Positions 1 to 64,000 of a DNA stretch of 64,000 nt are shown here, in pieces. The notes beneath the pieces were generated by a model, which searched no databases, had not been told where the DNA came from, and saw nothing but the letters and a program-made list of their open reading frames with translations. The stretch is from Candidatus Aminicenantes bacterium (GTDB lineage: Bacteria; Acidobacteriota; Aminicenantia; Aminicenantales; JAFGBC01). The translations under genes were made by a program, and so were the position numbers. The first letter of the stretch is position 1, and the number at the start of each line of letters is the position of its first letter. The stretch is taken from contig OY969696.1 of the NCBI GenBank assembly GCA_963702005.1, positions 1,088,001-1,152,000 on the forward strand. The letters are read 5' to 3'.

Positions 1-220
1 GCGGAAGGGCGGGGAAGCGGAACTGCCCGCTTGGATCGCTGACGGTCGATCGCGCGCCCATCAGGTTGGGGCTGGTCAGGGTCAGGTTCACGCCCGGAAG
101 CGGATTTCCCTGATCGTCGGCCACCCGGCCCTGGACGGCGCCGGTCTCCCGCGATTGGGCGAAGACGAGCGGAGACGCCAGGAGAGTCACAAGGACTGCG
201 CAAATGAGCGTTTTTCTCAT
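1..220 (-). CDS. TonB-dependent receptor-like protein, N-terminal part (signal peptide + carboxypeptidase regulatory-like domain); runs off the window
   Basis: Not in ORF track. Manual translation from ATG at 220 (RBS GGAGGGA) gives MRKTLICAVLVTLLASPLVFAQSRETGAVQGRVADDQGNPLPGVNLTLTSPNLMGARSTVSDPSGQFRFPALP, a typical CarboxypepD_reg N-terminus. Confidence 0.75.
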   Translation of the reverse strand, partial: MRKTLICAVLVTLLASPLVFAQSRETGAVQGRVADDQGNPLPGVNLTLTSPNLMGARSTVSDPSGQFRFPALP

Positions 221-441
221 TTATCCCTCCATTTGAGATTCCCAAAACCCGGTTGCCAAGGACTCCGCAATTTCGTTTTCTCCCAGGCTCACCTCCTTCA
301 GAGAAAGAAGAAAGAGATATCGCGTCGCGGTTCTCCTGAATGGGGAAATGGCCTTTAGAGGCCGGGGTTTAGTACATAAGCCATCCTGCTTATCTGGCGA
401 TGGCGGTCTCTCCGAATACTGGTGACCACTTTGGTGAGATT

Positions 442-471
442 ATTATCCGAAATACGGGAGGTCTTTGTCAA
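442..471 (-). promoter_or_regulatory. Putative sigma70 promoter TTGACA-N18-GATAAT for the TonB receptor; -35 supplied by repeat element end
   Basis: tgtcaa at 466-471 and attatc at 442-447 on the + strand. Confidence 0.5.
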
Positions 472-619
472 CCCCTCGACTCCCCGGCATGAATGCCGGG
501 GCTTGTTCGGGGTTAACCCTGAGCCGAGCTTCTCGTCCCCGCCTTTCAGGGGCGGCACACACGAACCGTTCCCGGTTCGTGCGTACTGCAAGGCTGGGTA
601 GCGTCGGCGAACGGGTCAA
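467..619 (-). mobile_element. TTGAC-bounded modular hairpin element, copy 1 (153 bp, non-autonomous)
   Basis: Reverse complement begins TTGACCCGTTCGCCGAC and ends GTCGAGGGGTTGAC, ends shared with other copies. Contains hairpins CCGCCCCTGAAAGGCGG, CCCCGGCATTCATGCCGGGG and a CAGTAC-stem module. Confidence 0.8.
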
Positions 620-627
620 GTCGGCCG

Positions 628-1776
628 TCAGCGGAGGCGTTCCCAGCCGACAAGGTATTTCAGGAGACGGCCCGCGTCGACGGTCACGCCCAAGCCCGGG
701 CCGGCCGGGACGGCGATGAATCCGTCGGAATCGAGCATGACCGGCGGGTCGGCGATATCTTCGCTGAAGTAGTTGCAGGTTTCCGACGTGTCGCCCGGGA
801 GGTTGAACTCCTCCACCGTCTGGAGATGGATGTTGACGGCGCGCCCGATCCCGGTCTCGTCCATCCCGCCCGACCAGACGCCGAGACCGTGATCCGCGGC
901 GAAGCGTGCGATCCGGATCGATTCCAGGAGCCCGCCGACGCGCCCCTGCTTGATGTTGATGATCCGGCAGGCGCCCAGGGCGACGGCCGCGGCCGCGTCG
1001 TCGAGGCCGTGTATGGATTCGTCGAGGCAGATCGGGGTGGCGATCTCCTTCTGGAGGATGGCGTGTTGATGGATGTCGTTATAGGACAGCGGTTGTTCGA
1101 TCATCATCAAGCCGAAGGCGTCCAGCCGCTTGAGGCGAGCGGCGTCCGCGAGCGTGTAGTCGCCGTTGGCGTCGACCATGAGCCGGAGGTCGGGAAAACG
1201 CTCCCGGACGGCGGCGACCCACTCGGCGTCCTGTCCTTTCTTGACCTTCATTTTGACCCGGTGGTATTTCTTGGCGACCGCCTCGGCGACGGCGCTTATC
1301 AGCTCGGCCTGCGTGTCTTTGAGCCCGATAGAGATGCCCGACATGATTTTGCGGGCCGGCCGGCCGAGAAGCTGATGGAGGGGGATTCCTTTTTTTAGCG
1401 CCGTCAGGATGGCCAGGCCGTTTTCAACCGTGGCCTTGGCCATTCCGTTGCCGCGGACGGGGCGGAACGCCAGGTCGAGGTCGCCGAAAGTCATCCCGGA
1501 CTCGATCGCGGGCAGCAGGAAATCCTTGATGATGGGACGGCAGGTCCCGGTCGTTTCCTGGAAATAATAGGGATCGGGGTCGGCGACGCACTCGCTCCAG
1601 GCGACGACGCCCTCCGATTCGAGGCGCATAAGGAGGGCTTCCTTGTGGGTCCAGACGTGGACGCTCGTCCCGAACGGAGTGACGAACGGCAGCCTGACCA
1701 CGACCAGGTCGATGTGGTCCGGGATCGCGACGGCCTGCTTCTCAAGAGACGGGATCGAGGACGGTACCCCGTTCAT
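628..1776 (-). CDS. menC: o-succinylbenzoate synthase / N-acyl(succinyl)amino acid racemase (enolase superfamily)
   Basis: KMK motif, metal ligands in DAN / EQP / DES, NIK, GGMDETG, PGDTS. Start at ATG 1776 after AAGGAGG. Confidence 0.8.
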   Translation of the reverse strand: MNGVPSSIPSLEKQAVAIPDHIDLVVVRLPFVTPFGTSVHVWTHKEALLMRLESEGVVAWSECVADPDPYYFQETTGTCRPIIKDFLLPAIESGMTFGDLDLAFRPVRGNGMAKATVENGLAILTALKKGIPLHQLLGRPARKIMSGISIGLKDTQAELISAVAEAVAKKYHRVKMKVKKGQDAEWVAAVRERFPDLRLMVDANGDYTLADAARLKRLDAFGLMMIEQPLSYNDIHQHAILQKEIATPICLDESIHGLDDAAAAVALGACRIINIKQGRVGGLLESIRIARFAADHGLGVWSGGMDETGIGRAVNIHLQTVEEFNLPGDTSETCNYFSEDIADPPVMLDSDGFIAVPAGPGLGVTVDAGRLLKYLVGWERLR

Positions 1777-1786
1777 GGGCTCCTCC

Positions 1787-3103
1787 TTAATAATAATACC
1801 CGCCCGGGCTGCCGGGGCCGCCGAATCCGCCGCCGAAGCGGGGGTTGACGACATTGCTATAGACGGACCCGAAGCTGTAGCTGAAGCCTACGGCCAGGAA
1901 ATAACTGTAGTCCGTGGCGAGCTCCTTGCGCCGCAGCAGGAGATCGTCGAGGCTGACCTCGCTCTTGCGGAGGGCCAGCTGGTCGTGGACGGCGGCGTAG
2001 CGTCCGTCCACGGTCAAGGCCAACCCCTTGAGAATCCTGAGCGACAGGCTGGCCGAGAGCCGAAGCCGGTTATAGCCGAAGTCGTGAAAATAGTGGGACC
2101 CCTCGGCCGAGATCTCGGCGTTCCCCCAGGGTTCGGTGAAGGACAGGGTCGCGGTCAGAATCTCGCTGAACACCGTTTGGGACAGCTTATCGTAGATGGT
2201 CTCCTCGAGATACTTGTTGTAGGAGACGGCGACGCGGTAGAGGAAGCGCAGCTGGCGCCGGGTCGCGTCGGAGTAGGGGAAGACGTCGTACTCAAGGGCC
2301 GGGGCGAGGCTGAACCCGGTCGCGATGTTGCTGTAGGTCGAATAGCTGAGGTTCGCGGTGCCGCCGGCCGACCAGTGATCGCCCAGGCTCCGGACGTAGA
2401 GCCCGTCCAACGACCGGGAGCGGGAGGAGCTTTCCTCTTTATAACCCTCGTAATCGAATTTGCTCTCGTCATAGCTCCCCGAGACTCCCAGGCGAAACTT
2501 GGAGGCGGGCGTCACCCGGCTGATGGAGACGTTGCCGTTGAGCGAGTTGTACTTGCGCGTCATTTCGCCGTTGAGCCGCCCGCGGGCGCTGAAGCTGAAC
2601 ACCCAAAAATCCCACTTGTCCACGACCGCCGTCGGCTTGAGGGTCCGTTCAGTGTTGAGGGACAGGATCCGGGAGATCGGCGTCCGGGCCGCGTAGGGGG
2701 CCAGCCCCAACTTCAGGATCTGGACCATGCCCTTCCGGATCTCGTCATCGGTTTCGGTGCGGTTCGAGTAGAACTTGAGCTCGTTGTTCAGGCTGGCGTA
2801 GCTTCCCAGCCCGATGAAGGCGATCGTGTATTCCCGGCCGCCGCCGCCGGTTCTCTGCTGGGTGATCAGGACGTGGACGTCGGCCTCGTTGCGGTCCCAG
2901 ACGTAGTTGACGAAGGTGATCTCGGTCCGGATATAGTCGATGTCGATGCGGCCGCCGTCGAGGAACACCTTGGGCGCGGCTTTCTTGAGGGCGTCCATTT
3001 CCTGGGCGTTGATTTCCTTCTTGACGTCGGTCGCGGCCGGAGAGGAGGTGGCCGCTGCTATGGAAAAAGCCGTAAGGAGGGCATAAACGGTTGCGCGCTT
3101 CAC
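1787..3103 (-). CDS. Exported hypothetical protein, probable outer-membrane beta-barrel
   Basis: Signal peptide after GTG 3103 (RBS AAGGAG), alternating aromatic beta strands, C-terminal VGFSYSFGSVYSNVVNPRF plus Gly-rich tail. Confidence 0.65.
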   Translation of the reverse strand: MKRATVYALLTAFSIAAATSSPAATDVKKEINAQEMDALKKAAPKVFLDGGRIDIDYIRTEITFVNYVWDRNEADVHVLITQQRTGGGGREYTIAFIGLGSYASLNNELKFYSNRTETDDEIRKGMVQILKLGLAPYAARTPISRILSLNTERTLKPTAVVDKWDFWVFSFSARGRLNGEMTRKYNSLNGNVSISRVTPASKFRLGVSGSYDESKFDYEGYKEESSSRSRSLDGLYVRSLGDHWSAGGTANLSYSTYSNIATGFSLAPALEYDVFPYSDATRRQLRFLYRVAVSYNKYLEETIYDKLSQTVFSEILTATLSFTEPWGNAEISAEGSHYFHDFGYNRLRLSASLSLRILKGLALTVDGRYAAVHDQLALRKSEVSLDDLLLRRKELATDYSYFLAVGFSYSFGSVYSNVVNPRFGGGFGGPGSPGGYYY

Positions 3104-3177
3104 TTTGTAACTCCTTGGAGTCATCCATTATAGACAGTTTCCCGCCGCCCGTCCATGCGCCGGAATTCAAAAAAAAC

Positions 3178-3206
3178 TTGAAATTATATGGGGGCTGTAA
3201 TATAAA
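3178..3206 (+). promoter_or_regulatory. Putative promoter of the polysaccharide operon, TTGAAA-N17-TATAAA
   Basis: Sequence match upstream of wzx. Confidence 0.4.
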
Positions 3207-3407
3207 GAAAAAGAGAAGGGAGAGGGAGAATTGTTGAAAGGTTCCAACGCGATAAGCTTTCCCGGACAACAAGCTGATTTTGGGGTATTGTCCGGCTTTT
3301 TTTGAGACTTTTTAGGGAACCGCAGCCTCCGACGGTAAACGGGCGTTGCAAGGCGCCCGATCGGGAGATCGTGTTTTTGTCGTTCGGGCCGATGTGTGCT
3401 TTTCTCT

Positions 3408-3421
3408 CCAAGGGCGGTAGC
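3408..3421 (+). promoter_or_regulatory. ops/JUMPstart-like element CCAAGGGCGGTAGC
   Basis: GGCGGTAG core (3413-3420) ends 9 nt upstream of the first polysaccharide gene, which lacks an obvious Shine-Dalgarno. Confidence 0.45.
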
Positions 3422-3429
3422 CTATCTTA

Positions 3430-4689
3430 ATGACAAAAAATCTATCTTTAAGAAACAATATATTTTGGGCATTGGTGGCGAACGGCATTAACGCCGCTTT
3501 CAGCTGGCTGATGCTCATGGCACTGACTAAGGCTGCAGATGTCAACGTCGTTGGGCTTTTCGCTTTAGCCCAAGCTGTAGCTTTGCCGATTCACACGTTT
3601 TTTACGTTCAAGCTTAGAGTTGTCCAATCAACGGACCATTTGGCCGAATTTTCTGATGATGAATATAGAAATTTCCGCATTTTTTCGGGAATTTTGAATT
3701 TCCTAGCAGCCGCTTTAATTACGCTGCTTCTTTATCGAGGAGGGACTCTCACGGTCATTTTAATTACGTCCCTTGGATACTCTTTCGTCATTTACAGGGA
3801 ATTTTATATATCGCTCCTACAAAAGCATGAAAGAAATGACTTGATTTCCTTCTCCAATTTAGTCCAAGGGTTGAGCGCCCTCGCTTTTTTACTCATCGGC
3901 TACTTAGTGACGAAAGATCTCAGGGGGGGGATAGTAGGTATTTTAGCGGCTCGAGCTTTTTTTACGATTACTGTCGACCGACGCCTCTCGGCTAAGTATG
4001 CTTCTTGGGGAAAAGTAACATGTTCCGACAGCGTTGGTAATCGGGAATATCGAAAAAGACTTTTAAAATTATTCCATGTGGGCCTTCCGATGGGAGGAGT
4101 AGCTCTGTTAGGAACCCTTTTTACCAGTATCCCGAGACTCGTTCTTGATAAAGCCGTGGATAGGTATAGTGTCGGTATCTATGCGGCGCTCGCTTCTTTG
4201 ATTGTCGTGATGAATCTTTTTGTCAATTCGCTTGGGCAATCAATAGCGCCGAGATTAGCGCGGATTTATCATGAAAACCGCAGCGATTTCCAAAAAAAAA
4301 TAATCGGCCTCTTATCGGCAAGTATAATCTTTATCATCGGTTGGATCGCCGTTTGTTCCCTTTTCGGGAGAACGTTGCTCTCCGTGATATTTAAGCCGGA
4401 ATACGCAGACTATAATCCGACTTTTATCAAATTGATGGTTGCCGGCGGTATACTTGCCCTTTTCTCAATTATGATCATCGCCGTTTCCGCTCAGCGATCT
4501 TTTAAAATCCAGTTTGGCATCTATCTCGTTAGCACAATAGTTTTGCTCATGACGTCGATTGTATTAATTCCTAGGTATAAAATCGACGGCGCGGTTTATT
4601 CCTTCGCTCTATGCAATCTATCCGGGCTTATCTTAAGTTCTGTCGTTTTTATTCGGAATATGAGACAAGAAGTCGTGGGTCATGTATAG
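3430..4689 (+). CDS. wzx: Polysaccharide flippase (Wzx)
   Basis: About 12 hydrophobic segments, LRNNIFW...N start, PRLVLD..VGIYAA, first gene of the EPS cluster. Confidence 0.85.
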   Translation: MTKNLSLRNNIFWALVANGINAAFSWLMLMALTKAADVNVVGLFALAQAVALPIHTFFTFKLRVVQSTDHLAEFSDDEYRNFRIFSGILNFLAAALITLLLYRGGTLTVILITSLGYSFVIYREFYISLLQKHERNDLISFSNLVQGLSALAFLLIGYLVTKDLRGGIVGILAARAFFTITVDRRLSAKYASWGKVTCSDSVGNREYRKRLLKLFHVGLPMGGVALLGTLFTSIPRLVLDKAVDRYSVGIYAALASLIVVMNLFVNSLGQSIAPRLARIYHENRSDFQKKIIGLLSASIIFIIGWIAVCSLFGRTLLSVIFKPEYADYNPTFIKLMVAGGILALFSIMIIAVSAQRSFKIQFGIYLVSTIVLLMTSIVLIPRYKIDGAVYSFALCNLSGLILSSVVFIRNMRQEVVGHV

Positions 4690-5230
4690 CGATATCTGCG
4701 AGGATTATCGGGCTTATTCAAAAAATAATGCTTCCTTTCTAAGAATTGTACTAGCTTTTCTACAAATTGCCGGCTTCCGAGCAAGCGTATTGTACCGACT
4801 TGGCCACCGGCATTGGGTGAAAAAGCACAGGCTGCGCGCGGCTGTTTATACGCGGATGATCCGTGGTTCATGCCACATGGATATCGAACTGGGTGCAAGG
4901 ATCGGTCCCGGTATCTGTTTCCCTCACACGTGGGGGATTGTCATCGGGGGCAAATGCATAGTCGGAAAAAATTGCCGAATCATGCAGGGAGTAACTTTGG
5001 GGGGAAGCCTGGGTAGAAAGAGACCAAGTGGACAAAGCCAGCCCGTCATAGGTGATCTTGTACACATCGGTCCGGGTGCTAAAGTGATGGGCCCGATTAA
5101 TGTGGGGGATAGGGCGAAAATTGGGCCAAATTCTGTCGTTCTAGAAAACGTTCCGCCGGGAATTTCAGTATTTGGGATTCCAGCGAAAAACATTTTTTCA
5201 TTATGTACAGAAATAGAGGAAGCTGAGTGA
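4682..5230 (+). CDS. Serine O-acetyltransferase-like (CysE/hexapeptide) polysaccharide acetyltransferase
   Basis: ARIGPGICFPH..GIVIG..IMQGVTLG..PVIGD.VHIGPGAKV hexapeptide repeats, GIPAK. Confidence 0.85.
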   Translation: MYSDICEDYRAYSKNNASFLRIVLAFLQIAGFRASVLYRLGHRHWVKKHRLRAAVYTRMIRGSCHMDIELGARIGPGICFPHTWGIVIGGKCIVGKNCRIMQGVTLGGSLGRKRPSGQSQPVIGDLVHIGPGAKVMGPINVGDRAKIGPNSVVLENVPPGISVFGIPAKNIFSLCTEIEEAE

Positions 5231-5374
5231 AGGGCGGATTTTATATGGCGGAGAAACGCATTTTTTTCATTTGCTGGGTTCGATTAAATCTCCCACGTTA
5301 GGCAACCTTAATAATTCAAGAGCATTGAAGAGCATGCTTAGGAAGGTGCATATCCTAGCTTCAGGAGAATCTGA

Positions 5375-6793
5375 TTGAGGAGATTGTTTTCAAGAAAAAT
5401 ATATCTTCCTCTCTGTTTTATAATAACTCTGCTTGGTTTCTTGTCTTATAAAGGTACATATATAGATGATGCGAGCTTGGCTATGCCGTTATTCTGTGCC
5501 ATGCTCCTTATTTTTTTCCTCTTAGGCGAAAAGCTCTTGATCGAACGCCAAGGAAGGGATTTTTTAGAACCGGATTTAGTTTTTTTCATAATATTCTTTA
5601 TTTTTCATTTCTCCTATATTGCTCTTCTTTACCTTGGGCTAGCTGCCTATGATAAAGAAGTATTTTATAATCCTGATATTGTGCCAAGAGCGCTCTATTT
5701 TTGTATATTTTGTCTAATTGGCTTTCTTGTCGGATATGGCCGACCCGTAGGTTTTCCCCGGAAGTTGGAGCCGAAAGATATACGATATTTCGTAGAAAAG
5801 GCCTTTTTCTTTTCGAAAATATTGCTAATTCTTTGTTTACTTTTCTTTTGGATCCCGCTCCTCATCACAGGGAATGAGGTGTTTTATGATTATAAGTTGC
5901 TCATCGCCGTTGGCGAAGCATCCAGCTTAGGAAAACTGTTTTGGCTCGGTCAATATCTTGGTGTCGCGGCTATCGCTCTCTTTTGTGTTTCCGGCGGGAT
6001 CTTATATAGAAAATGCATGAAGGGACCTTTTAAATATTTAGCAATATTTTATATAGGGAGCTTCTTGATCATCGGCGATAGGGGCGGTTTCGTTTATATG
6101 GCTATCACTCCTATGTTGGTCTTTAACCTTTTTCAGACGAAGCTTTCTGGCAAGAAACTCACAGCAATCTTACTTCTATTCTTATTGATAATTCCGATCA
6201 TAGCTTTTGCTAGAACTAAATCCATCTTCAATCCCATCCAAATGGTAAGAACCTATTCCGAGAACGACCCAGAATCTTTCGTGGTGAGTTCCTTAAGCGA
6301 GCTTGGTTCTACATTGAAAACTGTAGTCATTGCAATGTACTTAATACCGGAGAGGTATAATTATTGGAATGGAAGTTCCTATCTTTATTCTTTTTCTTTA
6401 ATTCTGCCTAAAATATCTGGAAAAAGATCCTCATCTGGATCGCCCGGAGCTTGGCTTACTGAGATGACGTTTGGTGACCTTAGTAAAACTCACGGGCGAG
6501 GTGGATCTATTGCTATGGAGGCTTATCAAAATTTTGGATTTATCGTAGGAATCCTATTTTTTCTCTTTTTGGGTTATACACTAAAAAAAACATATGTTTA
6601 CTTTCTGCGAAACACGACTATCTTAGCCGGCGTCCTCTATTTTTCGGCAATGGCATGCTTCGCTTTGTGGATACGGAATACCAGCGCTGTAACATTCCGG
6701 ACAATCGCATGGTCATTTCTAATAGTCTATTTTTTTCGGAAGATTGTTCTTATTGGATACAAGAGAACCACTTTACGTCGATCAGCAAAATGA
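5375..6793 (+). CDS. wzy: Oligosaccharide repeat-unit polymerase (Wzy)
   Basis: Multi-TM protein, GDRG motif, EAYQNFGFIVG motif, located in EPS cluster. Confidence 0.75.
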   Translation: MRRLFSRKIYLPLCFIITLLGFLSYKGTYIDDASLAMPLFCAMLLIFFLLGEKLLIERQGRDFLEPDLVFFIIFFIFHFSYIALLYLGLAAYDKEVFYNPDIVPRALYFCIFCLIGFLVGYGRPVGFPRKLEPKDIRYFVEKAFFFSKILLILCLLFFWIPLLITGNEVFYDYKLLIAVGEASSLGKLFWLGQYLGVAAIALFCVSGGILYRKCMKGPFKYLAIFYIGSFLIIGDRGGFVYMAITPMLVFNLFQTKLSGKKLTAILLLFLLIIPIIAFARTKSIFNPIQMVRTYSENDPESFVVSSLSELGSTLKTVVIAMYLIPERYNYWNGSSYLYSFSLILPKISGKRSSSGSPGAWLTEMTFGDLSKTHGRGGSIAMEAYQNFGFIVGILFFLFLGYTLKKTYVYFLRNTTILAGVLYFSAMACFALWIRNTSAVTFRTIAWSFLIVYFFRKIVLIGYKRTTLRRSAK

Positions 6794-7974
6794 AAGCTGC
6801 TTTTTTTGACTTCACGATCAATTTCGGGGGAGCTCCTCAGGGAACAGTATCGCTTGCCGGCCGGCTAGGGAGTTTCTCTGAAATTCATATAATTGATGTC
6901 TATGGATCCTGTGCCGAGTATATCCGTAAGATCAGGCAATCAAAACTGCTCCTCCATATCTTATACCCCGAAGGAAAAAGAGTTTTTATCGGCAACCAAG
7001 GCAAGCCGCTTAATAGGATTATTTCCATAATTGCGCAATTACATGATTTTTGGAAGATTCGAAAAAGACTGAAAAAAACTCTCAACGAAATACACCCAGA
7101 TCTTGTCTGGGTCAACAATGAAAAATCACTCGTCTTTCTATTGGGGCCGCTTCTTCTTTCAAAAATTCCAATAGTGCTTTATTATCGCGGGTGGGGGACG
7201 CGGGATCAAATTGGCTTCTTCTTCAGGTTCCTAATTAAATCCAGGGTGACTAGCGTCGCAGTTCATTCTAGAGAGACGGCAGCTAAGCTCATCTCTTACG
7301 GAATATCAGAGAGTAAAATATTTATTACGCCCAATGCGGTTAACATTTCAATAACTAGAGCAGAGGCGATTAAAAATCCTCCGGACATTCCCGGACTCGA
7401 TAAGCCCTTAAAAATATTGCTGCCCGCGGCTCGGCCGATTCTCGAAAAGGGACATCTTGTCGCCGTTAAGGCCCTAAGGAGGCTTCTCGATAAGGGTCTC
7501 GACCCCATTCTTTGGCTTCCTGGAATCATTCCGGTCGGCGTAAACGATGATTTTCTGGCTGGGCTTAAAGCTGAGATCTCGCACCTAGGGCTGGAGCCGT
7601 ATGTCCATTTTATTGGCTGGCGGGATGATATTCAGAAGATCATTGCCTGGTCTGATGTCGTTATCCTCCCGAGTCACACGGAAGGATTCCCTCGAGTGAT
7701 AATTGAAGCGATGCTTCTAGATGTTCCAGTCTGTGCGACGCCTGTCGGGGGAATTCCTGAAGCCATTACGGAAGGGAAGACAGGTTTTCTTATCGATATA
7801 GATGATGACAAGATGCTTGCAGATCGCATCGATCTCGTAACACGAGACAAAGACCTTAGAAAGCGTATTATTAGGGAGGCAAGAGCTATGGCCTCTGTCT
7901 TATTCAATCCCGATAAACAAGCGGAAGCAATCATGGATTATTTCAATAGGATTGCCTTTAGCAATGGCAGATGA
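6790..7974 (+). CDS. Glycosyltransferase family 4
   Basis: EKGH, LPSHTEGFPRVIIEAM, VGGIPEAI motifs; ATG 6790 overlaps the wzy stop. Confidence 0.9.
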   Translation: MKAAFFDFTINFGGAPQGTVSLAGRLGSFSEIHIIDVYGSCAEYIRKIRQSKLLLHILYPEGKRVFIGNQGKPLNRIISIIAQLHDFWKIRKRLKKTLNEIHPDLVWVNNEKSLVFLLGPLLLSKIPIVLYYRGWGTRDQIGFFFRFLIKSRVTSVAVHSRETAAKLISYGISESKIFITPNAVNISITRAEAIKNPPDIPGLDKPLKILLPAARPILEKGHLVAVKALRRLLDKGLDPILWLPGIIPVGVNDDFLAGLKAEISHLGLEPYVHFIGWRDDIQKIIAWSDVVILPSHTEGFPRVIIEAMLLDVPVCATPVGGIPEAITEGKTGFLIDIDDDKMLADRIDLVTRDKDLRKRIIREARAMASVLFNPDKQAEAIMDYFNRIAFSNGR

Positions 7975-8869
7975 TAAGGCATCATCTCCACTTGTATCGA
8001 TTATGATGCCGGCGTATAATGCGCAGAAAACTATTGCTTTTGCCTTGGCTTCCCTGTTAGCGCAGACCTATCCAAACTGGGAATGCATCGTCGTTGATGA
8101 TGGTTCTATAGACGATACGATAAAGAAGGTTCAGTCTTTCCAAGATCCAAGAATTCATGTTGTAAAACTCGGCAAGAATCAGGGCAGGGGCGTTGCGCGG
8201 CAAAGGGCTCTCGAAGAGGTGCGAGGCGAGTTCATAGGAATGCTCGATGCTGATGATTGGATTTATCCAGACAAATTAGAGAAACAAGTAAGGGTGTTAT
8301 TAGATAATAAAGATGTTTCTCTTGTCAGTAGCGGCATGGCTATAATTGATTCTAGTAATAATCTTTGTGGCATTAGATGTTTAGGGAACGGGAAAAAACA
8401 GGTATATTCAAAACCGGGCAGAGTCCCGGTGGCTCATGCCCCTTCTATCTTTAGAAAAAAGGAGGTAGGGAGTATTTGTTATGATTTCCGCCTTAAGCTT
8501 TCTCAGGACGTTGATTTTTTACGGAACTACTTATTGGGACGGAAGTATTTGGTATTACCCTGCATAGGTTATGCTTACAGGGAAGTAGGACGTTCAAGAT
8601 TACAAAGGACGATAAAAGGATATTTTTTTAATATTTACGGCCTTACCAAATTTATTACTATGAGGCCGTTCTTGATTGGCATCGAGATAGTGAAAGAGTT
8701 ATGGAAAATATTGCTGACTGTTCTCATCAGCAGCCTTGGTCTTTTTAATTATCTTATTCAAAAGAGGTCTCGTCGGCCCTTCAATGTAGAAGAAAGTGAA
8801 TTCGGAATAGCAAGAAATAATATTGAAAAGCTAATTGAACGATATCATTTTGTAGATAACCAACGATAA
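7964..8869 (+). CDS. Glycosyltransferase family 2
   Basis: LVSIMMPAYN, VVDDGS.DDT, LDADD, QDVDF. Confidence 0.9.
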   Translation: MADDKASSPLVSIMMPAYNAQKTIAFALASLLAQTYPNWECIVVDDGSIDDTIKKVQSFQDPRIHVVKLGKNQGRGVARQRALEEVRGEFIGMLDADDWIYPDKLEKQVRVLLDNKDVSLVSSGMAIIDSSNNLCGIRCLGNGKKQVYSKPGRVPVAHAPSIFRKKEVGSICYDFRLKLSQDVDFLRNYLLGRKYLVLPCIGYAYREVGRSRLQRTIKGYFFNIYGLTKFITMRPFLIGIEIVKELWKILLTVLISSLGLFNYLIQKRSRRPFNVEESEFGIARNNIEKLIERYHFVDNQR

Positions 8870-9004
8870 ATAAATTTCTGAATATTTCGTTATCGATACT
8901 TGATAAATGAAATTTTAGGTTGTTTTTAGAACGGTGATTATAATTAAACAAATAAAATATTCCGTTTTTTGAGCGGCAATTAATAAATAGTTGAAAAATG
9001 GGCC

Positions 9005-9853
9005 ATGAATAGACTAACTGCAAGACAACATTGGGATAAAATATGGAGCCGAAATGATATAAATAAAATATTAGCTGCTCAGAAAAGAAGATCAAGAATA
9101 AATAAAAAATGGCCTTTATTTTATTCATATTCGGATTATTTATTAGAAAATGTTGTTTTAGAAAAAATGTTACGTACTTTGAAAGGCGGCAGAGTATTGG
9201 AAGTGGGCAGTTCTCCTGGAACGTTTCTTGTGATGCTGAATAAGAGATTTTCATTAGTACCATACGGAGTCGAATATTCAGAGTCTGGTGTTACCCTAAA
9301 TAAAAAAATATTCTGTATCAATGGACTAAACCCAGAAAATATTATTTATGCGGATTTTTTTGCGGATGATTTTCATCTGAGATATAAAGAGAGTTTTGAT
9401 GTTGTAGTTTCTCGTGGTTTTATCGAGCATTTTACTAATACTAATCTTGTAATTGACATGCACCTTCATGTGCTTAAGGAAGGTGGAATTCTTATTGTGA
9501 GTATACCCAATTTGCATGTAAATAGCATTTACAGAAGATGGGCTAATCATTATGATCGTGAACGCCTAGTTACACATAATTTAGACATCATGTCTGAAGA
9601 TAAATTTTGCTGCATATTCAATAGGAGCGATTTGAAAATGTTGTTTTCTGGCTATTTTGGTACCTGCAGATTAAGTAACCTTGGAACAGCTAATTCAATA
9701 GGAACTAGAATAGTTATTTCTGCATGCCATAGAATCCAGAGATTTATTGATCCAATACTTCATTTGCTCTTTAGAAACAAAGGTTTTGAAGGGCCCAAAT
9801 TTAGCCCTATATTGCTATATGTTGGCCGTAAAAATAATAATATGGATAGATGA
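9005..9853 (+). CDS. Class I SAM-dependent methyltransferase
   Basis: RVLEVGSSPG, GVEYS, FDVVVSRGFIEH, LKEGGILIVSIPN. Confidence 0.85.
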   Translation: MNRLTARQHWDKIWSRNDINKILAAQKRRSRINKKWPLFYSYSDYLLENVVLEKMLRTLKGGRVLEVGSSPGTFLVMLNKRFSLVPYGVEYSESGVTLNKKIFCINGLNPENIIYADFFADDFHLRYKESFDVVVSRGFIEHFTNTNLVIDMHLHVLKEGGILIVSIPNLHVNSIYRRWANHYDRERLVTHNLDIMSEDKFCCIFNRSDLKMLFSGYFGTCRLSNLGTANSIGTRIVISACHRIQRFIDPILHLLFRNKGFEGPKFSPILLYVGRKNNNMDR

Positions 9854-9869
9854 TAAGCATATTTTCTTG

Positions 9870-10287
9870 AAGAATTGGCTAATTTTAGGAGCTTTACATC
9901 CACCTGAACATGATGGCAAGGGACTTGCTTTGAATAAAGCTTATAAAGAGCCTTTAGAGTTTTAGGACGCGCGTTTCTCGGAAGAAGGCGCATGCAATTG
10001 CGAATGAGTACTCCTCGGACGCCACCGGTGGAGATTTTAATCTAATGATAACGGTCTAAGTACCAGGAGATTCGTTTCGGACCGATATGATAGTTTCTTC
10101 GAAGATAGAGGATCTTTTCCTCGATTGCTTGAGGGACTCTTCTTTTTAGATTTTGTGGGCATGGACTGGAATTAATGAGCGCCGTCTCTCCGAATGCTGC
10201 ATAAGCCCTTTTCCATTGATAATATATTTCCTTTGAGAATCCGAAGTATCTACAGGTTTTTGAGCAGTTTCTTTTGGCTATAGTCAT
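9870..10287 (-). pseudogene. IS481-family transposase remnant
   Basis: SKTCRYFGFSKEIYYQWKRAY HTH ... ILYLRRNYHIGPKRISWYLDRYH*IKISTGGVRGVLIR ... HHVQVDVK. In-frame TAG at 10042-10044; truncated just after the first DDE aspartate. Confidence 0.8.
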
Positions 10288-10348
10288 CTTAAGCTCCGAT
10301 TGATAAGGAAATGGCCATATCTGTCAACCGAAGTCAAGATTTTCAGAC

Positions 10349-11545
10349 ATGAGAGTCCTTCACGTAGTTAAAACAACGGACGGCGCCGCATGGGCTGCCG
10401 CTCAAGCCGCTGTGTTGTCGCATCTAGGAATCGAAGTGCATGTCGCATTACCTTTGGATAAGGGGATAGCAGTTGTTCGTTGGAAAGTTGCGGGCGCAAA
10501 GATTCATATTATTGATTGTAGCTTACCCGTTCTTTTTCCACAGCGCATTCCTTCTAGAGCAAAGACGATAAGGGAACTTATTTCGTCTGTCAAACCGGAT
10601 ATTATTCATAGTCATTTCGTTACGACGACAATTATGCTAAGGATTGCTTTGGGACGAAATCACTACATCCCTAGGATCTTTCAAGTCCCAGGCCCGCTAC
10701 ATTTAGAATATTTTATTCCTCGTTCTATAGAAATTAGTTTAGCCGGAACTGCTGACTGGTGGGTTCCCTCGAGCCGATTCGCTCTTCAACTTTATCGTAG
10801 CCACGGCGTTCCAAATGATCGTCTTTTCTTGTCTTATTATGGAGTGGATATTGACGCTTTAAAAAAATCTATTAGTAATAAGGAAATCAGGAAACACATC
10901 GATAGTTCACATAATATGGTTGTGGGAAATGTCAATTATATGTATCCGCCGAAATACTTATTAGGTCAGACTTTCGGGATCAAGCGACATGAGGATGTAA
11001 TAGATGCGCTAAGCATTGTTCTTAGTAAAAGAACTGACGTTATGGGCTTATTAGTTGGGGGGCAATGGGGAAAGGGCACGGCTTATGAAAAGGGGTTAAA
11101 ACAGCGAGCTATGCGAGTAGGTAACGGCCGGATTCTCATGCCAGGAAGGGTTAGCAACGATGAGGCTTTAGATTGGTGGAAGCAATTTACCTGCGTTGTA
11201 CACGTGCCGATATCAGAAAACTGTGGAGGGGTTGTGGAACCGTTGATATATGGGATTCCGGTAATAGCAAGCTATGTCGGCGGCTTGCCGGAAGTAATTA
11301 TTAATGGTGTCACTGGCTGGAGCGTTCCTCCGAAAAAGCCAGTTAAACTCGCAGAAACAATTTTATATGTCTTAGATAATTTATCTGAAGCTAGACATCG
11401 GGCAGACCGAGGGCGAGAACTTGTGAGCATCATGTTCGATGTCAATAGAACCGGCGAGGAAATAGCTAATTTATATTATCATATCTTATGCGGCTCATCC
11501 CTTCCAGAGATGTTAAATTCACACAATCAAATAAGGCATGTATAA
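10349..11545 (+). CDS. Glycosyltransferase family 4
   Basis: PDIIHSH, SENCGGVVEPL, GIPVIASYVGGLPEVI. Confidence 0.85.
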   Translation: MRVLHVVKTTDGAAWAAAQAAVLSHLGIEVHVALPLDKGIAVVRWKVAGAKIHIIDCSLPVLFPQRIPSRAKTIRELISSVKPDIIHSHFVTTTIMLRIALGRNHYIPRIFQVPGPLHLEYFIPRSIEISLAGTADWWVPSSRFALQLYRSHGVPNDRLFLSYYGVDIDALKKSISNKEIRKHIDSSHNMVVGNVNYMYPPKYLLGQTFGIKRHEDVIDALSIVLSKRTDVMGLLVGGQWGKGTAYEKGLKQRAMRVGNGRILMPGRVSNDEALDWWKQFTCVVHVPISENCGGVVEPLIYGIPVIASYVGGLPEVIINGVTGWSVPPKKPVKLAETILYVLDNLSEARHRADRGRELVSIMFDVNRTGEEIANLYYHILCGSSLPEMLNSHNQIRHV

Positions 11546-12179
11546 TATTCTTATAAAAAAATGGATTGATAATTTCGTGTGTTTTTTGTGTTTTATTTTG
11601 TTCTCTCCACTATTCTACATAGCGGCCATTGTCGTTATTTTATTCATTGGCAGGCCGATCATTTTCACCCAGGACAGGCCGGGAAAAGGAGGAAAGCCGT
11701 TCAGATTGTATAAATTCCGTACCATGACCAATGAAAGAGATAAAAACGGGCGTTTATTACCTGACGAAAACCGGATTAATAAAATAGGCAAAGCGATTCG
11801 TTCGACTAGCCTCGATGAATTGCTGGAGCTGATCAACGTGATGAAGGGCGAGATGAGCCTAATCGGGCCGAGGCCGTTACTTATGGAATATCTCCCACTC
11901 TATACAAAAGAGCAATTCCGTCGGCATGAGGTTTTGCCGGGGATCACGGGATTGGCTCAAGTATCGGGGCGAAACGAGCTTTCCTGGGAGGAAAAGTTTA
12001 AGCTAGATGTCTGGTACGTCGATCATCAGAGCTTTTGGTTAGATATGAAGATTCTGTTCCGTAGTTTCGTCTATGTCATATCCAGAAAAGGCATTGGAGC
12101 TAATGGACACGCGACAATGCCGAAGTTCCAGGGAACAATTGAAGGAAGCCCATTTCCCAATAAATTTTCTGAGAGTTGA
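11538..12179 (+). CDS. Undecaprenyl-phosphate sugar phosphotransferase (PglC/EpsL-like)
   Basis: YKFRTM, RSTSLDEL, GEMSLIGPRPLL, PGITGLAQVSGRN, LDVWYVDH. Confidence 0.9.
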   Translation: MYNILIKKWIDNFVCFLCFILFSPLFYIAAIVVILFIGRPIIFTQDRPGKGGKPFRLYKFRTMTNERDKNGRLLPDENRINKIGKAIRSTSLDELLELINVMKGEMSLIGPRPLLMEYLPLYTKEQFRRHEVLPGITGLAQVSGRNELSWEEKFKLDVWYVDHQSFWLDMKILFRSFVYVISRKGIGANGHATMPKFQGTIEGSPFPNKFSES

Positions 12180-12183
12180 GATC

Positions 12184-12819
12184 ATGAAATCAAAATCAGT
12201 GGTGATTATCGGTGCCGGCGGGCATGCCAAGGTCGTAATAGATACCTTAACAAGCGCAGGATACAATGTTTCCGCAATCTATGATGATGATCCAAAGAAG
12301 CAGGGAACTCGTTTCCTCGACATTCCTATTCAAGGCCCAATTAATGAGGCATTCATAAAATCGAAAGGCTCAGAGCCTGCTGTAATCGGGATAGGTGATA
12401 ACTTAGTCCGCAAAAAAATCGCCGAGCGATTGCCGGGCATGAAATGGGCAACCGCCGTTCACCCGTATTCCTACGTGGCCTCCTCGGCAATAATAGGCCC
12501 CGGATCGGTGGTGTTTGCTGGGGCGATATTACAGCCCTATTGTGAAATTGGATCCCACTGCATCATCAATACGGGAGCCATGGTCGATCATGATTGCTTG
12601 ATCGGTGATTTCGTTCATATTGCGCCGGGGAACAGGATCGCCGGAAATGTTACTTTGGGCGCAGGTGTTTTTTTAGGAATCGGCTGTTCTGTAATTCCCG
12701 GCATTAAAGTAGGAGAGTGGACAGTGGTGGGGGCCGGGGCTGCGGTCGTCCGGGATATCCCTGCAAAAGTAACCGCGATTGGCGTTCCGGCCAGAGTAAC
12801 AAAGAGCCATGATAGATAA
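12184..12819 (+). CDS. Sugar N-acetyltransferase (PglD/NeuD family)
   Basis: IIGAGGHAKVV, GIGDN..R, INTGAMVDHDC, hexapeptide repeats, GVPAR. Confidence 0.9.
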   Translation: MKSKSVVIIGAGGHAKVVIDTLTSAGYNVSAIYDDDPKKQGTRFLDIPIQGPINEAFIKSKGSEPAVIGIGDNLVRKKIAERLPGMKWATAVHPYSYVASSAIIGPGSVVFAGAILQPYCEIGSHCIINTGAMVDHDCLIGDFVHIAPGNRIAGNVTLGAGVFLGIGCSVIPGIKVGEWTVVGAGAAVVRDIPAKVTAIGVPARVTKSHDR

Positions 12820-13957
12820 GATAAAGCGGATCTATCTTTCTCCGCCTCACTTGGGGGGGCAAGAGGAGGACTTTGTCAAAGATGCCTTCGCGAGCAACTG
12901 GATCGCACCCTTGGGGCCTCAAGTGGACGCTTTCGAGAGGGAGGTTGCCCAAAAGGTGGGAGCCGCTGGAGCCCTCGCGCTGTCTTCTGGAACCGCGGCT
13001 ATGCACTTGGCGCTCAGGTATATCGGCATCGGGCCGGGGGACGTCGTTTTTTCTTCAAGCCTTACATTCATCGGGAGCTGCAACCCGGTCCTCTACCAGG
13101 GCGGAACCCTTGTCTTTATCGATTCGGAGCCAGGGACCTGGAACATGTCTCCGGCTGCACTGGCAAAAGCCGTTGCCGAGGCGGAGAAGACGAATAATCT
13201 TCCCAAAGCCGTTATAGTGACTAATCTTTACGGCCAGAGCGCGGATTATGACTCGATCAAGGCGGTCTGCGAACCAAAGGGCGTCCCGGTGATCGAGGAT
13301 GCGGCCGAATCGATTGGAGCGACCTATAGAGGGAAGAGTAGCGGGACGGCTGGAGATTTGGGAATATACTCCTTCAACGGGAATAAAATCCTGACGACCT
13401 CCGGGGGCGGGATGCTCGTGGCCCATGATGTTGAAGTCTTGGCCAAGGTCCGCTTTTGGGCCACCCAGGCGAGAGACCGCGCGCGGCATTATGAACACAG
13501 CGAGCTCGGTTACAACTACCGGATGAGCAATATCCTGGCCGCGATCGGCCGCGGGCAACTCCGGGTCCTGGAGGAAAGGATCAAGAGGAAAAAAGAGATC
13601 TATTCCTTCTATAAAAGCGCGCTTTCCGACATCGAGGAGATCTCGTTGATGCCGATCGCGGATTACGGCAAGCCGAATTATTGGCTCACGGTTATAACCA
13701 TCGCGGCTGGAAGCCGCATCCGGCCGGACGATATCATGAACTCTCTCGAGGCCGAGAATATAGAATCCCGGCCCGTCTGGAAGCCCATGCACCTTCAGCC
13801 GCTGTATAAAGAGAGTAAATACTTCGCCCACGATGGGAACGTGAGCGTGTCGGACGATATATTTTTCCGAGGTGTCTGCCTGCCGTCCGGGACGGCCTTG
13901 ACGGACCTCGAGCTTGGATATATCGTTGCTCTGATCAGGAAGGCCTTCGGGAAATAA
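12809..13957 (+). CDS. DegT/DnrJ/EryC1/StrS aminotransferase (PglE/EpsN-like)
   Basis: IYLSPPH, SNWIAPLGP, IEDAAES, SFNGNKILTTSGGG, GYNYRMSN. Confidence 0.92.
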   Translation: MIDKIKRIYLSPPHLGGQEEDFVKDAFASNWIAPLGPQVDAFEREVAQKVGAAGALALSSGTAAMHLALRYIGIGPGDVVFSSSLTFIGSCNPVLYQGGTLVFIDSEPGTWNMSPAALAKAVAEAEKTNNLPKAVIVTNLYGQSADYDSIKAVCEPKGVPVIEDAAESIGATYRGKSSGTAGDLGIYSFNGNKILTTSGGGMLVAHDVEVLAKVRFWATQARDRARHYEHSELGYNYRMSNILAAIGRGQLRVLEERIKRKKEIYSFYKSALSDIEEISLMPIADYGKPNYWLTVITIAAGSRIRPDDIMNSLEAENIESRPVWKPMHLQPLYKESKYFAHDGNVSVSDDIFFRGVCLPSGTALTDLELGYIVALIRKAFGK

Positions 13958-13982
13958 TCAAAGGGGAGAGCAGGAGGGGGAG

Positions 13983-15860
13983 ATGAGGATCGACAAATAT
14001 TTGCTGACGAGAACCAATCAGCTCATCATCGATATCTTGATTTTCGGGATATCGTTCCTGGCGGCATTCCTGATTCGGTTCGAGGGATTTCCAAGTATTT
14101 ATCCGTTACATGGGCTGATCCTGATCTGTCCCTACGTCGTCCTGGCCAGGCTGATCCTTTTCGCCCTCTTCAGGGTCTATTCGATCACCTGGCGTTTTAT
14201 TTCCATCTACGACGCGCGCAAAATCGTCGGCGCCATCCTCCCCGGCACGGCTGCTATGCTTTTAGGCAGGATATTTATTCCGGGAAAAATCTCTTACCTG
14301 AAGCTTCCCTACGGCGTCATCACGATCGAATTCCTCCTTGTCGTCCTGGGGACTTTAGGCGTGAGGCTCCTTCGCCGGGTGACGCACGAGGCGTCGAGAC
14401 GTGAGCACTACGGGATGGAAAAAGGCCAGGGCTCAAAAGCGAGGGTGCTCCTGATCGGAGCGGGAGACGCCGGGAACATGGTGGCTAAAGAGCTGAACAC
14501 CCGGCTGGACCTGGGCTACAAGGTTGTCGGATTCGTGGACGACGATCCCGCCAAGTTCAACCAATCCATCCAGGGCGTCAAGGTCCTGGGCAGCACCTCC
14601 CGGCTTCCGGAATTGAGCCGGGAACACCAAGTCCAGGAAGCCATCATCACGATCGCCAACGCTACATCGAAGGACATCCGGCGGATCGTCGATATCTGCG
14701 GGGACACCGGGCTCAAGGTCAAGATTATTCCCGGCCTCTTCGAAATGCTGGACGACCGGATCCGGATCACCAAGATCAGGGAGATCGACATCAACGACCT
14801 TCTGGGCCGGAGCCAGGTGGATTTCAGCAATCATCAGGAGACGGTCCTGGAAAAGTATCGAGGGAAGCGCATCTTGATTACGGGCGCCGGGGGGTCGATC
14901 GGCTCCGAGCTCTGCCGCCAGCTCGTCAAGTTGTGGCCGCGCGAGCTCATTCTGGTCGATAAAGACGAAAACAGCATCTACGAGATCGACCGGGAGTTGG
15001 CCCTTCAGGAATCCGGGATCAGCGCCGCCCCCATCATCACCAACATCAAGAATTACGATAGGATGAAGCATCTCTTCAGCAAGTATCGTCCCGAGGTTGT
15101 CTTCCACGCGGCCGCCCACAAGCATGTGCCCCTGATGGAGCTGAACGTCAGCGAGGCCGTCCTCAACAATGTCGCGGGAACGAAGAACGTCGTCGAGCTG
15201 GCGATCGCCCATGGGGTGGAGAGGTTTGTCTACATCTCGACCGACAAGGCCATCAACCCGACGAGCGTCATGGGTGCGACCAAGCGGATCGGCGAGGTCC
15301 TGATCCAGGGGCTGGCCGCGGGCGGCGGGACCAAGTTCTCCTGCGTCCGGTTCGGAAACGTCATCGGGAGCCGGGGGAGTGTGGTGCCCCTCTTCCAGAA
15401 GCAGATCGACAGGGGCGGGCCGGTCACGATCACCCACCCGGACATCCGCCGCTATTTCATGTCCATCGCCGAGGCCGTCCAGCTCATCATCCAGGCCGGT
15501 ACGCTCGGGGACAAGGGCGAGATCTTCGTCCTCGACATGGGGAAGCCGATTAGGATCCTGGACCTGGCCAAGGACCTGATTCGCTTGTCCGGGTATTCCG
15601 AGAGCGACATCGAGATCAAGTTCGTGGGGCTCCGGCCGGGCGAAAAACTCTACGAGGAGACGCTCGTGGACGAGGAAAGGGACAAGGCGACCGAGTTCAG
15701 GAAAATATTCATTGCACCGCCGGCCGGACAAACCCCCGAGAAATTCGAGAGCCGGGTTGCGGAGCTATTCGCGGCCGCACAAGGTGGAAAAGACGAGGAA
15801 GTCATCCGCCGTTTGAAGGCGATGGACTTGGGCTACAATGGTGAAGCTCGGCCCCATTAG
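13983..15860 (+). CDS. UDP-GlcNAc 4,6-dehydratase (PglF/CapD/EpsC-like)
   Basis: N-terminal TMs, GAGDAG, ITGAGGSIGSEL, HAAAHKHVP, STDKA.NP.SVMGATKR, VRFGNV.GSRGSV. Confidence 0.92.
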   Translation: MRIDKYLLTRTNQLIIDILIFGISFLAAFLIRFEGFPSIYPLHGLILICPYVVLARLILFALFRVYSITWRFISIYDARKIVGAILPGTAAMLLGRIFIPGKISYLKLPYGVITIEFLLVVLGTLGVRLLRRVTHEASRREHYGMEKGQGSKARVLLIGAGDAGNMVAKELNTRLDLGYKVVGFVDDDPAKFNQSIQGVKVLGSTSRLPELSREHQVQEAIITIANATSKDIRRIVDICGDTGLKVKIIPGLFEMLDDRIRITKIREIDINDLLGRSQVDFSNHQETVLEKYRGKRILITGAGGSIGSELCRQLVKLWPRELILVDKDENSIYEIDRELALQESGISAAPIITNIKNYDRMKHLFSKYRPEVVFHAAAHKHVPLMELNVSEAVLNNVAGTKNVVELAIAHGVERFVYISTDKAINPTSVMGATKRIGEVLIQGLAAGGGTKFSCVRFGNVIGSRGSVVPLFQKQIDRGGPVTITHPDIRRYFMSIAEAVQLIIQAGTLGDKGEIFVLDMGKPIRILDLAKDLIRLSGYSESDIEIKFVGLRPGEKLYEETLVDEERDKATEFRKIFIAPPAGQTPEKFESRVAELFAAAQGGKDEEVIRRLKAMDLGYNGEARPH

Positions 15861-15880
15861 CGGGTCGGTATCGGACTCAA

Positions 15881-17122
15881 ATGCGCAAGAAAAGAGCCGG
15901 ACTCATGCTTGTTGTCCTGGGCTTCGCCCTGCTTCCGGGCCGGCTTTATCCGATCACCTGGAAGGGCCTCGTGTTGAGGCAGCAGGCGCAGGCGGCTTCC
16001 TGGCGCTTCGGCCCGTTCCATATCCAACCCTCGCTCGTCATCAGGAACGCCGGCTACGATTCGAACGTCTATTACCGTCCGGACGCCGTGGCCGATTATT
16101 GGCTGACGGCCGGCCCCGCGTTCGATATTTTTCTTCCCGTTAAGAAGAAGATCCTATTCCAGGTCTATGCCTCGCCCCAGTACGTCTATTTCAAGGAGAC
16201 GGTCCGGGAGAGGACCTGGAATTACTATACGAACGGATGGGTCCATTTGCTGCTCAACAAGTTCCTGGTCTCGGCCGGGGCAGGCTGGAGCGATGCCCGC
16301 GAGCGGTTCAGCACCGAGATCGATATCCGCCCCAGGCGCCGGGTCGAGGATTTCCAGGCCTCCATTCTCTGGCAGAAATCCCGGAAATTCTCCTTCGCCC
16401 TGGCCGGTCGGAGCTCAACCCACCGCTACGAGAGCGTCGAGTATTCCGGCTTCAATATCAGCCAGCGTCTGGACAGGACCGAGCAAACGGCGAGCGCATT
16501 CATCTATTACCAGGCGACCTCGAAAATCAGGGCGTTCGCCGAGGGCGAGTACGGAACCTACGATTTCAGGGATCCGGCGAGTGGGCGGGATTCGGAAAGC
16601 CGGGCCGTCTACGGCGGCTTCGAGCTGTCGTCTTGGAGCCGGCTCCGGGGAACGGTGCGGTTCGGCTATAAGAAGTTCAGGACGCGGGACGCGGGCCTGC
16701 CGGACTTCGAGGGGTTTGTCGGAGAGGCGAGCCTCACCCTCAGAGTCCTTCGTGTGCTGAATGTTCGGTGCTCCTACCGCCGGGACGTAAGCTTTTCCAT
16801 CTGGTTCGAGAACCCGTTCTATATCGAGAAAAGTGCGGGGGGCGGCGCCTCGTTCTATATCATGAAGCGCAAAGTCCGCCTGGACTACGATTACAGCAAG
16901 GGACACAATAGCTATCCTCTCCCGGAGGGGATGACCGCGCCGGGCGCCGGGGTTTCTAAAAGGCTGGACGACATGACGGTCCATTCCGTCGGCCTTTATA
17001 TCAGGGTCCAGGAGGGCGTGGGCCTCGGGGTCACGGCCGGGCGGCTGAAGCGTTCGATCAATGTCCTTGGATGGACGGCGGACCGGGATTTCGTCGGGCT
17101 TAACCTGACATATGATTTTTGA
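15881..17122 (+). CDS. Polysaccharide-export-associated outer-membrane beta-barrel
   Basis: Signal peptide, GYDSNVY motif, amphipathic strands, C-terminal Phe (LNLTYDF), adjacent to OPX gene. Confidence 0.75.
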   Translation: MRKKRAGLMLVVLGFALLPGRLYPITWKGLVLRQQAQAASWRFGPFHIQPSLVIRNAGYDSNVYYRPDAVADYWLTAGPAFDIFLPVKKKILFQVYASPQYVYFKETVRERTWNYYTNGWVHLLLNKFLVSAGAGWSDARERFSTEIDIRPRRRVEDFQASILWQKSRKFSFALAGRSSTHRYESVEYSGFNISQRLDRTEQTASAFIYYQATSKIRAFAEGEYGTYDFRDPASGRDSESRAVYGGFELSSWSRLRGTVRFGYKKFRTRDAGLPDFEGFVGEASLTLRVLRVLNVRCSYRRDVSFSIWFENPFYIEKSAGGGASFYIMKRKVRLDYDYSKGHNSYPLPEGMTAPGAGVSKRLDDMTVHSVGLYIRVQEGVGLGVTAGRLKRSINVLGWTADRDFVGLNLTYDF

Positions 17123-17149
17123 CCCTAAATACATGCAAGGCAGGTGGTC

Positions 17150-18046
17150 ATGAGAGGTTTTAAAGGACGGATTATCATCGGAATTGCGGCATTCTTCCTC
17201 GCGTCCGGGCTCGCTTCGGCTCTCGCGGCCTCCCAGCAGGCCGAACCTCCGGCCCCAACCGGACAGGAGCGGGATTTCTTCATCCGGGAATACATCATCG
17301 GCCCCGGGGACCTGCTCGAGCTCAAGGTCTTCGAATTGCCCGACCTCAACCAGAAAGTCCGCGTCTCCCAGGACGGGTCCATCACCCTGCCCCTCTTGGG
17401 GAGCGTCAAGGTCGGAGGGATGACCAAGGACGGGGTCGAGGCCCAGTTGGCCAAGCTTCTTGAAGCGCGATTCCTCAAGAACGCCCAGGTCTCGGTCTTC
17501 ATCCTCGAATACCAGAGCAACCGGATCGCCGTCATCGGCGCCGTCGAGAAGCCGGGGATGTACGAAATCGTCGGACGCAAGTCGCTGATCCAGATGCTTT
17601 CCCAGGCCGGCGGGCTCAAGGACAGCGCGGCCAACGATATTTATGTCCTCCGGGAAGGCAAGGACGGGGTCACCGCCTCCCTGGCCATCGACCTCGAGGA
17701 CCTGATCATCAACGGCAACCAGCAGCTCAACATTCCGCTCCAGCCCAACGACGTCGTCAACGTCCCCGTCGACCGGATGATCACGGTCTACGTCTTCGGC
17801 GAGGTCAAGCAGCCGGGCGCCATCCAGGTCAAGATGTCGAGAAAGATCACCCTCCTCCAGGCCATCGCCCAAGCCGGGGGGACGACCGAGGACGCCGCCC
17901 GGGGGAGCATCATCGTCACCCGCAAGGACAAGTCCGGGAAGGAGACCAAGATCAAGGCCAACCTCAAGGACATCATCAAGGGGAAAAAGCCCAATATTCC
18001 CCTGCTCGAGGGCGACGTCGTCTATGTGCCCACCAGCATTTTCTGA
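17150..18046 (+). CDS. wza: Polysaccharide export protein (short OPX, Poly_export + SLBB domains)
   Basis: YIIGPGDLLE, DGSITLPLLG, GAVEKPG, GEVKQPG, LLQAIAQAGG, GDVVYVP. Confidence 0.9.
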   Translation: MRGFKGRIIIGIAAFFLASGLASALAASQQAEPPAPTGQERDFFIREYIIGPGDLLELKVFELPDLNQKVRVSQDGSITLPLLGSVKVGGMTKDGVEAQLAKLLEARFLKNAQVSVFILEYQSNRIAVIGAVEKPGMYEIVGRKSLIQMLSQAGGLKDSAANDIYVLREGKDGVTASLAIDLEDLIINGNQQLNIPLQPNDVVNVPVDRMITVYVFGEVKQPGAIQVKMSRKITLLQAIAQAGGTTEDAARGSIIVTRKDKSGKETKIKANLKDIIKGKKPNIPLLEGDVVYVPTSIF

Positions 18047-18058
18047 GAGAGGATCGCG

Positions 18059-20296
18059 ATGAACGGAACGAGCGCCAACAACAACGAGTTCGTGGACCTT
18101 CCCCCTCAGCAGGAGATCAACCTCCGCGAATACTGGGACATTCTCTGGCGGCGGCGCTGGCTGATCGGCGCCTTCGCCCTAGCCTTGATTTTCATCGTCG
18201 GCGTCTGGACGTTCACGGCCCGTCCGACCTACACGGCCAAAGGCACCCTCCTCATCGAGAAGGAGGCCAACATCCTGACCTTCGAGGAGATCTTCCAGAT
18301 CGAAAGCTTCCGCGACGATTACTACCAGACCCAGTACAAGCTCCTCCAAAGCCGGGCTCTGGCCGCGGAAACGGTGAACCGCCTCAATCTCTTCGAGAAC
18401 AAGGAGTTCGTCGGGAACGGCCGGAACGGGGCTAAATCCGGCAAGGATGATCCGGTCCTGAGGCAAAAACTCATAAACGAATTCCTGAGCCGGCTCCAGA
18501 TCAAGCCCCTCCGTCTGACGCGCCTGGTCGAGGTCTCGTTCAGCTCCCGGAGCCCCAAGCTGGCCGCCGACGGCGTCAACACGCTTTTCGACGCCTTCAT
18601 TGATATGAACGTCAACGCCAAGTACGAGGCGACCGAGCAGGCCACCGAGTTCCTGACCCAGCAGATCAACGGACTGCGGACCGAAATCGCAGCCAAGGAG
18701 CGCGAGCTCCAATCGTACGGCGCCGAGAAGAACATCATCGCCCTGAGCGACACCGAAACGACGATCGTCGACAAGCTGGGAGAGCTCAACAAAGCGCTGA
18801 CCGAAGCCCAGATCGACCGGCTCCGCAAGGAGGCGAACTACAACGAAATCCGGAACGCCTCGGCCGACTATATCCCCGAGGCCGTCAACAATCCCCTGAT
18901 CCAAAGGCTTCGCGAGGACTACGTCCGGATGAGCCGCGAGTACTCCAAGAAGTCCGAGACCTTCCGGCCCGAATACCCGGAAATGGTCCGCCTCAAGGCC
19001 GAGCTCGACAGCGCCCGCGAGCTCTTGGCCAACGAGACCAACAACTTGATCAAAGCGGCCTACTCGGAATTCCAGGGCGCGCAAAAGAGAGAGATGTCCT
19101 TGCAGAGCGTGTTCGACAACCAGAAGAAGGAGGCCCTTCAGCTGAATTCGAACGCCATCCTCTATAACGGGCTGAAAATCGAGCTCGACAACAAGAAGAG
19201 CCTCATCGAAACGCTCCTCAAACGGGAGAGCGAGACGGGAGTCTCGGCCCGCCTGCGCGGGCTGAGGACGTCCAACATCCGGATCGTGGACCGCGCCGAC
19301 AAGCCGCTCCAGCCCTCGAGCCCGAAAAAGAGGATGAATATGGTCCTGGCTCTCCTGTTCGGGCTTTTCGGGGGCGTCGGCCTGGCCCTGCTCCTCGATC
19401 ACCTGGACGATACGATCAAGGGAGCCCAGGATATCGAAAAGAACGCCCAGCTGCCCACGCTCGGGATCGTGCCTACGTTCAGCCTCGATGAAGGAAAATC
19501 CGGGTACGGGTACGGACGGAAGAAAAAAATAAAGGAAGGTCGCGGCGTTGAGGACGATCGGGGAGCGAAGGAGAAGTCCGCCGAGCCGCCGGTCAAGTCC
19601 ATCGAGCTCATCACTCACCTCGCGCCCAAGTCCAATTTTTCCGAGAGCTATCGCTCCATCCGGACGTCGCTCTTGCTCTCGGGCTCCGCGCCCGACCTGC
19701 GGGCCATAATCGTGACCTCGCCCCTGCCGTCGGAGGGCAAGACCGTGACCGTCTCCAACCTGGCCGTGACGCTGGCCCAGACCGGGAAGCGCGTCCTCGT
19801 CATCGACGCCGACCTCCGCAAGCCGCGCATGCACCGGATCTTCCGGATGAGAAACCTGACCGGCCTGACGAATTTTCTGACGACCGGGGTCGAGCTCAAG
19901 GAGCTCGTCAAGGCCACCGAGATCCCCAACCTTTATCTCATCACCTCGGGGCCGGTGCCGCCCAACCCGGCCGAGCTTCTGGGCTCGGACAAGATGTTCA
20001 AGCTCCTCGAAACCCTGAAGGGGAATTTCGCCTACATCTTGATCGATACGCCTCCCATCCTGGCCGTGACCGACGCCCTCGTCCTCGGGCCGGCCATCGA
20101 CGGCTTCGTCATCATCGTTTGGGGGGATAAGACTCCGCGTGACGCCCTTAAGCAGGCCCGAGACACCTTGGAAATGACCAAGATCAAAACCCTGGGCGTC
20201 ATCATCAACAACCTCAACGTTCACAAGCACGGGTCATATTACAAGAGCTATTACTACAAGTACCAGCATTACTACGAGGAGGGTCAGAAGTCTTGA
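18059..20296 (+). CDS. wzc: Polysaccharide co-polymerase / BY-kinase
   Basis: Two TMs with coiled-coil, ESYRSIRT, SEGKT Walker A, IDADLRKP, LIDTPP, Tyr-rich tail YYKSYYYKYQHYY. Confidence 0.93.
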   Translation: MNGTSANNNEFVDLPPQQEINLREYWDILWRRRWLIGAFALALIFIVGVWTFTARPTYTAKGTLLIEKEANILTFEEIFQIESFRDDYYQTQYKLLQSRALAAETVNRLNLFENKEFVGNGRNGAKSGKDDPVLRQKLINEFLSRLQIKPLRLTRLVEVSFSSRSPKLAADGVNTLFDAFIDMNVNAKYEATEQATEFLTQQINGLRTEIAAKERELQSYGAEKNIIALSDTETTIVDKLGELNKALTEAQIDRLRKEANYNEIRNASADYIPEAVNNPLIQRLREDYVRMSREYSKKSETFRPEYPEMVRLKAELDSARELLANETNNLIKAAYSEFQGAQKREMSLQSVFDNQKKEALQLNSNAILYNGLKIELDNKKSLIETLLKRESETGVSARLRGLRTSNIRIVDRADKPLQPSSPKKRMNMVLALLFGLFGGVGLALLLDHLDDTIKGAQDIEKNAQLPTLGIVPTFSLDEGKSGYGYGRKKKIKEGRGVEDDRGAKEKSAEPPVKSIELITHLAPKSNFSESYRSIRTSLLLSGSAPDLRAIIVTSPLPSEGKTVTVSNLAVTLAQTGKRVLVIDADLRKPRMHRIFRMRNLTGLTNFLTTGVELKELVKATEIPNLYLITSGPVPPNPAELLGSDKMFKLLETLKGNFAYILIDTPPILAVTDALVLGPAIDGFVIIVWGDKTPRDALKQARDTLEMTKIKTLGVIINNLNVHKHGSYYKSYYYKYQHYYEEGQKS

Positions 20297-21072
20297 TCGA
20301 CCTTCATACCCATCTCCTGCCGGACTGGGATGACGGGGCCGGAAGCTGGGAGGAATTCCGGGCCATGGCCGGGATCGCGCACGCCGACGGGATCGGCACG
20401 ATCGTCCTGACGCCGCACGTCTTCCGGCTCAGCAAACACGCCGACGATTTGAATGTTCTCGAGAGCCGGTTCGCCGAGGTCGCCGCGGTAGAGTCGAAAA
20501 CGGCCGTGGCTTTCCTGCGCGGGGCCGAGATCTTCCTCCATCCCGGCGTCGCCGAGACCGCGAAAACATGGAACTTGACGATCAACGCTTCGAACTATTT
20601 CTTTCTCGAATTTCCGGAGGATGCCGTTCCCCCCGGCGTTCGGGAGTTCTTTTTCGAGATCATGCTCGGCGGCTTGACGCCGATCATCAGCCATCCCGAG
20701 CGGAACGACGTCTTCCGGGAGCGGCCGGACCTGCTCTATGATCTCATCCGGACGGGCGCCCTGGCCCAGGTCACGGCTAAGAGCATCACGGGCGGATTCG
20801 GCGCGGAGACGAAGAAAACGGCGCGGCTCTTCCTGAAACACAACCTGGTTCAGGTCATCGCCTCGGACGCGCACGACCCGGAGCGCCGGCCGCCCCGGTT
20901 GGCCGCGGCGGTCGAGGAAGCGGGCGCGATCGTCGGCCGGGAGAAAGCGCTGGCCATGGTGACCGATATTCCGCGGGCCATCCTGGACAATGCTCCCATC
21001 CCGGACTGGGGCGTGCCCGAGAATCCGGCCCGGAAGAGGAAATGGACCCTTCGTCTTCCGAAATTCGCATGA
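20293..21072 (+). CDS. PHP-family protein tyrosine phosphatase (CpsB/CapC/YwqE-like)
   Basis: MIDLHTHLLP..DDGA, TPH, HPERN, ASDAH. Confidence 0.9.
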   Translation: MIDLHTHLLPDWDDGAGSWEEFRAMAGIAHADGIGTIVLTPHVFRLSKHADDLNVLESRFAEVAAVESKTAVAFLRGAEIFLHPGVAETAKTWNLTINASNYFFLEFPEDAVPPGVREFFFEIMLGGLTPIISHPERNDVFRERPDLLYDLIRTGALAQVTAKSITGGFGAETKKTARLFLKHNLVQVIASDAHDPERRPPRLAAAVEEAGAIVGREKALAMVTDIPRAILDNAPIPDWGVPENPARKRKWTLRLPKFA

Positions 21073-22508
21073 GAAAATTCGTTTTTTGGGGAGTTTGCGC
21101 CGTCGCGGCCTTCCTGCCCATTCCCTTCGGCTCCATGGAGGAATGGGCCGTATTCGCCTTCGAGGCCGCGGTCGCGCTCCTTTTCGCCGCGTTTTGGCTG
21201 GGCGTGAAGGGCGGCGAATGCGGCGGGGAGAGCGGCGCCAAGGTTCTTCCCTGTTTCCTGAAAGCGTTTCTGGCCGCGTTTTTCGTTCTATCGGCGATTT
21301 CGATCATCCCCCTTCCGGCTGCCGTCGTCGGCGCGATCTCTCCCCGGGCGGCGGCTTTAAGGTCCGGCCTGGCCTCGCTCGGCTTGGGAGCCTCCGGGGG
21401 CGGCGGCTGGATGACTCTTTCGCTGGCGCCGACGGTTTCTCTGTACACTCTGGTCCGATACGCGGCCTACGGGATGTTCGCTTTCCTGGTCTTTCGCTCC
21501 GTGAAGACGCGGAAAGAGGTCGAGATCTTCCTTTGGGTCCTGGCGGCGACGGCGGTCTTCGAGGCAACCTACGGCATCGCCCAGGTTTTCGGCGGCACGG
21601 AAAGGATTTTTTCCTACCAGAAAAAATGGGACCTCGGCTCGGTGACCGGAACCTACATCAACCGGAACCACCTGGCCGGCTTCCTGGAAATGGTCTTTCC
21701 GCTCGTCCTCGGCCTCCTGCTGGCCAAGGCGGATTTCTTCGCCATGGGCCGGCGGGCGACGTTCAAGGAGAGGATCCTGTGGTTCGGCCAGGAGAAGCTC
21801 CAGAAAACATTCATGGTCGGGTTGGTCGCGGCCGTCCTCGGCTTGGGGCTCATTTTCACCAAATCCCGTTCCGGCGTCCTCATCTTCCTCATCACGGTCT
21901 TCTTGATGATGATCGCGATCTCGGCCGCGGGGGACACCGCCAGAGGCGGTGCGGGGCGGCGCGGCCATCGACTGATCCGGATGATCGGGCTGGCCGTCGT
22001 TTTCGCGGCCGTCCTCATCGGCGTCCGTCCCGTCATCGAACGATTCACCAGGGAGAAAGTGACGTTCGAGGCGGGCCGGCCCGTCTACTTCCGGAACGCG
22101 GCGAGGATCATCCGGGACTACCCTCTGGCCGGGACGGGCTCCGGGACGTTCGTTTACGCCTACCAGAGGTACGAGGAAAAGGACAGCCGGGTCATCGTCG
22201 ATCACGCCCACAACGATTATCTGGAGATCATGGCCGAGAACGGGATTCCGGCGGGATCGGCGTTCTGGGCGTTTATGTTCGGAGTCTTCGGCCTCGGGCT
22301 TGCACGTTGGCTTAAGCGGCGGGATCCCTTCGTCAAGGGGGTCGGGCTGGGCTGCCTGGGCGGCTTGGCGGCCATCTTCATCCACAGCCTGGCCGATTTC
22401 AACCTCCAGATCACCGCGAATGGGGCCGTCTTCTGTGCCCTTGCCGCGCTACTCCTACGCGTGACGGGCCTCGAAAGCCGACGGTCCGGGAGGGATTATG
22501 TCCGCTGA
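21069..22508 (+). CDS. O-antigen ligase family (Wzy_C) membrane protein
   Basis: GTYINRNHLAG, TKSRSG, DYPLAGTGSGTF, HAHNDYLE, HSLADFNLQI. Confidence 0.85.
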   Translation: MRKFVFWGVCAVAAFLPIPFGSMEEWAVFAFEAAVALLFAAFWLGVKGGECGGESGAKVLPCFLKAFLAAFFVLSAISIIPLPAAVVGAISPRAAALRSGLASLGLGASGGGGWMTLSLAPTVSLYTLVRYAAYGMFAFLVFRSVKTRKEVEIFLWVLAATAVFEATYGIAQVFGGTERIFSYQKKWDLGSVTGTYINRNHLAGFLEMVFPLVLGLLLAKADFFAMGRRATFKERILWFGQEKLQKTFMVGLVAAVLGLGLIFTKSRSGVLIFLITVFLMMIAISAAGDTARGGAGRRGHRLIRMIGLAVVFAAVLIGVRPVIERFTREKVTFEAGRPVYFRNAARIIRDYPLAGTGSGTFVYAYQRYEEKDSRVIVDHAHNDYLEIMAENGIPAGSAFWAFMFGVFGLGLARWLKRRDPFVKGVGLGCLGGLAAIFIHSLADFNLQITANGAVFCALAALLLRVTGLESRRSGRDYVR

Positions 22509-23217
22509 GGAGGGACGAGACGTGACCGCGATGAAGAAGATCGCGGGGGTAATGCTCGCGGCGGCCGTGCTCGTCGAAGGCGGCCGCGCTTATCTCGGCC
22601 ATCGACACTATGCGCTGTATGAGCAAGCGAGGTCCGAGGCGCGGAGTATCGAAAGCGCGTTCGACGGACTCTCCGCCGAGCTCGCGGCCGCGGTCCGTTG
22701 CTTCGGGCTGCCCTCTTTTTATCAGGAGGCGGGACGCCTTTGCCTGGAGCGGGCCCTGGCCGAGAACGAGTTCGGCTCTCCCGAGAAGCGGGATGTATTC
22801 GCGGCCGGGGCGCGAGACCTCTTGGCGGAGGCGATCCGGCGCGCGCCGGCCGAATCCTCGGCCTATTTCGAGCTGGGGAAGGTCTATCTTCTCGCCAACT
22901 CTCCCTTTCTGACGTATGCCGAGAAGAGCCGGCTCTTCTTTCGGAAGGCGGTCGAGCTCAAGCCCGCCGACGAATTCATCAACCGGAACGTTCTGTTCGT
23001 TTTCTTGAGCCAATGGGAGATGCTGACGCCGGACGAACGGGCTTTCGCCCTGGACAGGTTCCGGGCCGCGACGGGGATGAGGCCTTCCGTTCTCGCCCAG
23101 CTCCGGGCTCTCTGGAAAAAGGAATACGGGAACGAGGAGGGATTGACGGCGTTGGCGAGGGCCGCCGGCGTCGAGCTGCCGGCCAAGGCGGCAAAAAAAA
23201 GGGCTCCGCCTCCCTGA
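22498..23217 (+). CDS. TPR-like helical hypothetical protein
   Basis: AIRRAP..S.AYFELG, FRKAVELKP motifs; overlaps the ligase stop. Confidence 0.6.
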   Translation: MSAEEGRDVTAMKKIAGVMLAAAVLVEGGRAYLGHRHYALYEQARSEARSIESAFDGLSAELAAAVRCFGLPSFYQEAGRLCLERALAENEFGSPEKRDVFAAGARDLLAEAIRRAPAESSAYFELGKVYLLANSPFLTYAEKSRLFFRKAVELKPADEFINRNVLFVFLSQWEMLTPDERAFALDRFRAATGMRPSVLAQLRALWKKEYGNEEGLTALARAAGVELPAKAAKKRAPPP

Positions 23218-23262
23218 AATCGATAGGAAAGAAATCCTCCGCCGATCCGTCATCGAATTTTC

Positions 23263-23291
23263 TTGACAAAGACCGTTTTTTTTAATAAAAT
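23263..23291 (+). promoter_or_regulatory. sigma70 promoter TTGACA-N17-TAAAAT
   Basis: Near-consensus boxes upstream of RBS GGAGGT and ATG 23321. Confidence 0.75.
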
Positions 23292-23320
23292 ATGTATTTA
23301 CTTGGGAAAGGGAGGTAAAC

Positions 23321-23881
23321 ATGTTAGGACATCGTGTTTTTAGGTCCCAAACCATGGCGGCTGCCGTTTTGGGCTCGTTCTTCTTAATGCTCGTTTCTTT
23401 CGGAGCGGTGCCGGCTCGAGCCCAGGCGAACGGTCAACTCACGGGATTCATTTACGCGAATGACCAGAAAACGCCCGTTGAGAACGCCATCGTCGAGTTG
23501 AGAAACATCAAGGACGGAAGCGTATTTTCGAGCACTCCGACCACGACGAGCGGCCTGTATAAGCTCACCAATCTTCCGCCGGGCCAGTATGTCATCGGAG
23601 TCAAGGCCGGGGACAGCGGATACAACTGCGAGTATGTCGTGTCCATTATGGGCGGCGAGATGGGGAAGCTGTCGCTGGCTTTGAAACCCGGAAAGACGGC
23701 CGAGATCAAACAGCCGGTTTATAAGACTCCGGCCGGGCTGGCCGAAAAGATCGCCGGCAAGAAGCCGTTCTTTTTAACGCCCGCCGGGATCGCCGTGATC
23801 GTCGTGGCCGCCGGCGGCGCCGGCTTCGGCATCTATAGCCTGGCTAAGGGCGAGGAAGAAACGTCTCCGGTCAAGAAGTAA
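23321..23881 (+). CDS. Exported carboxypeptidase regulatory-like domain protein with C-terminal membrane anchor
   Basis: Signal peptide ARA|Q, LTGFIY..D..TPVENA.VEL, SGLYKLTNLPPGQY, C-terminal hydrophobic segment then SPVKK. Confidence 0.7.
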   Translation: MLGHRVFRSQTMAAAVLGSFFLMLVSFGAVPARAQANGQLTGFIYANDQKTPVENAIVELRNIKDGSVFSSTPTTTSGLYKLTNLPPGQYVIGVKAGDSGYNCEYVVSIMGGEMGKLSLALKPGKTAEIKQPVYKTPAGLAEKIAGKKPFFLTPAGIAVIVVAAGGAGFGIYSLAKGEEETSPVKK

Positions 23882-23916
23882 CAGGCACGCTAACTTTTTC
23901 TAGTTGATGCGACTTT

Positions 23917-23944
23917 AAGGCGGGAGCGGACTCCCGCCTTTTCT
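23917..23944. terminator. Intrinsic terminator between convergent genes
   Basis: AAGGCGGGAG-CGGA-CTCCCGCCTT followed by TTCT. Confidence 0.75.
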
Positions 23945-25277
23945 ATTTGACTTTGGCGGCGCACTCGGACAGCAGCCGCGACGCGTCCCTGTAGGCGGGG
24001 TCCTGGATGATGACGGTCCGGAATTCTTCGGCGGCTTCCCTATACTTCTTGGCTCCCATGTACGCCCTTCCGAGGAGATAGCGGATCGCCATATCGATTC
24101 CGAAAATTTCCTTGGCCGAAGTTAAGAGAGCGATAGCCTTGTCATAGTCCTTATTCATCAGATAGATCTCGCCCAGCTTCTCGGTTCCCCGTTTGTCCTG
24201 GGGGTTGGACTTGAGGACTGCTTGAAGGACTTGGACCGCGTCCTTCCATTTTTTTTGCGCCGTGTAGACATCCGCTAATTCGTAGTAGATGTCTAAGTTA
24301 GAAGAATTCCGTTTGAGCGCGGCCCGATAGTACTCGACTTTTTTCTTGAAATTGGTTTCGCGGCGGGCAAGGGCCAGGGGGTCGGCGGACGCCGCCGGCG
24401 TTTCGAGCCGGGCGATACGCTCCAAGTAAAGGGCCGTGTCCTTATAGGCGGGCTCGCGGGCCTGGACCATCAGGAAATCCGCTTTGGCTTCCGCGGTTTT
24501 TTTGGCCTCCCAAAAGGCTCGTCCCCTTGTGTAGAGGAACTCGATGTCCCTCTCGAGAGTCCGGCCGATTTTCTGGAGGTATTTGAGGGCGTCCTTGGGC
24601 TTTTGCTCATCGAGTCGGATCTTGGCCATTTCGATCAGGGCCGTCGCGTCGGACGGTTGGACATCCAGCCAGTCCTCCAGGACGGACTTCGCTTCTTTTA
24701 TTTTTTTGCGGTTGAGATAGAGATAAAACAGGCTGAGACGGGCCTCCGTGTCGCGCGGATTTTTCCGGATGGCCTCCCCGAGCCTGGAGATTTCGTTCGG
24801 CTCCGAAGGGCCGGTCCGGGGCGGAGCGATGGGGACGACCGGGGCGATCGGGCCGGGCCGGGAGCGGAGCGCCGCCCGATCGAAGGCGGCCGCCATCTCC
24901 AGATAAGCGTCCTGGATGTCCTTGGGGAGAGCCAAGCTCGCGAGCTTGTCGGAGGCGTTCATCCGGACGATCTTTCCGTAGCAATCCTGGGCGGCCGCGG
25001 CCGCCCGGTTCTTATAGTATCCCGTCGAGAGGTAGATATAGCATTCCAGGAGGCGGTCCCGGTCGTCGATCAAGCCGAACGAGGCGACCTTGAGCGCTTC
25101 CACGGCCTCTTGGAACCGACCTTGGCGGTACAAGGACTTTCCATCCTCAAAAAGCTTCATGTAAAAAGGGTCGATGGCCGTCGCCTCTTGGGCTTGGCCG
25201 ATTCGATCCGTCCGGGGGAAAAGAGCCAGGGCGCCGGCGGCCCAGAAGATCAAGAGCGCGATCGCGGCTCTCTTCAT
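23943..25277 (-). CDS. Exported tetratricopeptide repeat protein
   Basis: Signal peptide, multiple TPRs (e.g. IRYLLGRAYMGAKKYREAAEEF), Pro-rich linker. Confidence 0.8.
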   Translation of the reverse strand: MKRAAIALLIFWAAGALALFPRTDRIGQAQEATAIDPFYMKLFEDGKSLYRQGRFQEAVEALKVASFGLIDDRDRLLECYIYLSTGYYKNRAAAAAQDCYGKIVRMNASDKLASLALPKDIQDAYLEMAAAFDRAALRSRPGPIAPVVPIAPPRTGPSEPNEISRLGEAIRKNPRDTEARLSLFYLYLNRKKIKEAKSVLEDWLDVQPSDATALIEMAKIRLDEQKPKDALKYLQKIGRTLERDIEFLYTRGRAFWEAKKTAEAKADFLMVQAREPAYKDTALYLERIARLETPAASADPLALARRETNFKKKVEYYRAALKRNSSNLDIYYELADVYTAQKKWKDAVQVLQAVLKSNPQDKRGTEKLGEIYLMNKDYDKAIALLTSAKEIFGIDMAIRYLLGRAYMGAKKYREAAEEFRTVIIQDPAYRDASRLLSECAAKVK

Positions 25278-25375
25278 TGTTCCCGTTGATCCCTTTACGA
25301 AAGAAAAATCATTTTATGCCCATTAGCCGGAAATATCAAGGTTCGGTAGACGGCCGGGGCCGCCGCGGGACGCGC

Positions 25376-26851
25376 TCATCGTCCCTGGAACAGGGCCCAG
25401 GGATGAGCCGGCATGTCCTTTAGATAAGGAAGCTGCCAGGCCCATTCTGAATGAGCCCCGGCGAAGGCCGCGGCGTCGAAGTCCCGTCCGCAGGGATGGC
25501 CCATCCGGGCCCAGATCTTGAATTCGCGGGCCAGGGCGGCCGAAGTCGCCTTTCCTTGGACGGCCCCTCCGGGATAGAAGGGAGCCCAGGAAAATTCGGG
25601 AAGGCCCTTGGAATCGGAGTCGCTATGGCCGCAGAGGGTATTGGCGTTGTCGGCCGGCGCGCCGGTCGCGGCGTCGATGTGGTCGCCCAGGAAGGCCATG
25701 GCTTTCGTGACGTCGATCGTTCCCTTGTTGGCCTCCATCAGGGATTTCCAGCGGGCCTTCCGGACCAGGACCGACTGGCGCGTGTTCTTGGGGTCGAAGG
25801 TCGTCTCCTCGGCGATAACCTTCTCGTCGAGCGGAAAGTTGGCGCCGATAAAATACCCGTCCTTCGTCCTCCAGACCCGCTGATTCTTAAGGCCGAGCTC
25901 GAGCCGGGCGATCTCGCCGGCGTTGAGGTCGGCGACGAGCCAGTCGTTGGCGTAGGCGCCGTTGTTGTCGGCCGTCATGATCCGGACGAAATCGTCGATC
26001 GAGGCTCCATATTGGGCGGCCCGACGGGCGCGGACGAACTCGGGGGTGCCGTCCTCCCGGAAACCCTTGTACTGGGACATGGTCGTCTCGGAGTAGAGGA
26101 GGCCGGCGCCGTTGACGACGAAATCGTCTCCGCTGTGGATGAAGCCGGGCATGGCGTCCATCAGGATGCGCCGCCCCCGCTCGGGGACGATGTCCAAGAT
26201 CGCGTTCCAGCGCTCGCCCAGGATGTATTCGGTCCAGTTGTTATGGGCGATGACCGCGCCTCCGTCTTTTGTGTAGCTGCCGACGGCGACAAAGGCGCTG
26301 CAGTAGGCGGGGGCCTTGTTGTCGCCCGCGCCCGATTTGGCCTTGGCCTCGAGATAGGGAACGTAATACCAGGCCAGTTCGATCCAGCCGTTGAGGGCGG
26401 CGATGTCGATCCGGTCGTAAGTCAGCTCGGGACAGCGGGCGCGGACGCCCTCGGCGATGCCCTCGATCTCATCCCTGTATTCGGGGTCGAGCTTGGGCCA
26501 GAACATCCGCTCGGCGGCCTCGCGGAAGAAAGCCCAGTCGTGCTTGACCGAAATCGGGAAATAAAAGGCCATCGTCTTGATGATGTCGTCGATCTCCGAG
26601 GCCAGGTACCAGCCGTGCTGGAAGCCGATTTCGCCCGGAGCGCCCTCCAGGTGAACGAAAGCCCAGCCGTCGCGGTCCTCCCGGAAGGAGCCTTTAAGGC
26701 GCGGATCGGATCCGGCGGACGCTGCGGTCGCGGCCGATGAAGGGGACGATTCCTTCTTCTCGGCGCAGGCGGCGATCAGGAATAGCGTCGCGATGAGGGC
26801 AAAAAAGGATGCGACTCGAAAGACGGGGCGGCGGCGGATAAAATCGATCAT
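25376..26851 (-). CDS. Ntn-hydrolase lipoprotein (peptidase C45 / phospholipase B-like)
   Basis: Lipobox LIAAC, GFQHG, autoproteolytic C|SAF, AHNNW, NNGAYANDW; ATG 26851 after GGAGGAG. Confidence 0.75.
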   Translation of the reverse strand: MIDFIRRRPVFRVASFFALIATLFLIAACAEKKESSPSSAATAASAGSDPRLKGSFREDRDGWAFVHLEGAPGEIGFQHGWYLASEIDDIIKTMAFYFPISVKHDWAFFREAAERMFWPKLDPEYRDEIEGIAEGVRARCPELTYDRIDIAALNGWIELAWYYVPYLEAKAKSGAGDNKAPAYCSAFVAVGSYTKDGGAVIAHNNWTEYILGERWNAILDIVPERGRRILMDAMPGFIHSGDDFVVNGAGLLYSETTMSQYKGFREDGTPEFVRARRAAQYGASIDDFVRIMTADNNGAYANDWLVADLNAGEIARLELGLKNQRVWRTKDGYFIGANFPLDEKVIAEETTFDPKNTRQSVLVRKARWKSLMEANKGTIDVTKAMAFLGDHIDAATGAPADNANTLCGHSDSDSKGLPEFSWAPFYPGGAVQGKATSAALAREFKIWARMGHPCGRDFDAAAFAGAHSEWAWQLPYLKDMPAHPWALFQGR

Positions 26852-26946
26852 GGCTCCTCCTCGACGAGGGATGGAAAGACAGTAAAACACATCCGGCGCG
26901 GCTGTCAAGGTCGAAGTCCCGCGTCCTTGCTTCGCTCGGGCACGCC

Positions 26947-27029
26947 TTGACCCGTTCGCCGACGCCACCCAGCCTTGCAGTACTCAGACTAAGCCGAAAA
27001 CGGCTTAGTCTGGGTGTCGATGATTTGAC
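26947..27029 (+). mobile_element. TTGAC-bounded hairpin element, copy 2 (83 bp)
   Basis: TTGACCCGTTCGCCGACGCCACCCAGCCTTGCAGTAC-stem(CAGACTAAGCCG AAAA CGGCTTAGTCTG)-GGTGTCGATGATTTGAC; near-identical to 60569-60651. Confidence 0.8.
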
Positions 27030-27054
27030 AAGCCGGCTCGCGCCGCGGTATTCT
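27025..27054 (+). promoter_or_regulatory. Promoter TTGACA-N18-TATTCT for beta-propeller gene 1; -35 coincides with element end
   Basis: Same architecture as the promoters of paralogs 2 and 3. Confidence 0.6.
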
Positions 27055-27148
27055 CAACCGATATTGGATGTATGGATGTTTCAGGAGCGCCTACGGCCGG
27101 AGCGCAACGCGGCCCGGGGATGAGCGAGGAGCGTTAAGGGAGGTCATC

Positions 27149-29413
27149 ATGGATCAACACCGAAAGCGGTTTCTTGGATTGTTTCTGATCGGATTCATTC
27201 TTTCCGCAGCCGTCGCTCGGCCAGACCAGGCCCTGACCTGGAGCCGGATCGGCAAAGGCGGCCTGGACGGACCGTATAACCCGCTTCAGGAGGATCTGAA
27301 CGCCGCCTGCCTGTTCGGCGGCAAGCTCTGCGTCGGAACCTGGGGCGGCCAGATTTGGAGCTATGACGGAAGCGAGTGGGTTCTGATCCACAAGCCCAAG
27401 CCGGGCAAGAACCTCATCCGGGAAGTGCAATCCCTGGCCGTCCTCGGGGATTACCTCTATGCCGGCATGTACCTGAGCAATCAAACCTGCCAGGTTTGGC
27501 GGACCAGCGGCACGGGGAAGCTTCCCTATCGATGGACGAAAGTCAGCGGCGCCGCGAATATCGAAAATTCCGAGGCTCATGAAGCGCCTTCAATGGCTGT
27601 CGTCAAAGGGGTTCTTTATGTCGGTACAGAGGGCTATTACGGCTGCCAGGTCTGGTCGTACAACGGCAGCGCTTGGACCGAGGTTGTCGGGCAAGGTTCC
27701 GCCGGCTCGGCCACCGGTCCCGGCTTCGGCGACAAAGCGAATTACGTGGCGAGCTCCATGACTTCATCCGCGTCGGGCGATCTTTATGTCGGCACGGGCC
27801 GGCATGACGGAGGCGAGGTCTGGCGGCTGAACAGCTCGGGCTGGGCCATGGTCAACAAGCCCGGCTTCGGGGTCTCTTCTAATTTCCGTATCCAAACCCT
27901 GGCCTTCTTCAACGACAGCCTCTATGGGGGCACCATCAATGATGAGAAGGGCGCCCAGGTCTGGAAATACGTCGGGCCCGGCCCGTCGAATTGGAAGGCG
28001 GTCGGGCTCAACGGAATGGGCGATGTCAAGAACAGGCTCGTCGCCTCCGCGGCCGTCTTCGGGGACCCCGCCCGACTGTATGTGATTACGGATAACGGAG
28101 AACGAGGCTGTCAGGTTTTGAGGACGAACGGGAAGACCTGGGAGAAGGCCAACGCGAACGGATTTGGAGAGGGTCCGACCAATTGCATAGGCGGGTTCCT
28201 GGCCGTCTTCAGGGGGAAACTCACCGCCGGCTTGGACAGCGATTTCGGCGGCCGGGTCTACGCGACGGCCGGCGGCGCCAAGGTCCCCTTCGCCTGGACG
28301 CAGGTGAACGACTCCGGTTTCACCCGGAACGACAACGAACTGTTCGGGGCCGCGGCCTTCTTTGGCGGAAAGCTTTATGTCGGGACCCATAACTCCCTGG
28401 GCTGCGAAGTCTGGCGTTACGAAGGGAACGGCTGGACCCAGGTCGCGACGGGCGGGTTCGGCGATCCCTACAACGATAGCGTGTGGTCCATGGCCGTCGC
28501 CAACGGCTATCTCTACGCCGGCGCCGAGAATTGGGAGACGGGGGCCGAGATCTGGCGCTACGACGGGTCGAAATGGACCCAGGCCAACAAGAGCGGGTTC
28601 GGGGACGCCTCGTCGGGAATGGCCAGCGCCATGGCCGTCCACCAGAACAAGCTCTACGTGGGGACGCGGAACTATGACCACGGTGCTACGATTTGGCGTT
28701 GCGACGGTCTCAAAACATCCCAATGGACGAAGGTCAACACGAACGGCTTCGGCGTTTTGGCGACGATCGGAATCCAGTCCTTGGCCGTCTTCAGTAATAA
28801 GCTCTATGCCGGGACCCTGGACGAGAGCGGCCGCTGCCGGGTCTGGAGGTACGACGGCCCCGGGCCGTCCGGGTGGACGGCGGCGAACGAGGCGGGGTTC
28901 GGCGTCGATAGCAACTATGCCGCGTCCGGCCTGGCCGTTTATACGGGGGCGCTCTATGCGGAGACTTGGACCGAGGGCAACGGCGGTTGCGAGGTGTGGC
29001 GCTACTCCGGCGCCGGTACGGCCTGGAGCCAGGTCAACGTCGGCGGCTTCGGGAAAGCCGCCAATGAATATGCGGATTCCATGATCGTCTTCAAAAATCT
29101 CATGTATGTCGGCACCTGGAACGAGTCGAACGGGGGCGAGATCTGGTCTTACGACGGCAGCGTCTGGAGCCAGGTCAATAAATCCGGATTCGGGGCCAAC
29201 ACCAACATCGGGATCGAATCGATCGCCAGCGATGGGACCGATCTTTACGCCGGGACCGAGAATGACTTCACCGGCGGCGAGGTCTGGACGACCGGGACCG
29301 GGAGCGCGAGCCCCCCGATCTTCCGGGCGGCTCCGTTCCCGTCGATCCCGCGAGTGCATCGGAGGCATCCGAGAGAAGCCTCCCAGCCGAGGCTTCATTC
29401 CCGGACGCGGTAG
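27149..29413 (+). CDS. Secreted tandem beta-propeller repeat protein, paralog 1
   Basis: Signal peptide; about 14 repeats of W.Q.N..GFG...N.....LYVGT....G.E.W.YDG; ATG after GGGAGG. Confidence 0.75.
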   Translation: MDQHRKRFLGLFLIGFILSAAVARPDQALTWSRIGKGGLDGPYNPLQEDLNAACLFGGKLCVGTWGGQIWSYDGSEWVLIHKPKPGKNLIREVQSLAVLGDYLYAGMYLSNQTCQVWRTSGTGKLPYRWTKVSGAANIENSEAHEAPSMAVVKGVLYVGTEGYYGCQVWSYNGSAWTEVVGQGSAGSATGPGFGDKANYVASSMTSSASGDLYVGTGRHDGGEVWRLNSSGWAMVNKPGFGVSSNFRIQTLAFFNDSLYGGTINDEKGAQVWKYVGPGPSNWKAVGLNGMGDVKNRLVASAAVFGDPARLYVITDNGERGCQVLRTNGKTWEKANANGFGEGPTNCIGGFLAVFRGKLTAGLDSDFGGRVYATAGGAKVPFAWTQVNDSGFTRNDNELFGAAAFFGGKLYVGTHNSLGCEVWRYEGNGWTQVATGGFGDPYNDSVWSMAVANGYLYAGAENWETGAEIWRYDGSKWTQANKSGFGDASSGMASAMAVHQNKLYVGTRNYDHGATIWRCDGLKTSQWTKVNTNGFGVLATIGIQSLAVFSNKLYAGTLDESGRCRVWRYDGPGPSGWTAANEAGFGVDSNYAASGLAVYTGALYAETWTEGNGGCEVWRYSGAGTAWSQVNVGGFGKAANEYADSMIVFKNLMYVGTWNESNGGEIWSYDGSVWSQVNKSGFGANTNIGIESIASDGTDLYAGTENDFTGGEVWTTGTGSASPPIFRAAPFPSIPRVHRRHPREASQPRLHSRTR

Positions 29414-29498
29414 CCCGGACTTTCCGAGGGCGCCTGACAGCCGGGGCGGCGTCCGCCAAGCCGGCCGCCGGAGCGCCGCGCCGTCTGTGAGGGTCGCC

Positions 29499-29528
29499 TT
29501 GACAAGTCGCCGGACATGGCGTTATCTT
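29499..29528 (+). promoter_or_regulatory. Promoter TTGACA-N18-TATCTT for paralog 2
   Basis: Conserved with 32091-32120 in the duplicated intergenic region. Confidence 0.6.
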
Positions 29529-29618
29529 CGGCGTATAGAATTATCATAATCCCCGGATAGGCGCCGAGATCCGCGAATTTTTGTCGTGGCCCGGGCAAGG
29601 GGGAGGAAGGGAGATTTC

Positions 29619-31898
29619 GTGAACAAGCATGGCAAGGCGTTATTGGCGTCTTTGTTTGTCGCGGCGATTTTGACCGCGGCGGCCTTCGCCGACGAGGCCC
29701 TGACCTGGAGCCGGATCGGTAAAGGCGGCCTGGACGGGCCGTATAATTATCTCCAGTATGGCCTCAACGCCCCCTGCGTTTTCAAGGGGGCTCTTTATGT
29801 CGGCACCGGCGGCGGCATGTCGTTCGGCGGCCAAATCTGGCGCTATGACGGGCACGAGTGGGTCATGGTCCATAAGCCCAAGCCGGGCCATACGCGAATT
29901 GACGCGGTGACGACTCTGGCCGTCCTCGGCGATTATCTCTATGGGGGCATGTCTGTCAACGACGGGACCTGCGAGGTCTGGCGTACCGACGGGACGGGGA
30001 AGCCCCCCTATCGCTGGACCAAGATCAGCGCGCCGGCGAACATCAGCCAGCAATATACGTACATGGTGAGTTCGATGACCGTCGTCAACGGATATCTGTA
30101 CTGCGGCACCTGGAACAACGTGAAGGCTTGTCAGGTCTGGAAATACAGCGGAAGCGCCTGGACCCAGGTCGTCGGGCAAGGCCCCTCGGGATCGCCCACC
30201 GGCCCGGGCTTCGGCAATAAGAATAACTACGTGGCGCGGTCCATGACCTCTTCGGCCTCGGGAGATCTTTATGTCGGGACGGGCAACAGCGGGGGCGGCG
30301 AGGTCTGGCGGCTGACGAGCTCCGGCTGGACCAAGCTCAACAAGCCCGGATTCGGCGCGTCCAAGAACTCCTACATCAGCGTCCTTATCTTCTTCAAGAA
30401 CAGCCTCTATGCGGGCACCCAGAATTACACTAAGGGCGCCCAGGTCTGGAAATATTTGGGGCCGGGCCCCGCGAACTGGAAGGCGATCGGGCTCAACGGG
30501 ATGGGCGACGCCAACAATTATAATATCGGCGCGGCGGCGGTCTTCGGAAACCCGGGCTGGCTGTATATCATCACCGCGAACTATGAAAACGGCTGCCAGG
30601 TCCTGAGGACCAACGGAACGAAATGGGAGAAGGCCAACGCAAACGGGTTCGGGGAGGGGAAGACCAACGGGGATGGCGGCGCCCTGGCTGTCTTTGACGG
30701 CAAGCTCTATGCCGGATTGAACGGCGATTTCGGCAGCCGGGTCTACGCGACCGCGGGCGGCGCCAAGGTGCCGTTCGCCTGGACGCTGACGAATGATTCC
30801 GGATTCAGCCTGAACGACAACGAAAGGATCGGCTGCTCGGCGTTCTTCGGCGGAAAGCTCTACGTCGGGACCTATAACGGCCTGGGCTGCGAAATCTGGC
30901 GCTATGAGGGGAACGCCTGGACCCAGGTCGTCTCGGGCGGGTTTGGAGATCCTAATAATTATGAAGCCGAGTCCATGGCCGTCGCGGACGGCTATCTTTA
31001 CGTCGGGACCGGCAACTGGCTGACCGGCGCCGAGGTCTGGCGCTATGACGGGTCGAAGTGGACCCAGGCCAACAAGGACGGATTCGGAGACGCGACATCG
31101 GGTGAAGCCGCGGCAATGATCGTTCACCAGGACAAACTCTACGTTGGCACGCAGAGCTATAACACCAAGGCCAAGGTTTGGAGATGCGACGGCCTCAAGA
31201 CGACCCAATGGACGAAGGTCAACACCAACGGCTTCGGCATGGCCACCACGGTGGGCGCGATATCGTTCGCCGTCTTAAACAACAAGCTTTACGCCGGGAC
31301 CTACGATATGAACGATCCCTGCCACGCTTGGAGGTATGACGGCCCCGGGCCGTCGAACTGGACGCTGGTCAGCGCGGAGGGGTTCGGAAACAAGGCAAAC
31401 CACGGAGTGGACGCGCTGGCCGTCTATAAGGACGCCCTCTACGCGAGCGTCTACTCCGCCGATCAGACAGGCTGCCAAATCTGGCGCTATTCGGGCAACG
31501 GAACGAGCTGGAGCCGGGTCAACGTCAGCGGTTTCGGCAAGGCCAACAACGGTATGGCGGACGCCATGATCGTCTTTAAAAATCTTCTGTACGTCGGCAC
31601 CTGGAACGGGGTGAACGGGGGAGAAATCTGGTCCTACGACGGCGGCGTCTGGAGCCAGGCCAATAAGAGCGGCTTCGGGACCAATAATAATTACGGAGTC
31701 CTCACTCTGGCGGGCGACGGCGCCGATCTTTACGCCGGCACCGTGAACGACATGACCGGCGGCGAGGTCTGGACGACCGGGGCGGGGAGCGACAGCCCCC
31801 TGATCCTCCGGGCCAACCCATTCCCGTCGTTCCCGAAAGCTCATCGGAAGTACCCGAAGGAAGCCTACCAGTCGAGATTTCATTCCCGGACGCGATAG
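29619..31898 (+). CDS. Secreted tandem beta-propeller repeat protein, paralog 2
   Basis: 14 LY(V/A)GT-type repeats counted; signal peptide AFA|DE; GTG start after AAGGGAG. Confidence 0.75.
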   Translation: MNKHGKALLASLFVAAILTAAAFADEALTWSRIGKGGLDGPYNYLQYGLNAPCVFKGALYVGTGGGMSFGGQIWRYDGHEWVMVHKPKPGHTRIDAVTTLAVLGDYLYGGMSVNDGTCEVWRTDGTGKPPYRWTKISAPANISQQYTYMVSSMTVVNGYLYCGTWNNVKACQVWKYSGSAWTQVVGQGPSGSPTGPGFGNKNNYVARSMTSSASGDLYVGTGNSGGGEVWRLTSSGWTKLNKPGFGASKNSYISVLIFFKNSLYAGTQNYTKGAQVWKYLGPGPANWKAIGLNGMGDANNYNIGAAAVFGNPGWLYIITANYENGCQVLRTNGTKWEKANANGFGEGKTNGDGGALAVFDGKLYAGLNGDFGSRVYATAGGAKVPFAWTLTNDSGFSLNDNERIGCSAFFGGKLYVGTYNGLGCEIWRYEGNAWTQVVSGGFGDPNNYEAESMAVADGYLYVGTGNWLTGAEVWRYDGSKWTQANKDGFGDATSGEAAAMIVHQDKLYVGTQSYNTKAKVWRCDGLKTTQWTKVNTNGFGMATTVGAISFAVLNNKLYAGTYDMNDPCHAWRYDGPGPSNWTLVSAEGFGNKANHGVDALAVYKDALYASVYSADQTGCQIWRYSGNGTSWSRVNVSGFGKANNGMADAMIVFKNLLYVGTWNGVNGGEIWSYDGGVWSQANKSGFGTNNNYGVLTLAGDGADLYAGTVNDMTGGEVWTTGAGSDSPLILRANPFPSFPKAHRKYPKEAYQSRFHSRTR

Positions 31899-31918
31899 CC
31901 CGGCCTCTTCGGAAGCCC

Positions 31919-32030
31919 TTGACCCGTTCGCCGACGCCAAGCCCCGCCTTTCAAGGCGGGGATGAGAGCGAGGCTCAGGGTTAATCATGAACAAGCCCCG
32001 GCCTTCAGGCCGGGGAGTCGATGATTTGAC
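31919..32030 (+). mobile_element. TTGAC-bounded hairpin element, copy 3 (112 bp incl. both TTGAC)
   Basis: Shared ends; hairpins CCCCGCCTT-TC-AAGGCGGGG and CCCCGGCC-TTCA-GGCCGGGG; absent from the paralogous site at 29434. Confidence 0.85.
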
Positions 32031-32090
32031 AGCCGGGGCGGTATCTCTCCGGTCCGGCCCTGGAGCGCCGCGTCGTCCCTGAAGGCCGCC

Positions 32091-32120
32091 TTGACAAACC
32101 GCAGGGCCCGGCGGTATCCT
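32091..32120 (+). promoter_or_regulatory. Promoter TTGACA-N18-TATCCT for paralog 3
   Basis: Paralogous to 29499-29528. Confidence 0.6.
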
Positions 32121-32212
32121 CGGCGCATAGACAACATCATGACCCCCAATCGACGGCCGGTGTCTCCGCGCTTGGGCCGCGGCCCGCGCGCGGGCGGGGG
32201 AAGGGAGGTCGC

Positions 32213-34447
32213 TTGAACGATCGTCGAAGGATTATTGGCGCTTCTGTGCTAGTTGTTTTGCTATTGACCGCGACCGCGTTCGCTGACCAGGCCTTGACCT
32301 GGAACAGAATCGGCCGCGGCGGACTCGACGGACCGTATAGTCCGATTCAATATGGCCCGGGAGCCTCATGCCTATTCAACGGCAAGCTGTATTACGGCAC
32401 CGAGGGCGGTTGGTCGTTTGGCGGCCAAATCTGGTGCTATGACGGACATGACTGGGTCATAGTCCATAAGCCAAAAGCGGGCAAGCCGCGCATCACCTCC
32501 GTTACGGCCCTGGCCGTCCTCGGAGATTATCTCTACGCCGGCATGAACCTCACCGACAACTCTTGCCAGGTCTGGCGCACAAAAGGGACGGGGAAGCCCC
32601 CCTATCAATGGACAAAAGTCAGCGGTCCGGCGAATATCGAGAATGACGACGCCGAAGAAGTGCCTTCGATGACGGTCATCAAGAGCCTTCTTTATGTGGC
32701 CGCACGAAGCAGCAACTATGGCTGCCAGGTCTGGGCGTACAACGGCAGCGCTTGGAGCCAGGTCGTCGGGCAAGGCCCCTCGGGGTCTCCCACCGGACCG
32801 GGCTTCGGCACCAAGGATAATTACAATGCGCCGTCCATGGTCTCGTCAGCCGCCGGCGACCTCTATGTGGGGACGTCCAATTCCAAAGGCGCCGAGGTCT
32901 GGCGCAAGAATAAATCGGGTTGGGCCAAGCTCAACAATCCGGGCTTCGGCACGTCCAAAAATTACATCGTTAATGTCTTGATCTTTTTCAAGAACAGCCT
33001 CTACGCGGGTACCAGGAATTGGGATCAAGGCTGCCAAATCTGGAAATACCTCGGGCCGAGCCCCTCGAACTGGAAAGCGGTCGTCAAGGGCGGCTTGGGC
33101 GATCCCAAAAATGAGACCGTGGCGTCCGCGGCCGTCTTCGGGACCCCCGGCTACCTTTTCTTCATAACGGAAAACAGAGAATCAGGCTGCCAGGTCCTGA
33201 GGACGAACGGAACAAAGTGGGAGAAGGCCAACAAGAGCGGATTCGGAGAGGGACACGCCAATCCCTGGGGGACCAATTTGATCGTCTTCAACGGCGAGCT
33301 CTATAGCGGCGTGGACAGCTGGTTCGGCGCCCGGATCTACGCGACGAGCGGCGGCTCCAAGCTCCCCTTCGCCTGGACCCTGGTGAACGAAAACGGCTTC
33401 TCCACCAACGACAACGAAGATGCCCCGTCCGCGGCCATCTTCGGCGGACGGCTCCACATCGGGACCTTCAACGGCCTGGGCTGCGAGGTCTGGCGCTATG
33501 AAGGGAACGGCTGGATCCAGGTCGCCTCGAGCGGTTTCGGAGATCTGAACAACTCTGAAGCGATGTCCATGGCCTCCGCCGGCGGCTTTCTCTATGTCGG
33601 GACCTACAACGGGGAAACGGGAGCCGAGATCTGGCGCTACGACGGGTCCAAATGGACCCAGGCCAATAAAAACGGATTCGGGGACGCGTCGACGGAAAAT
33701 GCGCAAGCGATGATCGTATATCAAGGAAAGCTCTATGTCGGGACCGAGAGCTATAAAACCAAGGGCAAGGTCTGGCGCTGCGACGGCCCCGGGGCCTCCC
33801 AATGGACGCAGGTCAACACGAACGGATTCGGCGTCTCCCACACCATCGGCGTCAATACGTTCGTCGTCTTCAACGACAAGCTCTACGCGGGGACCTACGA
33901 TTCCAACGATCCCTGCCGCGTCTGGAGATACGACGGCCCCGGCCCGACCGGTTGGACGGCGGTCAGCCTGGAAGGTTTCGGCAACAAGGACAACCACGAG
34001 GTCAATCAGCTGGCCGTCTATAAGGGAGCCCTCTATGCGTTAGTCTGGAACGCCGCCATGACCGGCTGCGAGGCATGGCGATACTCCGGAAGCGGAACGA
34101 TCTGGTCCAAGGTCAACGTCAGCGGATTCGGGAAGCAAAACAACAGCTCCGCCTACAGCATGCTCGCCTTCTCGAATAAGTTGTACGTCGGCACCGTGAA
34201 CGGGACGAACGGAGGCGAAATCTGGGCGTATGACGGGAGCGTCTGGAGCCAGGCGAATAAGAGCGGGTTCGGAACCAACAATAATAGGTCGATTTCCGTT
34301 CTCATCAGCGACGGCGGCAATCTCTATACCGGGACGAACAACAGCGCGACCGGCTGCGAGGTCTGGACGACCGGGGCGGGGAGCTCGAGCCCCCTGATCT
34401 GGCGGGCCAGCCCGTTTTCGGCCCCCCGGAAGCCCCGGCGGCGGTAG
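32213..34447 (+). CDS. Secreted tandem beta-propeller repeat protein, paralog 3
   Basis: Colinear with paralogs 1 and 2; signal peptide AFA|DQ; TTG start after GGGAGG. Confidence 0.75.
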   Translation: MNDRRRIIGASVLVVLLLTATAFADQALTWNRIGRGGLDGPYSPIQYGPGASCLFNGKLYYGTEGGWSFGGQIWCYDGHDWVIVHKPKAGKPRITSVTALAVLGDYLYAGMNLTDNSCQVWRTKGTGKPPYQWTKVSGPANIENDDAEEVPSMTVIKSLLYVAARSSNYGCQVWAYNGSAWSQVVGQGPSGSPTGPGFGTKDNYNAPSMVSSAAGDLYVGTSNSKGAEVWRKNKSGWAKLNNPGFGTSKNYIVNVLIFFKNSLYAGTRNWDQGCQIWKYLGPSPSNWKAVVKGGLGDPKNETVASAAVFGTPGYLFFITENRESGCQVLRTNGTKWEKANKSGFGEGHANPWGTNLIVFNGELYSGVDSWFGARIYATSGGSKLPFAWTLVNENGFSTNDNEDAPSAAIFGGRLHIGTFNGLGCEVWRYEGNGWIQVASSGFGDLNNSEAMSMASAGGFLYVGTYNGETGAEIWRYDGSKWTQANKNGFGDASTENAQAMIVYQGKLYVGTESYKTKGKVWRCDGPGASQWTQVNTNGFGVSHTIGVNTFVVFNDKLYAGTYDSNDPCRVWRYDGPGPTGWTAVSLEGFGNKDNHEVNQLAVYKGALYALVWNAAMTGCEAWRYSGSGTIWSKVNVSGFGKQNNSSAYSMLAFSNKLYVGTVNGTNGGEIWAYDGSVWSQANKSGFGTNNNRSISVLISDGGNLYTGTNNSATGCEVWTTGAGSSSPLIWRASPFSAPRKPRRR

Positions 34448-34460
34448 CCCAAAAAAAAGC

Positions 34461-34489
34461 TTGAAATCCGGCTTGATTCCGGCTAAGAT
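34461..34489 (+). promoter_or_regulatory. Promoter TTGAAA-N17-TAAGAT for the RRM gene
   Basis: Sequence match; implies a leader of about 125 nt. Confidence 0.55.
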
Positions 34490-34619
34490 TGGGAAGCCTA
34501 AATAAAGGCAGAGGGCACGGGCCCTATCGGTGCATACTCCTCTCCTTTATTTGGACGATTTTTAGTGTGGGACCCCCGGGGTGCCTCCCGGGGATGATCC
34601 CTCGCCAAAGGAGACGAGT

Positions 34620-34910
34620 ATGAACATCTACGTAGGCAACCTTTCTTTCAGCGTGTCCGAGGCCGACCTTAAGGAGGCCTTCGGGGCCTTCGGCGCCGTC
34701 TCGAGCGCGTCGATCATCAAGGACAAGTTCAGCGGCGAATCCCGGGGTTTCGGCTTCGTCGAGATGCCCGCCAAGGAAGAGGCCGACAAGGCCATCGCCG
34801 CCCTCAACGGCAAGGATCTCAAGGGCCGCGCCCTCAAGGTCAACGAGGCGAAGCCTCGGACGGACCGGCCGCGGAGCGGCGGGTTCGGCGGCGGCGGCCG
34901 GCGCTACTGA
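34620..34910 (+). CDS. RRM (RNP-1) RNA-binding protein with Gly-rich tail
   Basis: MNIYVGNLSF, RGFGFVEM, GRALKVNEA, GGGRRY. Confidence 0.95.
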   Translation: MNIYVGNLSFSVSEADLKEAFGAFGAVSSASIIKDKFSGESRGFGFVEMPAKEEADKAIAALNGKDLKGRALKVNEAKPRTDRPRSGGFGGGGRRY

Positions 34911-35011
34911 GCGACGGGTCTGGCCGCTTGCCCCGGGCCGCGCTCGGGCATCAGCGGAGCTTCGAGCGACGCGCGTATGCCCCGAGCGGGGCCGGGTAAG
35001 AAGGAGAGCCA

Positions 35012-35224
35012 TTGCCGAAGAGCAACAGAGCCTATAAAAGCGCCAAAAGGACTAAAGAGCTCAACCGCCAGAAGAAACGGGATGAAAAACGGCGGAAGCG
35101 TAAAGATCGGCAGTCTCCCGAAGGCGGGACCCCGGACGTCGGGCTTCCCGAAGGCGAAACCCCGGACGGGGCCACGGCCGAAACTCCGGAAGGAACCGAG
35201 ACGCCGAATCCTTCCGAAGGCTGA
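35012..35224 (+). CDS. Small hypothetical protein, basic N-terminus and acidic C-terminus
   Basis: TTG start after AAGGAGAG; KRTKELNRQKKRDEKRRKRK then E/P/T-rich tail. Confidence 0.6.
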   Translation: MPKSNRAYKSAKRTKELNRQKKRDEKRRKRKDRQSPEGGTPDVGLPEGETPDGATAETPEGTETPNPSEG

Positions 35225-35257
35225 GGAGCCTCGGCCGGGCTCGGGGCCCGGCCGTCT

Positions 35258-35458
35258 TCAGCGTTTACGGCGTCCGACCTCCGTTCCGTCATCGCAGGGC
35301 TCATCCGCGTTGTAATTCCTGGCCATCTCCGGATTGGGAGCGACCGTGCAAAAGGGGAGAGGCTCCATTTCCTTCCCGCAACAGACGGGGACGGCAGCGC
35401 CGGCCTTGACCGTTACCTGTTTATCGCAGATCCGGCACACGTAGGTTTTATCGCTCAT
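35258..35458 (-). CDS. Desulforedoxin-like small metal-binding protein
   Basis: YVCRIC-x14-CCGKEM motif; ATG after GGAGGAAGG. Confidence 0.65.
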   Translation of the reverse strand: MSDKTYVCRICDKQVTVKAGAAVPVCCGKEMEPLPFCTVAPNPEMARNYNADEPCDDGTEVGRRKR

Positions 35459-35539
35459 ATCCTTCCTCCGCGGACGATCGCGATCCGATCGGCATATCCA
35501 CGATACCATGCCGGCGGGCTGCTATCAAGCGGCCGGGGG

Positions 35540-37681
35540 CTACTCAGTCCCCCCCTTTTTCGACGGGGAGGTGGCGCCGCGGAGCGAGAGCTTCGTGACG
35601 AAGGCGTCGCTCCAGCCTGCTTTGGCCTTTTGGTAAGCCCCCGGACTCGTCGGGAAGTCCTTGCTCAGGGTATAGCCCGTGACATAGACCGGGCCGTTCT
35701 CGTCCACGGCGACTCCGCGTCCGAAATCGTCCGAGGACCCGCCCAGATAGGTCGACCAGGCGAGGCTGTCTCCCCCGGCTTCGATCTTCGCTGCGAACGC
35801 CTCGTACCTGCCGTGCTTGTTTTCCTGGTAGGCGTATCGCAGGGGGAAATTCCCGCTGCCGGTATGGCCGGCAACGACGGCCTGGCCGTTGTCATCGACG
35901 GCGATATCATAGACGTAATCCTGGTCCGACCCTCCCAGGTAGGTCGAATAGACAAGGCTCTTTCCGCTCGCGTCCAGTTTCGTGATACAGGCATCGATAG
36001 TCCCATTCCGGACGGACTGGAAGGGGTGTTTGAGCGGATAATCCTTGCTGCTCGTATAGCCCGCGAGATAGGCCGCTTTTCCGCCGTCCACGGCTAAGCC
36101 GTAATTGGATTCGCCCCCGCTCCCGCCTAAGTACGTCGAGTAGATAAGAGATTTTCCGGACGCGGCGAGCTTGGCCAAGAAAATATCCGATGTGCCGCGG
36201 AGCTTGGCCTGATAGGCATTCTTGACGGGAAAATTGACGCTGATGGTTTCGCCCGAGATATAGGCGGCGCCGGCGCTGTCGACGGCGATAGCGTCCCCCC
36301 AATCGTCGGCCGATCCTCCGAGATATGTGGAATAGACAAGGCCTGCGCCGTTCGGGGCAAACTTGGTCGCGAAGGCTTCGTAGCCGCCCGGCCGCGTCTT
36401 CCGAAAGGCGTTCTTCGTCGGGAAATCCGGGCTGTTGGTGGTGCCCGTGATATAAACGGCCCCGGAGTGGTCGACGCAGATCCCATCGCAGACGTCGAAA
36501 TCGCTCCCCCCGAGGAAGGTCGAGAAGGCCAGGGCGTTTCCGGCCGATGAGAGCTTGGCCACGAAAAGATCCGAGGGGCCGGCCAGGGCTCCTTGGAAGG
36601 CATTTTTCACGGGGAAATCGGAGCTCTCCGTGTCTCCCGCCACATAAGCGGCCCCGGTCCCGTCGACAGCGATGGCGTTTCCCCATTCGCGCTTTTGCCC
36701 GCCCAGGTAGGTCGAATAGACGAGGCTCTTGCCGTTGGGCGCGATTTTGGTAACGAAAGCGTCCATAGCGCCCCCCGTTACGGCTTGGAAGGGGTTCTTC
36801 GTCGGGAGATTCTTGCTGTAGGTCTCGCCGACGATGTAGACGGATTTGTCGGGGCCGAGGGCGATGGCTTCTCCGTAGTCGTCGTAAGTCCCTCCGAGGT
36901 AGGTCGAATAGATGAGGACGACCGGGTCGATGACGAGCTCGTAAGCGGGATCATAGCCCTTTGTGCTGAAACCGTATTCGTTTTCCCCGATCTTCCGGAA
37001 GATCGCTTCAACCGGAACCCGCCGTCCCCCGATGACCTGAAAACTCGTCGGACGGAGGTGTCTGAACTCCCCGGCCCCCGTCCTGACCAGGATGTTCCCA
37101 TCCCGCTCGATCTCGCTGCCCTCAACGCCCTGATACCTGAATCGGATCTCCCGGAGCTCTCCGCCCGGCCTGACCAGCCAGTCGTATTCGATCCGGCCTT
37201 CCCGGCCGTAGACCTTGAGGTCGATATTCCTGTAGACGCTTCCATAAACGACGGCCGTGGAAGTGGGGATATCCGTCCGCCAAGCCGAGGGATCGTTGCC
37301 GGTCAGGTAGTTGACCCTGTAAGCGGACGGCTCGGCGGCCCTGACCTCGGCATTCGAATTCGCGCCGATAAAAAGGAGACGCGATACGCGCCGCTCGAAG
37401 TCAGGGTCCTCCGACGTCGGCCTGACCGCATCGAAGATAAGACCCGACTTCGTGACCCAGAGCGTGGTCCCCGAAGTTCTGGCATAGTAGAGGGCCTCGG
37501 CATCAGTCTGACCCCGGTTCGGGATAAAGTACAGCGGGAGCGCCCCGCAGTCCGCGTCAAGCCTTAGCGGCTCGGACGGCGCGCGTCCCGGTCCGGACGC
37601 GAGGTCGCCCGAGGCGGAGGCACACAGAATCATGAGCGCTAATCCCACGAATAAACTCAAGGCCGGGAAACACTTCCTCAT
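35540..37681 (-). CDS. SBBP (seven-bladed beta-propeller) repeat surface protein
   Basis: LPLYFIPNRGQ N-domain, repeated LVYSTYLGG..D.G..IAVD..G.AY.AG.T.S.DFP. Confidence 0.9.
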   Translation of the reverse strand: MRKCFPALSLFVGLALMILCASASGDLASGPGRAPSEPLRLDADCGALPLYFIPNRGQTDAEALYYARTSGTTLWVTKSGLIFDAVRPTSEDPDFERRVSRLLFIGANSNAEVRAAEPSAYRVNYLTGNDPSAWRTDIPTSTAVVYGSVYRNIDLKVYGREGRIEYDWLVRPGGELREIRFRYQGVEGSEIERDGNILVRTGAGEFRHLRPTSFQVIGGRRVPVEAIFRKIGENEYGFSTKGYDPAYELVIDPVVLIYSTYLGGTYDDYGEAIALGPDKSVYIVGETYSKNLPTKNPFQAVTGGAMDAFVTKIAPNGKSLVYSTYLGGQKREWGNAIAVDGTGAAYVAGDTESSDFPVKNAFQGALAGPSDLFVAKLSSAGNALAFSTFLGGSDFDVCDGICVDHSGAVYITGTTNSPDFPTKNAFRKTRPGGYEAFATKFAPNGAGLVYSTYLGGSADDWGDAIAVDSAGAAYISGETISVNFPVKNAYQAKLRGTSDIFLAKLAASGKSLIYSTYLGGSGGESNYGLAVDGGKAAYLAGYTSSKDYPLKHPFQSVRNGTIDACITKLDASGKSLVYSTYLGGSDQDYVYDIAVDDNGQAVVAGHTGSGNFPLRYAYQENKHGRYEAFAAKIEAGGDSLAWSTYLGGSSDDFGRGVAVDENGPVYVTGYTLSKDFPTSPGAYQKAKAGWSDAFVTKLSLRGATSPSKKGGTE

Positions 37682-37825
37682 CGGTCCCTCCTTACGCATG
37701 ATCGGACTTTATTGCCTTAGCTGCATTATTTTCTATGGCCGTGCCGGTTGTCAAGCCGGCGCTAGCGACGGGGAGCGGTTCTTTTTTATCAAATCCTGGA
37801 ATTGCACTTAGCGAGCGGCGGAAAA

Positions 37826-37854
37826 TTGACATAAACCTTTAAATGTCCTATATT
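37826..37854 (+). promoter_or_regulatory. sigma70 promoter TTGACA-N17-TATATT for gdh
   Basis: Near-consensus boxes. Confidence 0.7.
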
Positions 37855-37902
37855 TATAAACCATTATTCCGCCCCTAACATGCAATCCTGAGGAGGATCG
37901 AT

Positions 37903-39189
37903 ATGGAGAAGAGGCCTTTTAACGCCTTCGAAATGGCTCAGCAGCAGTTCGACGGCGTAGCCGAGAAGCTCGGCCTCGAACCCTCAGTCCGAGAGCTGCT
38001 TCGCAACCCCTTGCGCGAGTACCACTTCCTGATCCCGATCCGGATGGATGACGGCGGACGCCAGGTTTTCAAAGGATTCCGCGTTCAGCATAACGACGCC
38101 CGCGGCCCGTGCAAGGGCGGCATCCGCTTCCACCCCCACGAAACGGTCGACACGGTCCGCGCCCTGGCCATGTGGATGACCTGGAAAACGGCCGTCGTCG
38201 ACATCCCGCTCGGGGGCGGCAAGGGCGGCGTCATCTGCGACCCCCACAACCTGAGCGATCGCGAGCAAGAGGCCGTCTGCCGCGGCTGGGTTCGCCAGGT
38301 TGCCATGAACGTGGGCCATGAGCAGGACGTCCCCGCCCCGGATGTCATGACCCACGGCCAGCACATGCTCTGGATGCTCGACGAGTTCGAGCGGATCCGG
38401 GGAGGGAAGTTCCCCGGCTTCATCACCGGCAAGCCGGTCGGCATGGGCGGCTCGCTGGGCCGGACCGAAGCGACCGGCTACGGCGTCATGTACGCGGTTC
38501 GCGAGGCCATGAAGGAAATCGGGCTCGATATCAAGAAGGCGGTCGGAGCCTTCCAGGGTTTCGGGAACGTCTCCCAGTACGCCGTCCGGCTCTTCCGCGA
38601 GTACGGCGGGAAGCCCGTCTGCGTCTCCTGCTGGGACCAGGCCGACCAGACGTCCTACACCTTCCGGCGCGAGAGCGGGATCGATCCCGACGAGCTCATG
38701 GCCATCACCGACAAGTTCGGCACGATCGATAAAACCAAGGCCCGGAAGGCCGGCTACGAAATCCTGCCCGGCGAAGCCTGGATCGAGCAGGAGGCCGACC
38801 TCCTCGTTCCGGCCGCCCTCGAGAACCAAGTCAGCGGAGCCAACGCCGGCAAAATCCACAAGCGGGTCAGGGTCATCGCCGAGGGAGCCAACGGGCCGAC
38901 GACCCCCGAGGCCGACCTGGTCATCCGCGAGCGCGGGATCTTCATGATCCCCGATTTCCTGTGCAACGCCGGCGGCGTCACCTGCAGCTATTTTGAGCAG
39001 GTCCAGTGCAATATGAATTTCTACTGGGGGATGAACGAGGTCCTCTCCCGGCTGGACGAGAAGATGACGGCCGGTTTCAAGGCCGTCTCCGCGCTCGCCC
39101 GCAAGCAGAACGTTTATATGCGCGACGCCGCCTACATGATCGCGATTTCCCGGGTCGCCGAGGCCTGCCGCCTCCGCGGCTGGGTCTGA
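37903..39189 (+). CDS. gdhA: Glu/Leu/Phe/Val dehydrogenase (glutamate dehydrogenase)
   Basis: RGPCKGGIRFHP, MTWK, GGGKGG, DVPAPD, GRTEATGYG, QGFGNV, EGANGPTT, NAGGVTCSYFE. Confidence 0.93.
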   Translation: MEKRPFNAFEMAQQQFDGVAEKLGLEPSVRELLRNPLREYHFLIPIRMDDGGRQVFKGFRVQHNDARGPCKGGIRFHPHETVDTVRALAMWMTWKTAVVDIPLGGGKGGVICDPHNLSDREQEAVCRGWVRQVAMNVGHEQDVPAPDVMTHGQHMLWMLDEFERIRGGKFPGFITGKPVGMGGSLGRTEATGYGVMYAVREAMKEIGLDIKKAVGAFQGFGNVSQYAVRLFREYGGKPVCVSCWDQADQTSYTFRRESGIDPDELMAITDKFGTIDKTKARKAGYEILPGEAWIEQEADLLVPAALENQVSGANAGKIHKRVRVIAEGANGPTTPEADLVIRERGIFMIPDFLCNAGGVTCSYFEQVQCNMNFYWGMNEVLSRLDEKMTAGFKAVSALARKQNVYMRDAAYMIAISRVAEACRLRGWV

Positions 39190-39233
39190 GCCCGGGCCGC
39201 CGGCCGCGGCCGGCGGGGGCGGACGGCAAGGAC

Positions 39234-42014
39234 ATGAATAATAACAAAGGGCCCGTCCTCGTCCCGAGCGGACGACTCCGCGAGCGGGTCAAGGAGCTCG
39301 AGTGCCTCCAGGCCGTCGTGGAGATCATCGACACGCCCGGCCTGCGCTCCCATGAGGTCCTCCAGGGCGTCGTCGATATCATCCCCTCCGGCTGGCAGTA
39401 TCCGGAGCAGTGCCGGGCCCGCATCAAGTACCGGAAGGCTGTTTTCCATACGCCCGGCTTCGTCGAAACCCGCTGGATCCAGCGCGTTCCGCTGAAAGCC
39501 CACGGGGTTCCGGTCGGGGCCCTCGAGGTTTGCTACTTCGAGAACGTCTCGAACCGCGAGGACCCCTTCCTGCTCGAGGAGAAGAAGCTCATCGCCCTGA
39601 TCGGGAACCGCATCAGCCGGCTGATCGAGGACTGGGAAAGAGCGGCTCTGCCGGCCGCACCGGCCGCCGGGGCTGGTCCCTGTCCCAAGCGGAAGACCGA
39701 GTGGAACGTTATCATGGACCTCCTCAAGGAGACCGACGCCATCCTCTACAAGCGGATCCTGCGCCGGCTCATGAACCACCTCCACTGGCAGGGCGTCCCG
39801 GGCGTCCAGGGTCTTCTTCTCCATTTCGCGCCCGAATTCTATCCGGGGGAACCCGAGGCGCCCCGGGACGAAAACCAGCCGCTCCCCAAACGGAACGTCG
39901 AAACCCTGGAGAGGGTGTTCGAGGAGGCCCTCTGGATCGCCTCGCTGGCCATCCCCGACCGGGAGTTGTCCGACCTCCTCAAGCAGTGGATGCGCCAGGA
40001 CAAGCTCGGCGACTTCATGCTCGCGACCGAAAAGCGGGATATCTCCCTGGTCGAGCTCAAGGAGATCGTTAACCGCTTCACGCGGACGACGGCCGAGGAC
40101 GAGCAAGCCCTGTCCCGGGCCGACGACCTCCAGGCCCGGATCGCCCTCATCCGCCGCTTCCTGAGCGAACGGCTGCCCTTCATCCGGATCGCCAAGGAGT
40201 TCATCTCCATCCATAGTTTCGGCCGGGTCTTGGCCCGCGTCGCCGGCCCCAGCCAGGGGACGGGCCGGCTGGGAGGAAAGGCCGCCGGCATGGTCCTGGC
40301 CGATCACATCCTCCGCAAAAAATCCGGGGAGAATCCGGCCATCGGCGAATTCCGCGTCCCCGACACCTGGTTCATCGCTTCGGACGGGGTCATGGATTTC
40401 ATCCACTACAACTTCCTCGAGGACCTTCAAAGCTTCAAGTTCTCGCCGATCGAGGAGGTCCGCCATAACTATCCCTATCTCGAGCAGGTCTTCAAACACT
40501 CCTTCTTCTCGCCCGAGATCCACAGCCAGCTCAGGCTCATCCTGGACGACATGGGCGAGGGACCGCTCATCGTCCGCTCCTCGAGCCTTCTCGAAGACAG
40601 CAAGAACATGGCCTTTTCGGGGAAGTACAAAAGCTTGTTCCTGGCCAACACCGGCCCCAAGGAGGAGCGGCTGGCGGCTCTCCTCGACGCCGTGGCCGAG
40701 GTCTACGCCTCGCTCTTCAACCCGGACGCCATCCAGTACCGGGCCGAGCGCGGGCTCCTCGACTATTACGAGGAGATGGGCGTCCTCGTCCAGAGGGTCG
40801 TCGGGCGCCGCGTCGGCCGCTTCTTCTTCCCGGCCTTCGCCGGGGTCGCCTTCGGCAACAATGAATTCCGCTGGTCGCCCCGGGTCCAGCGCGAGGACGG
40901 AGTCCTCCGCCTGGTGGCCGGGCTGGGGACGCGGGCCGTCGACCGGGTCGGGAACGATTATCCCGTCCTGGTCAGCCCCGGCCAGCCCGGGATCCGGGTC
41001 AACGTGACGCCCGAGGAGGTCCTCCACTACGCCCAGAAGCACGTCGACGTCATCAACCTGGAAACGGGGCGTTTCGAGACGCACCCGATCGACGAGATCC
41101 TCAAGGAGGTCGGCGCCGACTTTCCGCTCTGGGACCGGATCCTATCCGTCAGCGACGGGAGCACGGTCCGCCGGGCGAATCGCGCCCTGGACCGCCCGGA
41201 CCGGGATGACATGGTGGTGACCTTCAACGGCCTCATCGAAGGGACGGGATTCATCAAGCAGATGCGGGAGCTGATGCGGGCTCTCCGGGACACCTTCGGG
41301 ATGCCGATGGACGTCGAGTTCGCCCACGACGGGGCCAGTCTTTATATCCTTCAGTGCCGGCCCCAGAGCCAAGTCGATGACGAGGGGCCGGTCGAGATCC
41401 CGGCCTGGGTTCCCGAGCGGCGAAAGCTTTTCTCCGCGAACCGCTACGTGACGAACGCCCTGGTTCGGGGGATCCGGACCATCGTCTACGTGGACCCGGA
41501 GCGATACGGCGAGATGTCTTCGCTTGCCGACATGATCGCCGTCGGCGAAGCCGTCAACCGGCTCAATGCCCTGCTCCCCCCCAAGTCGTTCATCCTGATG
41601 GGTCCGGGGCGGTGGGGGAGCCGCGGCGACATCAAGCTCGGGGTCCGGGTCACCTACTCGGACATCAACAACACGGCCATGCTCGTCGAGATCGCCCGCA
41701 AGGTCGGCAACTACGTCCCCGACCTGTCTTTCGGGACTCATTTCTTCCAGGACCTGGTTGAAGCCCGCATCCGCTACCTGGCCCTCTATCCCGACGAGGA
41801 GGGGGCGATTTTCGCCCAAGATTTCTTCAGCAAGACGCCGAACGCGCTGGCCAAGCTCCTTCCCGAGTACGAATATCTCTCGGACGTCGTCCGGGTGATC
41901 GACGTCGCCGAGGCGGCCGGCGGCTGCGAAGTTCAGATCGTCATGGACGCCGAGAGCGAACGAGCCCTCGGCTTCCTGGCCGACCAGAAGCCGGGGTCCT
42001 GCCAGGGGCCGTAG
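39234..42014 (+). CDS. PEP synthase/PPDK N-terminal (ATP-grasp) domain protein lacking the His and PEP-binding domains
   Basis: LGGKAAG, IVRSSSLLED, FSGKY.S, EEMGVLVQ, DVEFA, LQCRP, GPGRWGS, DLSFGTHFFQDLVE. Confidence 0.8.
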   Translation: MNNNKGPVLVPSGRLRERVKELECLQAVVEIIDTPGLRSHEVLQGVVDIIPSGWQYPEQCRARIKYRKAVFHTPGFVETRWIQRVPLKAHGVPVGALEVCYFENVSNREDPFLLEEKKLIALIGNRISRLIEDWERAALPAAPAAGAGPCPKRKTEWNVIMDLLKETDAILYKRILRRLMNHLHWQGVPGVQGLLLHFAPEFYPGEPEAPRDENQPLPKRNVETLERVFEEALWIASLAIPDRELSDLLKQWMRQDKLGDFMLATEKRDISLVELKEIVNRFTRTTAEDEQALSRADDLQARIALIRRFLSERLPFIRIAKEFISIHSFGRVLARVAGPSQGTGRLGGKAAGMVLADHILRKKSGENPAIGEFRVPDTWFIASDGVMDFIHYNFLEDLQSFKFSPIEEVRHNYPYLEQVFKHSFFSPEIHSQLRLILDDMGEGPLIVRSSSLLEDSKNMAFSGKYKSLFLANTGPKEERLAALLDAVAEVYASLFNPDAIQYRAERGLLDYYEEMGVLVQRVVGRRVGRFFFPAFAGVAFGNNEFRWSPRVQREDGVLRLVAGLGTRAVDRVGNDYPVLVSPGQPGIRVNVTPEEVLHYAQKHVDVINLETGRFETHPIDEILKEVGADFPLWDRILSVSDGSTVRRANRALDRPDRDDMVVTFNGLIEGTGFIKQMRELMRALRDTFGMPMDVEFAHDGASLYILQCRPQSQVDDEGPVEIPAWVPERRKLFSANRYVTNALVRGIRTIVYVDPERYGEMSSLADMIAVGEAVNRLNALLPPKSFILMGPGRWGSRGDIKLGVRVTYSDINNTAMLVEIARKVGNYVPDLSFGTHFFQDLVEARIRYLALYPDEEGAIFAQDFFSKTPNALAKLLPEYEYLSDVVRVIDVAEAAGGCEVQIVMDAESERALGFLADQKPGSCQGP

Positions 42015-42030
42015 CCGGCGCGGACGAGCG

Positions 42031-43830
42031 ATGGAGCGCCGCAAGACGATCTTTTTGGTCGAGGACGAAGCCTTAGTCGCTGCGGCTGAGGCGAAGAATC
42101 TCGAGAATGAAGGCTACGAAGTCCTCACGGCCAAGTCCGGCCGGGAGGCGGTCGAGACGTTCAGGGCGTCCGCGGAAGGGATCGACCTCGTTCTGATGGA
42201 CGTCAACCTGGGGCCGGGTCAGGACGGGATCGAGGCGGCCCGGGAAATCCTGGCCATCCGCGAAATCCCCGTCCTGTTTCTCTCTTCCCATGCGGAGCCG
42301 GAAATCGTCAAGAAAGCGGAATCGATCTCCTCCTACGGCTATGTCATGAAGGATACCGGGCCGGCCGTGCTGTCGGCGTCGATTAAAATGGCCTTCCGTC
42401 TTTACGACGCTCAGGAGGAGTTCCGGGCCAGGGCCCGGGAAGTCGAAGTCGTCAACAGAAAGCTGCGCGAGAGCGAGGACCTCTACCGGCAGTTGTTCGA
42501 GAGCGAATCGGATGCGCTGTTCCTGATCGATAACGAAACCGGATGGGTCCTGGAGGCCAATACGGCCGCCTCCGTCCTTTACGGCTACGGCCGGGACGAA
42601 CTTCTCGCCAAGAGAAACACCGATCTGTCCTCCGAGCCCGAACAAACACAGCAGGTGACGACAACGACTCCTCCCGATCCCGGCCAGGTTGTCTTCATCC
42701 CGCTCCGCTATCACCGCAAAAAAGACGGGACCGTTTTTCCGGTCGAAATAACGGGACGATTCTTTCTCTGGCGCGGCCGTTCCGTCCACATCGCCGCCAT
42801 CCGGGATATCTCCGAACGCCGGCGGGCGGAAGAAGCCCTCAAGCGGAGCGAGGAGAAATTCTTCAAGGCATTCCACTCCAGCCCGGACGCCATCCTCATC
42901 AGCCGGGCATCGGACGGCCGTCTCGTGGAGGTCAACGAGGGTTTTGTTCATCTATCGGGCTACTCTCGGGAGGAAGCGCTGGCCAGCTCCACGGTCATCC
43001 TGAATCTCTGGGCCGATCCCAAGGACAGGGAGCGGGTCCTAGCGGCGCTTAACCGGTCCAAGGGAGTCCGCGGGCTCATATTCCGGTTCCGGACCAAGTC
43101 GGGCGCGATCCTCGATTGCCTCTACTCGGCCGAAATCATCATGCTGAACGACGAAGCGCATGTTTTTTCCGTCGTCCATGACATCACCGAGCGCAAGAGA
43201 GCGGCCGACGCCTTGGCTCGCTCGCTCGCGGACAAAGAGGTCCTGATGAAGGAGCTCCAGCACAGGGTCAAGAACAGCCTCAGCGTCGTCGCGGGCTTGC
43301 TGGGCCTGGAGATGGAAAACCTTGACGAGGGGCGGACACGGAAGATGTTTGAAAGCTTGAGGTCCCGCATCAATTCCATGGGGGCCGTCTACGAACAGCT
43401 CTACCGCGGAGAAGGCCTCGGCCGGATCGACTTTCAAGCCTATGTCCGGAAGCTGACGGCGGCGCTGACCGCTTCCTACGCGCCGGATGGCAAGAGAATT
43501 CAAATTACGACCCGCCTAGCTGAAATGGAGCTGGATCTGAAACGGGCGGTGCCGTTGGGCCTGATTTTAAACGAGATCATCACGAACGCCTTGAAACATG
43601 CCTATCCGTCGGAACGAACGGGCGAGATCCGCATCGAGCTCGGCCGGACGGCCAAAGCGGTGGAGCTGCGTGTCTCCGACGACGGCGTCGGCATGGAAGA
43701 GGGAACGCGGCTGGCCGGAGAGCCGGGGGCGGGCCTGAAGCTGATCAAAATGCTGGTCGAGCAAATCGACGGACGCGTCACCTACAGCAGCGGGCCGGGG
43801 ACGACGGCGGTCGTCACCTTCCGGCTTTAG
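42031..43830 (+). CDS. Hybrid signalling protein: receiver + 2 PAS + HisKA_2/HATPase histidine kinase
   Basis: LVEDE, DLVLMD, two PAS domains, ELQHRVKN, NEIITNALKHAY, VSDDGVG. Confidence 0.9.
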   Translation: MERRKTIFLVEDEALVAAAEAKNLENEGYEVLTAKSGREAVETFRASAEGIDLVLMDVNLGPGQDGIEAAREILAIREIPVLFLSSHAEPEIVKKAESISSYGYVMKDTGPAVLSASIKMAFRLYDAQEEFRARAREVEVVNRKLRESEDLYRQLFESESDALFLIDNETGWVLEANTAASVLYGYGRDELLAKRNTDLSSEPEQTQQVTTTTPPDPGQVVFIPLRYHRKKDGTVFPVEITGRFFLWRGRSVHIAAIRDISERRRAEEALKRSEEKFFKAFHSSPDAILISRASDGRLVEVNEGFVHLSGYSREEALASSTVILNLWADPKDRERVLAALNRSKGVRGLIFRFRTKSGAILDCLYSAEIIMLNDEAHVFSVVHDITERKRAADALARSLADKEVLMKELQHRVKNSLSVVAGLLGLEMENLDEGRTRKMFESLRSRINSMGAVYEQLYRGEGLGRIDFQAYVRKLTAALTASYAPDGKRIQITTRLAEMELDLKRAVPLGLILNEIITNALKHAYPSERTGEIRIELGRTAKAVELRVSDDGVGMEEGTRLAGEPGAGLKLIKMLVEQIDGRVTYSSGPGTTAVVTFRL

Positions 43831-43856
43831 GCGCGACCGTCCAAAGGAGGTTTTGA

Positions 43857-45209
43857 GTGTTGAAACGTTTCGTCCTGGTCCTTAGCCTGGCCGCTCTGCT
43901 CCTGGCCGGGAGCGGGCTTGCCGCGAAGTCCGAGTCCGGCTATCCCTCGGTCCTGAGCATTCGGGAGAGGGCGGCCCTGGTCAACGCCGTCGCCCTGAAG
44001 CGCCTCGAGCGGCTCCTGCCCCGCCTCATGAGGGAGACCGGGTTCGACATGTGGATCGTCGCCTGCAACGAGGACAACCTCGACCCCGTCTTCGAGACCA
44101 TGATCCCCTACGAGAACTGGTGTCCGATAACCCAGATCCTCGTCTTCTACGACAAGGGCCCGGACAAGGGCGTCGAACGGCTGAACTGTTCGCGGACGGA
44201 CACGCAGGGTCTTTTCCAAAACGTTTGGGACGCCGCCGCCTGGGATTCCAAGAAAGGCGAGAGCCAGTGGGACTGCCTGGGGCGGATCGTCCGGGATCGG
44301 GACCCGCGCCGGATCGGGATCAACGAAGGCGAAGTCCAGTGGGCGGCCGGGGCGCTGACCTCCGTCCTCAAGAAGCGGCTCGTCGAAGCGATCGGGCCGA
44401 AATGCGCGGCCCGGCTCGTCTCGGCCGAGCCCCTCGTCACGCTCTGGTTGGAAACGCTCATCGACGAGGAGGTCGAGATCATGGAGCGGGCGGCGGCTCT
44501 CTCCCGGGCGATCATCGCCGAGATGTTCTCGAGCCGGGTCGTGACCCCGGGCGTCACCACGACAGACGACCTCCGCTATTTTTATTGGCAGACCGTCGCC
44601 GACCTCGGCCTCAAGGTCTCCTTCAGCCCCTTCGTCAGCATCCGGGGCCGCGACCCCAAGGTCCTCGAGGAGCGCGGGAAGGACGACAAGGTCCTCCGCC
44701 CCGGAGACCTCGTCCACTGCGACGTCGGGCTCAAATACATGCGTTGGAATTCGGACCACCAGGAGATGGCCTACCTGCTGAAACAGGGGGAGACGGAGGC
44801 GCCCGAGACGTTCCGCAAGCTCATGGCCGAAGCCAACCGGCTTCAGGATGTCTACTGCGGCGAGTTCAAGGCCGGGCTGACCGGGAACGAGCTTCTGGGC
44901 CGTATGCTCGGCAAGGCCCGCGAAATGGGAATCCCCGGGCCCAAAATCTATTCGCATTCTCTCGGGCTTTTCCTCCACGAGCCGGGACCGCTCATCGGAT
45001 TGCCCTGGGAGCAGGTCAACAACCAGGGCAGGGGAGACGTCAAGCTGGTTCCCAACAGCTGCTTCACCGCCGAGATGAGCGTCACCGCGCCCGTCCCGGA
45101 ATGGGGCGGGAAGGAGTTCCGGCTCCCGCTCGAGCAGGATGTCGTCTTTACGGAAGCAGGGGTCCGTTTCCTGGCGGGACGCCAGACGGCGTTCCACTTG
45201 ATCCGCTAG
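43857..45209 (+). CDS. Exported M24-family metallopeptidase (Xaa-Pro aminopeptidase-like)
   Basis: Signal peptide, GDLVHCDVG..Y....SDHQ, YSHSLG...H.PG, AEM, EQD. Confidence 0.8.
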   Translation: MLKRFVLVLSLAALLLAGSGLAAKSESGYPSVLSIRERAALVNAVALKRLERLLPRLMRETGFDMWIVACNEDNLDPVFETMIPYENWCPITQILVFYDKGPDKGVERLNCSRTDTQGLFQNVWDAAAWDSKKGESQWDCLGRIVRDRDPRRIGINEGEVQWAAGALTSVLKKRLVEAIGPKCAARLVSAEPLVTLWLETLIDEEVEIMERAAALSRAIIAEMFSSRVVTPGVTTTDDLRYFYWQTVADLGLKVSFSPFVSIRGRDPKVLEERGKDDKVLRPGDLVHCDVGLKYMRWNSDHQEMAYLLKQGETEAPETFRKLMAEANRLQDVYCGEFKAGLTGNELLGRMLGKAREMGIPGPKIYSHSLGLFLHEPGPLIGLPWEQVNNQGRGDVKLVPNSCFTAEMSVTAPVPEWGGKEFRLPLEQDVVFTEAGVRFLAGRQTAFHLIR

Positions 45210-45254
45210 CGGACGGCCGCGGGCTTCCGCGTATCCGCGACGGACCCCGCGCGA

Positions 45255-47033
45255 TCAGTAGCTCAGTCCGGCCCCGATCGGATAGCGGTCGCTGACCGCG
45301 ACGGGAAGCCGCCCGGTCGGCTTGATCTCGCCTTTGAGAAGCTTGATGATCGAATCGAAATAGACCGCCTGATTTCCGAACCAGCCCCGCTCGCCGTACC
45401 CGACCAGGAAGGCGGGGGCGTTCTCGATCTTCCGCAGCAGGTGGGGATTGCCGTAAGACATGAGGAGGACCGCGCCGGGCTTGGCCGCGATGATCTTTTG
45501 GATGAAGGCCAGGTCCCCATCGCGCAGGGGCGCGGCCTCTCCCAGGCGATCCCGCTGGACGAACAAGGATACCATGACGAGACCGGCCTCGAAGGCGGCC
45601 TGCCGGGCTCGTTCGAGGACGGCGGGATCCAGGTCGGGACGAAACACGAAGTTCTGGGTTCCCGGGAAGGCCGCGGCCAGCTTCGCGGCCAGGGCGGCGG
45701 GCGCCGGGTCGTTATCGAGCTTCTGGATGCTGATGTTGACCAGGCTCGCCAAGCGTTCCGTCGGGACGGGCAGGACGCCCTCGTTCTTGAGAAGCGTGAG
45801 GGAGCGGTCGGCGACCTTCTGGGCGACCGCGAGATGCGCCGGCGTTCCGACCATGGCGTTGATGCGGTCTTCGTCGACGAACCTGTTTTGAGGAAGGCCC
45901 AGCCGCGCCTTCAAGGTCAGGAGCTTGCGCACGGAGGCGTCGATCCGGGCTTCCTTGAGCCGGCCGGAGCGGACGGCGTCCGCGAGGGCCGCGATCGCCG
46001 CCGCCGGGTCTTTGGGTTTGAGGACGATGTCATGGCCGGCCTCGACGGCCCTGACGGCAACTTCGGCCGCCCCAAACCTCTTGACGACCTGATCGTACCA
46101 GAGGTCGTCGCTGGTGAGGATGCCCTGAAATCCGAGCTTGTCTCTGAGCCAGCCCGAGGCCAGCTTCCCTTCGACGCTGGCCGGAAGCTCGGAGCCGTCC
46201 GTGACCGAAGGGACGGCGATGTGCTCGCTCATCACGTAGGCCACGCCGGCTTCGATCGCCTGCTTGAAGGCGCGGAATTCCTGTCCCTCGACGGCCGCCG
46301 CGGGCTTGTTAATCCAGCTCCACTCGGGCGTCGCGGGCATCCGCTCGACATCCCCGCGCCCCGGAAAGTGCTTGGCCGTCGTCAGCATGCCGCTGTCGCG
46401 ATAGCCGCGCACGTAGGCCCGGACCATCCGGCCCAGGAGGTCGAGGTCGCCCCCGAAGGAGCGGACGCTTTCGGCCGGGTTGTCGGGACGGACCGCGATG
46501 TCGACGACCGGGGAATAGGTCAGATAGATGCCCATGGCCCGTCCTTCGATCCCCCCGATCCGGGCCGCTTCATACATGAGGGATTCGTCGCCGGCCGCGG
46601 CGAAGGCCATGTTGGCCGGGAACTCGGTCGCGCCGGCGATCTGCTGGCCCGGCCCGCCCTCGAAATCGGCCGCCATCAGGATCGGGATCCGGGCTTCTTT
46701 CTGGAGACGGTTGAGTAGATGGGCCACGTCCTTCGGGGTGCCGCCGTAGAGGACGAACCCTCCGACGCCGGAATCGCGGGCGAGCTTGACCCAGGACGCG
46801 AGTCGGGGGTCGTCGTCCGCGATGTATCCGCCGGCGATATCGACGCAGATCATCTGGCCGATCTTTTGCTCCAAGGTCAGCGACGCCAGCGTGCGGGCCG
46901 CCCATTCCGCCGCTGCGTCCTCGGAAACGGGAAGGGAAGAAGGCCGGCCGCCGGCCGGCGACAGCGCCGCCAGGAGCAAAGCTAAAAGTCCGGCCGGGGC
47001 TGTTTTTTTTAAGGAGCGCGCTCGTTGTCTCAT
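45255..47033 (-). CDS. Glycoside hydrolase family 3 (NagZ-like) exported protein
   Basis: LTLEQKIGQM, AADFEGG, SPVVD, RSFG, KHFPG, SDDL, AGHDIVL, TLLKNEG, PTGRLPV. Confidence 0.85.
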   Translation of the reverse strand: MRQRARSLKKTAPAGLLALLLAALSPAGGRPSSLPVSEDAAAEWAARTLASLTLEQKIGQMICVDIAGGYIADDDPRLASWVKLARDSGVGGFVLYGGTPKDVAHLLNRLQKEARIPILMAADFEGGPGQQIAGATEFPANMAFAAAGDESLMYEAARIGGIEGRAMGIYLTYSPVVDIAVRPDNPAESVRSFGGDLDLLGRMVRAYVRGYRDSGMLTTAKHFPGRGDVERMPATPEWSWINKPAAAVEGQEFRAFKQAIEAGVAYVMSEHIAVPSVTDGSELPASVEGKLASGWLRDKLGFQGILTSDDLWYDQVVKRFGAAEVAVRAVEAGHDIVLKPKDPAAAIAALADAVRSGRLKEARIDASVRKLLTLKARLGLPQNRFVDEDRINAMVGTPAHLAVAQKVADRSLTLLKNEGVLPVPTERLASLVNISIQKLDNDPAPAALAAKLAAAFPGTQNFVFRPDLDPAVLERARQAAFEAGLVMVSLFVQRDRLGEAAPLRDGDLAFIQKIIAAKPGAVLLMSYGNPHLLRKIENAPAFLVGYGERGWFGNQAVYFDSIIKLLKGEIKPTGRLPVAVSDRYPIGAGLSY

Positions 47034-47111
47034 ATTCCTCCTTTGTCGCCGCCAAAGGTATCATGTTCCTGCGATTCCGATCAAGGGGCGCCGTTTTCCT
47101 CCGAGCCGCTA

Positions 47112-47305
47112 CTGAAGCTCCACGTGAAAGCCTGTGGAGCTTCAGCCCCGAACAAGCCCAGCCCTGCAGTACTCATACTAAGCCGTTTCCGGCTTAGTAT
47201 GGGTGCCGGCATTCATGCACTCATGAACCAGAAACGGTTCATGAGTACTGGCGCTCCAACGAGCATTAGTCCGTGGAGCTTCGGCCGGGGTGTCGAGGGG
47301 TTGAC
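47112..47305 (+). mobile_element. Composite copy 4 of the hairpin element (right half with two nested modules and an extra left hairpin)
   Basis: CCCCGAACAAGCC...CCGGCATTCATGC...CGGGGTGTCGAGGGGTTGAC matches copy 1 once the inserts at 47159-47205 and 47219-47285 are removed. Confidence 0.75.
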
Positions 47306-47371
47306 AACGTCCGCGGCCGGCCTCATCCTAAGAAGGAATTTTCGGAATCCCGCGAGGAGAAAGGAGTGCCG

Positions 47372-47482
47372 ATGCCGACCAGAGTCACGGCCAAGGCGAC
47401 CTATCTGGGCAAAATGAAATTTTCGGGATCGGCCCGGGACAACCCGGCCGTGCCCGTGGCGTCCACGATCAGGATCGAGTGA
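47372..47482 (+). pseudogene. Short ORF, possible internally deleted OsmC-family gene
   Basis: Strong RBS AAGGAG; MPTRVTAKATYLGKMKFSGSARDNPAV resembles an OsmC/YhfA N-terminus and PVASTIRIE a C-terminus. Confidence 0.35.
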
Positions 47483-47486
47483 TCCG

Positions 47487-49253
47487 ATGTCCACGCCGAA
47501 AAACAAGCGTTTCCGGGGGGCGATGGCCGGGATCGTTCTTCTGGCCCTGTGCTGCGGGCTTTCTTGCCGGACGGCCGATTCGACTCCGGTCAAGGCCGAC
47601 CTCATCCTGACCAACGGCGCCGTCTACACGATGGACGCGGCGCGGAGCTGGGCCGAGGCCGTCGCCGTCGCGGACGGAAAAATCGTCTACGTCGGAGACG
47701 CGGCCGGGGCCGGACGATTCCGTTCGGAATCGACCCGCGTCGTCGACCTCGGCGGCGGGACGGTCCTTCCCGCCTTCCAGGATTCCCACATCCACCTGGT
47801 GAGCGGGGGGATGGATCTCAGCCAGTGTCTCCTCAACGAATTGACGACCCGGGACGAGGTGTTCGCCCGGATCCGCGAATACGCGGCCCGAAATCCCGGC
47901 ACGGCTTGGGTCGTCGGCAGAGGCTGGGAGCTGCCCGTCTTTCCCGCCGCCAATCCCTCCAAACAAGACCTCGACCACCTCGTCCCGGACCGGCCCGCCT
48001 GCATGACCGCCGCGGACGGACATTCGGCCTGGGTCAATTCGCGGGCCCTGGCCCTGGCCGGGATCACGCGGGCGACTCCCGATCCCAAGTACGGCCGCAT
48101 CGAGCGGGACCCGAAAACCAGCGAGCCCTCGGGGACGCTCCGGGAGGGCGCGGCCGGCATGGTCGAGCGCCTTATCCCCGAGCCGACGGCCGAGGAATAC
48201 CTCGAGGGCCTCCGAAAGGGGATGGCCCTGGCCAACCGGCTCGGCATCACGTCCATAATCGATGCCAGCGTCGACGATAAAATCCTCGAAGCCTACTGCG
48301 AGCTCGACCGCCGGAATGAACTTACGGTGCGGGTCCTGGCCTGCCTGGAGGTCGACCCCGAAAAGGATGTCGCCCAGATTCCGTCTTTGATCGAAAAACG
48401 AAGGACGAGCCAGGGCCGCTTCCTCAAGGCAACGGCCGCTAAAATATTCGCCGACGGCGTCATGGAGTCGGGCACGGCGGCTCTCCTCGAACCCTACCTC
48501 AACCGGCCGGGCGATCGGGGCCCGACCGACCTGGAGCAGGACTTGTTCAATCGCCTGGCCGTCGCCCTCGACAAGGAGGGTTTCCAAATCCACGTCCACG
48601 CGATAGGCGACCGGGCCGTTCGGATGACCCTCGACGCTTTGGAGGCCGCCCGCCTCGCCAACGGTCCCCGCGACGCCCGGCATCACATCGCCCATCTCGA
48701 GCTCATCGACCCCGCGGATATCGTCCGCTTCCGGCCGCTCGGCGTCGCGGCCAACTTCCAGGCGCTCTGGGCCTGGCCGGATTCCTACATCACGGATTTG
48801 ACCCTGCCGGTGCTTGGCCCGGCCCGCTCGCGCTGGCTCTACCCGATCGGGAGCGTGGCCCGAACCGGAGCCGTCATCGCCGGCGGCTCCGACTGGCCGG
48901 TGTCCTCGATGAACCCGCTCGAGGCCGTCCAGGTCGGCGTCACGCGAAGCCGGCCGGACGACGAAGGGGGTGCCCCCTGGATCCCCGACGAACGGGTCGA
49001 TCTGGCGACGATGCTGGCCGCCTACACGATCAGCGGCGCCTTCCTCAGCCGCGAGGAGGACGTCCGCGGCTCGATCGAACCCGGCAAGCTGGCGGACCTT
49101 GTCCTCCTAGACCGGAATCCGTTCGATGGTCCGCCGGTCCGAATCCATACCGCCAAGGTCTTAAAGACTTTTTTAAACGGCGTGGAGATCTATCGCAGCC
49201 AGGAGGAGAAAAGCGTCCTCGCCGGACTTAAAACGAAAATCCCTTTTCCGTGA
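47487..49253 (+). CDS. Amidohydrolase family 3 (YtcJ-like), exported
   Basis: [48 protein letters not shown]. Confidence 0.9.
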
Positions 49254-51432
49254 AGAGCCGGCGACAGGCGCCCGCGAACTCGGCGTCGTACTTGACGCCG
49301 GCGTGGCCGGCGATTTCGGCAAGGGCTTGGTCGAGGCTGTGGGCCGGCCGGTAAGGCCGGTGGGCGGTCATGGCCTCGACGACATCGGCGATCATGAGGA
49401 TGCGCGCCTCCGGGATAATGGCTTCCCCCCTCAGGCCGCTCGGATAGCCGGATCCGTCCAGCCGCTCATGGTGCTGATGGACGATGCGGTCCACCGGCCA
49501 GGGGAACTCGATGGCCTTGAGGATCTCGTAGCCGACCTGGGGGTGAATCCGGATGAGCATGAGCTCGGACTCGGTCAGGGCGGCCGTCTTGCACAGAATC
49601 TCGGCCGGGACCGAAATCTTTCCGAGATCGTGGATGGACCCGGCGATCCGGATCCCTTCGACCTTGTCGGGCGGAAAGCCCGCTTCGGCGGCGATAGCCG
49701 AGGCCAGGACGGCCACCCTCCGCTGGTGGCCGGCCGTGTAAGGATCCCGGACTTCGATCATGGCGATCATGGCCTGGATGGAGGCGTTGAGGGCCTTGTT
49801 GAGCTTATCGACACTGTTGCGGAGGGCTTCCTCGGCCCTCCAGAGTTCGCTGATGTCCTGGACCGTTCCCAGGGAACGGAAGGGACGGCCCTGGGCATCA
49901 CAGTAGGTGCGGCTCCTCTCCTGGACGACGCGGATCGTCCCGTCCGGGCGAACGATCCGATGGGTCGTTTGGTAGGACTTACGGTCCGCCGCGGACCCCT
50001 CGAAGGCGAGGCGCACGGCTTCCCGGTCCTCGGGATGGACGATCTCGAGGAAAGCCTCCCGCGTCGGGGAGAAGGCCTTGGGGGAGCGGCCGAAGATCCG
50101 GTAGACTTCTTCGGACCAGATCAGATAGCCCGTCCCGTGATCGATCTCCCAGTGGCCGATGTGGGCGACCTCCTGGGCTTCTTTGAGAAGGGCCTCGCTC
50201 CTCCGCAGGGCTTCGTCGGCGCGTTTGCGGTCCGTGATGTCGCGGGCGATCGAGACGACGCCCAGGATCTGGCCGTTGACGATGAGGGGAGCCCCGCTGG
50301 TCTCGCCGTAGCGGCGGGATCCGTCTTTGGCGATAAAGACGTATTCGACGGTGACTACTTCGCCGGACAAGACCCTCCGGGCGTGGGCGACGGCCGAGGC
50401 TAAGGATTCCGGGGCGAGAATGGCGGCCTCCGCGAACGTCTTGCCGACGAGCTCCTCGGGCCGATATCCAAGGACCTTCTCGACCGAAGGGGAGACGCTC
50501 AGGATCCGGAAATGGGCGTCGTAAGAAAAGATGACATCGATCGCGTTCTCGAAATTGAGGCGGTACATCGACTCGCTCGCCCGGAGAGCTTCCTCAACCC
50601 TTTTCCGTTCGGTGATGTCCATGGATACGGTCGCGAACCTGTCCGGAGCGGGGGAAAAAACGGAAATGCTGAAATGCTTCTGGAGCGGGGCGAAATAAGC
50701 CTCGAACTGTTCGGGGAGGCCCGTTCGGGCCACCCGGGCATAGGTTTCGAGGTAGGGGGGAACGCCCGATCCGTAGAGCCGGGAGGCCAGCGTTGCCGGG
50801 GCGTGGGGGCGAGGGATCCCCGTCGCCGCCGTAAAGGCGGGGTTGCAGTCGAGGATCCGGTAGTCGACGGGCCGGCCGTCCGGATCGTAGACCAGCTCGT
50901 GGAGGGCGACGAGCTCGCGCATGTTATCGAATAGGGCACGGAACTTCTCTTCGCTCTCCTTGAGGGCGTCTTCGGCGCGGCGGCGCGCGGTCACGTCGCG
51001 GAAGCTCCAGACGCGGCCCACGGTCTTGTCTCCGATGACCTGCGGCTTGGAATACCTTTCGAATACCCGGCCGTCCTTGAATTCGAGGACGTCGAAGCTT
51101 TCGGCCGAGGGCGACGCGTATAGCTCCCGGACCTTAGCCAGAAATTGTTCCGGGTCCCGAAGCTGGTCCAGGACGAACGACAAGGCCCGTTCGTCGCTGC
51201 GGCTGGCGGCGATGGAGTCGGGGATCCTCCACAGCTCCAGGAACTTTATGTTGTATTTCGTGATCCGTCCTTGGCCGTCGACGACGAGTATGCCGTCCGC
51301 CGTCGAGTCGAGGGTGGCCTCTAAAAGAGAGACGGTCTCTCGGATTTCCTCCGCCTCCGGGACCGAAGCGGGATTCGGCGTGGAGTCTTCCACGAGCGCG
51401 CGCTCCCTTTTCTTTTTTTGAGGGTGGATCAT
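49228..51432 (-). CDS. Multi-PAS HD-GYP c-di-GMP phosphodiesterase
   Basis: Four PAS-like domains, [24 protein letters not shown]. Confidence 0.9.
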
Positions 51433-51447
51433 CTTTTCTTAAGCTCA

Positions 51448-51477
51448 AGAATACTCGCCTCCCTCAAGGCTTGTCAA
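51448..51477 (-). promoter_or_regulatory. Promoter TTGACA-N18-TATTCT for the HD-GYP gene
   Basis: tgtcaa 51472-51477 and agaata 51448-51453 on the + strand. Confidence 0.6.
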
Positions 51478-51539
51478 TCGAAAGGGGTATTTCATTCGAG
51501 TCCCGACCGAAGACGGGTTGAGCATCCGGCCGACGAATT

Positions 51540-52874
51540 TCATGGGGTCCAAGACCCGATGACTCTGTTCCGTCCCTCCTTCTTGGCCCGGTAGAGGGCG
51601 TCGTCGGCCCGCTTGATGATGGCGTCGATATTCGGGTCGGAGGCGCTCATGGCCGCGACCCCGATGCTGACGGTCAGGGGGATGCCGTCCGGAGTTCCCT
51701 GGATCCGGATGCCTTTCCCGACGGCGGTCCGGATCCGTTCGGCCAGGTCGACCAGAGAGGCGAGCGGAGTCTCGGTGACGACGATCAAGAATTCTTCGCC
51801 GCCGTAGCGGCCGACGATGTCGTACTTCCGAACCTCGGCCGCCAGGGTCGCGCCGACCTGGCGGAGAACCCGATCTCCGGCCGGATGTCCGAACCGGTCG
51901 TTGACGGACTTGAAATGATCGAGGTCGAGGATCAAACATCCCAAAGGCCTGCCTTGGCGCTTGGCCCGCTGGAATTCCTCGGCGAAACGGTCCAGGAGAT
52001 GCCCTCGATTCCAGATGCCGGTCAGGATGTCCATCCGGGCCATGATCTGGAGCTGGCGGCGGGCTTCGTCGAGCCCCCGCTTGAGGCGGAGGACATAGAC
52101 GGTGATCATCCCGAACAGGAGGAAGCTGGTGAGGACGGCCACGATGGCGATCCCGATGATATTGTGCGTCAGCTTCTCCTGGACGCTTCCGAACTCAAAG
52201 CCGACGCTGATCCCGCCCCGGATGTCTCCCGTTTTGTATCCCTGCTTGGCGTGGCAGGCCAGACAGGATTTCTCTACGTGAAGGGGAGCCATGTATCGGT
52301 AGAAAAGCTTGTTGCCGTCCCGATAATCATCGAACGCCTCCAGGACGCCCGTCTCGAACAGACGGAGCGCCTTCGCCTCCCAGTCGCTCGGTTGGTTATC
52401 CGGGTTGAGAGGGTTGAGGCTCGTCAGGTGGAACTTGAAGAGGCCCTCGCTCGCCGCGACTTGGGAAATTTCCCGGGTCATGATCTCGGGCGTCCGATTG
52501 GTGAGGATCCGGCCGTCTTGGGCGAGGAGGTCGGGGTTATCCAGGAAGGGGCTCGATTGGACGCCTTCCGTCTTCACCACATAAACGCCGCCGTAGCGGG
52601 CATTCCATTTACGGACGAGGACGATGGAATTGAAATGGGACCGGGCCCGGGCTAAAAGCTCTTCGCGGATGAGGGCCCGCCCCTGGTAGGCGATCCCGAC
52701 GAAGATGGCGGCCAAGGAAAGCCCGAGGGTGGCGGCGACGGAGATGACGAAGCCCCGGTAGAAACGCGTTTCCTTGTTCCCGGGCGAAGCGACGCCCGCG
52801 ATCGGAGCGATGAGTCCTCTCGCTTCGAGGTCAAGTCCTTCTTTGGGGACCTGCCGAGAGCGGTTCCGTATCAT
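51540..52874 (-). CDS. Membrane diguanylate cyclase with periplasmic c-type heme (DUF3365-like) sensor
   Basis: Two TMs, WNARYGGVYV, SLNPLNPDN, SCLACH, DLDHFKSVNDRFGH, RYGGEEF. Confidence 0.88.
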   Translation of the reverse strand: MIRNRSRQVPKEGLDLEARGLIAPIAGVASPGNKETRFYRGFVISVAATLGLSLAAIFVGIAYQGRALIREELLARARSHFNSIVLVRKWNARYGGVYVVKTEGVQSSPFLDNPDLLAQDGRILTNRTPEIMTREISQVAASEGLFKFHLTSLNPLNPDNQPSDWEAKALRLFETGVLEAFDDYRDGNKLFYRYMAPLHVEKSCLACHAKQGYKTGDIRGGISVGFEFGSVQEKLTHNIIGIAIVAVLTSFLLFGMITVYVLRLKRGLDEARRQLQIMARMDILTGIWNRGHLLDRFAEEFQRAKRQGRPLGCLILDLDHFKSVNDRFGHPAGDRVLRQVGATLAAEVRKYDIVGRYGGEEFLIVVTETPLASLVDLAERIRTAVGKGIRIQGTPDGIPLTVSIGVAAMSASDPNIDAIIKRADDALYRAKKEGRNRVIGSWTP

Positions 52875-52938
52875 GATCCTCTTTTCTTGCCCCCATTCTA
52901 ATGCGATACCGTCCCTTGTTGCAAGAGGGGGATAAAGG

Positions 52939-52968
52939 TTGACGGGCGTCCTCGGCCGGCGATATAGT
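52939..52968 (+). promoter_or_regulatory. Promoter TTGACG-N18-TATAGT, probably leaderless transcript
   Basis: In-frame GTG at 52975 is separated from the -10 by 6 nt, with no SD. Confidence 0.55.
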
Positions 52969-52974
52969 TTGGGC

Positions 52975-55900
52975 GTGCCTTCCAGGACGATCAAACCGGC
53001 GCCCGGGGGGACAGGCCGGGCTCCCCGCGTCCTGACCCCGGAAAAGGCCCTGCGCTTTCCCGAATTCGTCCTCCTCAAGGCGTCCGCGGGGTCGGGCAAG
53101 ACCCACGCCCTTTCCCTCCGCTTCGTTCAACTCCTCCTCGCGGACCGGGTCCGTACCCTCGCCCCGGCCGACCTGCGGAACATCCTGGCCATCACGTTCA
53201 CCCGGAACGCGGCCCGGGAAATGAAGGACCGGATCTTGGACTGGCTCAAACAATGCTACAGGGGCGACCGGGCCAAGAGCGAGGAAGTCCTGGACATCGT
53301 CTCCCTGGGCCGGGACGAGCTCCCCGGCCGGGCCGAGCGGACGATCGCGGCCATCTTGTCCCGGTACACGGACTTTCAGGTCGAGACGATCGACAGTTTC
53401 ATGGCCGCCGTCTTCAAAGCCTCGGCCGTCGACCTCGGCTATTCGCCGGACTTCGAGATCGTCCTCGACCCCTCGGAGCTCGTTGAATACGCTTTCTACC
53501 GCTACTTGCGGCGGGTCTCCGGCCGGAGCGGGGAGGGCGCCGTTTTTCGGGTCCTGCTCGAGGACATCCTCGCCAACCTGCCCCAAGACGCGGCCTTCAG
53601 TTGGGATCCGACCGAACTCGTCCTGAAAAAGCTGGTCGGGCTCCATGGGGCCCTGGCGGCCCGCCCCGAGGAGCTCATCGTCGAGGACAACCGGGAAGGG
53701 CGCTCCCGGCTTCAGGGGGCGATCGCGGGCGCGGCCGATGATCTCGCGGGGCGCATCGCGGATTCGGGCCTGGAACCGAACCCGAGGAGTCAGTGGCGAA
53801 CCCGGATCGAACCGGCCGTCCGCAAGGCCAGGTTCGCGGACCTCGTCGGCGCGAGCTTCAAGACGCTTCCCGTCAAGACGGCCCGGGGCGGCGGCGCTGC
53901 CGGCGCCGGCGAAGCGGTCGAGAGGTCCTGGCGTCGTCTCGAGGGCCTCGTCAATGAATATAAATTCCTGTTCGCGCGGGACTTCTTCCATCCCTATCTC
54001 ACCGCCTACCGGGCCTTCGCCGGCAGCCTGGACCGCGTCAAGCGGGAGCGCGGCACCGTCTTCCTCGATGACATCAACAAGCAGCTCGCCGGCTACATCG
54101 ACCGGGGTATCGTCCCCGACATCTATTTCCGGCTGGGGGACCGGATCGCCCATTTCCTCATCGACGAATTCCAGGACACCTCGCCCGTCCAGTGGCTGAA
54201 CCTGCGGCCGCTCGTCGAGAATTCCCTGGCCCAGAACGGAAGCTTGTTCATCGTCGGCGACACCAAACAGGCCATCTACGGATTCAGGGACGCCGATTAC
54301 CGGATCATGAGATGGCTCGAAGCCGGCCAAGACTCGTTCCCTTCGGTCGAGGTCGAGGTCCGGGAGCTCGCTCAAAGCCGGCGCTGCCACGAGGCCGTCC
54401 TGGACTTCGTGAAAGGGATTTTTTTGGATAAGGCCTCGCGCCACGAGAACTACGCCGGGATCGCGAGCCTCAGCGGCCTGACCGATTTTCGGCAGGAGGT
54501 TCTCGATCGCGACCGGAGGTCGGGTCACGTCGAGTACATCGTCCTCGAAAAATCCGCCTCCGGCGACGAAGCGGAGGACGAAGACGCCGGCGGGGCGGTC
54601 CGGCCGGGCGGCGGGCGGCCCGACATCGGGGAGTTTCCGGAGCGATTCGAGATTCAGGACAGGGTCCGCGACCTCAGGGCGCGCGGCTACGCTTACGCCG
54701 ATATCGCCATCCTGACTTACAAGAACGACAACGTCGTCCGGGTCGCCTCCTGGCTCAACGAGGTCGGCATCCCCTTCATCCCTTTCAGCAGTCTCGACAT
54801 CCGCAAGCGGGGGGTCATCCAGGAGGTCTTGAGCCTCCTTCTGTTCCTGGATTCCCCTCCCGACGATTTGTCCTTCGCTTCGTTCCTCCTGGGCCGGGTC
54901 CTGGCCGCCAAGACGGTTCGGGACGGGCCGGCCTTCGAGCCCGGACACTGGCACCGGTTCCTGTTCGCCTGCCGCCGGGCGAAGGAATCGCCGCTCTATG
55001 TCGCGTTCCGGAAACGGTATCCGGACCTATGGGACAAGGCCTTCGAGCGGCTCTTCAAGTCCGTCGGCTACTATCCTCTCTACGACCTGGTGACGCTGGC
55101 TTTTCGGGTCTTCGACGTCTTCGCCCTCTTCCCCGAGGAGGAAGCCGCCCTGGTCAAGCTCCTCGAGGCCATCAAGGATTTCGAAGGGAAGGGCCGAAAC
55201 GACCTGCGCGAGTTTCTCGCCTACGCCGGCCAGGGCGAAGGGGACGCCTCGGCCTGGACGATCGACGTCCCCTCCGAGATCGACGCCGTCAAGGTCATGA
55301 GCATCCACAAGGCCAAGGGGCTGGGGTTTCCGGCCGTCATCCTGCTCCTCTACGGCGAGCGGTTCATGCCGCCCGAGTTTTTCCTGGGGCGCGAGAGAGA
55401 CGGCGTCCGGGTCTACAAGATCAACAAGGACCTGGCCCTGGCCGACGAGCGGTTGAAGGGGATCTACGAAGAGGCGAAGACCAGGGAAAGCGTCAACCGC
55501 CTCAACACCCTCTATGTGGCCTTAACCCGGGCGCGGTCGGAGCTTCACGTCATCGGAGTCAAGGGGCGGACGGCGGGTTATCCGTTCGACCTCCTCGGGA
55601 CGGAGGGATTCGCGTCCTCGGGCTCCCGGCCGCCGGCCCCGAAAGCCGTGCCCCGGCCGGAGCCGCCCGCGGCGGAGACGCTCCGCTTCAACGAAGCCCC
55701 GGAGCCGACGGCGCGGCCGAGCGATGAGCCCGGCTGGGGACGGGGCGTCCGCAGAGGAGAGCTCATCCACGAGATCCTGGCCGGGCTCGAATTCCTGAAG
55801 GGCGGCTGGGAGGCGGACATCGGGAGGATCATCGAAGGGCTTCCTCTCGCCGCGCCGGACCGCCCCACGGCCGAAGAGGCCGGCCGGGTCCTTGTCCGCT

Positions 55901-56214
55901 ATTTCGGCGCCTTCCCGCGGCAGGAGCTGTTCACCGCCAAGGAAGGCCGGCGCGTCCTGCGGGAGTTCACCGTCTGCGACGCGGCCGGACGCGCCTTCCG
56001 GGTGGACCGGATCGTCCTTGACGGGGAACGGGCCACCGTCATCGATTTCAAGTCGGGGGACGAGGCCGACCCTTCCCGCCATGCCGAAAAAAAGCGGGCC
56101 GACCGGGATCAAGTCCGCGCCTACCAAAAGCTCGTCGAAGGGGCGATGCCGGGAACCAAGGCGACCGGTCTGCTGGCCTACATCGATCAAGGAGCTTGGG
56201 AGGACGTCGAGTGA
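52975..56214 (+). CDS. addA: UvrD-like helicase with C-terminal nuclease (AddA/RecB-like)
   Basis: ASAGSGKT, AITFTRNAA, LIDEFQDT, VGD.KQAIYGFR, SIHKAKGL, YVALTRA, DRIV..IDFKSG. Confidence 0.85.
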   Translation: MPSRTIKPAPGGTGRAPRVLTPEKALRFPEFVLLKASAGSGKTHALSLRFVQLLLADRVRTLAPADLRNILAITFTRNAAREMKDRILDWLKQCYRGDRAKSEEVLDIVSLGRDELPGRAERTIAAILSRYTDFQVETIDSFMAAVFKASAVDLGYSPDFEIVLDPSELVEYAFYRYLRRVSGRSGEGAVFRVLLEDILANLPQDAAFSWDPTELVLKKLVGLHGALAARPEELIVEDNREGRSRLQGAIAGAADDLAGRIADSGLEPNPRSQWRTRIEPAVRKARFADLVGASFKTLPVKTARGGGAAGAGEAVERSWRRLEGLVNEYKFLFARDFFHPYLTAYRAFAGSLDRVKRERGTVFLDDINKQLAGYIDRGIVPDIYFRLGDRIAHFLIDEFQDTSPVQWLNLRPLVENSLAQNGSLFIVGDTKQAIYGFRDADYRIMRWLEAGQDSFPSVEVEVRELAQSRRCHEAVLDFVKGIFLDKASRHENYAGIASLSGLTDFRQEVLDRDRRSGHVEYIVLEKSASGDEAEDEDAGGAVRPGGGRPDIGEFPERFEIQDRVRDLRARGYAYADIAILTYKNDNVVRVASWLNEVGIPFIPFSSLDIRKRGVIQEVLSLLLFLDSPPDDLSFASFLLGRVLAAKTVRDGPAFEPGHWHRFLFACRRAKESPLYVAFRKRYPDLWDKAFERLFKSVGYYPLYDLVTLAFRVFDVFALFPEEEAALVKLLEAIKDFEGKGRNDLREFLAYAGQGEGDASAWTIDVPSEIDAVKVMSIHKAKGLGFPAVILLLYGERFMPPEFFLGRERDGVRVYKINKDLALADERLKGIYEEAKTRESVNRLNTLYVALTRARSELHVIGVKGRTAGYPFDLLGTEGFASSGSRPPAPKAVPRPEPPAAETLRFNEAPEPTARPSDEPGWGRGVRRGELIHEILAGLEFLKGGWEADIGRIIEGLPLAAPDRPTAEEAGRVLVRYFGAFPRQELFTAKEGRRVLREFTVCDAAGRAFRVDRIVLDGERATVIDFKSGDEADPSRHAEKKRADRDQVRAYQKLVEGAMPGTKATGLLAYIDQGAWEDVE

Positions 56215-59090
56215 AGGTCGAGATCCTCCCGCCCAAGGACGACCTTATCGCCATCCTGGCCGCCCGGCTGCGTCCGGAGGGCAAGGACTACTCCCGGAGC
56301 TGGGTCGTCTTTCCCGAGAAGCGGCCGGCCTTCTACCTTCGTAAGGCCCTGGCCGTGAGGGAGGGGACGGCGTTCGTCCCGCCCCGTATCTTTTCCATCG
56401 ACGGCTTCGTCGACGCCGTCTACGCGGAGAAGCTGGGCGTCCGCGACCGGCCGCTCGGCATCCTGGACGCGGTGGCTCTCCTCTTCGACATCCACCGGGC
56501 CGCTCCCGGCCGGCTGGGCGGGGCCCATTTCCTGTCGCCCGACGCTTTTTTTCCTCTCGGCGTCAAGCTCTTCAATGACCTGGAGGAGCTCCGGATGGCG
56601 GCCGTCCGGCCGGAGGACCTGCTCGGTCTCGACCGCTGGACCGAGGAAACCATCCCCCCCGAGACGCTGGGCCGGCTCCAGTCCCTGTCGTTCTTCTACG
56701 AACGGTTCTATGCGACGCTCAAGGACGCCGGGTTCTCGACCCAGGCTTCCCGCTTCCGGGAAGTCGCCGACGGGCTCGAGCCCGGGCTATTTCCCGATCT
56801 GGACCGCTTCCTCCTCGCCGGATTCTTTTCTCTGACCAAGACGGAGGCGGAGATCCTCAGGGAGCTCCTGGAATGGGACGAGGTTTCGCTTTTCCTCCTC
56901 AAGGGCGCGGGGCTCGAAACTCTCCTCGACACCCTCGGCGTTCGCGACCCCGCCCTTCGCGAAGGCTCGGCCGAACCGGAGGTCGTTCCTCCGGTCTCGT
57001 TCTCCCGGAGTCCGGACGGTCACGGCCAGATCTTCGCCCTCAACAGGGCCCTGGAGGAGACCCTCAAGGACCGCCGCCGCCTTAACGAGCGGCAGGTCAT
57101 CGTCCTCCCGGCCGCCGAGACGCTCTTTCCGCTCCACCAGCAGACGCTGGCCGGGCTGTCCGAGGAGGATTACAACATCTCGCTCGGCTATCCCCTGAGC
57201 CGGACGCCCGTTTACGGCTTCTTCAATACGCTCATGGAGCTCGTCCAGTCCGTCGATGAGGAGGGGCGGGTCTATGTTCCGAACTACCTCCGCTTCATCC
57301 TCCATCCCTACACGAAAAATATTTTCGGCCCCGGCGGAGACCGGCGGTCCGACTTGACCCGGATCCTCTTCCACGCCGTCGAGGAGGAGCTCGTCGCGAG
57401 GAGGACGAAGGTCTTCTGGTCGCTCGAGGAGCTCGAGACCGATCCCGGGATCCGGGCCGGCCTCGAGGCCCGGGTCCGGCGCCTCGAGGGCGCTCCCGAC
57501 GTCGCCGAGCTCCTCGACCATTACAGGGCCGTTCACGACCGCACGATCGGGCCGCTCCGCGACATCCGGGACGTGGCCGATTTCGTCGCCAAGCTGGATC
57601 GCGTCCTCGAGTACATCACCCTTCAAGGCACGGCCCGGCTCCATCCCTTTTTTCATCCCTATAGCGAAGCGCTCAAGGGCCAGCTCGACGCGATGGCCGG
57701 CTCTCTTCTCGGCGACGTCTCGTTCCAGGACAAGGCGAGCTATTTCAACCTGTTCCGCAAGGTCGTCGCGGCCGCCGCGGTCCCCTTCGTCGGGACCCCC
57801 CTGCGGGGACTCCAGGTCCTCGGATTTTGGGAGACCCGCTGCATCCGCTTCGACGAAATCTTCGTGTTGGACATGAACGAGGAAATCATCCCCCCTTACC
57901 GGCGCGGGGACTCGCTCCTTCCCTTCGGGGCCCGCCGGGCGCTGGGGCTGCCGACCTACCTGGACCACGAGCGCCGGATGGAGTACTACCTCGACACGCT
58001 CGTCAAGGGCGGCCGGAAGGTCCATTTCTTCTTCGTCGAGAACAGCGAAAAGGAGCGGAGCCGGTTCGTCGAGAAGCTTATCTGGGACCGGCAGAGGCGG
58101 GAGGGCGGGGCCGAGGAGCCGGTTCGAACCGTCCGTTACCGGGTGGCTCTTCAGTCGGAACGGCCGGCGCCGGTTCCCAAATCGGCGGCCATGGCGGAGT
58201 TCCTGGGCGAATTCAGATTCTCGGCGACCGCCCTGGATGCCTATCTCGCCTGCCCGCTCCGGTTCTACTACGCCTACGTCCTGAAGCTCGAGGAGAGGGA
58301 AGAGGTCACGGAGCGGATGGAGGGGAAAGACGTCGGGAGCCTCGTTCACTCCATCCTGGAAGAGTACTTCAGCCGGTTCGTGGGCAGGACCGTCCGGGCC
58401 GCCGAGTTCAAGACCGAGGACCTCGACGCCCTCATCGAACGCCGATTCCGGGGCCTTTACGGGCCGGACCCGGCCGGCAGCGCCTTCCTGATGAGCCTTC
58501 AGGTCCGGCGGCACCTGGCCGAATTTTTAGCGGAGTATCAGATTCCGAGAGTCCTCGACCTCGAGGGACGGGGGCAGACCCTGCGAATCCTCGGCCTCGA
58601 GCAGAAACTCGAAGCCGAGAAAGACGTCCGCGGCCGGAGCTTTCGCCTGGCCGCGAAAGTCGACCGCTCCGAAATGCGCGGCGACGTCCTGACCATCCTG
58701 GATTACAAGACGACGGCGACCACGGCCTTCCTGAATATTCGCTTCGACCGGCTGGACCCGCGCGCCCGGCCGACCTGGCCCGAGGCCGTCGCCAGCCTTC
58801 AGCTTCCCTTCTACACGCTGGTCTATGCCCAAAACCGCCGTGTGCCGGCCGCCGACGTTCACGGGCTGTTCCTGATGCTGGGAAAGACCCGCCTCGGCCC
58901 TCGGATTGAATTTTCCCCGTTTGATGAAGAAGACCGGGACGCGCGCCAAGGCCAGATGGGCGCCGTGGAAGCCGTCCTCGACGGCCTTCTGGCCGAGATC
59001 GCCGACCCGGCCGCCGCCTTCGATCCCGCCCTCGCCCGCAAAAACGCCTGCGAGCGCTGCGCCTACGCGGCGATCTGCGGGCGGATGTGA
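56211..59090 (+). CDS. addB: AddB-like PD-(D/E)XK nuclease with Fe-S staple
   Basis: FSATALDAYLACPLRFY, KVDR, ILDYKT, LQLPFY, CERCAYAAIC; translationally coupled (GTGA overlap). Confidence 0.8.
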   Translation: MKVEILPPKDDLIAILAARLRPEGKDYSRSWVVFPEKRPAFYLRKALAVREGTAFVPPRIFSIDGFVDAVYAEKLGVRDRPLGILDAVALLFDIHRAAPGRLGGAHFLSPDAFFPLGVKLFNDLEELRMAAVRPEDLLGLDRWTEETIPPETLGRLQSLSFFYERFYATLKDAGFSTQASRFREVADGLEPGLFPDLDRFLLAGFFSLTKTEAEILRELLEWDEVSLFLLKGAGLETLLDTLGVRDPALREGSAEPEVVPPVSFSRSPDGHGQIFALNRALEETLKDRRRLNERQVIVLPAAETLFPLHQQTLAGLSEEDYNISLGYPLSRTPVYGFFNTLMELVQSVDEEGRVYVPNYLRFILHPYTKNIFGPGGDRRSDLTRILFHAVEEELVARRTKVFWSLEELETDPGIRAGLEARVRRLEGAPDVAELLDHYRAVHDRTIGPLRDIRDVADFVAKLDRVLEYITLQGTARLHPFFHPYSEALKGQLDAMAGSLLGDVSFQDKASYFNLFRKVVAAAAVPFVGTPLRGLQVLGFWETRCIRFDEIFVLDMNEEIIPPYRRGDSLLPFGARRALGLPTYLDHERRMEYYLDTLVKGGRKVHFFFVENSEKERSRFVEKLIWDRQRREGGAEEPVRTVRYRVALQSERPAPVPKSAAMAEFLGEFRFSATALDAYLACPLRFYYAYVLKLEEREEVTERMEGKDVGSLVHSILEEYFSRFVGRTVRAAEFKTEDLDALIERRFRGLYGPDPAGSAFLMSLQVRRHLAEFLAEYQIPRVLDLEGRGQTLRILGLEQKLEAEKDVRGRSFRLAAKVDRSEMRGDVLTILDYKTTATTAFLNIRFDRLDPRARPTWPEAVASLQLPFYTLVYAQNRRVPAADVHGLFLMLGKTRLGPRIEFSPFDEEDRDARQGQMGAVEAVLDGLLAEIADPAAAFDPALARKNACERCAYAAICGRM

Positions 59091-59109
59091 TCCGGGAGCG
59101 GAACCGTCC

Positions 59110-60447
59110 TCATCGCGACGGAGCCGGCCTGAACCCGGAGTCGGGAAGGACAATGCGCTGGGCGCGGCCTTTTTGGAACGCGTCCAAACGGAGGAGGTAA
59201 AGCCCGATGCCGGCCGCTCCTTGCATGAGGCCCGTCTGAGCAATCAGCAAATCAGGGCGAACCCGGTGCTCGGCCTGGACCCATTTCATCCGGCCGTCCT
59301 CGACGGTCGCCGCGGCCAGCAACTTGTCCGTGACGCGATCGCAAAAAGCCCGGTCGGCGGGGTCGCGGCCGACTTCAAACAGGCTTAGGAAAAAATCGGC
59401 GACCCCGGCCAGGCCGCAGCAGAGCCCGGCGTTGTTCCAGAACCCGGCTGTCTGCGTCTCGGGAATACCGCTGGCCGTGATGCCGCGGGCGCTTTTACGG
59501 ACCCAATCCATCCAGGACGGATCTTTCGCGGCGAGCGACAGCCGGTAGAAGAGCTGGGCCGTTCCGACCGGGCCGTGGCACCAGCCCAAATAATAAAGAT
59601 CTTTGCCGTCCGGTTCGTGGTGGAAGATGAGGCAGACGTCCCCTTCGGTTTTGGCGACGGAGAGGAGATAGCGCGCCCCGGCCAAGGCCGCGTCGAGGAA
59701 CTCTTTTTGTCCCGTCCGCTCATAGAGGCGGGCCAGGAAAAAAGCGATCCCGGCCGTTCCGTGGGAGAAGTTCGGCATCAGGCGGGGGAATTCGGGATCC
59801 ATGGCCCAGTCCAGCCCTCCGCCCTTGGGCCGGCCCACTTCGACCAAACGACGCCCGGCCTTGATCGCGAGGTCGATTCCATTCGGGTCGCCGAGCTCTT
59901 CGGCGGCGTAGAGGAGGAACAACCCGGTCCCGGCGGTCCCGCTGATGATGTCCGTGACAGGACCCCATTGGACGCCCGCTCCGGCCGGAGCGGCCCCGGA
60001 CCGGATCTTGTCCAAGGCCCGCAGGAATCCGCGCCGATATCGTTCATCCCCGCTAGATTTAAAGACCTCTTCGAGAGTGAACCCGATCCCGGCCACGCCT
60101 TCATAGAGGCCGGCGCCCGTCTCGTCCTCGAGCCGGGCTAAAAGGTCGTCGGCGCCGGCCTTGGCTTTATCGAGAGCCGCCGGATCGCCCGTCGCCGCGT
60201 GGAGCTCGAGGAAGAATAGGATAACGCCCGGCGTGCCCGCGTAGAGAGAGGCGCCGACGGACTTCGGATCGGCCGGGTCCGATGGCCAAGCCAGGCCCTT
60301 TTCCGTCTTGACCTGGACGGAGTCCAGCCAGCGGGCCGCTTTAAGGGCGGCGTCCAGCGCGCGGGTTTCGGCCGCGGATAGGGCGGAGCCCACGACCGAA
60401 AAGAAAATCGCGGAGAGGATGATCTTGACAAGCGGCTTCGACGGCAT
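59110..60447 (-). CDS. Exported lanthionine synthetase C-like (LanCL) protein
   Basis: LY.G..G repeats, NFSHGTAG, GWCHGPVG, GLCCGLAG, GLMQGAAG; signal peptide ALSA|AE; RBS GGAGGT. Confidence 0.85.
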   Translation of the reverse strand: MPSKPLVKIILSAIFFSVVGSALSAAETRALDAALKAARWLDSVQVKTEKGLAWPSDPADPKSVGASLYAGTPGVILFFLELHAATGDPAALDKAKAGADDLLARLEDETGAGLYEGVAGIGFTLEEVFKSSGDERYRRGFLRALDKIRSGAAPAGAGVQWGPVTDIISGTAGTGLFLLYAAEELGDPNGIDLAIKAGRRLVEVGRPKGGGLDWAMDPEFPRLMPNFSHGTAGIAFFLARLYERTGQKEFLDAALAGARYLLSVAKTEGDVCLIFHHEPDGKDLYYLGWCHGPVGTAQLFYRLSLAAKDPSWMDWVRKSARGITASGIPETQTAGFWNNAGLCCGLAGVADFFLSLFEVGRDPADRAFCDRVTDKLLAAATVEDGRMKWVQAEHRVRPDLLIAQTGLMQGAAGIGLYLLRLDAFQKGRAQRIVLPDSGFRPAPSR

Positions 60448-60568
60448 TGCGATTACCTCCGGCCTGGCCCGGCGTCCCCCGGCGAGACCGAGCCTGGGAA
60501 AGATCCGTCTCATGGGGAATATTTAATACCAACGGTCTCGGCAGATCAATAGGGGAACCGGGCCGGGC

Positions 60569-60651
60569 TTGACCCGTTCGCCGATGCTACCCAGCCTTGC
60601 AGTACTCATACTAAGCCGAAAACGGCTTAGTATGGGTGTCGAGGGCTTGAC
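60569..60651 (+). mobile_element. TTGAC-bounded hairpin element, copy 5 (83 bp)
   Basis: TTGACCCGTTCGCCGATGCTACCCAGCCTTGCAGTAC-stem(CATACTAAGCCG AAAA CGGCTTAGTATG)-GGTGTCGAGGGCTTGAC. Confidence 0.8.
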
Positions 60652-60682
60652 TCGAGAACGGTCCGGCTATAAAACTATCGCA

Positions 60683-62161
60683 GTGAATACTATCAAGCCT
60701 CTCCCGGCGGCGCTGGGGGCGTTGGCCGTCGTCGTGGCCCTGTTCATGGGGTTTTTCAACCTCGGCGGCTGGCTTATGAACGACGATGAGGGGACGTATC
60801 TCTATGACGCCTGGCGGGTCAGCCTGGGCGAAATCCCTTACAGGGATTTCTTCGTGTCTCAAACGCCGCTGAGCTTCTATCCGGTCGCCGGGTTGTTCAA
60901 GGCCTTCGGCCCTTCCGTCTGGGCCGCGCGGGCGCTGAGCTATCTGTGCGTCCTGGGAGCGGCCGCCTTGCTTGTTCTTATGTCGCGGCGATTCCTGGCG
61001 ATCGATCCCCTGATTTCGATCGCCGCCGGGTTTATTTTTCTCTTCACCAAGCACGTCTATTTCCTGGGCCGGACGTTCATGCCCGATGACGCCATGCTGC
61101 TCTTGTCCATGGCCGCGCTTTATTTTGCCCTCAAGTCCGAATCGGACGGCGCCCCGGACACGCAGAGGCGGTCTGTCTTTCTCTTCGGCGTCTTCGCCGG
61201 GCTGGCCGCCCTGGCCAAGCTCAACGCGCTGCTCCTCGTCGTCGGCTATCTTTTGTTCCTTCTCATTAAAAGGATGAGGAAAGCTTCGCCGGCCGGGAAC
61301 GCCGCCGGCCGGGGCGCGCTCGCGCTTTCCGGATTTTTTCTGACGTTCGGGCTCCCCTATGCCGTCATGCTGATCGCGATTCCCGGGACGTTCCATGCCA
61401 CGATCGTATTTCACGCCGCCAAGGAGAAGGCCGCGGGCGCTTTGTTGACGCTCGCCCTTTCCCGGATCGTGCAATTCATCGGGAATCATAATTACGGCCT
61501 GATCCTGCCGGCGATCGCGGGTCTGCTCGTGGGCCCGATCTTCAAGAACATGAAACGCGGGCTTCTCTTGTGTCTGCTCTCGGCCGTCCTTCTCCAGGTT
61601 TTCCTTCCCGGAGAATTCTACATTCGGTACGTCGTATTCGTCTTCGCGCCCTTGGCCCTGCTGGCGGCGGGCGGCATTCAAGCCGTCTTCCGGATGAAGG
61701 AGATCCGTTTGGTCTTCCTTCCGGCCGCGGCCGCGCTCATTATTCTTTCGCTGGCGCCCTCGTTCAGCCCGAAAAAACTCATCGCTCGGGACGAGGGGAC
61801 GCGCGCCCTGGCCGCCCTTGTCGAACGGACGACCGGGCCGGGCGATTATGTCTTCGGGGACGATACCGGAATCAATTTTCTCGCCCGCCGCCCCTGCCCG
61901 CCGCGGCTGACCGATGTTTCGGCCGCCATGACCCGCAGCGGCCAGATCAGGGCCGAAGATATCCGGGCCGAGTGCGAGCGGTTCCGGGTCGCCCTCATCC
62001 TGGTCGAAACAGCCGGCCCCGCCCATCACCTGAAAAACCTCAGGGATTACGGCGCGTTCGAGGCCTATCTCAGGGAATCCTACCAGTTCGTGACCGCCGT
62101 CGACAGGGAATTCCTGCGGGTCGAGGTTTACCGGCGGCTGAGCTCCCGGACGGCCTTTTAA
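60683..62161 (+). CDS. GT-C membrane glycosyltransferase (ArnT/PMT-like)
   Basis: DDEGTY, GEIPYRDFF..QTPL, multiple TMs. The ORF-track start (TTG 60569) lies inside the repeat, so GTG 60683 is preferred. Confidence 0.75.
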   Translation: MNTIKPLPAALGALAVVVALFMGFFNLGGWLMNDDEGTYLYDAWRVSLGEIPYRDFFVSQTPLSFYPVAGLFKAFGPSVWAARALSYLCVLGAAALLVLMSRRFLAIDPLISIAAGFIFLFTKHVYFLGRTFMPDDAMLLLSMAALYFALKSESDGAPDTQRRSVFLFGVFAGLAALAKLNALLLVVGYLLFLLIKRMRKASPAGNAAGRGALALSGFFLTFGLPYAVMLIAIPGTFHATIVFHAAKEKAAGALLTLALSRIVQFIGNHNYGLILPAIAGLLVGPIFKNMKRGLLLCLLSAVLLQVFLPGEFYIRYVVFVFAPLALLAAGGIQAVFRMKEIRLVFLPAAAALIILSLAPSFSPKKLIARDEGTRALAALVERTTGPGDYVFGDDTGINFLARRPCPPRLTDVSAAMTRSGQIRAEDIRAECERFRVALILVETAGPAHHLKNLRDYGAFEAYLRESYQFVTAVDREFLRVEVYRRLSSRTAF

Positions 62162-62237
62162 GCCTATCGGAATAATCTCCCATCGAATCGGCGCCCCCGC
62201 ATAGCATCCCTCTATTTGTCGTAGAATCATCAAGCTA

Positions 62238-62267
62238 TTGACAGACGTCCGCCAATTAGGCTAAAAT
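62238..62267 (+). promoter_or_regulatory. sigma70 promoter TTGACA-N18-TAAAAT
   Basis: Near-consensus boxes upstream of the PAS sensor. Confidence 0.65.
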
Positions 62268-62382
62268 AAATCGCAAGGGCAAAGGGCTTTGCTAAGGGAC
62301 ACGATCGAGAGAGGAGGTTTCCTCTGCCAAGAGAGGGAGTTTTCTTTCATTCCCGCCGAACGGAATTAGGGGAGAGTGATCT

Positions 62383-64000
62383 ATGAATCACAAACCCAAG
62401 CCATCTAAATCCACGGCTGTCGTCCGGGATCGGCGCGGCTCGGAACCCGGTAAGAATGCCAAGAACCCGGCGCGCATACCAGAGACAACAATCCGGTCGG
62501 CTCAGGAGTGGTTTCGCGCCACCCTGTACAGCATAGGCGACGCGGTTATCACCACGGATGAGGGCGGTAAAGTCCTGCAGATGAATCCCGTAGCGGAGCG
62601 TCTGACCGGCTGGAGCGAAGCCGAAGCCCGGGGAAAACTCGTGACCCGGATATTCCATATCGTCAATGAAGAGACGGGCCGCTTGGCTGGGGATCCGGTT
62701 AAACGTGTTCTGCGCGAGGGGGCGGTTGTCGGACTCGCCAACCATACGCTGCTCATCGCCCGGGATGGGATTGAGCGTCCCATCGCCGACAGCGGCGCCC
62801 CCATCCGAGACGAGAAAAACAGGATCACCGGTGTCGTCCTGGTCTTTCGCGACCAAACCGACGAGCGCGCCGCGCAGAAGGCCCTGAAGGAAAGCGAGCG
62901 CAAGTTACGCGATATCGTCAGATTCCTGGACGAGGGATATTACTGTTGCAGTCTTGACGGTTTGCTGCTCGAACACAACCTGGCATTCAATCGGATTCTC
63001 GGTTTTGGCCTTGACCGGGATTTAAAAGGGACGCGACTGCCCGACTTTTGGCAGAACCCGGACGAGCGACAGGAATACGTCCGCGAGCTGGCGGCCAGGG
63101 GCACGGTAACGAATTACCTGATAAGCGCGAAGACGGTCGACGGCGGGAAAATGGTTGTCATGGCGAATTCCCACCTCGTGAGAGATGAAAATAACAAACC
63201 GGTTAGGATCGAAGGGACATTTACGGATTTCACCGACCGGAGGCGGCTGGAGGAAAAGGTCGATCATCTCAACCTCGTGCTAAAGTCCATACGCAACGTC
63301 AACCAGCTCATCACCAAAGAGCAGGACCGCGGAAGGCTGATCAAGGGCGCCTGCGACAGCCTCATCGAGAACCGCGGCTATCACATCGCATGGGTCGTGC
63401 TGCTCGGCGAGAACGGGGCGCCTTGGCTTACGGCCGAGGCGGGTCTGGGCGGGGATTTCTCCCTTCTACTGGAACGGTTCAATCGGGGCGAGCTGCCCCG
63501 CTGCGTCAGGGGGGCGATGGCCAAAGACGGCGTGTTCACGATTGACGAAGTTTCCTCCGAATGCGCTGATTGTCCGCTTTCAGGGAAATATGGGGGTCGA
63601 GGAGCGTTAAGTTCCAGGCTGGAGTCCGGCGGAAAGGTCCATGGTTTCTTGACCGTAGCCCTGGCCTCCCATCTCGCGGCCGATAAGGAGGAGCGAACGC
63701 TGTTCCATGAAGCGGCCAATGATATAGCCTTCGCGCTGGGCGGCATCGAGGTCGAGGAAGGCCGGAGGAAGGCGGAGGAGGCGCTTCAAGAAAGCGTGCA
63801 GAAATTTCGGAATGTATTCAATAACTCGTCCCTGGGCATGTCCATTACTTCTATAGACGGCTCGGTGCATGTCAATCGAGCGTTGAGCGAGATGCTGGGA
63901 TATACGATGGAAGAATTATCTCACCTTAGATGGCAGGATTTGACGCATCCGGATGATATTGAATGGACTCAAAAGCATCTTGAGCAACTGCATTCGGGCG
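62383..64000 (+). CDS. Multi-PAS/GAF sensor protein, N-terminal part; runs off the window
   Basis: Not in ORF track. ATG 62383 after GGGGAG gives ...WFRATLYSIGDAVITTD..GKVLQMNPVAERLTGW..EARGK..., IADSGAPIRDE..ITGVVLVFRDQT, then further PAS and GAF-like segments. Confidence 0.85.
   Translation, partial: MNHKPKPSKSTAVVRDRRGSEPGKNAKNPARIPETTIRSAQEWFRATLYSIGDAVITTDEGGKVLQMNPVAERLTGWSEAEARGKLVTRIFHIVNEETGRLAGDPVKRVLREGAVVGLANHTLLIARDGIERPIADSGAPIRDEKNRITGVVLVFRDQTDERAAQKALKESERKLRDIVRFLDEGYYCCSLDGLLLEHNLAFNRILGFGLDRDLKGTRLPDFWQNPDERQEYVRELAARGTVTNYLISAKTVDGGKMVVMANSHLVRDENNKPVRIEGTFTDFTDRRRLEEKVDHLNLVLKSIRNVNQLITKEQDRGRLIKGACDSLIENRGYHIAWVVLLGENGAPWLTAEAGLGGDFSLLLERFNRGELPRCVRGAMAKDGVFTIDEVSSECADCPLSGKYGGRGALSSRLESGGKVHGFLTVALASHLAADKEERTLFHEAANDIAFALGGIEVEEGRRKAEEALQESVQKFRNVFNNSSLGMSITSIDGSVHVNRALSEMLGYTMEELSHLRWQDLTHPDDIEWTQKHLEQLHSG

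Follow-up and report, generated by a model that had tools for sequence, protein, structure and literature searches.

Five intergenic elements lie in the window, which is the whole 64,000-nucleotide stretch of DNA analysed here (genome positions 1088001-1152000), taken from the 4.31-Mb genome of an uncultured Aminicenantes-type bacterium. All five are present where the first-pass annotation had placed them, and together with the -10-like boxes that accompany them they are as follows.

467..619, minus strand: complete composite element of 153 bp, left end at 619, right TTGAC at 471-467 (genome 1088619)
467..619, minus strand: hairpins of this element, namely nested ACGAACCGGGAACGGTTCGT, CCGCCCC..GGCGGGG and, at the right end, CCCCGGCATTCATGCCGGGG
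442..447, minus strand: -10-like GATAAT in flanking host DNA, 18 bp after the TTGACA of element 467..619
26947..27029, plus strand: single-hairpin derivative of 83 bp, made up of the left end, CAGCCTTGCAGT, a hairpin with a 13-bp stem and then GTCGATGATTTGAC
27049..27054, plus strand: -10-like TATTCT, 18 bp after the TTGACA of element 26947-27029
31919..32030, plus strand: master-type element of the TGAT subfamily, 112 bp, left hairpin CCCCGCCTTTCAAGGCGGGG, right hairpin CCCCGGCCTTCAGGCCGGGG
47112..47305, plus strand: 5'-truncated composite with no left end; its right end GTCGAGGGGTTGAC is intact and it contains multiple nested hairpin modules
47324..47329, plus strand: weak -10-like CATCCT, 17 bp after the TTGACA of element 47112..47305
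60569..60651, plus strand: single-hairpin derivative of 83 bp, right end GTCGAGGGCTTGAC
60670..60675, plus strand: -10-like TAAAAC, 17 bp after the TTGACT of element 60569..60651

As claimed, the left end TTGACCCGTTCGCCGA(C/T)GC is found in four of the elements (619-467 on the minus strand, 26947-27029, 31919-32030 and 60569-60651) and the right end GTCGA-NNNN-TTGAC in all five, NNNN being GGGG, TGAT, TGAT, GGGG and GGGC; in the genome region of element 47112..47305 (1135114-1135305) the right end is present and the left end absent. The four -10-like boxes also sit at the positions proposed for them, with spacers of 17-18 bp, and no -10 occurs at 16-18 bp past the right end of element 31919-32030, whose sequence has six identical copies in the genome. 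The window contains no transposase gene: the gene calls show no insertion sequence there and all Y1 matches lie outside 1088001-1152000. These calls are of a crude longest-ORF type (3,162 genes, 86.6% coding), and one of them starts inside element 60569.

The window elements are members of a family of short mobile DNAs that are rich in hairpins and carry no gene. The family numbers well over a hundred elements, with 165 regions that together cover 20.6 kb of the genome, 122 of them with a terminal TTGAC. This recurrence is far beyond chance: the left-end 16-mer has 82 exact copies genome-wide and 117 at ≤1 mismatch, and GTCGANNNNTTGAC occurs 125 times, against 1 match for a reversed-pattern control in the same genome. 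A right end lies ≤450 bp away from 94 of 151 left-end matches, giving element lengths of 68-361 bp, and the flanks are unconserved upstream of position -5 on the left side and beyond +1 on the right. The termini, CCGTTCGCCGAxGC (left) and GTCGAxxxx (right), are the only parts kept by all subfamilies, single-hairpin forms included. Separately, we observed that every one of the 14 positions following the left TTGAC shows conservation of at least 95%, even between families of the order, which IS608 biology does not predict.

On the left, the flanking pentamer is TTGAC in 97 copies, CTGAC in 7, ATGAC in 6, GTGAC in 4 and GTCAC in 3, with others making up the remainder and 17 being of the form NTGAC other than TTGAC. 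On the right, TTGAC is found in 99 of about 105 true ends, the rest being six single variants. A variable left and a nearly invariant right pentamer indicate that the repeat is not a target duplication, and the near constancy of the pentamers differs from the variable flanking 5-mers of ordinary insertions. A classical MITE moved by a DDE transposase was rejected on the same grounds, as the flanking pentamers are constant instead of site-specific duplications and the two ends are asymmetric, with no terminal inverted repeats readable in the listed element sequences.

Comparison with related genomes allowed us to look at sites with and without an element. At the locus of element 26947-27029, the same-genus genome G001 has an empty site, ...GCC TTGAC AAGG..., with a single TTGAC. 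Thirteen elements of other MAG loci have both flanks in the present genome, where 5 of the sites are empty, 3 are filled differently and 5 are rearranged. The empty ones read TTGAT, CTGAC and TGAAC, with one lacking a TTGAC-like pentamer (TACGC) and one (L052) too poorly aligned, so that, counting the G001 site, four of the five clear cases hold such a pentamer, as the first-pass annotation anticipated for the target. The G001 loci for window elements 47112 and 60569 are rearranged beside the site and permit no clean comparison. Since related genomes show empty sites and three shared orthologous sites carry different family members, the elements are mobile. The presence of different members at the same orthologous site is compatible with precise excision followed by re-invasion.

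These observations bear on the idea that the element does not move and is a conserved regulatory module upstream of promoters, or a gene for a structured RNA, which duplication has spread and selection retains. The highly conserved ends, the compensatory stem changes described below and the fixed position relative to promoters would all suit such a module, but presence/absence differences with exact boundaries between related genomes already contradict it, as do the different members at one orthologous site. Furthermore, copies are found inside other copies, in tandem and inside an IS91-like gene remnant, hairpin loops are seen in either orientation (GGAAAC and GTTTCC), and the 64-kb window gave 0 matches to Rfam 15 at the gathering score. 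We therefore regard an immobile module as extremely unlikely.

The sigma-70 -35 box has TTGAC as its core. Insertion at TTGAC by an element that has its own TTGAC at the far end thus places it just upstream of many promoters with the -35 box rebuilt. Indeed, in 121 right ends the base after the right TTGAC is never G; it is T in 59, A in 52 and C in 10, and a TANNNT box starts 16-18 bp beyond the right end in 62 of the 121, compared with 6.1% of the 9,323 TTGAC sites genome-wide and 42% of other non-coding TTGAC(A/T) sites. TANNNT start offsets of 17, 18 and 19 account for 8, 31 and 26 copies, and every other offset for 0-5; in other genera TANNNT follows 12 of 30 right ends, with a peak at offset 18. 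The downstream -10 enrichment expected by the first-pass annotation is thus strong relative to all TTGAC sites. Among TTGAC(A/T)-N16-18-TANNNT sites in non-coding DNA, 62 are borne by elements and 308 are others, so about one in six.

The accompanying proposal that the elements home to promoters stands in part. Their target sequence is the -35 core, but no preference beyond the target is apparent, as a -10 is present in 63% of the 79 element copies facing a gene and in 50-57% of other gene-facing non-coding TTGAC(A/T) sites. Promoter positions need no more than target sequence plus selection. Right ends classed as coding (28/121) are an upper bound because the crude gene calls have over-extended starts.

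The direction of this relationship could also be the reverse, with the element supplying a perfect TTGAC where the -35 was poor or absent, being kept where a -10-like box lies 17-18 bp downstream, and so creating or strengthening promoters. Four of the five clear empty sites are not exact TTGAC (those reading TTGAT, CTGAC, TGAAC and TACGC), and about a quarter of left pentamers differ from it. The 25 nt left of the element are 37% A+T, compared with 45% upstream of ordinary TTGACW promoters (p = 0.001), a composition like that of coding DNA, and in 13 of 102 cases the left end coincides in part with the stop codon of the gene called upstream. The GC-rich left flank means that element sites are not a random sample of promoters. 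The compared genomes, however, are 10-25% divergent here, so single mismatches in the empty sites may post-date insertion; one empty site is exact TTGACA (G001) and another, TTGATA with TATGCT 17 bp on, is already a plausible promoter. The closeness of the -10 share to that of ordinary TTGACW sites is moreover what insertion at existing sites predicts. We consider such promoter birth rather unlikely.

In the 113-bp master, TTGAC is followed by 18 nt, a left hairpin (9-bp stem CCCCGCCTT, 2-nt loop), a central spacer, the guide CAAG, a right hairpin (CCCCGGCAT, loop TC), 10 nt and TTGAC. Window element 31919..32030 has CAAG 5' of each hairpin, and its right hairpin is likewise followed by 10 nt and TTGAC. 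The linker between right hairpin and TTGAC is 10 nt in 35 copies, 8 nt in one and 11 nt in one; no copy has 6, 7, 9, 12, 13 or 14 nt. For IS608, the available part of PMC3201880 gives a spacing of 19 nt on the left and 10 nt on the right and a guide of 4 nt 5' of each hairpin foot. The pairing code, as given in the accessible portion of PMC5934647, matches GL AAAG with CL TTAC and GR GAAT with CR TCAA, and also pairs A+16:T-3 and A+17:T-4.

Applied to TGAC, this code predicts the guide CAAG. As a fit of sequence to rule, the right guide is CAAG in 30 of 35 copies (TAAG in 2, CAAA in 2, CAGG in 1). On the left, where 18 copies have the 18-nt spacing, 15 of these carry CAAG; another 22 of the 40 left ends are spaced at 16 nt, have GCTA or GCCA at the guide position and do not fit the code. 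The resident IS200 served as a positive control, its right end having the guide AATG and terminating in TTAC. Both tip hairpins show compensatory changes (A-T to C-G, C-G to T-A) and the outer right stem covaries (CCCC/GGGG versus TCAT/ATGA), covariation that was judged by eye from the alignment, without a shuffle test, because RNAalifold (43 unique master-type copies) recovered the structure only in part. From these alignments, selection appears to act on the hairpin structure. Folding z-scores range from -3.5 to -4.4, and folding shows no strand asymmetry, the top strand being more stable in 45 of 89 (p = 0.88). Single-hairpin derivatives, some with an unrelated hairpin, have also spread (83 bp with 14 copies, 58 bp, and 68-75 bp); these forms are at odds with the IS608 paradigm of one hairpin per end.

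The orientation of the elements follows replication. Their top strand falls on the template of the lagging strand for 99 of 121 copies, compared with 54% of control promoters and 53% of genes (p = 2e-10), and the count is robust to other choices of origin and terminus (96-101/121). The same bias is seen in 11 of 11 copies of the resident IS200, and the portion of PMC5027513 available documents a lagging-strand template bias for IS200/IS605. The suggestion of the first-pass annotation that HUH enzymes of the IS200/IS605 type are involved thus gains support from IS608-like spacing (18/10 nt), the predicted guide CAAG and replication-linked orientation.

The proposed search for a Y1 TnpA, RAYT or TnpB gene with the same ends came back empty. 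Among the 14 Y1 matches of this genome and the 19 of five high-copy relatives, not one has element ends on its flanks, with one incidental copy in L140; TnpB (PF07282) was not found in this genome. The resident IS200 was rejected as partner, having different ends and, in 201 genomes of the order, no co-occurrence with the family: its 147-aa TnpA occurs in 36 of the 201, G017 has 6 TnpA copies and no element, and searches of G106 (86 left ends), G005, G100, G167 and G025 did not find it. A left end followed by unique DNA (L083) was considered as an autonomous copy and rejected, as there is no transposase gene inside it.

A 312-aa RAYT-like protein was likewise rejected as partner, being present in 115 of the 201 genomes, unrelated to element counts, and having a different flanking repeat (GTGACAAAGTGTAGGTTTGACCCC on both sides of its gene, in inverted orientation). 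More generally, the family could be a REP/REPIN-like system kept by a single-copy domesticated Y1 enzyme of RAYT type and not by an IS-borne TnpA, for the elements are intergenic, hairpin-rich and modular like BIMEs, this genome has three RAYT-like genes, and two conserved RAYT-like types are present in all five high-copy relatives. Each of the three genes, however, is flanked by its own different repeat and none by TTGAC elements, the 312-aa type occurs mostly in genomes without the family, and the elements have two unlike ends and a fixed orientation with no inverted doublets. This makes a RAYT-based system quite improbable.

The absence of a cognate Y1 gene from these searches also favours a different enzyme, a site-specific recombinase or one of IS110-type (bridge-RNA) or IS91-type, that would read the conserved termini, with TTGAC as the crossover core in target and circular donor. 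That the termini alone are kept in all subfamilies, that TTGAC stands on both sides with one in common between neighbouring tandem copies, and that IS110-family and IS91-type genes occur in these genomes would all fit. Against this, the target is conserved only over TTGAC plus one base, which is short for bridge-RNA or recombinase sites, and the variable left and constant right pentamer suit a left pentamer from the target and a right one from the element better than a core crossover. The resident IS110 element uses a different site, CATGA|GG inside hairpin modules. Y2/IS91-type matches (PF04986) are present in this genome, G001, G106 and G100 and none was found in G005 or G167; the two Y2 ORFs read (L171, L174) are N-terminally truncated, and one has an element inserted. 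This reading would, moreover, leave the CAAG guide and the linker of exactly 10 nt as coincidences. On this evidence another enzyme seems unlikely.

Our preferred explanation, which we hold to be probable, is that the elements are non-autonomous, PATE-like single-strand DNA transposons of IS200/IS605 type, with the -35 core serving both as their target and as their right cleavage site. Supplied in trans, a Y1 HUH transposase would cut the top strand after the host's left TTGAC and after the element's right TTGAC, and the single-strand circle so released would be joined, on the lagging-strand template, to the 3' side of a further (T)TGAC. Intragenic insertions would be lost, so surviving copies would sit at promoters. 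There, the right TTGAC and the next host base (A or T) would rebuild the -35 box at the original distance from the -10, from which transcription would be expected to start, and the sequence upstream of the -35 would be displaced by 58-400 bp. Secondary hairpin modules may later insert into, or replace parts of, resident copies to give mosaic forms. A more speculative version, which we think distinctly unlikely, has an orphan single-strand element moved by a host-encoded or unrecognised HUH-type activity and, having evolved a target and an own end that both equal the -35 core, cycling through promoters at almost no cost, with element-borne sites, through their conserved 14-19-nt module and hairpins next to the -35 on its upstream side, acting in a regulon-like manner under one DNA- or cruciform-binding factor.

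A selfish element of the probable IS200/IS605 type described here would be harmless by mechanism and not by luck, because target and right end are both the -35 core and each insertion would restore the promoter it enters. It would also provide a natural example of an IS608 guide-to-target code apparently set to a functional host motif, as well as many natural before/after pairs for gauging the weight of sequence upstream of the -35. The single-hairpin derivatives, by having spread, probe how far the two-hairpin transpososome model holds. The lineage is known only from metagenomes, and the literature searched yielded no account of its promoter or mobile-element biology.

Among known systems, the family most resembles the PATEs, non-autonomous IS200-IS605 elements described in Haloquadratum walsbyi (PMC3119063, as far as available) and in Geobacillus stearothermophilus, for which the available text of PMC10055086 documents movement in trans. 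Like the PATEs of these accounts, it is gene-less, has left and right subterminal hairpins (two 9-bp stems in the 113-bp master), lacks inverted repeats, inserts without target duplication 3' of a fixed 4-5-nt target outside the element, has many copies and presumably moves in trans. The 83-bp, 58-bp and 68-75-bp derivatives, with one hairpin each, depart from the two-hairpin plan. Unlike in PATEs, the target equals both the element's own right cleavage motif and the sigma-70 -35 core, so that copies accumulate exactly at promoters and rebuild them; in addition, no partner insertion sequence with matching ends was found and there is heavy remodelling by nested hairpin modules. With IS608, as portrayed in the accessible parts of PMC3201880, PMC5934647 and PMC5027513, the family has in common the spacing of the putative cleavage sites (18-19 nt on the 5' side of the left hairpin, 10 nt on the 3' side of the right one), insertion 3' of the target and an orientation linked to the lagging-strand template. 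A tetranucleotide in the guide position 5' of the hairpin foot also fits the pairing rule in part, CAAG being the guide expected for TGAC. IS608, however, carries the genes tnpA and tnpB and has TTAC as its left but TCAA as its right site, whereas this family's right cleavage site additionally takes part in the pairing of a long outer stem and many left ends are off-code. REP, BIME and REPIN sequences with their RAYTs, in the portion of PMC3333891 available, are likewise short, high-copy, mosaic intergenic palindromes linked to Y1 HUH enzymes, but they flank their RAYT gene and have no fixed TTGAC borders or fixed -35 position, the opposite of what is seen here. The repeats flanking the RAYT-like genes of this genome are separate classical REP families. 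Correia elements of Neisseria are also a source of outward-facing -35 boxes. PMC9330008 reviews insertion sequences and MITEs that act likewise, and as in the cases covered by the available text, a mobile end contributes the -35 and host DNA the -10 of a hybrid promoter. There, such a promoter arises by chance, depending on the landing site of a DDE element, whereas here it would be restored by the mechanism of insertion at most copies.

The five intergenic hairpin elements that the first-pass annotation had reported in the window were all found there as described: four of the five share the left end TTGACCCGTTCGCCGA(C/T)GC and all five the right end GTCGA-NNNN-TTGAC, the left end of the element at about 47112-47305 having been lost. 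The four -10-like hexamers reported with them each lie 17 or 18 bp beyond the TTGAC plus one base; the element at 31919 has no -10-like hexamer at 17-18-bp spacing. The window corresponds to 1,088,001-1,152,000 of a single contig of 4,309,361 bp (60.4% G+C). Exact matches to the left 16-mer number 82 in this contig; allowing up to one mismatch gives 117 and up to two 151, the last set including some chance matches in genes. The motif GTCGANNNNTTGAC was counted 125 times, with GGGG (40), TGAT (28), GGGT (17) and AGGG (11) at NNNN. Pairing of left and right ends within 450 bp was possible for 94 of the 151 left ends and gave elements of 68 to 361 bp, and a BLAST search of the genome with these 94 yielded 165 regions summing to 20,599 bp, with TTGAC on the left in 95, on the right in 122 and on both sides in 80. 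The family is a mosaic, its core being broken up or partly swapped by extra hairpin modules; hairpin loops are seen in both orientations (GGAAAC, GTTTCC), neighbouring elements in tandem have a single TTGAC in common, and single-hairpin derivatives have spread successfully. Six copies of a 112-bp subfamily are identical in the genome, which points to recent activity, so that an enzyme is expected to exist.

Two features of the window itself may be added. A tandem array of three genes coding for about 745-780 aa each, paralogous as judged from internal matches, occupies 27068-34447, and two of these genes have an element upstream (26947, 31919). Positions 4001-12000 have a G+C of 0.40-0.43, compared with about 0.60 elsewhere, and ORFs with low codon-usage scores; this stretch may be a foreign island.

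The comparison with related genomes allowed us to assess mobility. In the same-genus genome G001, the site of the window element 26947-27029 reads ...TATAGCC TTGAC AAGGCGG..., with a single TTGAC and no element. In the reverse comparison of 35 complete elements from loci of other MAGs with the genome under study, both flanks were present for 13, of which five were empty, three filled in both genomes and five rearranged. The empty sites carry TTGAT (with TATGCT 17 bp further on), CTGAC, TGAAC and TACGC, the last not TTGAC-like, and the fifth is not clearly readable. Orthologous sites without the element thus exist, one with an exact TTGAC and most of the others TTGAC-like, in keeping with the insertion at TTGAC claimed in the first-pass annotation. 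The members at the three shared sites differ in size (83 vs 153 bp, 75 vs 265 bp and 200 vs 208 bp) and, in the last pair, in their modules, which indicates either that the same TTGAC was re-used or that internal sequence was rapidly replaced.

Among 155 anchors on internal sequence, the left pentamer was TTGAC in 97, CTGAC in 7, ATGAC in 6 and GTGAC in 4, followed by GTCAC (3), CTCAC (2), TTAAC (2) and singletons, many of which are chance anchors; the right pentamer, in a loose set of 173 anchors, was TTGAC in 99, plus six one-off near variants. No conservation was seen outside the pentamers on either side of these 155 left and 173 right anchors. In its behaviour, the left pentamer is therefore the target in the host, and the right one belongs to the element. 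Target duplication, which would leave variable flanking pentamers, was rejected, given a varied left pentamer and a nearly constant right TTGAC. We are highly confident that the family is a mobile non-coding element which targets TTGAC and regenerates the -35.

At 121 right ends, TTGAC is followed by T 59 times, by A 52 times, by C 10 times and never by G, while G and C make up 80% after other genomic TTGAC sites; in loci from other genera it is T in 16, A in 12, C in 1 and G in 1. A TANNNT box begins at offset 17 after the right end in 8 copies, at 18 in 31 and at 19 in 26, compared with 0-5 copies for any other offset from 0 to 44; in loci from other genera it is present in 12 of 30, with a peak at offset 18. 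The predicted -10 enrichment is borne out: TANNNT with a 16-18-bp spacer follows 62 of the 121 right ends, compared with 6.1% of 9,323 other TTGAC sites and 25.8% of the 1,498 non-coding ones, the coding/non-coding split resting on crude gene calls (3,162 calls). Outside these calls, 79 of 93 right ends face a co-oriented gene, at a median of 55 bp from the gene start.

The TANNNT share is 41.8% at other non-coding TTGAC(A/T) sites (n=736), 50.2% at those facing a gene (n=564), 56.7% at those within 300 bp of a gene (n=467) and 63.3% for gene-facing elements (n=79). The elements thus resemble a set drawn from the ordinary non-coding TTGAC(A/T) sites, which are mostly promoters. Since their -10 share is close to that of such sites, a separate sensing of promoters is unnecessary, and a -35-core target suffices for promoter placement once insertions that fall in genes are lost. 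Of the promoter homing proposed earlier, the promoter geometry is real, but it does not exceed what the target sequence explains (63.3% vs 50.2-56.7%). The 25 nt to the left of the elements are GC-rich, with 36.8% A+T (n=38); the corresponding values are 45.4% for the DNA upstream of 308 control promoters and 47.2% for random non-coding DNA (p = 0.001). This means either that insertions are kept chiefly at sites with nothing important upstream, or that insertion created or improved some promoters, a birth of promoters of which the same flank (36.8% vs 45.4% A+T) can be an alternative sign. The TGA within the left TTGAC serves as stop codon for the upstream gene call at 13 of 102 left ends.

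The 113-bp two-hairpin form, here termed the master copy, consists, in this order, of TTGAC, CCGTTCGCCGACGCTAAG, the left hairpin CCCCGCCTT-TC-AAGGCGGGG, ACAAGAAGCGAGGCTCAGGGTTAACCCCGAACAAG, the right hairpin CCCCGGCAT-TC-ATGCCGGGG, ACTCGAGGGG and TTGAC. A distance of 18 nt separates the left cleavage site from the foot of the left hairpin, and one of 10 nt the right foot from the right TTGAC, compared with 19 and 10 nt in IS608, where, as described in PMC3201880, cutting is guided through base pairing by the four bases that lie 5' of each hairpin foot. The IS608 guides given in PMC5934647 are AAAG (GL) for the site TTAC (CL) and GAAT (GR) for TCAA (CR), with A+16 paired to T-3 and A+17 to T-4. 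Under the rule derived (guide base 1 with site position -3, base 2 with -4, base 4 with -1, base 3 being A), the guide predicted for TGAC is CAAG. At 35 right ends in the genome, a clean right hairpin is separated from TTGAC by exactly 10 nt; one further end has 8 nt and one has 11, and no copy in the genome had a linker of 6, 7, 9, 12, 13 or 14 nt. The guide at these 35 ends is CAAG in 30, TAAG in 2, CAAA in 2 and CAGG in 1. A clean hairpin is present at 40 left ends. The 18-nt spacing was seen in 18 of them, 15 with CAAG; the remaining 22 have a 16-nt spacing with GCTA (16), GCCA (4) or similar and fall outside the code. The 14 nt 3' of the left TTGAC are very strongly conserved. In the resident IS200, which served as a control, the right-hairpin guide AATG and the end TTAC match the prediction, and we infer that its left guide GCTG would fit as well if the GCAC before all 11 copies is the target.

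Single-strand folds are far more stable than those of shuffled sequences, at z values of -3.5 to -4.4. When 43 unique master-type copies drawn from several genomes were aligned and the changes judged by eye, both tip hairpins were seen to show compensatory A-T to C-G changes, with C-G to T-A in one copy, and the outer stem, formed by the right linker and the block 5' of the guide, is CCCC/GGGG vs TCAT/ATGA between the two main subfamilies. The structure of the element appears to be under selection. Top and bottom strands fold with equal stability, so structure alone is silent on the active strand and on selection as DNA or RNA.

With the origin at about 0.55 Mb and the terminus at about 2.7 Mb by cumulative GC skew, the top strand (the one bearing TTGAC 5' of its left end) falls on the strand from which the lagging strand is copied for 99 of 121 elements (p = 2e-10), compared with 54% of control promoters (gene-facing TTGACW-TANNNT sites) and 53% of the 3,162 gene calls; alternative origin and terminus choices give 96-101 of 121. 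The 11 IS200 copies are without exception oriented in this way, and the bias is described as the known signature of IS200/IS605 transposition (PMC5027513). The 10-nt linker, the CAAG guide and the lagging-template bias support the earlier HUH, IS200/IS605-like reading in its main lines, and we consider it reasonably probable that the elements move by a single-strand HUH mechanism of this type.

Across a sample of 201 genomes of the same order, the left 16-mer (up to one mismatch) had 0-3 matches in most and the reversed control 0-1. High counts were found in two families of the order: 166 in G001, 86 in G106, 24 in G005, 18 each in G100 and G167, 14 each in G025 and G159 and 10 in G143. An exact 19-mer scan with one genome per species gave at least 99 stretches; among the matches listed, the multi-hit records were Candidatus Aminicenantes or Aminicenantia and one uncultured Eubacteriales, the remaining taxa having single matches each, a number allowed by chance. 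The usual form in those other genomes is the 113-bp master copy, with some down to 58 bp.

A Y1 TnpA, RAYT or TnpB gene flanked by the same ends, as envisaged in the first-pass annotation, was found neither among the 14 Y1 matches of the genome (11 copies of IS200 TnpA of 147-150 aa and three RAYT-like genes, each with a separate flanking repeat) nor among 19 Y1 matches in five high-copy relatives, none of which is flanked by the elements, with one incidental copy present in locus L140; TnpB was absent from the genome searched (G000). The IS200 ends differ from those of the elements and the hairpin shape is the same (9-bp stem starting CCCCG, 2-nt loop). IS200 TnpA was rejected as a partner: it is present in 36 of the 201 genomes, yet G017 has six copies and no element, and it was not found in G106, G005, G100, G167 or G025. 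Also rejected were the 312-aa RAYT-like protein, whose presence in 115 of 201 genomes bears no relation to element counts, and the Y2 (IS91-type) genes, of which the two analysed as ORFs are N-terminally truncated, one with an inserted element. In locus L174 (G001:C306), the remnant of an IS91-type (Y2_Tnp) gene carries a complete 113-bp element in its 5' part, at about 1313-1426 of the locus, and the ORF start annotated at this place is the reverse complement of the inserted element.

The genome harbours further mobile or repeated DNA, listed below.

Other mobile or repeated DNA on contig C1 of the genome (G000:C1)
1259787-1260470, 717111-717750, 2579862-2580481: IS200-type element, examples, outside the window
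650020/650036, 2073918/2073958: REPIN-like matches, examples, positions often in inverted pairs
2353923-2355313, 3583722-3585056, 4076324-4077720, variants near 3156011 and 989025: IS110-family element
628933-630299, 1389992-1391357, 2924096-2925457, 4080812-4082181: IS type one, 1.37 kb
2991462-2992832, 4134541-4135910: IS type two
76355-76411, 1301697-1301750, 3577344-3577400: stand-alone copies of the repeat ...CTTCGGGGACAGGCGCTCCAACGCCTGCAAAG.GTAGATCCCACGGACGTAAGTCCGTGGAGCTTCAG

The 11 IS200-type copies, of about 0.62-0.72 kb and each coding for a 147-150-aa Y1 TnpA, are all co-oriented with replication, end in ...GGGGATCTTTAC and are preceded by GCAC, mostly as TTGCAC; at least five lie within the loop of another palindromic repeat (REP-2), and close homologues (80-88% identity) are dispersed in the order. 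A separate REPIN-like family, inverted doublets of GTGACAAAGTGTAGGTTTGACCCC with 67 matches, has TTGACCC within its outer end and stands in inverted orientation on both sides of the 312-aa RAYT-like gene (713758-714693), with which it forms a classical REP-RAYT pair. Of the five copies found of a 1.39-kb IS110-family element (Pfam DEDD_Tnp_IS110 and Transposase_20), four are inserted at ...CATGA|GGTAACATGATAGCG in ACTCAT...ATGAGT hairpin modules of TTGAC elements, and the left flank of the copy near 989025 differs; for this IS, hairpins belonging to another mobile family are the target. Two more IS types lie directly upstream of -35-like boxes, one coding for a 410-aa protein without Pfam match (4-bp duplication), the other for one of 431 aa that matches rve_3 weakly (14-15-bp duplication), with the junctions CGGA|TTGACAG, CAGG|TTGACAG, CGGG|TTGTCC, GGAAGT|TTTGACA and GCCAACC|TTGACA, and a further one, AGGG|GTTGAC, within the right end of a TTGAC element. 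Insertion close to promoters may be a more general pattern in this genome. The repeat ...CTTCGGGGACAGGCGCTCCAACGCCTGCAAAG.GTAGATCCCACGGACGTAAGTCCGTGGAGCTTCAG occurs alone and nested in TTGAC elements (e.g. window 47112-47305), and also in G001.

Overall, the initial observation is confirmed, and the main lines of its interpretation are supported. PATEs, which are non-autonomous IS200/IS605 elements mobilised in trans, have been described (PMC10055086; PMC3119063), as have IS ends that supply a -35 (PMC9330008). A literature search on PATE and IS200-type elements, TTGAC targets and Aminicenantes repeats revealed no single-strand element in which target and right cleavage site both equal the -35 core, although supplementary files might list such motifs. 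What sets this family apart is that the -35 core would serve as both target and right cleavage site, leading to a build-up at promoters that are restored upon insertion.

Follow-up and report, generated by a model that had tools for sequence, protein, structure and literature searches.

A 107-nt insert in the spacer between the second and third of three tandem paralogous genes (copy D; Table 1) is a full-length member of a hairpin-repeat family, and we tentatively favour, as the overall best explanation, that it is a non-autonomous mobile element without an ORF that was inserted 3' of the pentamer TTGAC. The gene cluster lies within a 64-kb window (the whole stretch of 64,000 nt that was analysed), in which the corresponding spacer after paralog 1 is free of the insert. 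In spacer 1, the stop codon TAG of paralog 1 (29411-29413) is followed at 23 nt by CTGAC (29434-29438) and then by AGCCGGGGCGG. In spacer 2, the stop codon TAG of paralog 2 (31896-31898) is followed, likewise at 23 nt, by TTGAC (31919-31923), then by the 107 nt (31924-32030) with their own terminal TTGAC (32026-32030), and only then by AGCCGGGGCGG. The initial annotation had regarded the two spacers as homologous, and with the sequences as quoted there, a MAFFT alignment of 29380-29625 with 31865-32220 (74% column identity) was indeed colinear except for a single 107-column gap and three gaps of 1 nt each (columns 268, 331 and 355), none of which adjoins the insert. Blastn of both 200-nt flanks of the insert, run separately from this alignment, placed the left flank at 29239-29421 (82.5%) and the right flank, from base 1, at 29439-29624 (71.6%); as the right flank aligned from its first base, the right-hand junction of the insert is exact to the base. 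Both analyses confirmed that removal of the element with one TTGAC makes the spacers colinear again and that the empty site reads CTGAC instead of TTGAC, a C/T difference that may be ordinary divergence between the spacers.

Table 1. Positions, in the coordinates of the window, of the family copies, their target sites and the neighbouring genes
Feature	Positions	Strand	Remarks
Copy C, three-hairpin form	467..619	-	GATAAT 18 nt past terminal TTGAC
Copy A	26947..27029	+	Family left and right ends; single internal hairpin, a different one; terminal TTGAC 27025-27029
Paralog 1	27068..29413	+	781 aa
Unoccupied paralogous site CTGAC	29434..29438	+	Spacer after paralog 1
Promoter-like site of paralog 2, TTGACA-18-TATCTT	29499..29528	+	Homologous to the site at 27025; unoccupied
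Paralog 2	29586..31898	+	770 aa; 67% identity with paralog 1
Left TTGAC, target-side pentamer (TAM-like) of copy D	31919..31923	+	Counterpart of CTGAC 29434-29438
Copy D, inserted element, 107 nt	31924..32030	+	Single alignment gap; whole-profile match, E 1.3e-30
Copy D left linker, 18 nt	31924-31941	+	
Copy D hairpin 1	31942-31961	+	
Copy D central GGGTTAA-type motif	31978-31984	+	
Copy D hairpin 2	31996-32015	+	
Copy D right linker, 10 nt	32016-32025	+	
Copy D terminal TTGAC	32026-32030	+	
Promoter-like site of paralog 3, TTGACA-18-TATCCT	32091..32120	+	Unoccupied; 61 nt downstream of copy D
Paralog 3	32213..34447	+	744 aa; 63% identity with paralog 1
Composite E, several hairpin modules	47100..47305 (left limit approximate)	+	Family right end 47292-47305, no family left end
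Unoccupied orthologous site GTGAT	47479..47483	+	Between a small-ORF stop codon and the ATG at 47487
Copy B, same type as A	60569..60651	+	Upstream of a PMT-family glycosyltransferase ORF

A family profile constructed from 19 canonical copies from other genomes matched 31919-32030 over its whole length (positions 1-113 of 113, E 1.3e-30), and the hairpin motifs of copy D were absent from all 100 shuffles of the window, so the insert is no chance indel. The clean gap and the profile match uphold the earlier description of the 107 nt as a discrete mobile element bounded by TTGAC. When the flanks of 57 complete copies were compared with the collected sequences, two filled/empty pairs emerged, namely copy D with spacer 1 and a copy in another stretch (L082) with its orthologous site in the window.

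The family comprises at least 54 copies in 52 stretches, most of them titled Aminicenantes, and five copies or parts (A-E) are located within the window. It is an abundant repeat of Aminicenantes bacteria that has apparently not been described before. Rfam gave no match over the whole window at gathering thresholds, and plasmid and phage collections gave no match to copy D. Literature searches found no paper pairing Aminicenantes with miniature inverted-repeat and no occurrence of the 14-nt left-end string of the family, while the matches listed for Aminicenantes with insertion sequence, repeat or palindromic were only general papers on REP and CRISPR. The unit is bounded by defined ends of 16 nt on the left and 14 nt on the right, and in all 20 aligned copies a pair of similar hairpins points in the same direction, with AAG in front of each. 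The same alignment contained an invariant internal motif around GGGTTAAC and revealed no terminal inverted repeat beyond a 5-of-7 match at the extreme ends (CCGTTCG against the reverse-complement CCCCTCG), a match that copies A and D have lost. Forms with one hairpin (51-53 nt) were present at three different loci (L039, L086 and L060) and therefore appear mobile, which is awkward for an enzyme requiring two hairpins. In one stretch (L052), tandem copies have one common TTGAC. The loop of hairpin 1 can hold a nested module family, for which a 4-nt TTCA duplication fits 5/7 cases; as a test between duplication and an element-borne end motif, these nested modules were discarded because their boundaries are ambiguous and both readings fit. 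Mean column identity among copies of different assemblies was 91%, compared with 83-86% over long aligned segments for the one syntenic stretch compared with the window (L082), and in several assemblies the copies sit between unrelated genes.

Copy D contains no ORF, and as single-stranded DNA it is predicted to fold at -28.9 kcal/mol (z -4.4). Three base pairs with changes on both sides still pair (75-114, 77-112 and 93-98), all of them in copy D, showing that both hairpins and the basal stem are conserved through compensatory changes. In copies A and D, at two loci, the last element bases are GATGAT instead of GAGGGG, with three of the last four replaced, and the terminal change of copy D is compensated within the element, not at the opposite terminus. 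Of the 20 aligned copies, copy D diverges most, and its identity to its nearest relatives is 88-90%. Two candidate roles were rejected: a scan for intrinsic terminators lists hairpin 2 on the minus strand, but the T run in its tail is weak and the count equals that in shuffles, and inspection by eye for a sigma-54 or own sigma-70 promoter within the element revealed no spaced hexamers.

Among the copies listed, the right pentamer was TTGAC in 47/50 element right ends and the left pentamer in 39/48 complete copies, and TT preceded GAC in 46/54 pattern-found copies, for which chance would give 1 in 16. Eight copies were found without using the left pentamer (copies A-D and the second copies of L013, L029, L079 and L094), and all eight have the same orientation relative to TTGAC or a near-TTGAC. 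The dependence on TTGAC proposed in the initial annotation need not make CTGAC refractory, since two family copies (the second copy of L029 and L035) have CTGAC on the left. At L082, the element occupies the site orthologous to GTGAT in the window; its left pentamer GTGAC resembles the empty site, and its right pentamer is the TTGAC of the family. This comparison, together with the nine left-only versus two right-only variant pentamers among the copies listed (binomial p 0.065), favours insertion without target duplication. The pentamers of two other copies look like a target duplication, with the variant TCGAC on both sides of the element in L073, and TCGAC on the left and TTGAC immediately followed by TCGAC on the right in L046. 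If only TGAC were duplicated (4 bp) and the T before it were supplied by the element, L082 and all position-1 variants would be explained equally well, and selection for -35 function could account just as well for the stronger conservation of the right TTGAC. The left TTGACCC is able to pair with the internal GGGTTAA, and a comparison by eye of the variants L073 and L098 found no guide covarying with the pentamers.

Copies of the family are prone to insertion at the core of promoter -35 boxes. A -10-like hexamer was found at 16-18 nt from 20/54 right ends among the copies listed, compared with 53/803 other TTGAC sites in the same stretches (Fisher p 1e-9), an enrichment that is inflated because the control sites are mostly in coding DNA. 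Copies are often located just upstream of genes, and a promoter scan identified the terminal TTGAC of copy A (27025-27029) as the -35 box of the paralog 1 promoter (TTGACA-18-TATTCT, 27025-27054), a promoter that recurs without an element ahead of paralogs 2 and 3. The same scan found that the TTGACA flanking copy D is without a properly spaced -10, as had been noted earlier, so that sequence alone suffices for insertion. The broader claim that targeting is by sequence rather than promoter activity therefore stands for copy D, but not for the family, which is strongly enriched at promoter-like sites. Copy A was rejected as a third filled/empty pair: its right flank shows homology to the spacer 1 and spacer 2 promoters (p 0.011 and <0.0005, respectively), while its left flank is not homologous to these spacers (p 0.23-0.27), leaving only half a pair.

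As to how the copies moved, we put forward with some reserve that they follow the single-strand 'peel and paste' route of IS200/IS605 elements (PATEs), or that of a RAYT-like relative, with the enzyme acting in trans. Bound to both subterminal hairpins, a Y1 HUH enzyme would cleave the top strand twice, once 3' of the flanking TTGAC, which would serve as the target motif, and once 3' of the TTGAC that ends the element; the circle so released would then be inserted 3' of a further TTGAC. When the insertion hits the -35 box of a promoter, the terminal TTGAC would rebuild the -35 beside the old -10. Insertions in -35 boxes would thus be tolerated because the element ends in TTGAC, and this tolerance would explain why many copies lie exactly at promoters; copy D would have landed on a non-promoter TTGAC. 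Comparison of the 46 ORFs of the window with Pfam revealed no transposase, and no Y1/HUH transposase was detected among 1724 stop-to-stop ORFs from the 52 element-bearing stretches (346,657 nt) with a loose motif filter, which passed 10 of the 1724 ORFs and could miss atypical enzymes. None of the copies listed is autonomous, in the sense of an ORF enclosed by the family left and right ends. A 346-aa transposase beside the copy in L060, which reads as IS481-like by its sequence features, has its own inverted, unrelated ends and simply interrupts the copy. As a weak test for the bias of IS200/IS605 insertion towards the lagging-strand template, copy orientation relative to the sign of local GC skew was split 25 versus 26, in stretches of at most 8 kb in which the skew is small and noisy.

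Like PATEs, which are gene-less derivatives of IS200/IS605-family insertion sequences such as IS608, ISDra2 and ISGst (PMC3597680, PMC10055086), the elements have no terminal inverted repeats, carry imperfect palindromes subterminally at both ends of the same strand, insert 3' of a specific pentamer and end with a similar pentamer at the right boundary (TTGAC in 47/50 here). The linkers are 18 nt on the left and 10 nt on the right, close to the 19 and 10 nt given for IS608 in PMC3597680; hairpin 2 is 10 nt from the terminal TTGAC and 15 nt from the element boundary. According to PMC10055086, the target motif and right-end motif of ISGst are similar pentamers differing at two positions, and PATE-like copies devoid of genes are known. 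Copies without genes, presumably mobilised in trans, are a feature common to PATEs and this family. In contrast to PATEs, the family is modular, with further hairpin modules nested in loops, its one-hairpin forms seem mobile, no hairpin-adjacent guide is assignable, and no partner tnpA or tnpB was found in the window or the element-bearing stretches. In addition, target and end motif are identical here (TTGAC/TTGAC), whereas those of IS608 differ. The TTGAC motif itself has precedent, as TTGAC is the predicted target motif of one Streptomyces TnpB element (PMC12415229).

The family also resembles REP/BIME sequences in consisting of short, G+C-rich extragenic hairpins of high copy number that form mosaics of several hairpin types, and, as with REPs and RAYT (TnpA-REP), they are probably mobilised by an enzyme encoded once, elsewhere in the genome, which would account for the lack of a transposase within the copies. 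REPs are described in PMC3733652 as palindromes of 20-40 bp, tagged at one end by an unpaired GTAG or CGTC, that often occur in inverted pairs and mostly downstream of genes. The present family, in contrast, has no GTAG/CGTC tag, its stems being flanked by AAG 5' and AC/AG 3' (with the matching complements on the opposite strand); hairpin 2 repeats hairpin 1 in the same direction instead of forming an inverted pair with it, the 16-nt and 14-nt ends are defined, and many copies are at promoters. The Correia elements of Neisseria are MITEs with promoter elements, non-coding and intergenic, about 100-150 nt long and flanked by short direct repeats. MITEs of this type can supply promoter hexamers to neighbouring genes; their terminal inverted repeats are long, and their target is palindromic or very short. 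The present family differs in its non-palindromic 5-nt site, fixed orientation and lack of long terminal inverted repeats.

The family is unlikely to be a classical MITE mobilised by a DDE transposase that has a strict T/TGAC target and makes a 4-5 bp duplication, both flanking pentamers then being target-derived. Such an origin would account for the direct repeats flanking nearly every copy, for TCGAC on both sides in L073 and on both outer sides in L046, for the 5-of-7 match between the termini and for the 4-nt TTCA duplication that fits 5/7 nested modules. However, no inverted repeat extends past the terminal 7 nt, copies A and D occur at two loci despite replacement of three of their last four bases, and the terminal change of copy D is compensated inside the element instead of at the other terminus. 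Moreover, the target is non-palindromic with a fixed orientation in 8/8 unbiased copies, the pentamer variants are mainly left-only (9 vs 2), and the sole DDE gene beside an element, that of L060, has unrelated ends.

The favoured reading, insertion of a mobile element 3' of TTGAC, leaves the order of events to be considered. Copy D most probably reached its spacer, that between paralogs 2 and 3, only once the genes had been duplicated in tandem, as the initial annotation had proposed; this order, which is based on parsimony, requires one event fewer than the reverse, but copy D is not obviously younger than the spacers, since it differs by about 10-12% from its nearest relatives and the spacers are about 26% apart. 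A third homologous spacer to polarise the change was not found. The reverse order, in which the element pre-dates the tandem duplication and was precisely lost after paralog 1, with the leftover TTGAC changing to CTGAC, is improbable. Its precise excision, with the target motif joined to the right flank, is a normal IS200/IS605 reaction (PMC10055086), and both the 88-90% identity of copy D to its nearest relatives and its place as the most divergent of the 20 rows indicate that it is no fresh insertion. It requires one event more than a single insertion, however, and part of the divergence of copy D, including the right end GATGAT, is common to copy A and thus was probably inherited from a local source copy, giving no measure of age for the site.

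A more elaborate version of targeting, in which the family homes to -35 boxes with its own DNA guide and its copies are selected as portable modules upstream of promoters, seems rather improbable. Were it true, the invariant central motif GGGTTAACCCC, which is nearly complementary both to TTGAC with the first bases of the element and to the junction of an excised circle, would select TTGAC by base pairing, the element would replace the -35 box that it hits so that promoters survive, and the 91% identity among copies against 83-86% for the syntenic stretch would reflect selective retention, not mere parasitism. One-hairpin forms, if still moving, would point to an enzyme unlike the known two-hairpin Y1 dimers.

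We consider it doubtful that a circular intermediate with one TTGAC integrates by site-specific recombination at a TTGAC core, catalysed in trans by an IS110-like, tyrosine or serine recombinase, which would place the core on both sides without true duplication. The one pentamer of the empty site and two of the filled site, the fixed orientation and the tandem copies with a single TTGAC in L052 are in agreement with such a route; the central motif GGGTTAACCCC is nearly complementary to the predicted circle junction (GGGG-TTGAC-CCC), and core heteroduplexes could have given rise to the mixed pentamer pairs of L073 and L098. On the other hand, no recombinase gene is linked to any copy in the window and the 52 stretches, a 5-nt core is very short compared with known recombinases, and L046 is left unexplained; neither the hairpin architecture nor the linker lengths are known from such recombinase systems.

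It is highly improbable that the repeats are an immobile regulatory or structural module of the host (a protein-binding palindrome or RNA hairpins) spread by recombination: the 91% versus 83-86% identity, the invariant motif around GGGTTAAC and the frequent position just upstream of genes would suit it, but the two exact filled/empty pairs, whose boundaries are defined to the base at a specific pentamer, the copies between unrelated genes in several assemblies, the nested and tandem insertions and the lack of an Rfam family in the window argue against it.

The insertion of a TTGAC-directed mobile element, as favoured here, is unsurprising in kind, since hairpin elements that lack genes and insert at specific sequences are already familiar. 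What the window offers is a filled site next to an empty one, for an element directed at the core of the bacterial -35 hexamer. A family that indeed homes to TTGAC and then restores it would illustrate how promoters can be colonised by a selfish element at little cost, and would make regulatory variation readily available to an uncultured lineage about which little is known. Transposon biology gains useful test cases for end recognition by HUH-type or other enzymes, in the form of the one-hairpin units, the nested modules and the identity of target and end motif. For annotation, the repeats explain many intergenic hairpins in Aminicenantes assemblies and mark promoter positions.

The spacer after the first of three tandem paralogs (spacer 1) and that after the second (spacer 2) proved homologous, 29380-29625 aligning with 31865-32220 at 74% column identity. 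The alignment contained one gap of 107 columns and three of a single base, the latter far from the long gap, and in both spacers the stop codon lay exactly 23 nt from the pentamer. An independent blastn of the two flanks mapped the right flank of copy D, the 107-nt non-coding element between paralogs 2 and 3, onto 29439 from its first base. Alignment and blastn thus confirmed to the base the pair of filled (element-bearing) and empty sites described in the initial annotation, and neither revealed further indels flanking the insert.

Coordinates of the paralog array, its pentamers and the element copies in the window
Feature	Position	Strand	Remark
Paralog 1 ORF	27068-29413		tandem array of three
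Paralog 2 ORF	29586-31898		tandem array of three
Paralog 3 ORF	32213-34447		tandem array of three
Pentamer of spacer 1 (empty site)	29434-29438		CTGAC
Left pentamer of spacer 2	31919-31923		TTGAC
Copy D insert	31924-32030		107 nt, closing with second TTGAC 32026-32030
Copy A	26947-27029		ends as in copy D
Copy B	60569-60651		ends as in copy D
Copy C	619-467	minus	ends as in copy D
Composite E	~47100-47305		hairpin modules closed by family right end alone

The products of paralogs 2 and 3 are 67% and 63% identical to that of paralog 1, and no homologous third spacer follows paralog 3. The simplest history is a single insertion after the gene duplication, as previously proposed. The opposite order, in which the element predates the duplication and was later lost precisely from spacer 1, still competes with it but is rather unlikely: it needs one event more, although precise loss is the normal reaction of IS200/IS605-type elements, as a passage of PMC10055086 describes. 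Copy D shares 88-90% identity with its nearest relatives, and because part of its divergence is common to copy A, a local source copy probably passed that divergence on. The paralogs themselves (27068-34447) encode long repeat proteins with a hydrophobic N-terminus, the motif LYVGT...G.EVWRY..G.W every ~45-50 residues and Kelch-type Pfam matches below threshold only; judged by sequence, they are probably secreted beta-propeller proteins. Elsewhere in the window, 3430-22508 is a polysaccharide synthesis and export cluster with a flippase, Wzy-type polymerases, glycosyltransferases, a sugar transferase, an aminotransferase, a dehydratase, Wza/Wzc-like export proteins and a CpsB-type phosphatase.

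The copy D insert contains no ORF and carries two G+C-rich hairpins (31942-31961 and 31996-32015), mutually similar and in direct orientation. The 19-letter left end, scanned once against the genome collection, gave at least 110 matches in at least 108 stretches, and a script filter plus five hand exclusions (L003, L009, L012, L053 and L070) left at least 54 element copies in at least 52 stretches, from assemblies mostly titled Candidatus Aminicenantes or Aminicenantia. The remaining 56 matches listed, from coding DNA of two archaeal assemblies and of G+C-rich bacteria, were due to chance. Copies in L014, L022, L026 and L028 came from two assemblies titled uncultured Eubacteriales; either these titles are imprecise or the family extends beyond Aminicenantes. 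Rfam holds no family for the element, and plasmid and phage collections gave no match. Among the matches listed, the commonest form measures 108 nt without the left pentamer and has the plan of copy D; a 19-copy profile of this form matched 31919-32030 over its whole length (E 1.3e-30), and mean identity among 20 aligned copies was 91%, copy D being the most divergent. Other forms among these matches have extra hairpin modules, reaching >300 nt, or one hairpin in 51-53 nt. The one-hairpin forms (L039 6380-6435, L086 3230-3285 and L060 5194-5233) have normal left and right ends, lie at three different loci, two of the three in one assembly, and seem to have moved as such.

Several copies showed further rearrangement. 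Composite E comprises at least four hairpin modules without the family left end; a small ORF and a gene for an amidohydrolase are found downstream of its TTGACA. A second hairpin module is nested in the loop of hairpin 1 in L004, L013 (two copies), L061, L096, L098 and L101, always directly after TTTCAA and ending in CTTCAG (4), CTTCTG, CTTCAA or CTTCGG, the same logic of short motif, element and similar short motif as for TTGAC. The 51-nt family copy of L060 is split between GGGG and TTGAC by an insertion sequence (5234-6347) that has inverted ends of its own and encodes a 346-aa integrase-type transposase. A complete copy is followed by tandem repeats of the element's last 9 nt in L088 (1301-1345) and by repeats of a 14-nt unit beginning TTGACCCCGAA in L089 (1392-1440); these remnants may have been left by repeated rounds of insertion and loss. 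At L052 6281-6408 a family right end, with no left end within 700 nt upstream, abuts a complete copy, a single TTGAC being common to both.

The pentamers were then compared among the matches listed. The 5 nt before the element (left pentamer) read TTGAC in 39 of 48 complete copies and the 5 nt ending it (right pentamer) in 47 of 50, the three exceptions being TCGAC (two copies) and a copy broken up by an unrelated insertion sequence; the GAC required by the scan was preceded by TT in 46/54 copies (chance, 1/16). All eight copies found independently of the left pentamer had identical orientation relative to it. Left variants were GTGAC (three), CTGAC (two), ATGAC, TCGAC (two), TGGAC, TTAAC and TTGGT. 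These counts uphold the proposed dependence on TTGAC, but not a strict one, since the variants are tolerated, and because CTGAC is among them, the C of CTGAC cannot serve to explain the empty site in spacer 1.

An orthologous comparison came from L082, which shares synteny with window 38677-43864 and 47333-48670 (83-86% identity in the long segments). Its element sits between a stop codon and the following start codon, where the window reads GTGAT (47479-47483). This pair fits a right pentamer that would travel with the element, as does the predominance of left-only variants over right-only ones (9 to 2 among the matches listed, p 0.065). Between the syntenic blocks, L082 5185-5272 corresponds to window 43864-47333, of which only ~92 nt (44166-44257) match; most of the stretch with the M24 peptidase and GH3 glycosidase genes is absent from L082, which indicates an indel or rearrangement beside repeat copies. 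Homology with L082 begins 1-2 nt beyond the TTGAC of composite E.

The consensus folds into two domains. Domain 1, which surrounds hairpin 1, is formed by pairing of an invariant internal GGGTTAA with the left TTGAC and the adjoining CC; in domain 2, which surrounds hairpin 2, the partners are CCCCGA and, close to the right end, TCGAGGGG. The terminal TTGAC takes no part in pairing. Pairing survives changes on both sides at three positions, in each case in copy D: two belong to the basal stem of domain 2 and the third to hairpin 2. The unusual right end of copy D, GATGAT, is common to copy A, and its internal partner has changed to match, which argues that the recognised form would be a folded single strand, DNA or RNA, rather than a double-stranded terminal repeat. 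Apart from a 5-of-7 match, the 20-copy alignment showed no terminal inverted repeat.

In anatomy, the element's closest counterparts are gene-less derivatives of the IS200/IS605 group. Such derivatives insert 3' of a tetra- or pentanucleotide and are recognised via subterminal imperfect palindromes, with IS608 linkers of 19 nt (left) and 10 nt (right), according to sections of PMC3597680; the linkers here are 18 and 10 nt. The right-boundary motif of IS200/IS605 resembles the target motif, and gene-less PATE-like copies are left, as outlined in part of PMC10055086. Non-autonomous movement by a single-strand HUH mechanism is therefore a reading we favour tentatively, as quite possible though short of probable. 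Several observations count against it: neither the window nor 346,657 nt surrounding other copies yielded a Y1 transposase; the one-hairpin forms occupy three loci; local GC skew, itself small and noisy in stretches of at most 8 kb, revealed no replication-related orientation bias (25 vs 26 copies); and no guide covarying with the pentamers could be assigned. Nor does it explain L073 (47-156), with TCGAC instead of TTGAC on both sides, or L046 (4690-4850), where the left pentamer is TCGAC and the normal TTGAC on the right is directly followed by a TCGAC. A DDE element with a 4-5 bp target duplication is unlikely, even though a 4-bp duplication of TGAC would fit L082 too, and core-based site-specific recombination is more doubtful still.

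Classical MITEs are of similar size and also flanked by repeats, but unlike the family they have inverted termini. REP/BIME sequences are likewise mosaics of hairpins but differ in their defining tag, inverted pairing and usual position downstream of genes, as portions of PMC3733652 describe. For TTGAC as a target motif there is one precedent, predicted for a Streptomyces TnpB element (PMC12415229). Literature searches for Aminicenantes repeats or the left-end string found no description of the family, which is best filed as a new family within a known kind of element.

A consensus scan found homologous promoter-like sites before each paralog (27025-27054, 29499-29528 and 32091-32120), consisting of TTGACA, 18 nt and TAT(T/C)(C/T)T; five promoter-like sites occur in the paralog region versus 0.9 expected. 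The -35 of the first is the terminal TTGAC of copy A, the other two being unoccupied, and the right flank of copy A, but not the left, is significantly similar to the other two promoters, suggestive of a third, incomplete filled/empty comparison. A -10-like hexamer lies 16-18 nt beyond the right-end TTGAC in 20/54 copies versus 53/803 other TTGAC sites of the same stretches (Fisher p 1e-9), an enrichment whose size is overstated, since coding DNA makes up most of the control and two of the 54 right ends may have matched by chance. Among the matches listed, 49/54 copies have T or A directly behind the terminal TTGAC. Copy D lacks a -10 and the L082 copy is placed between the two members of an operon-like gene pair, so sequence, not promoter activity, is sufficient for insertion; the initial claim of targeting by sequence rather than promoter activity thus holds for copy D, whereas the family is enriched at promoter-like sites. 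On the simplest reading, the TTGAC sites that tolerate insertion are mostly -35 boxes, and the element's terminal TTGAC restores the box.
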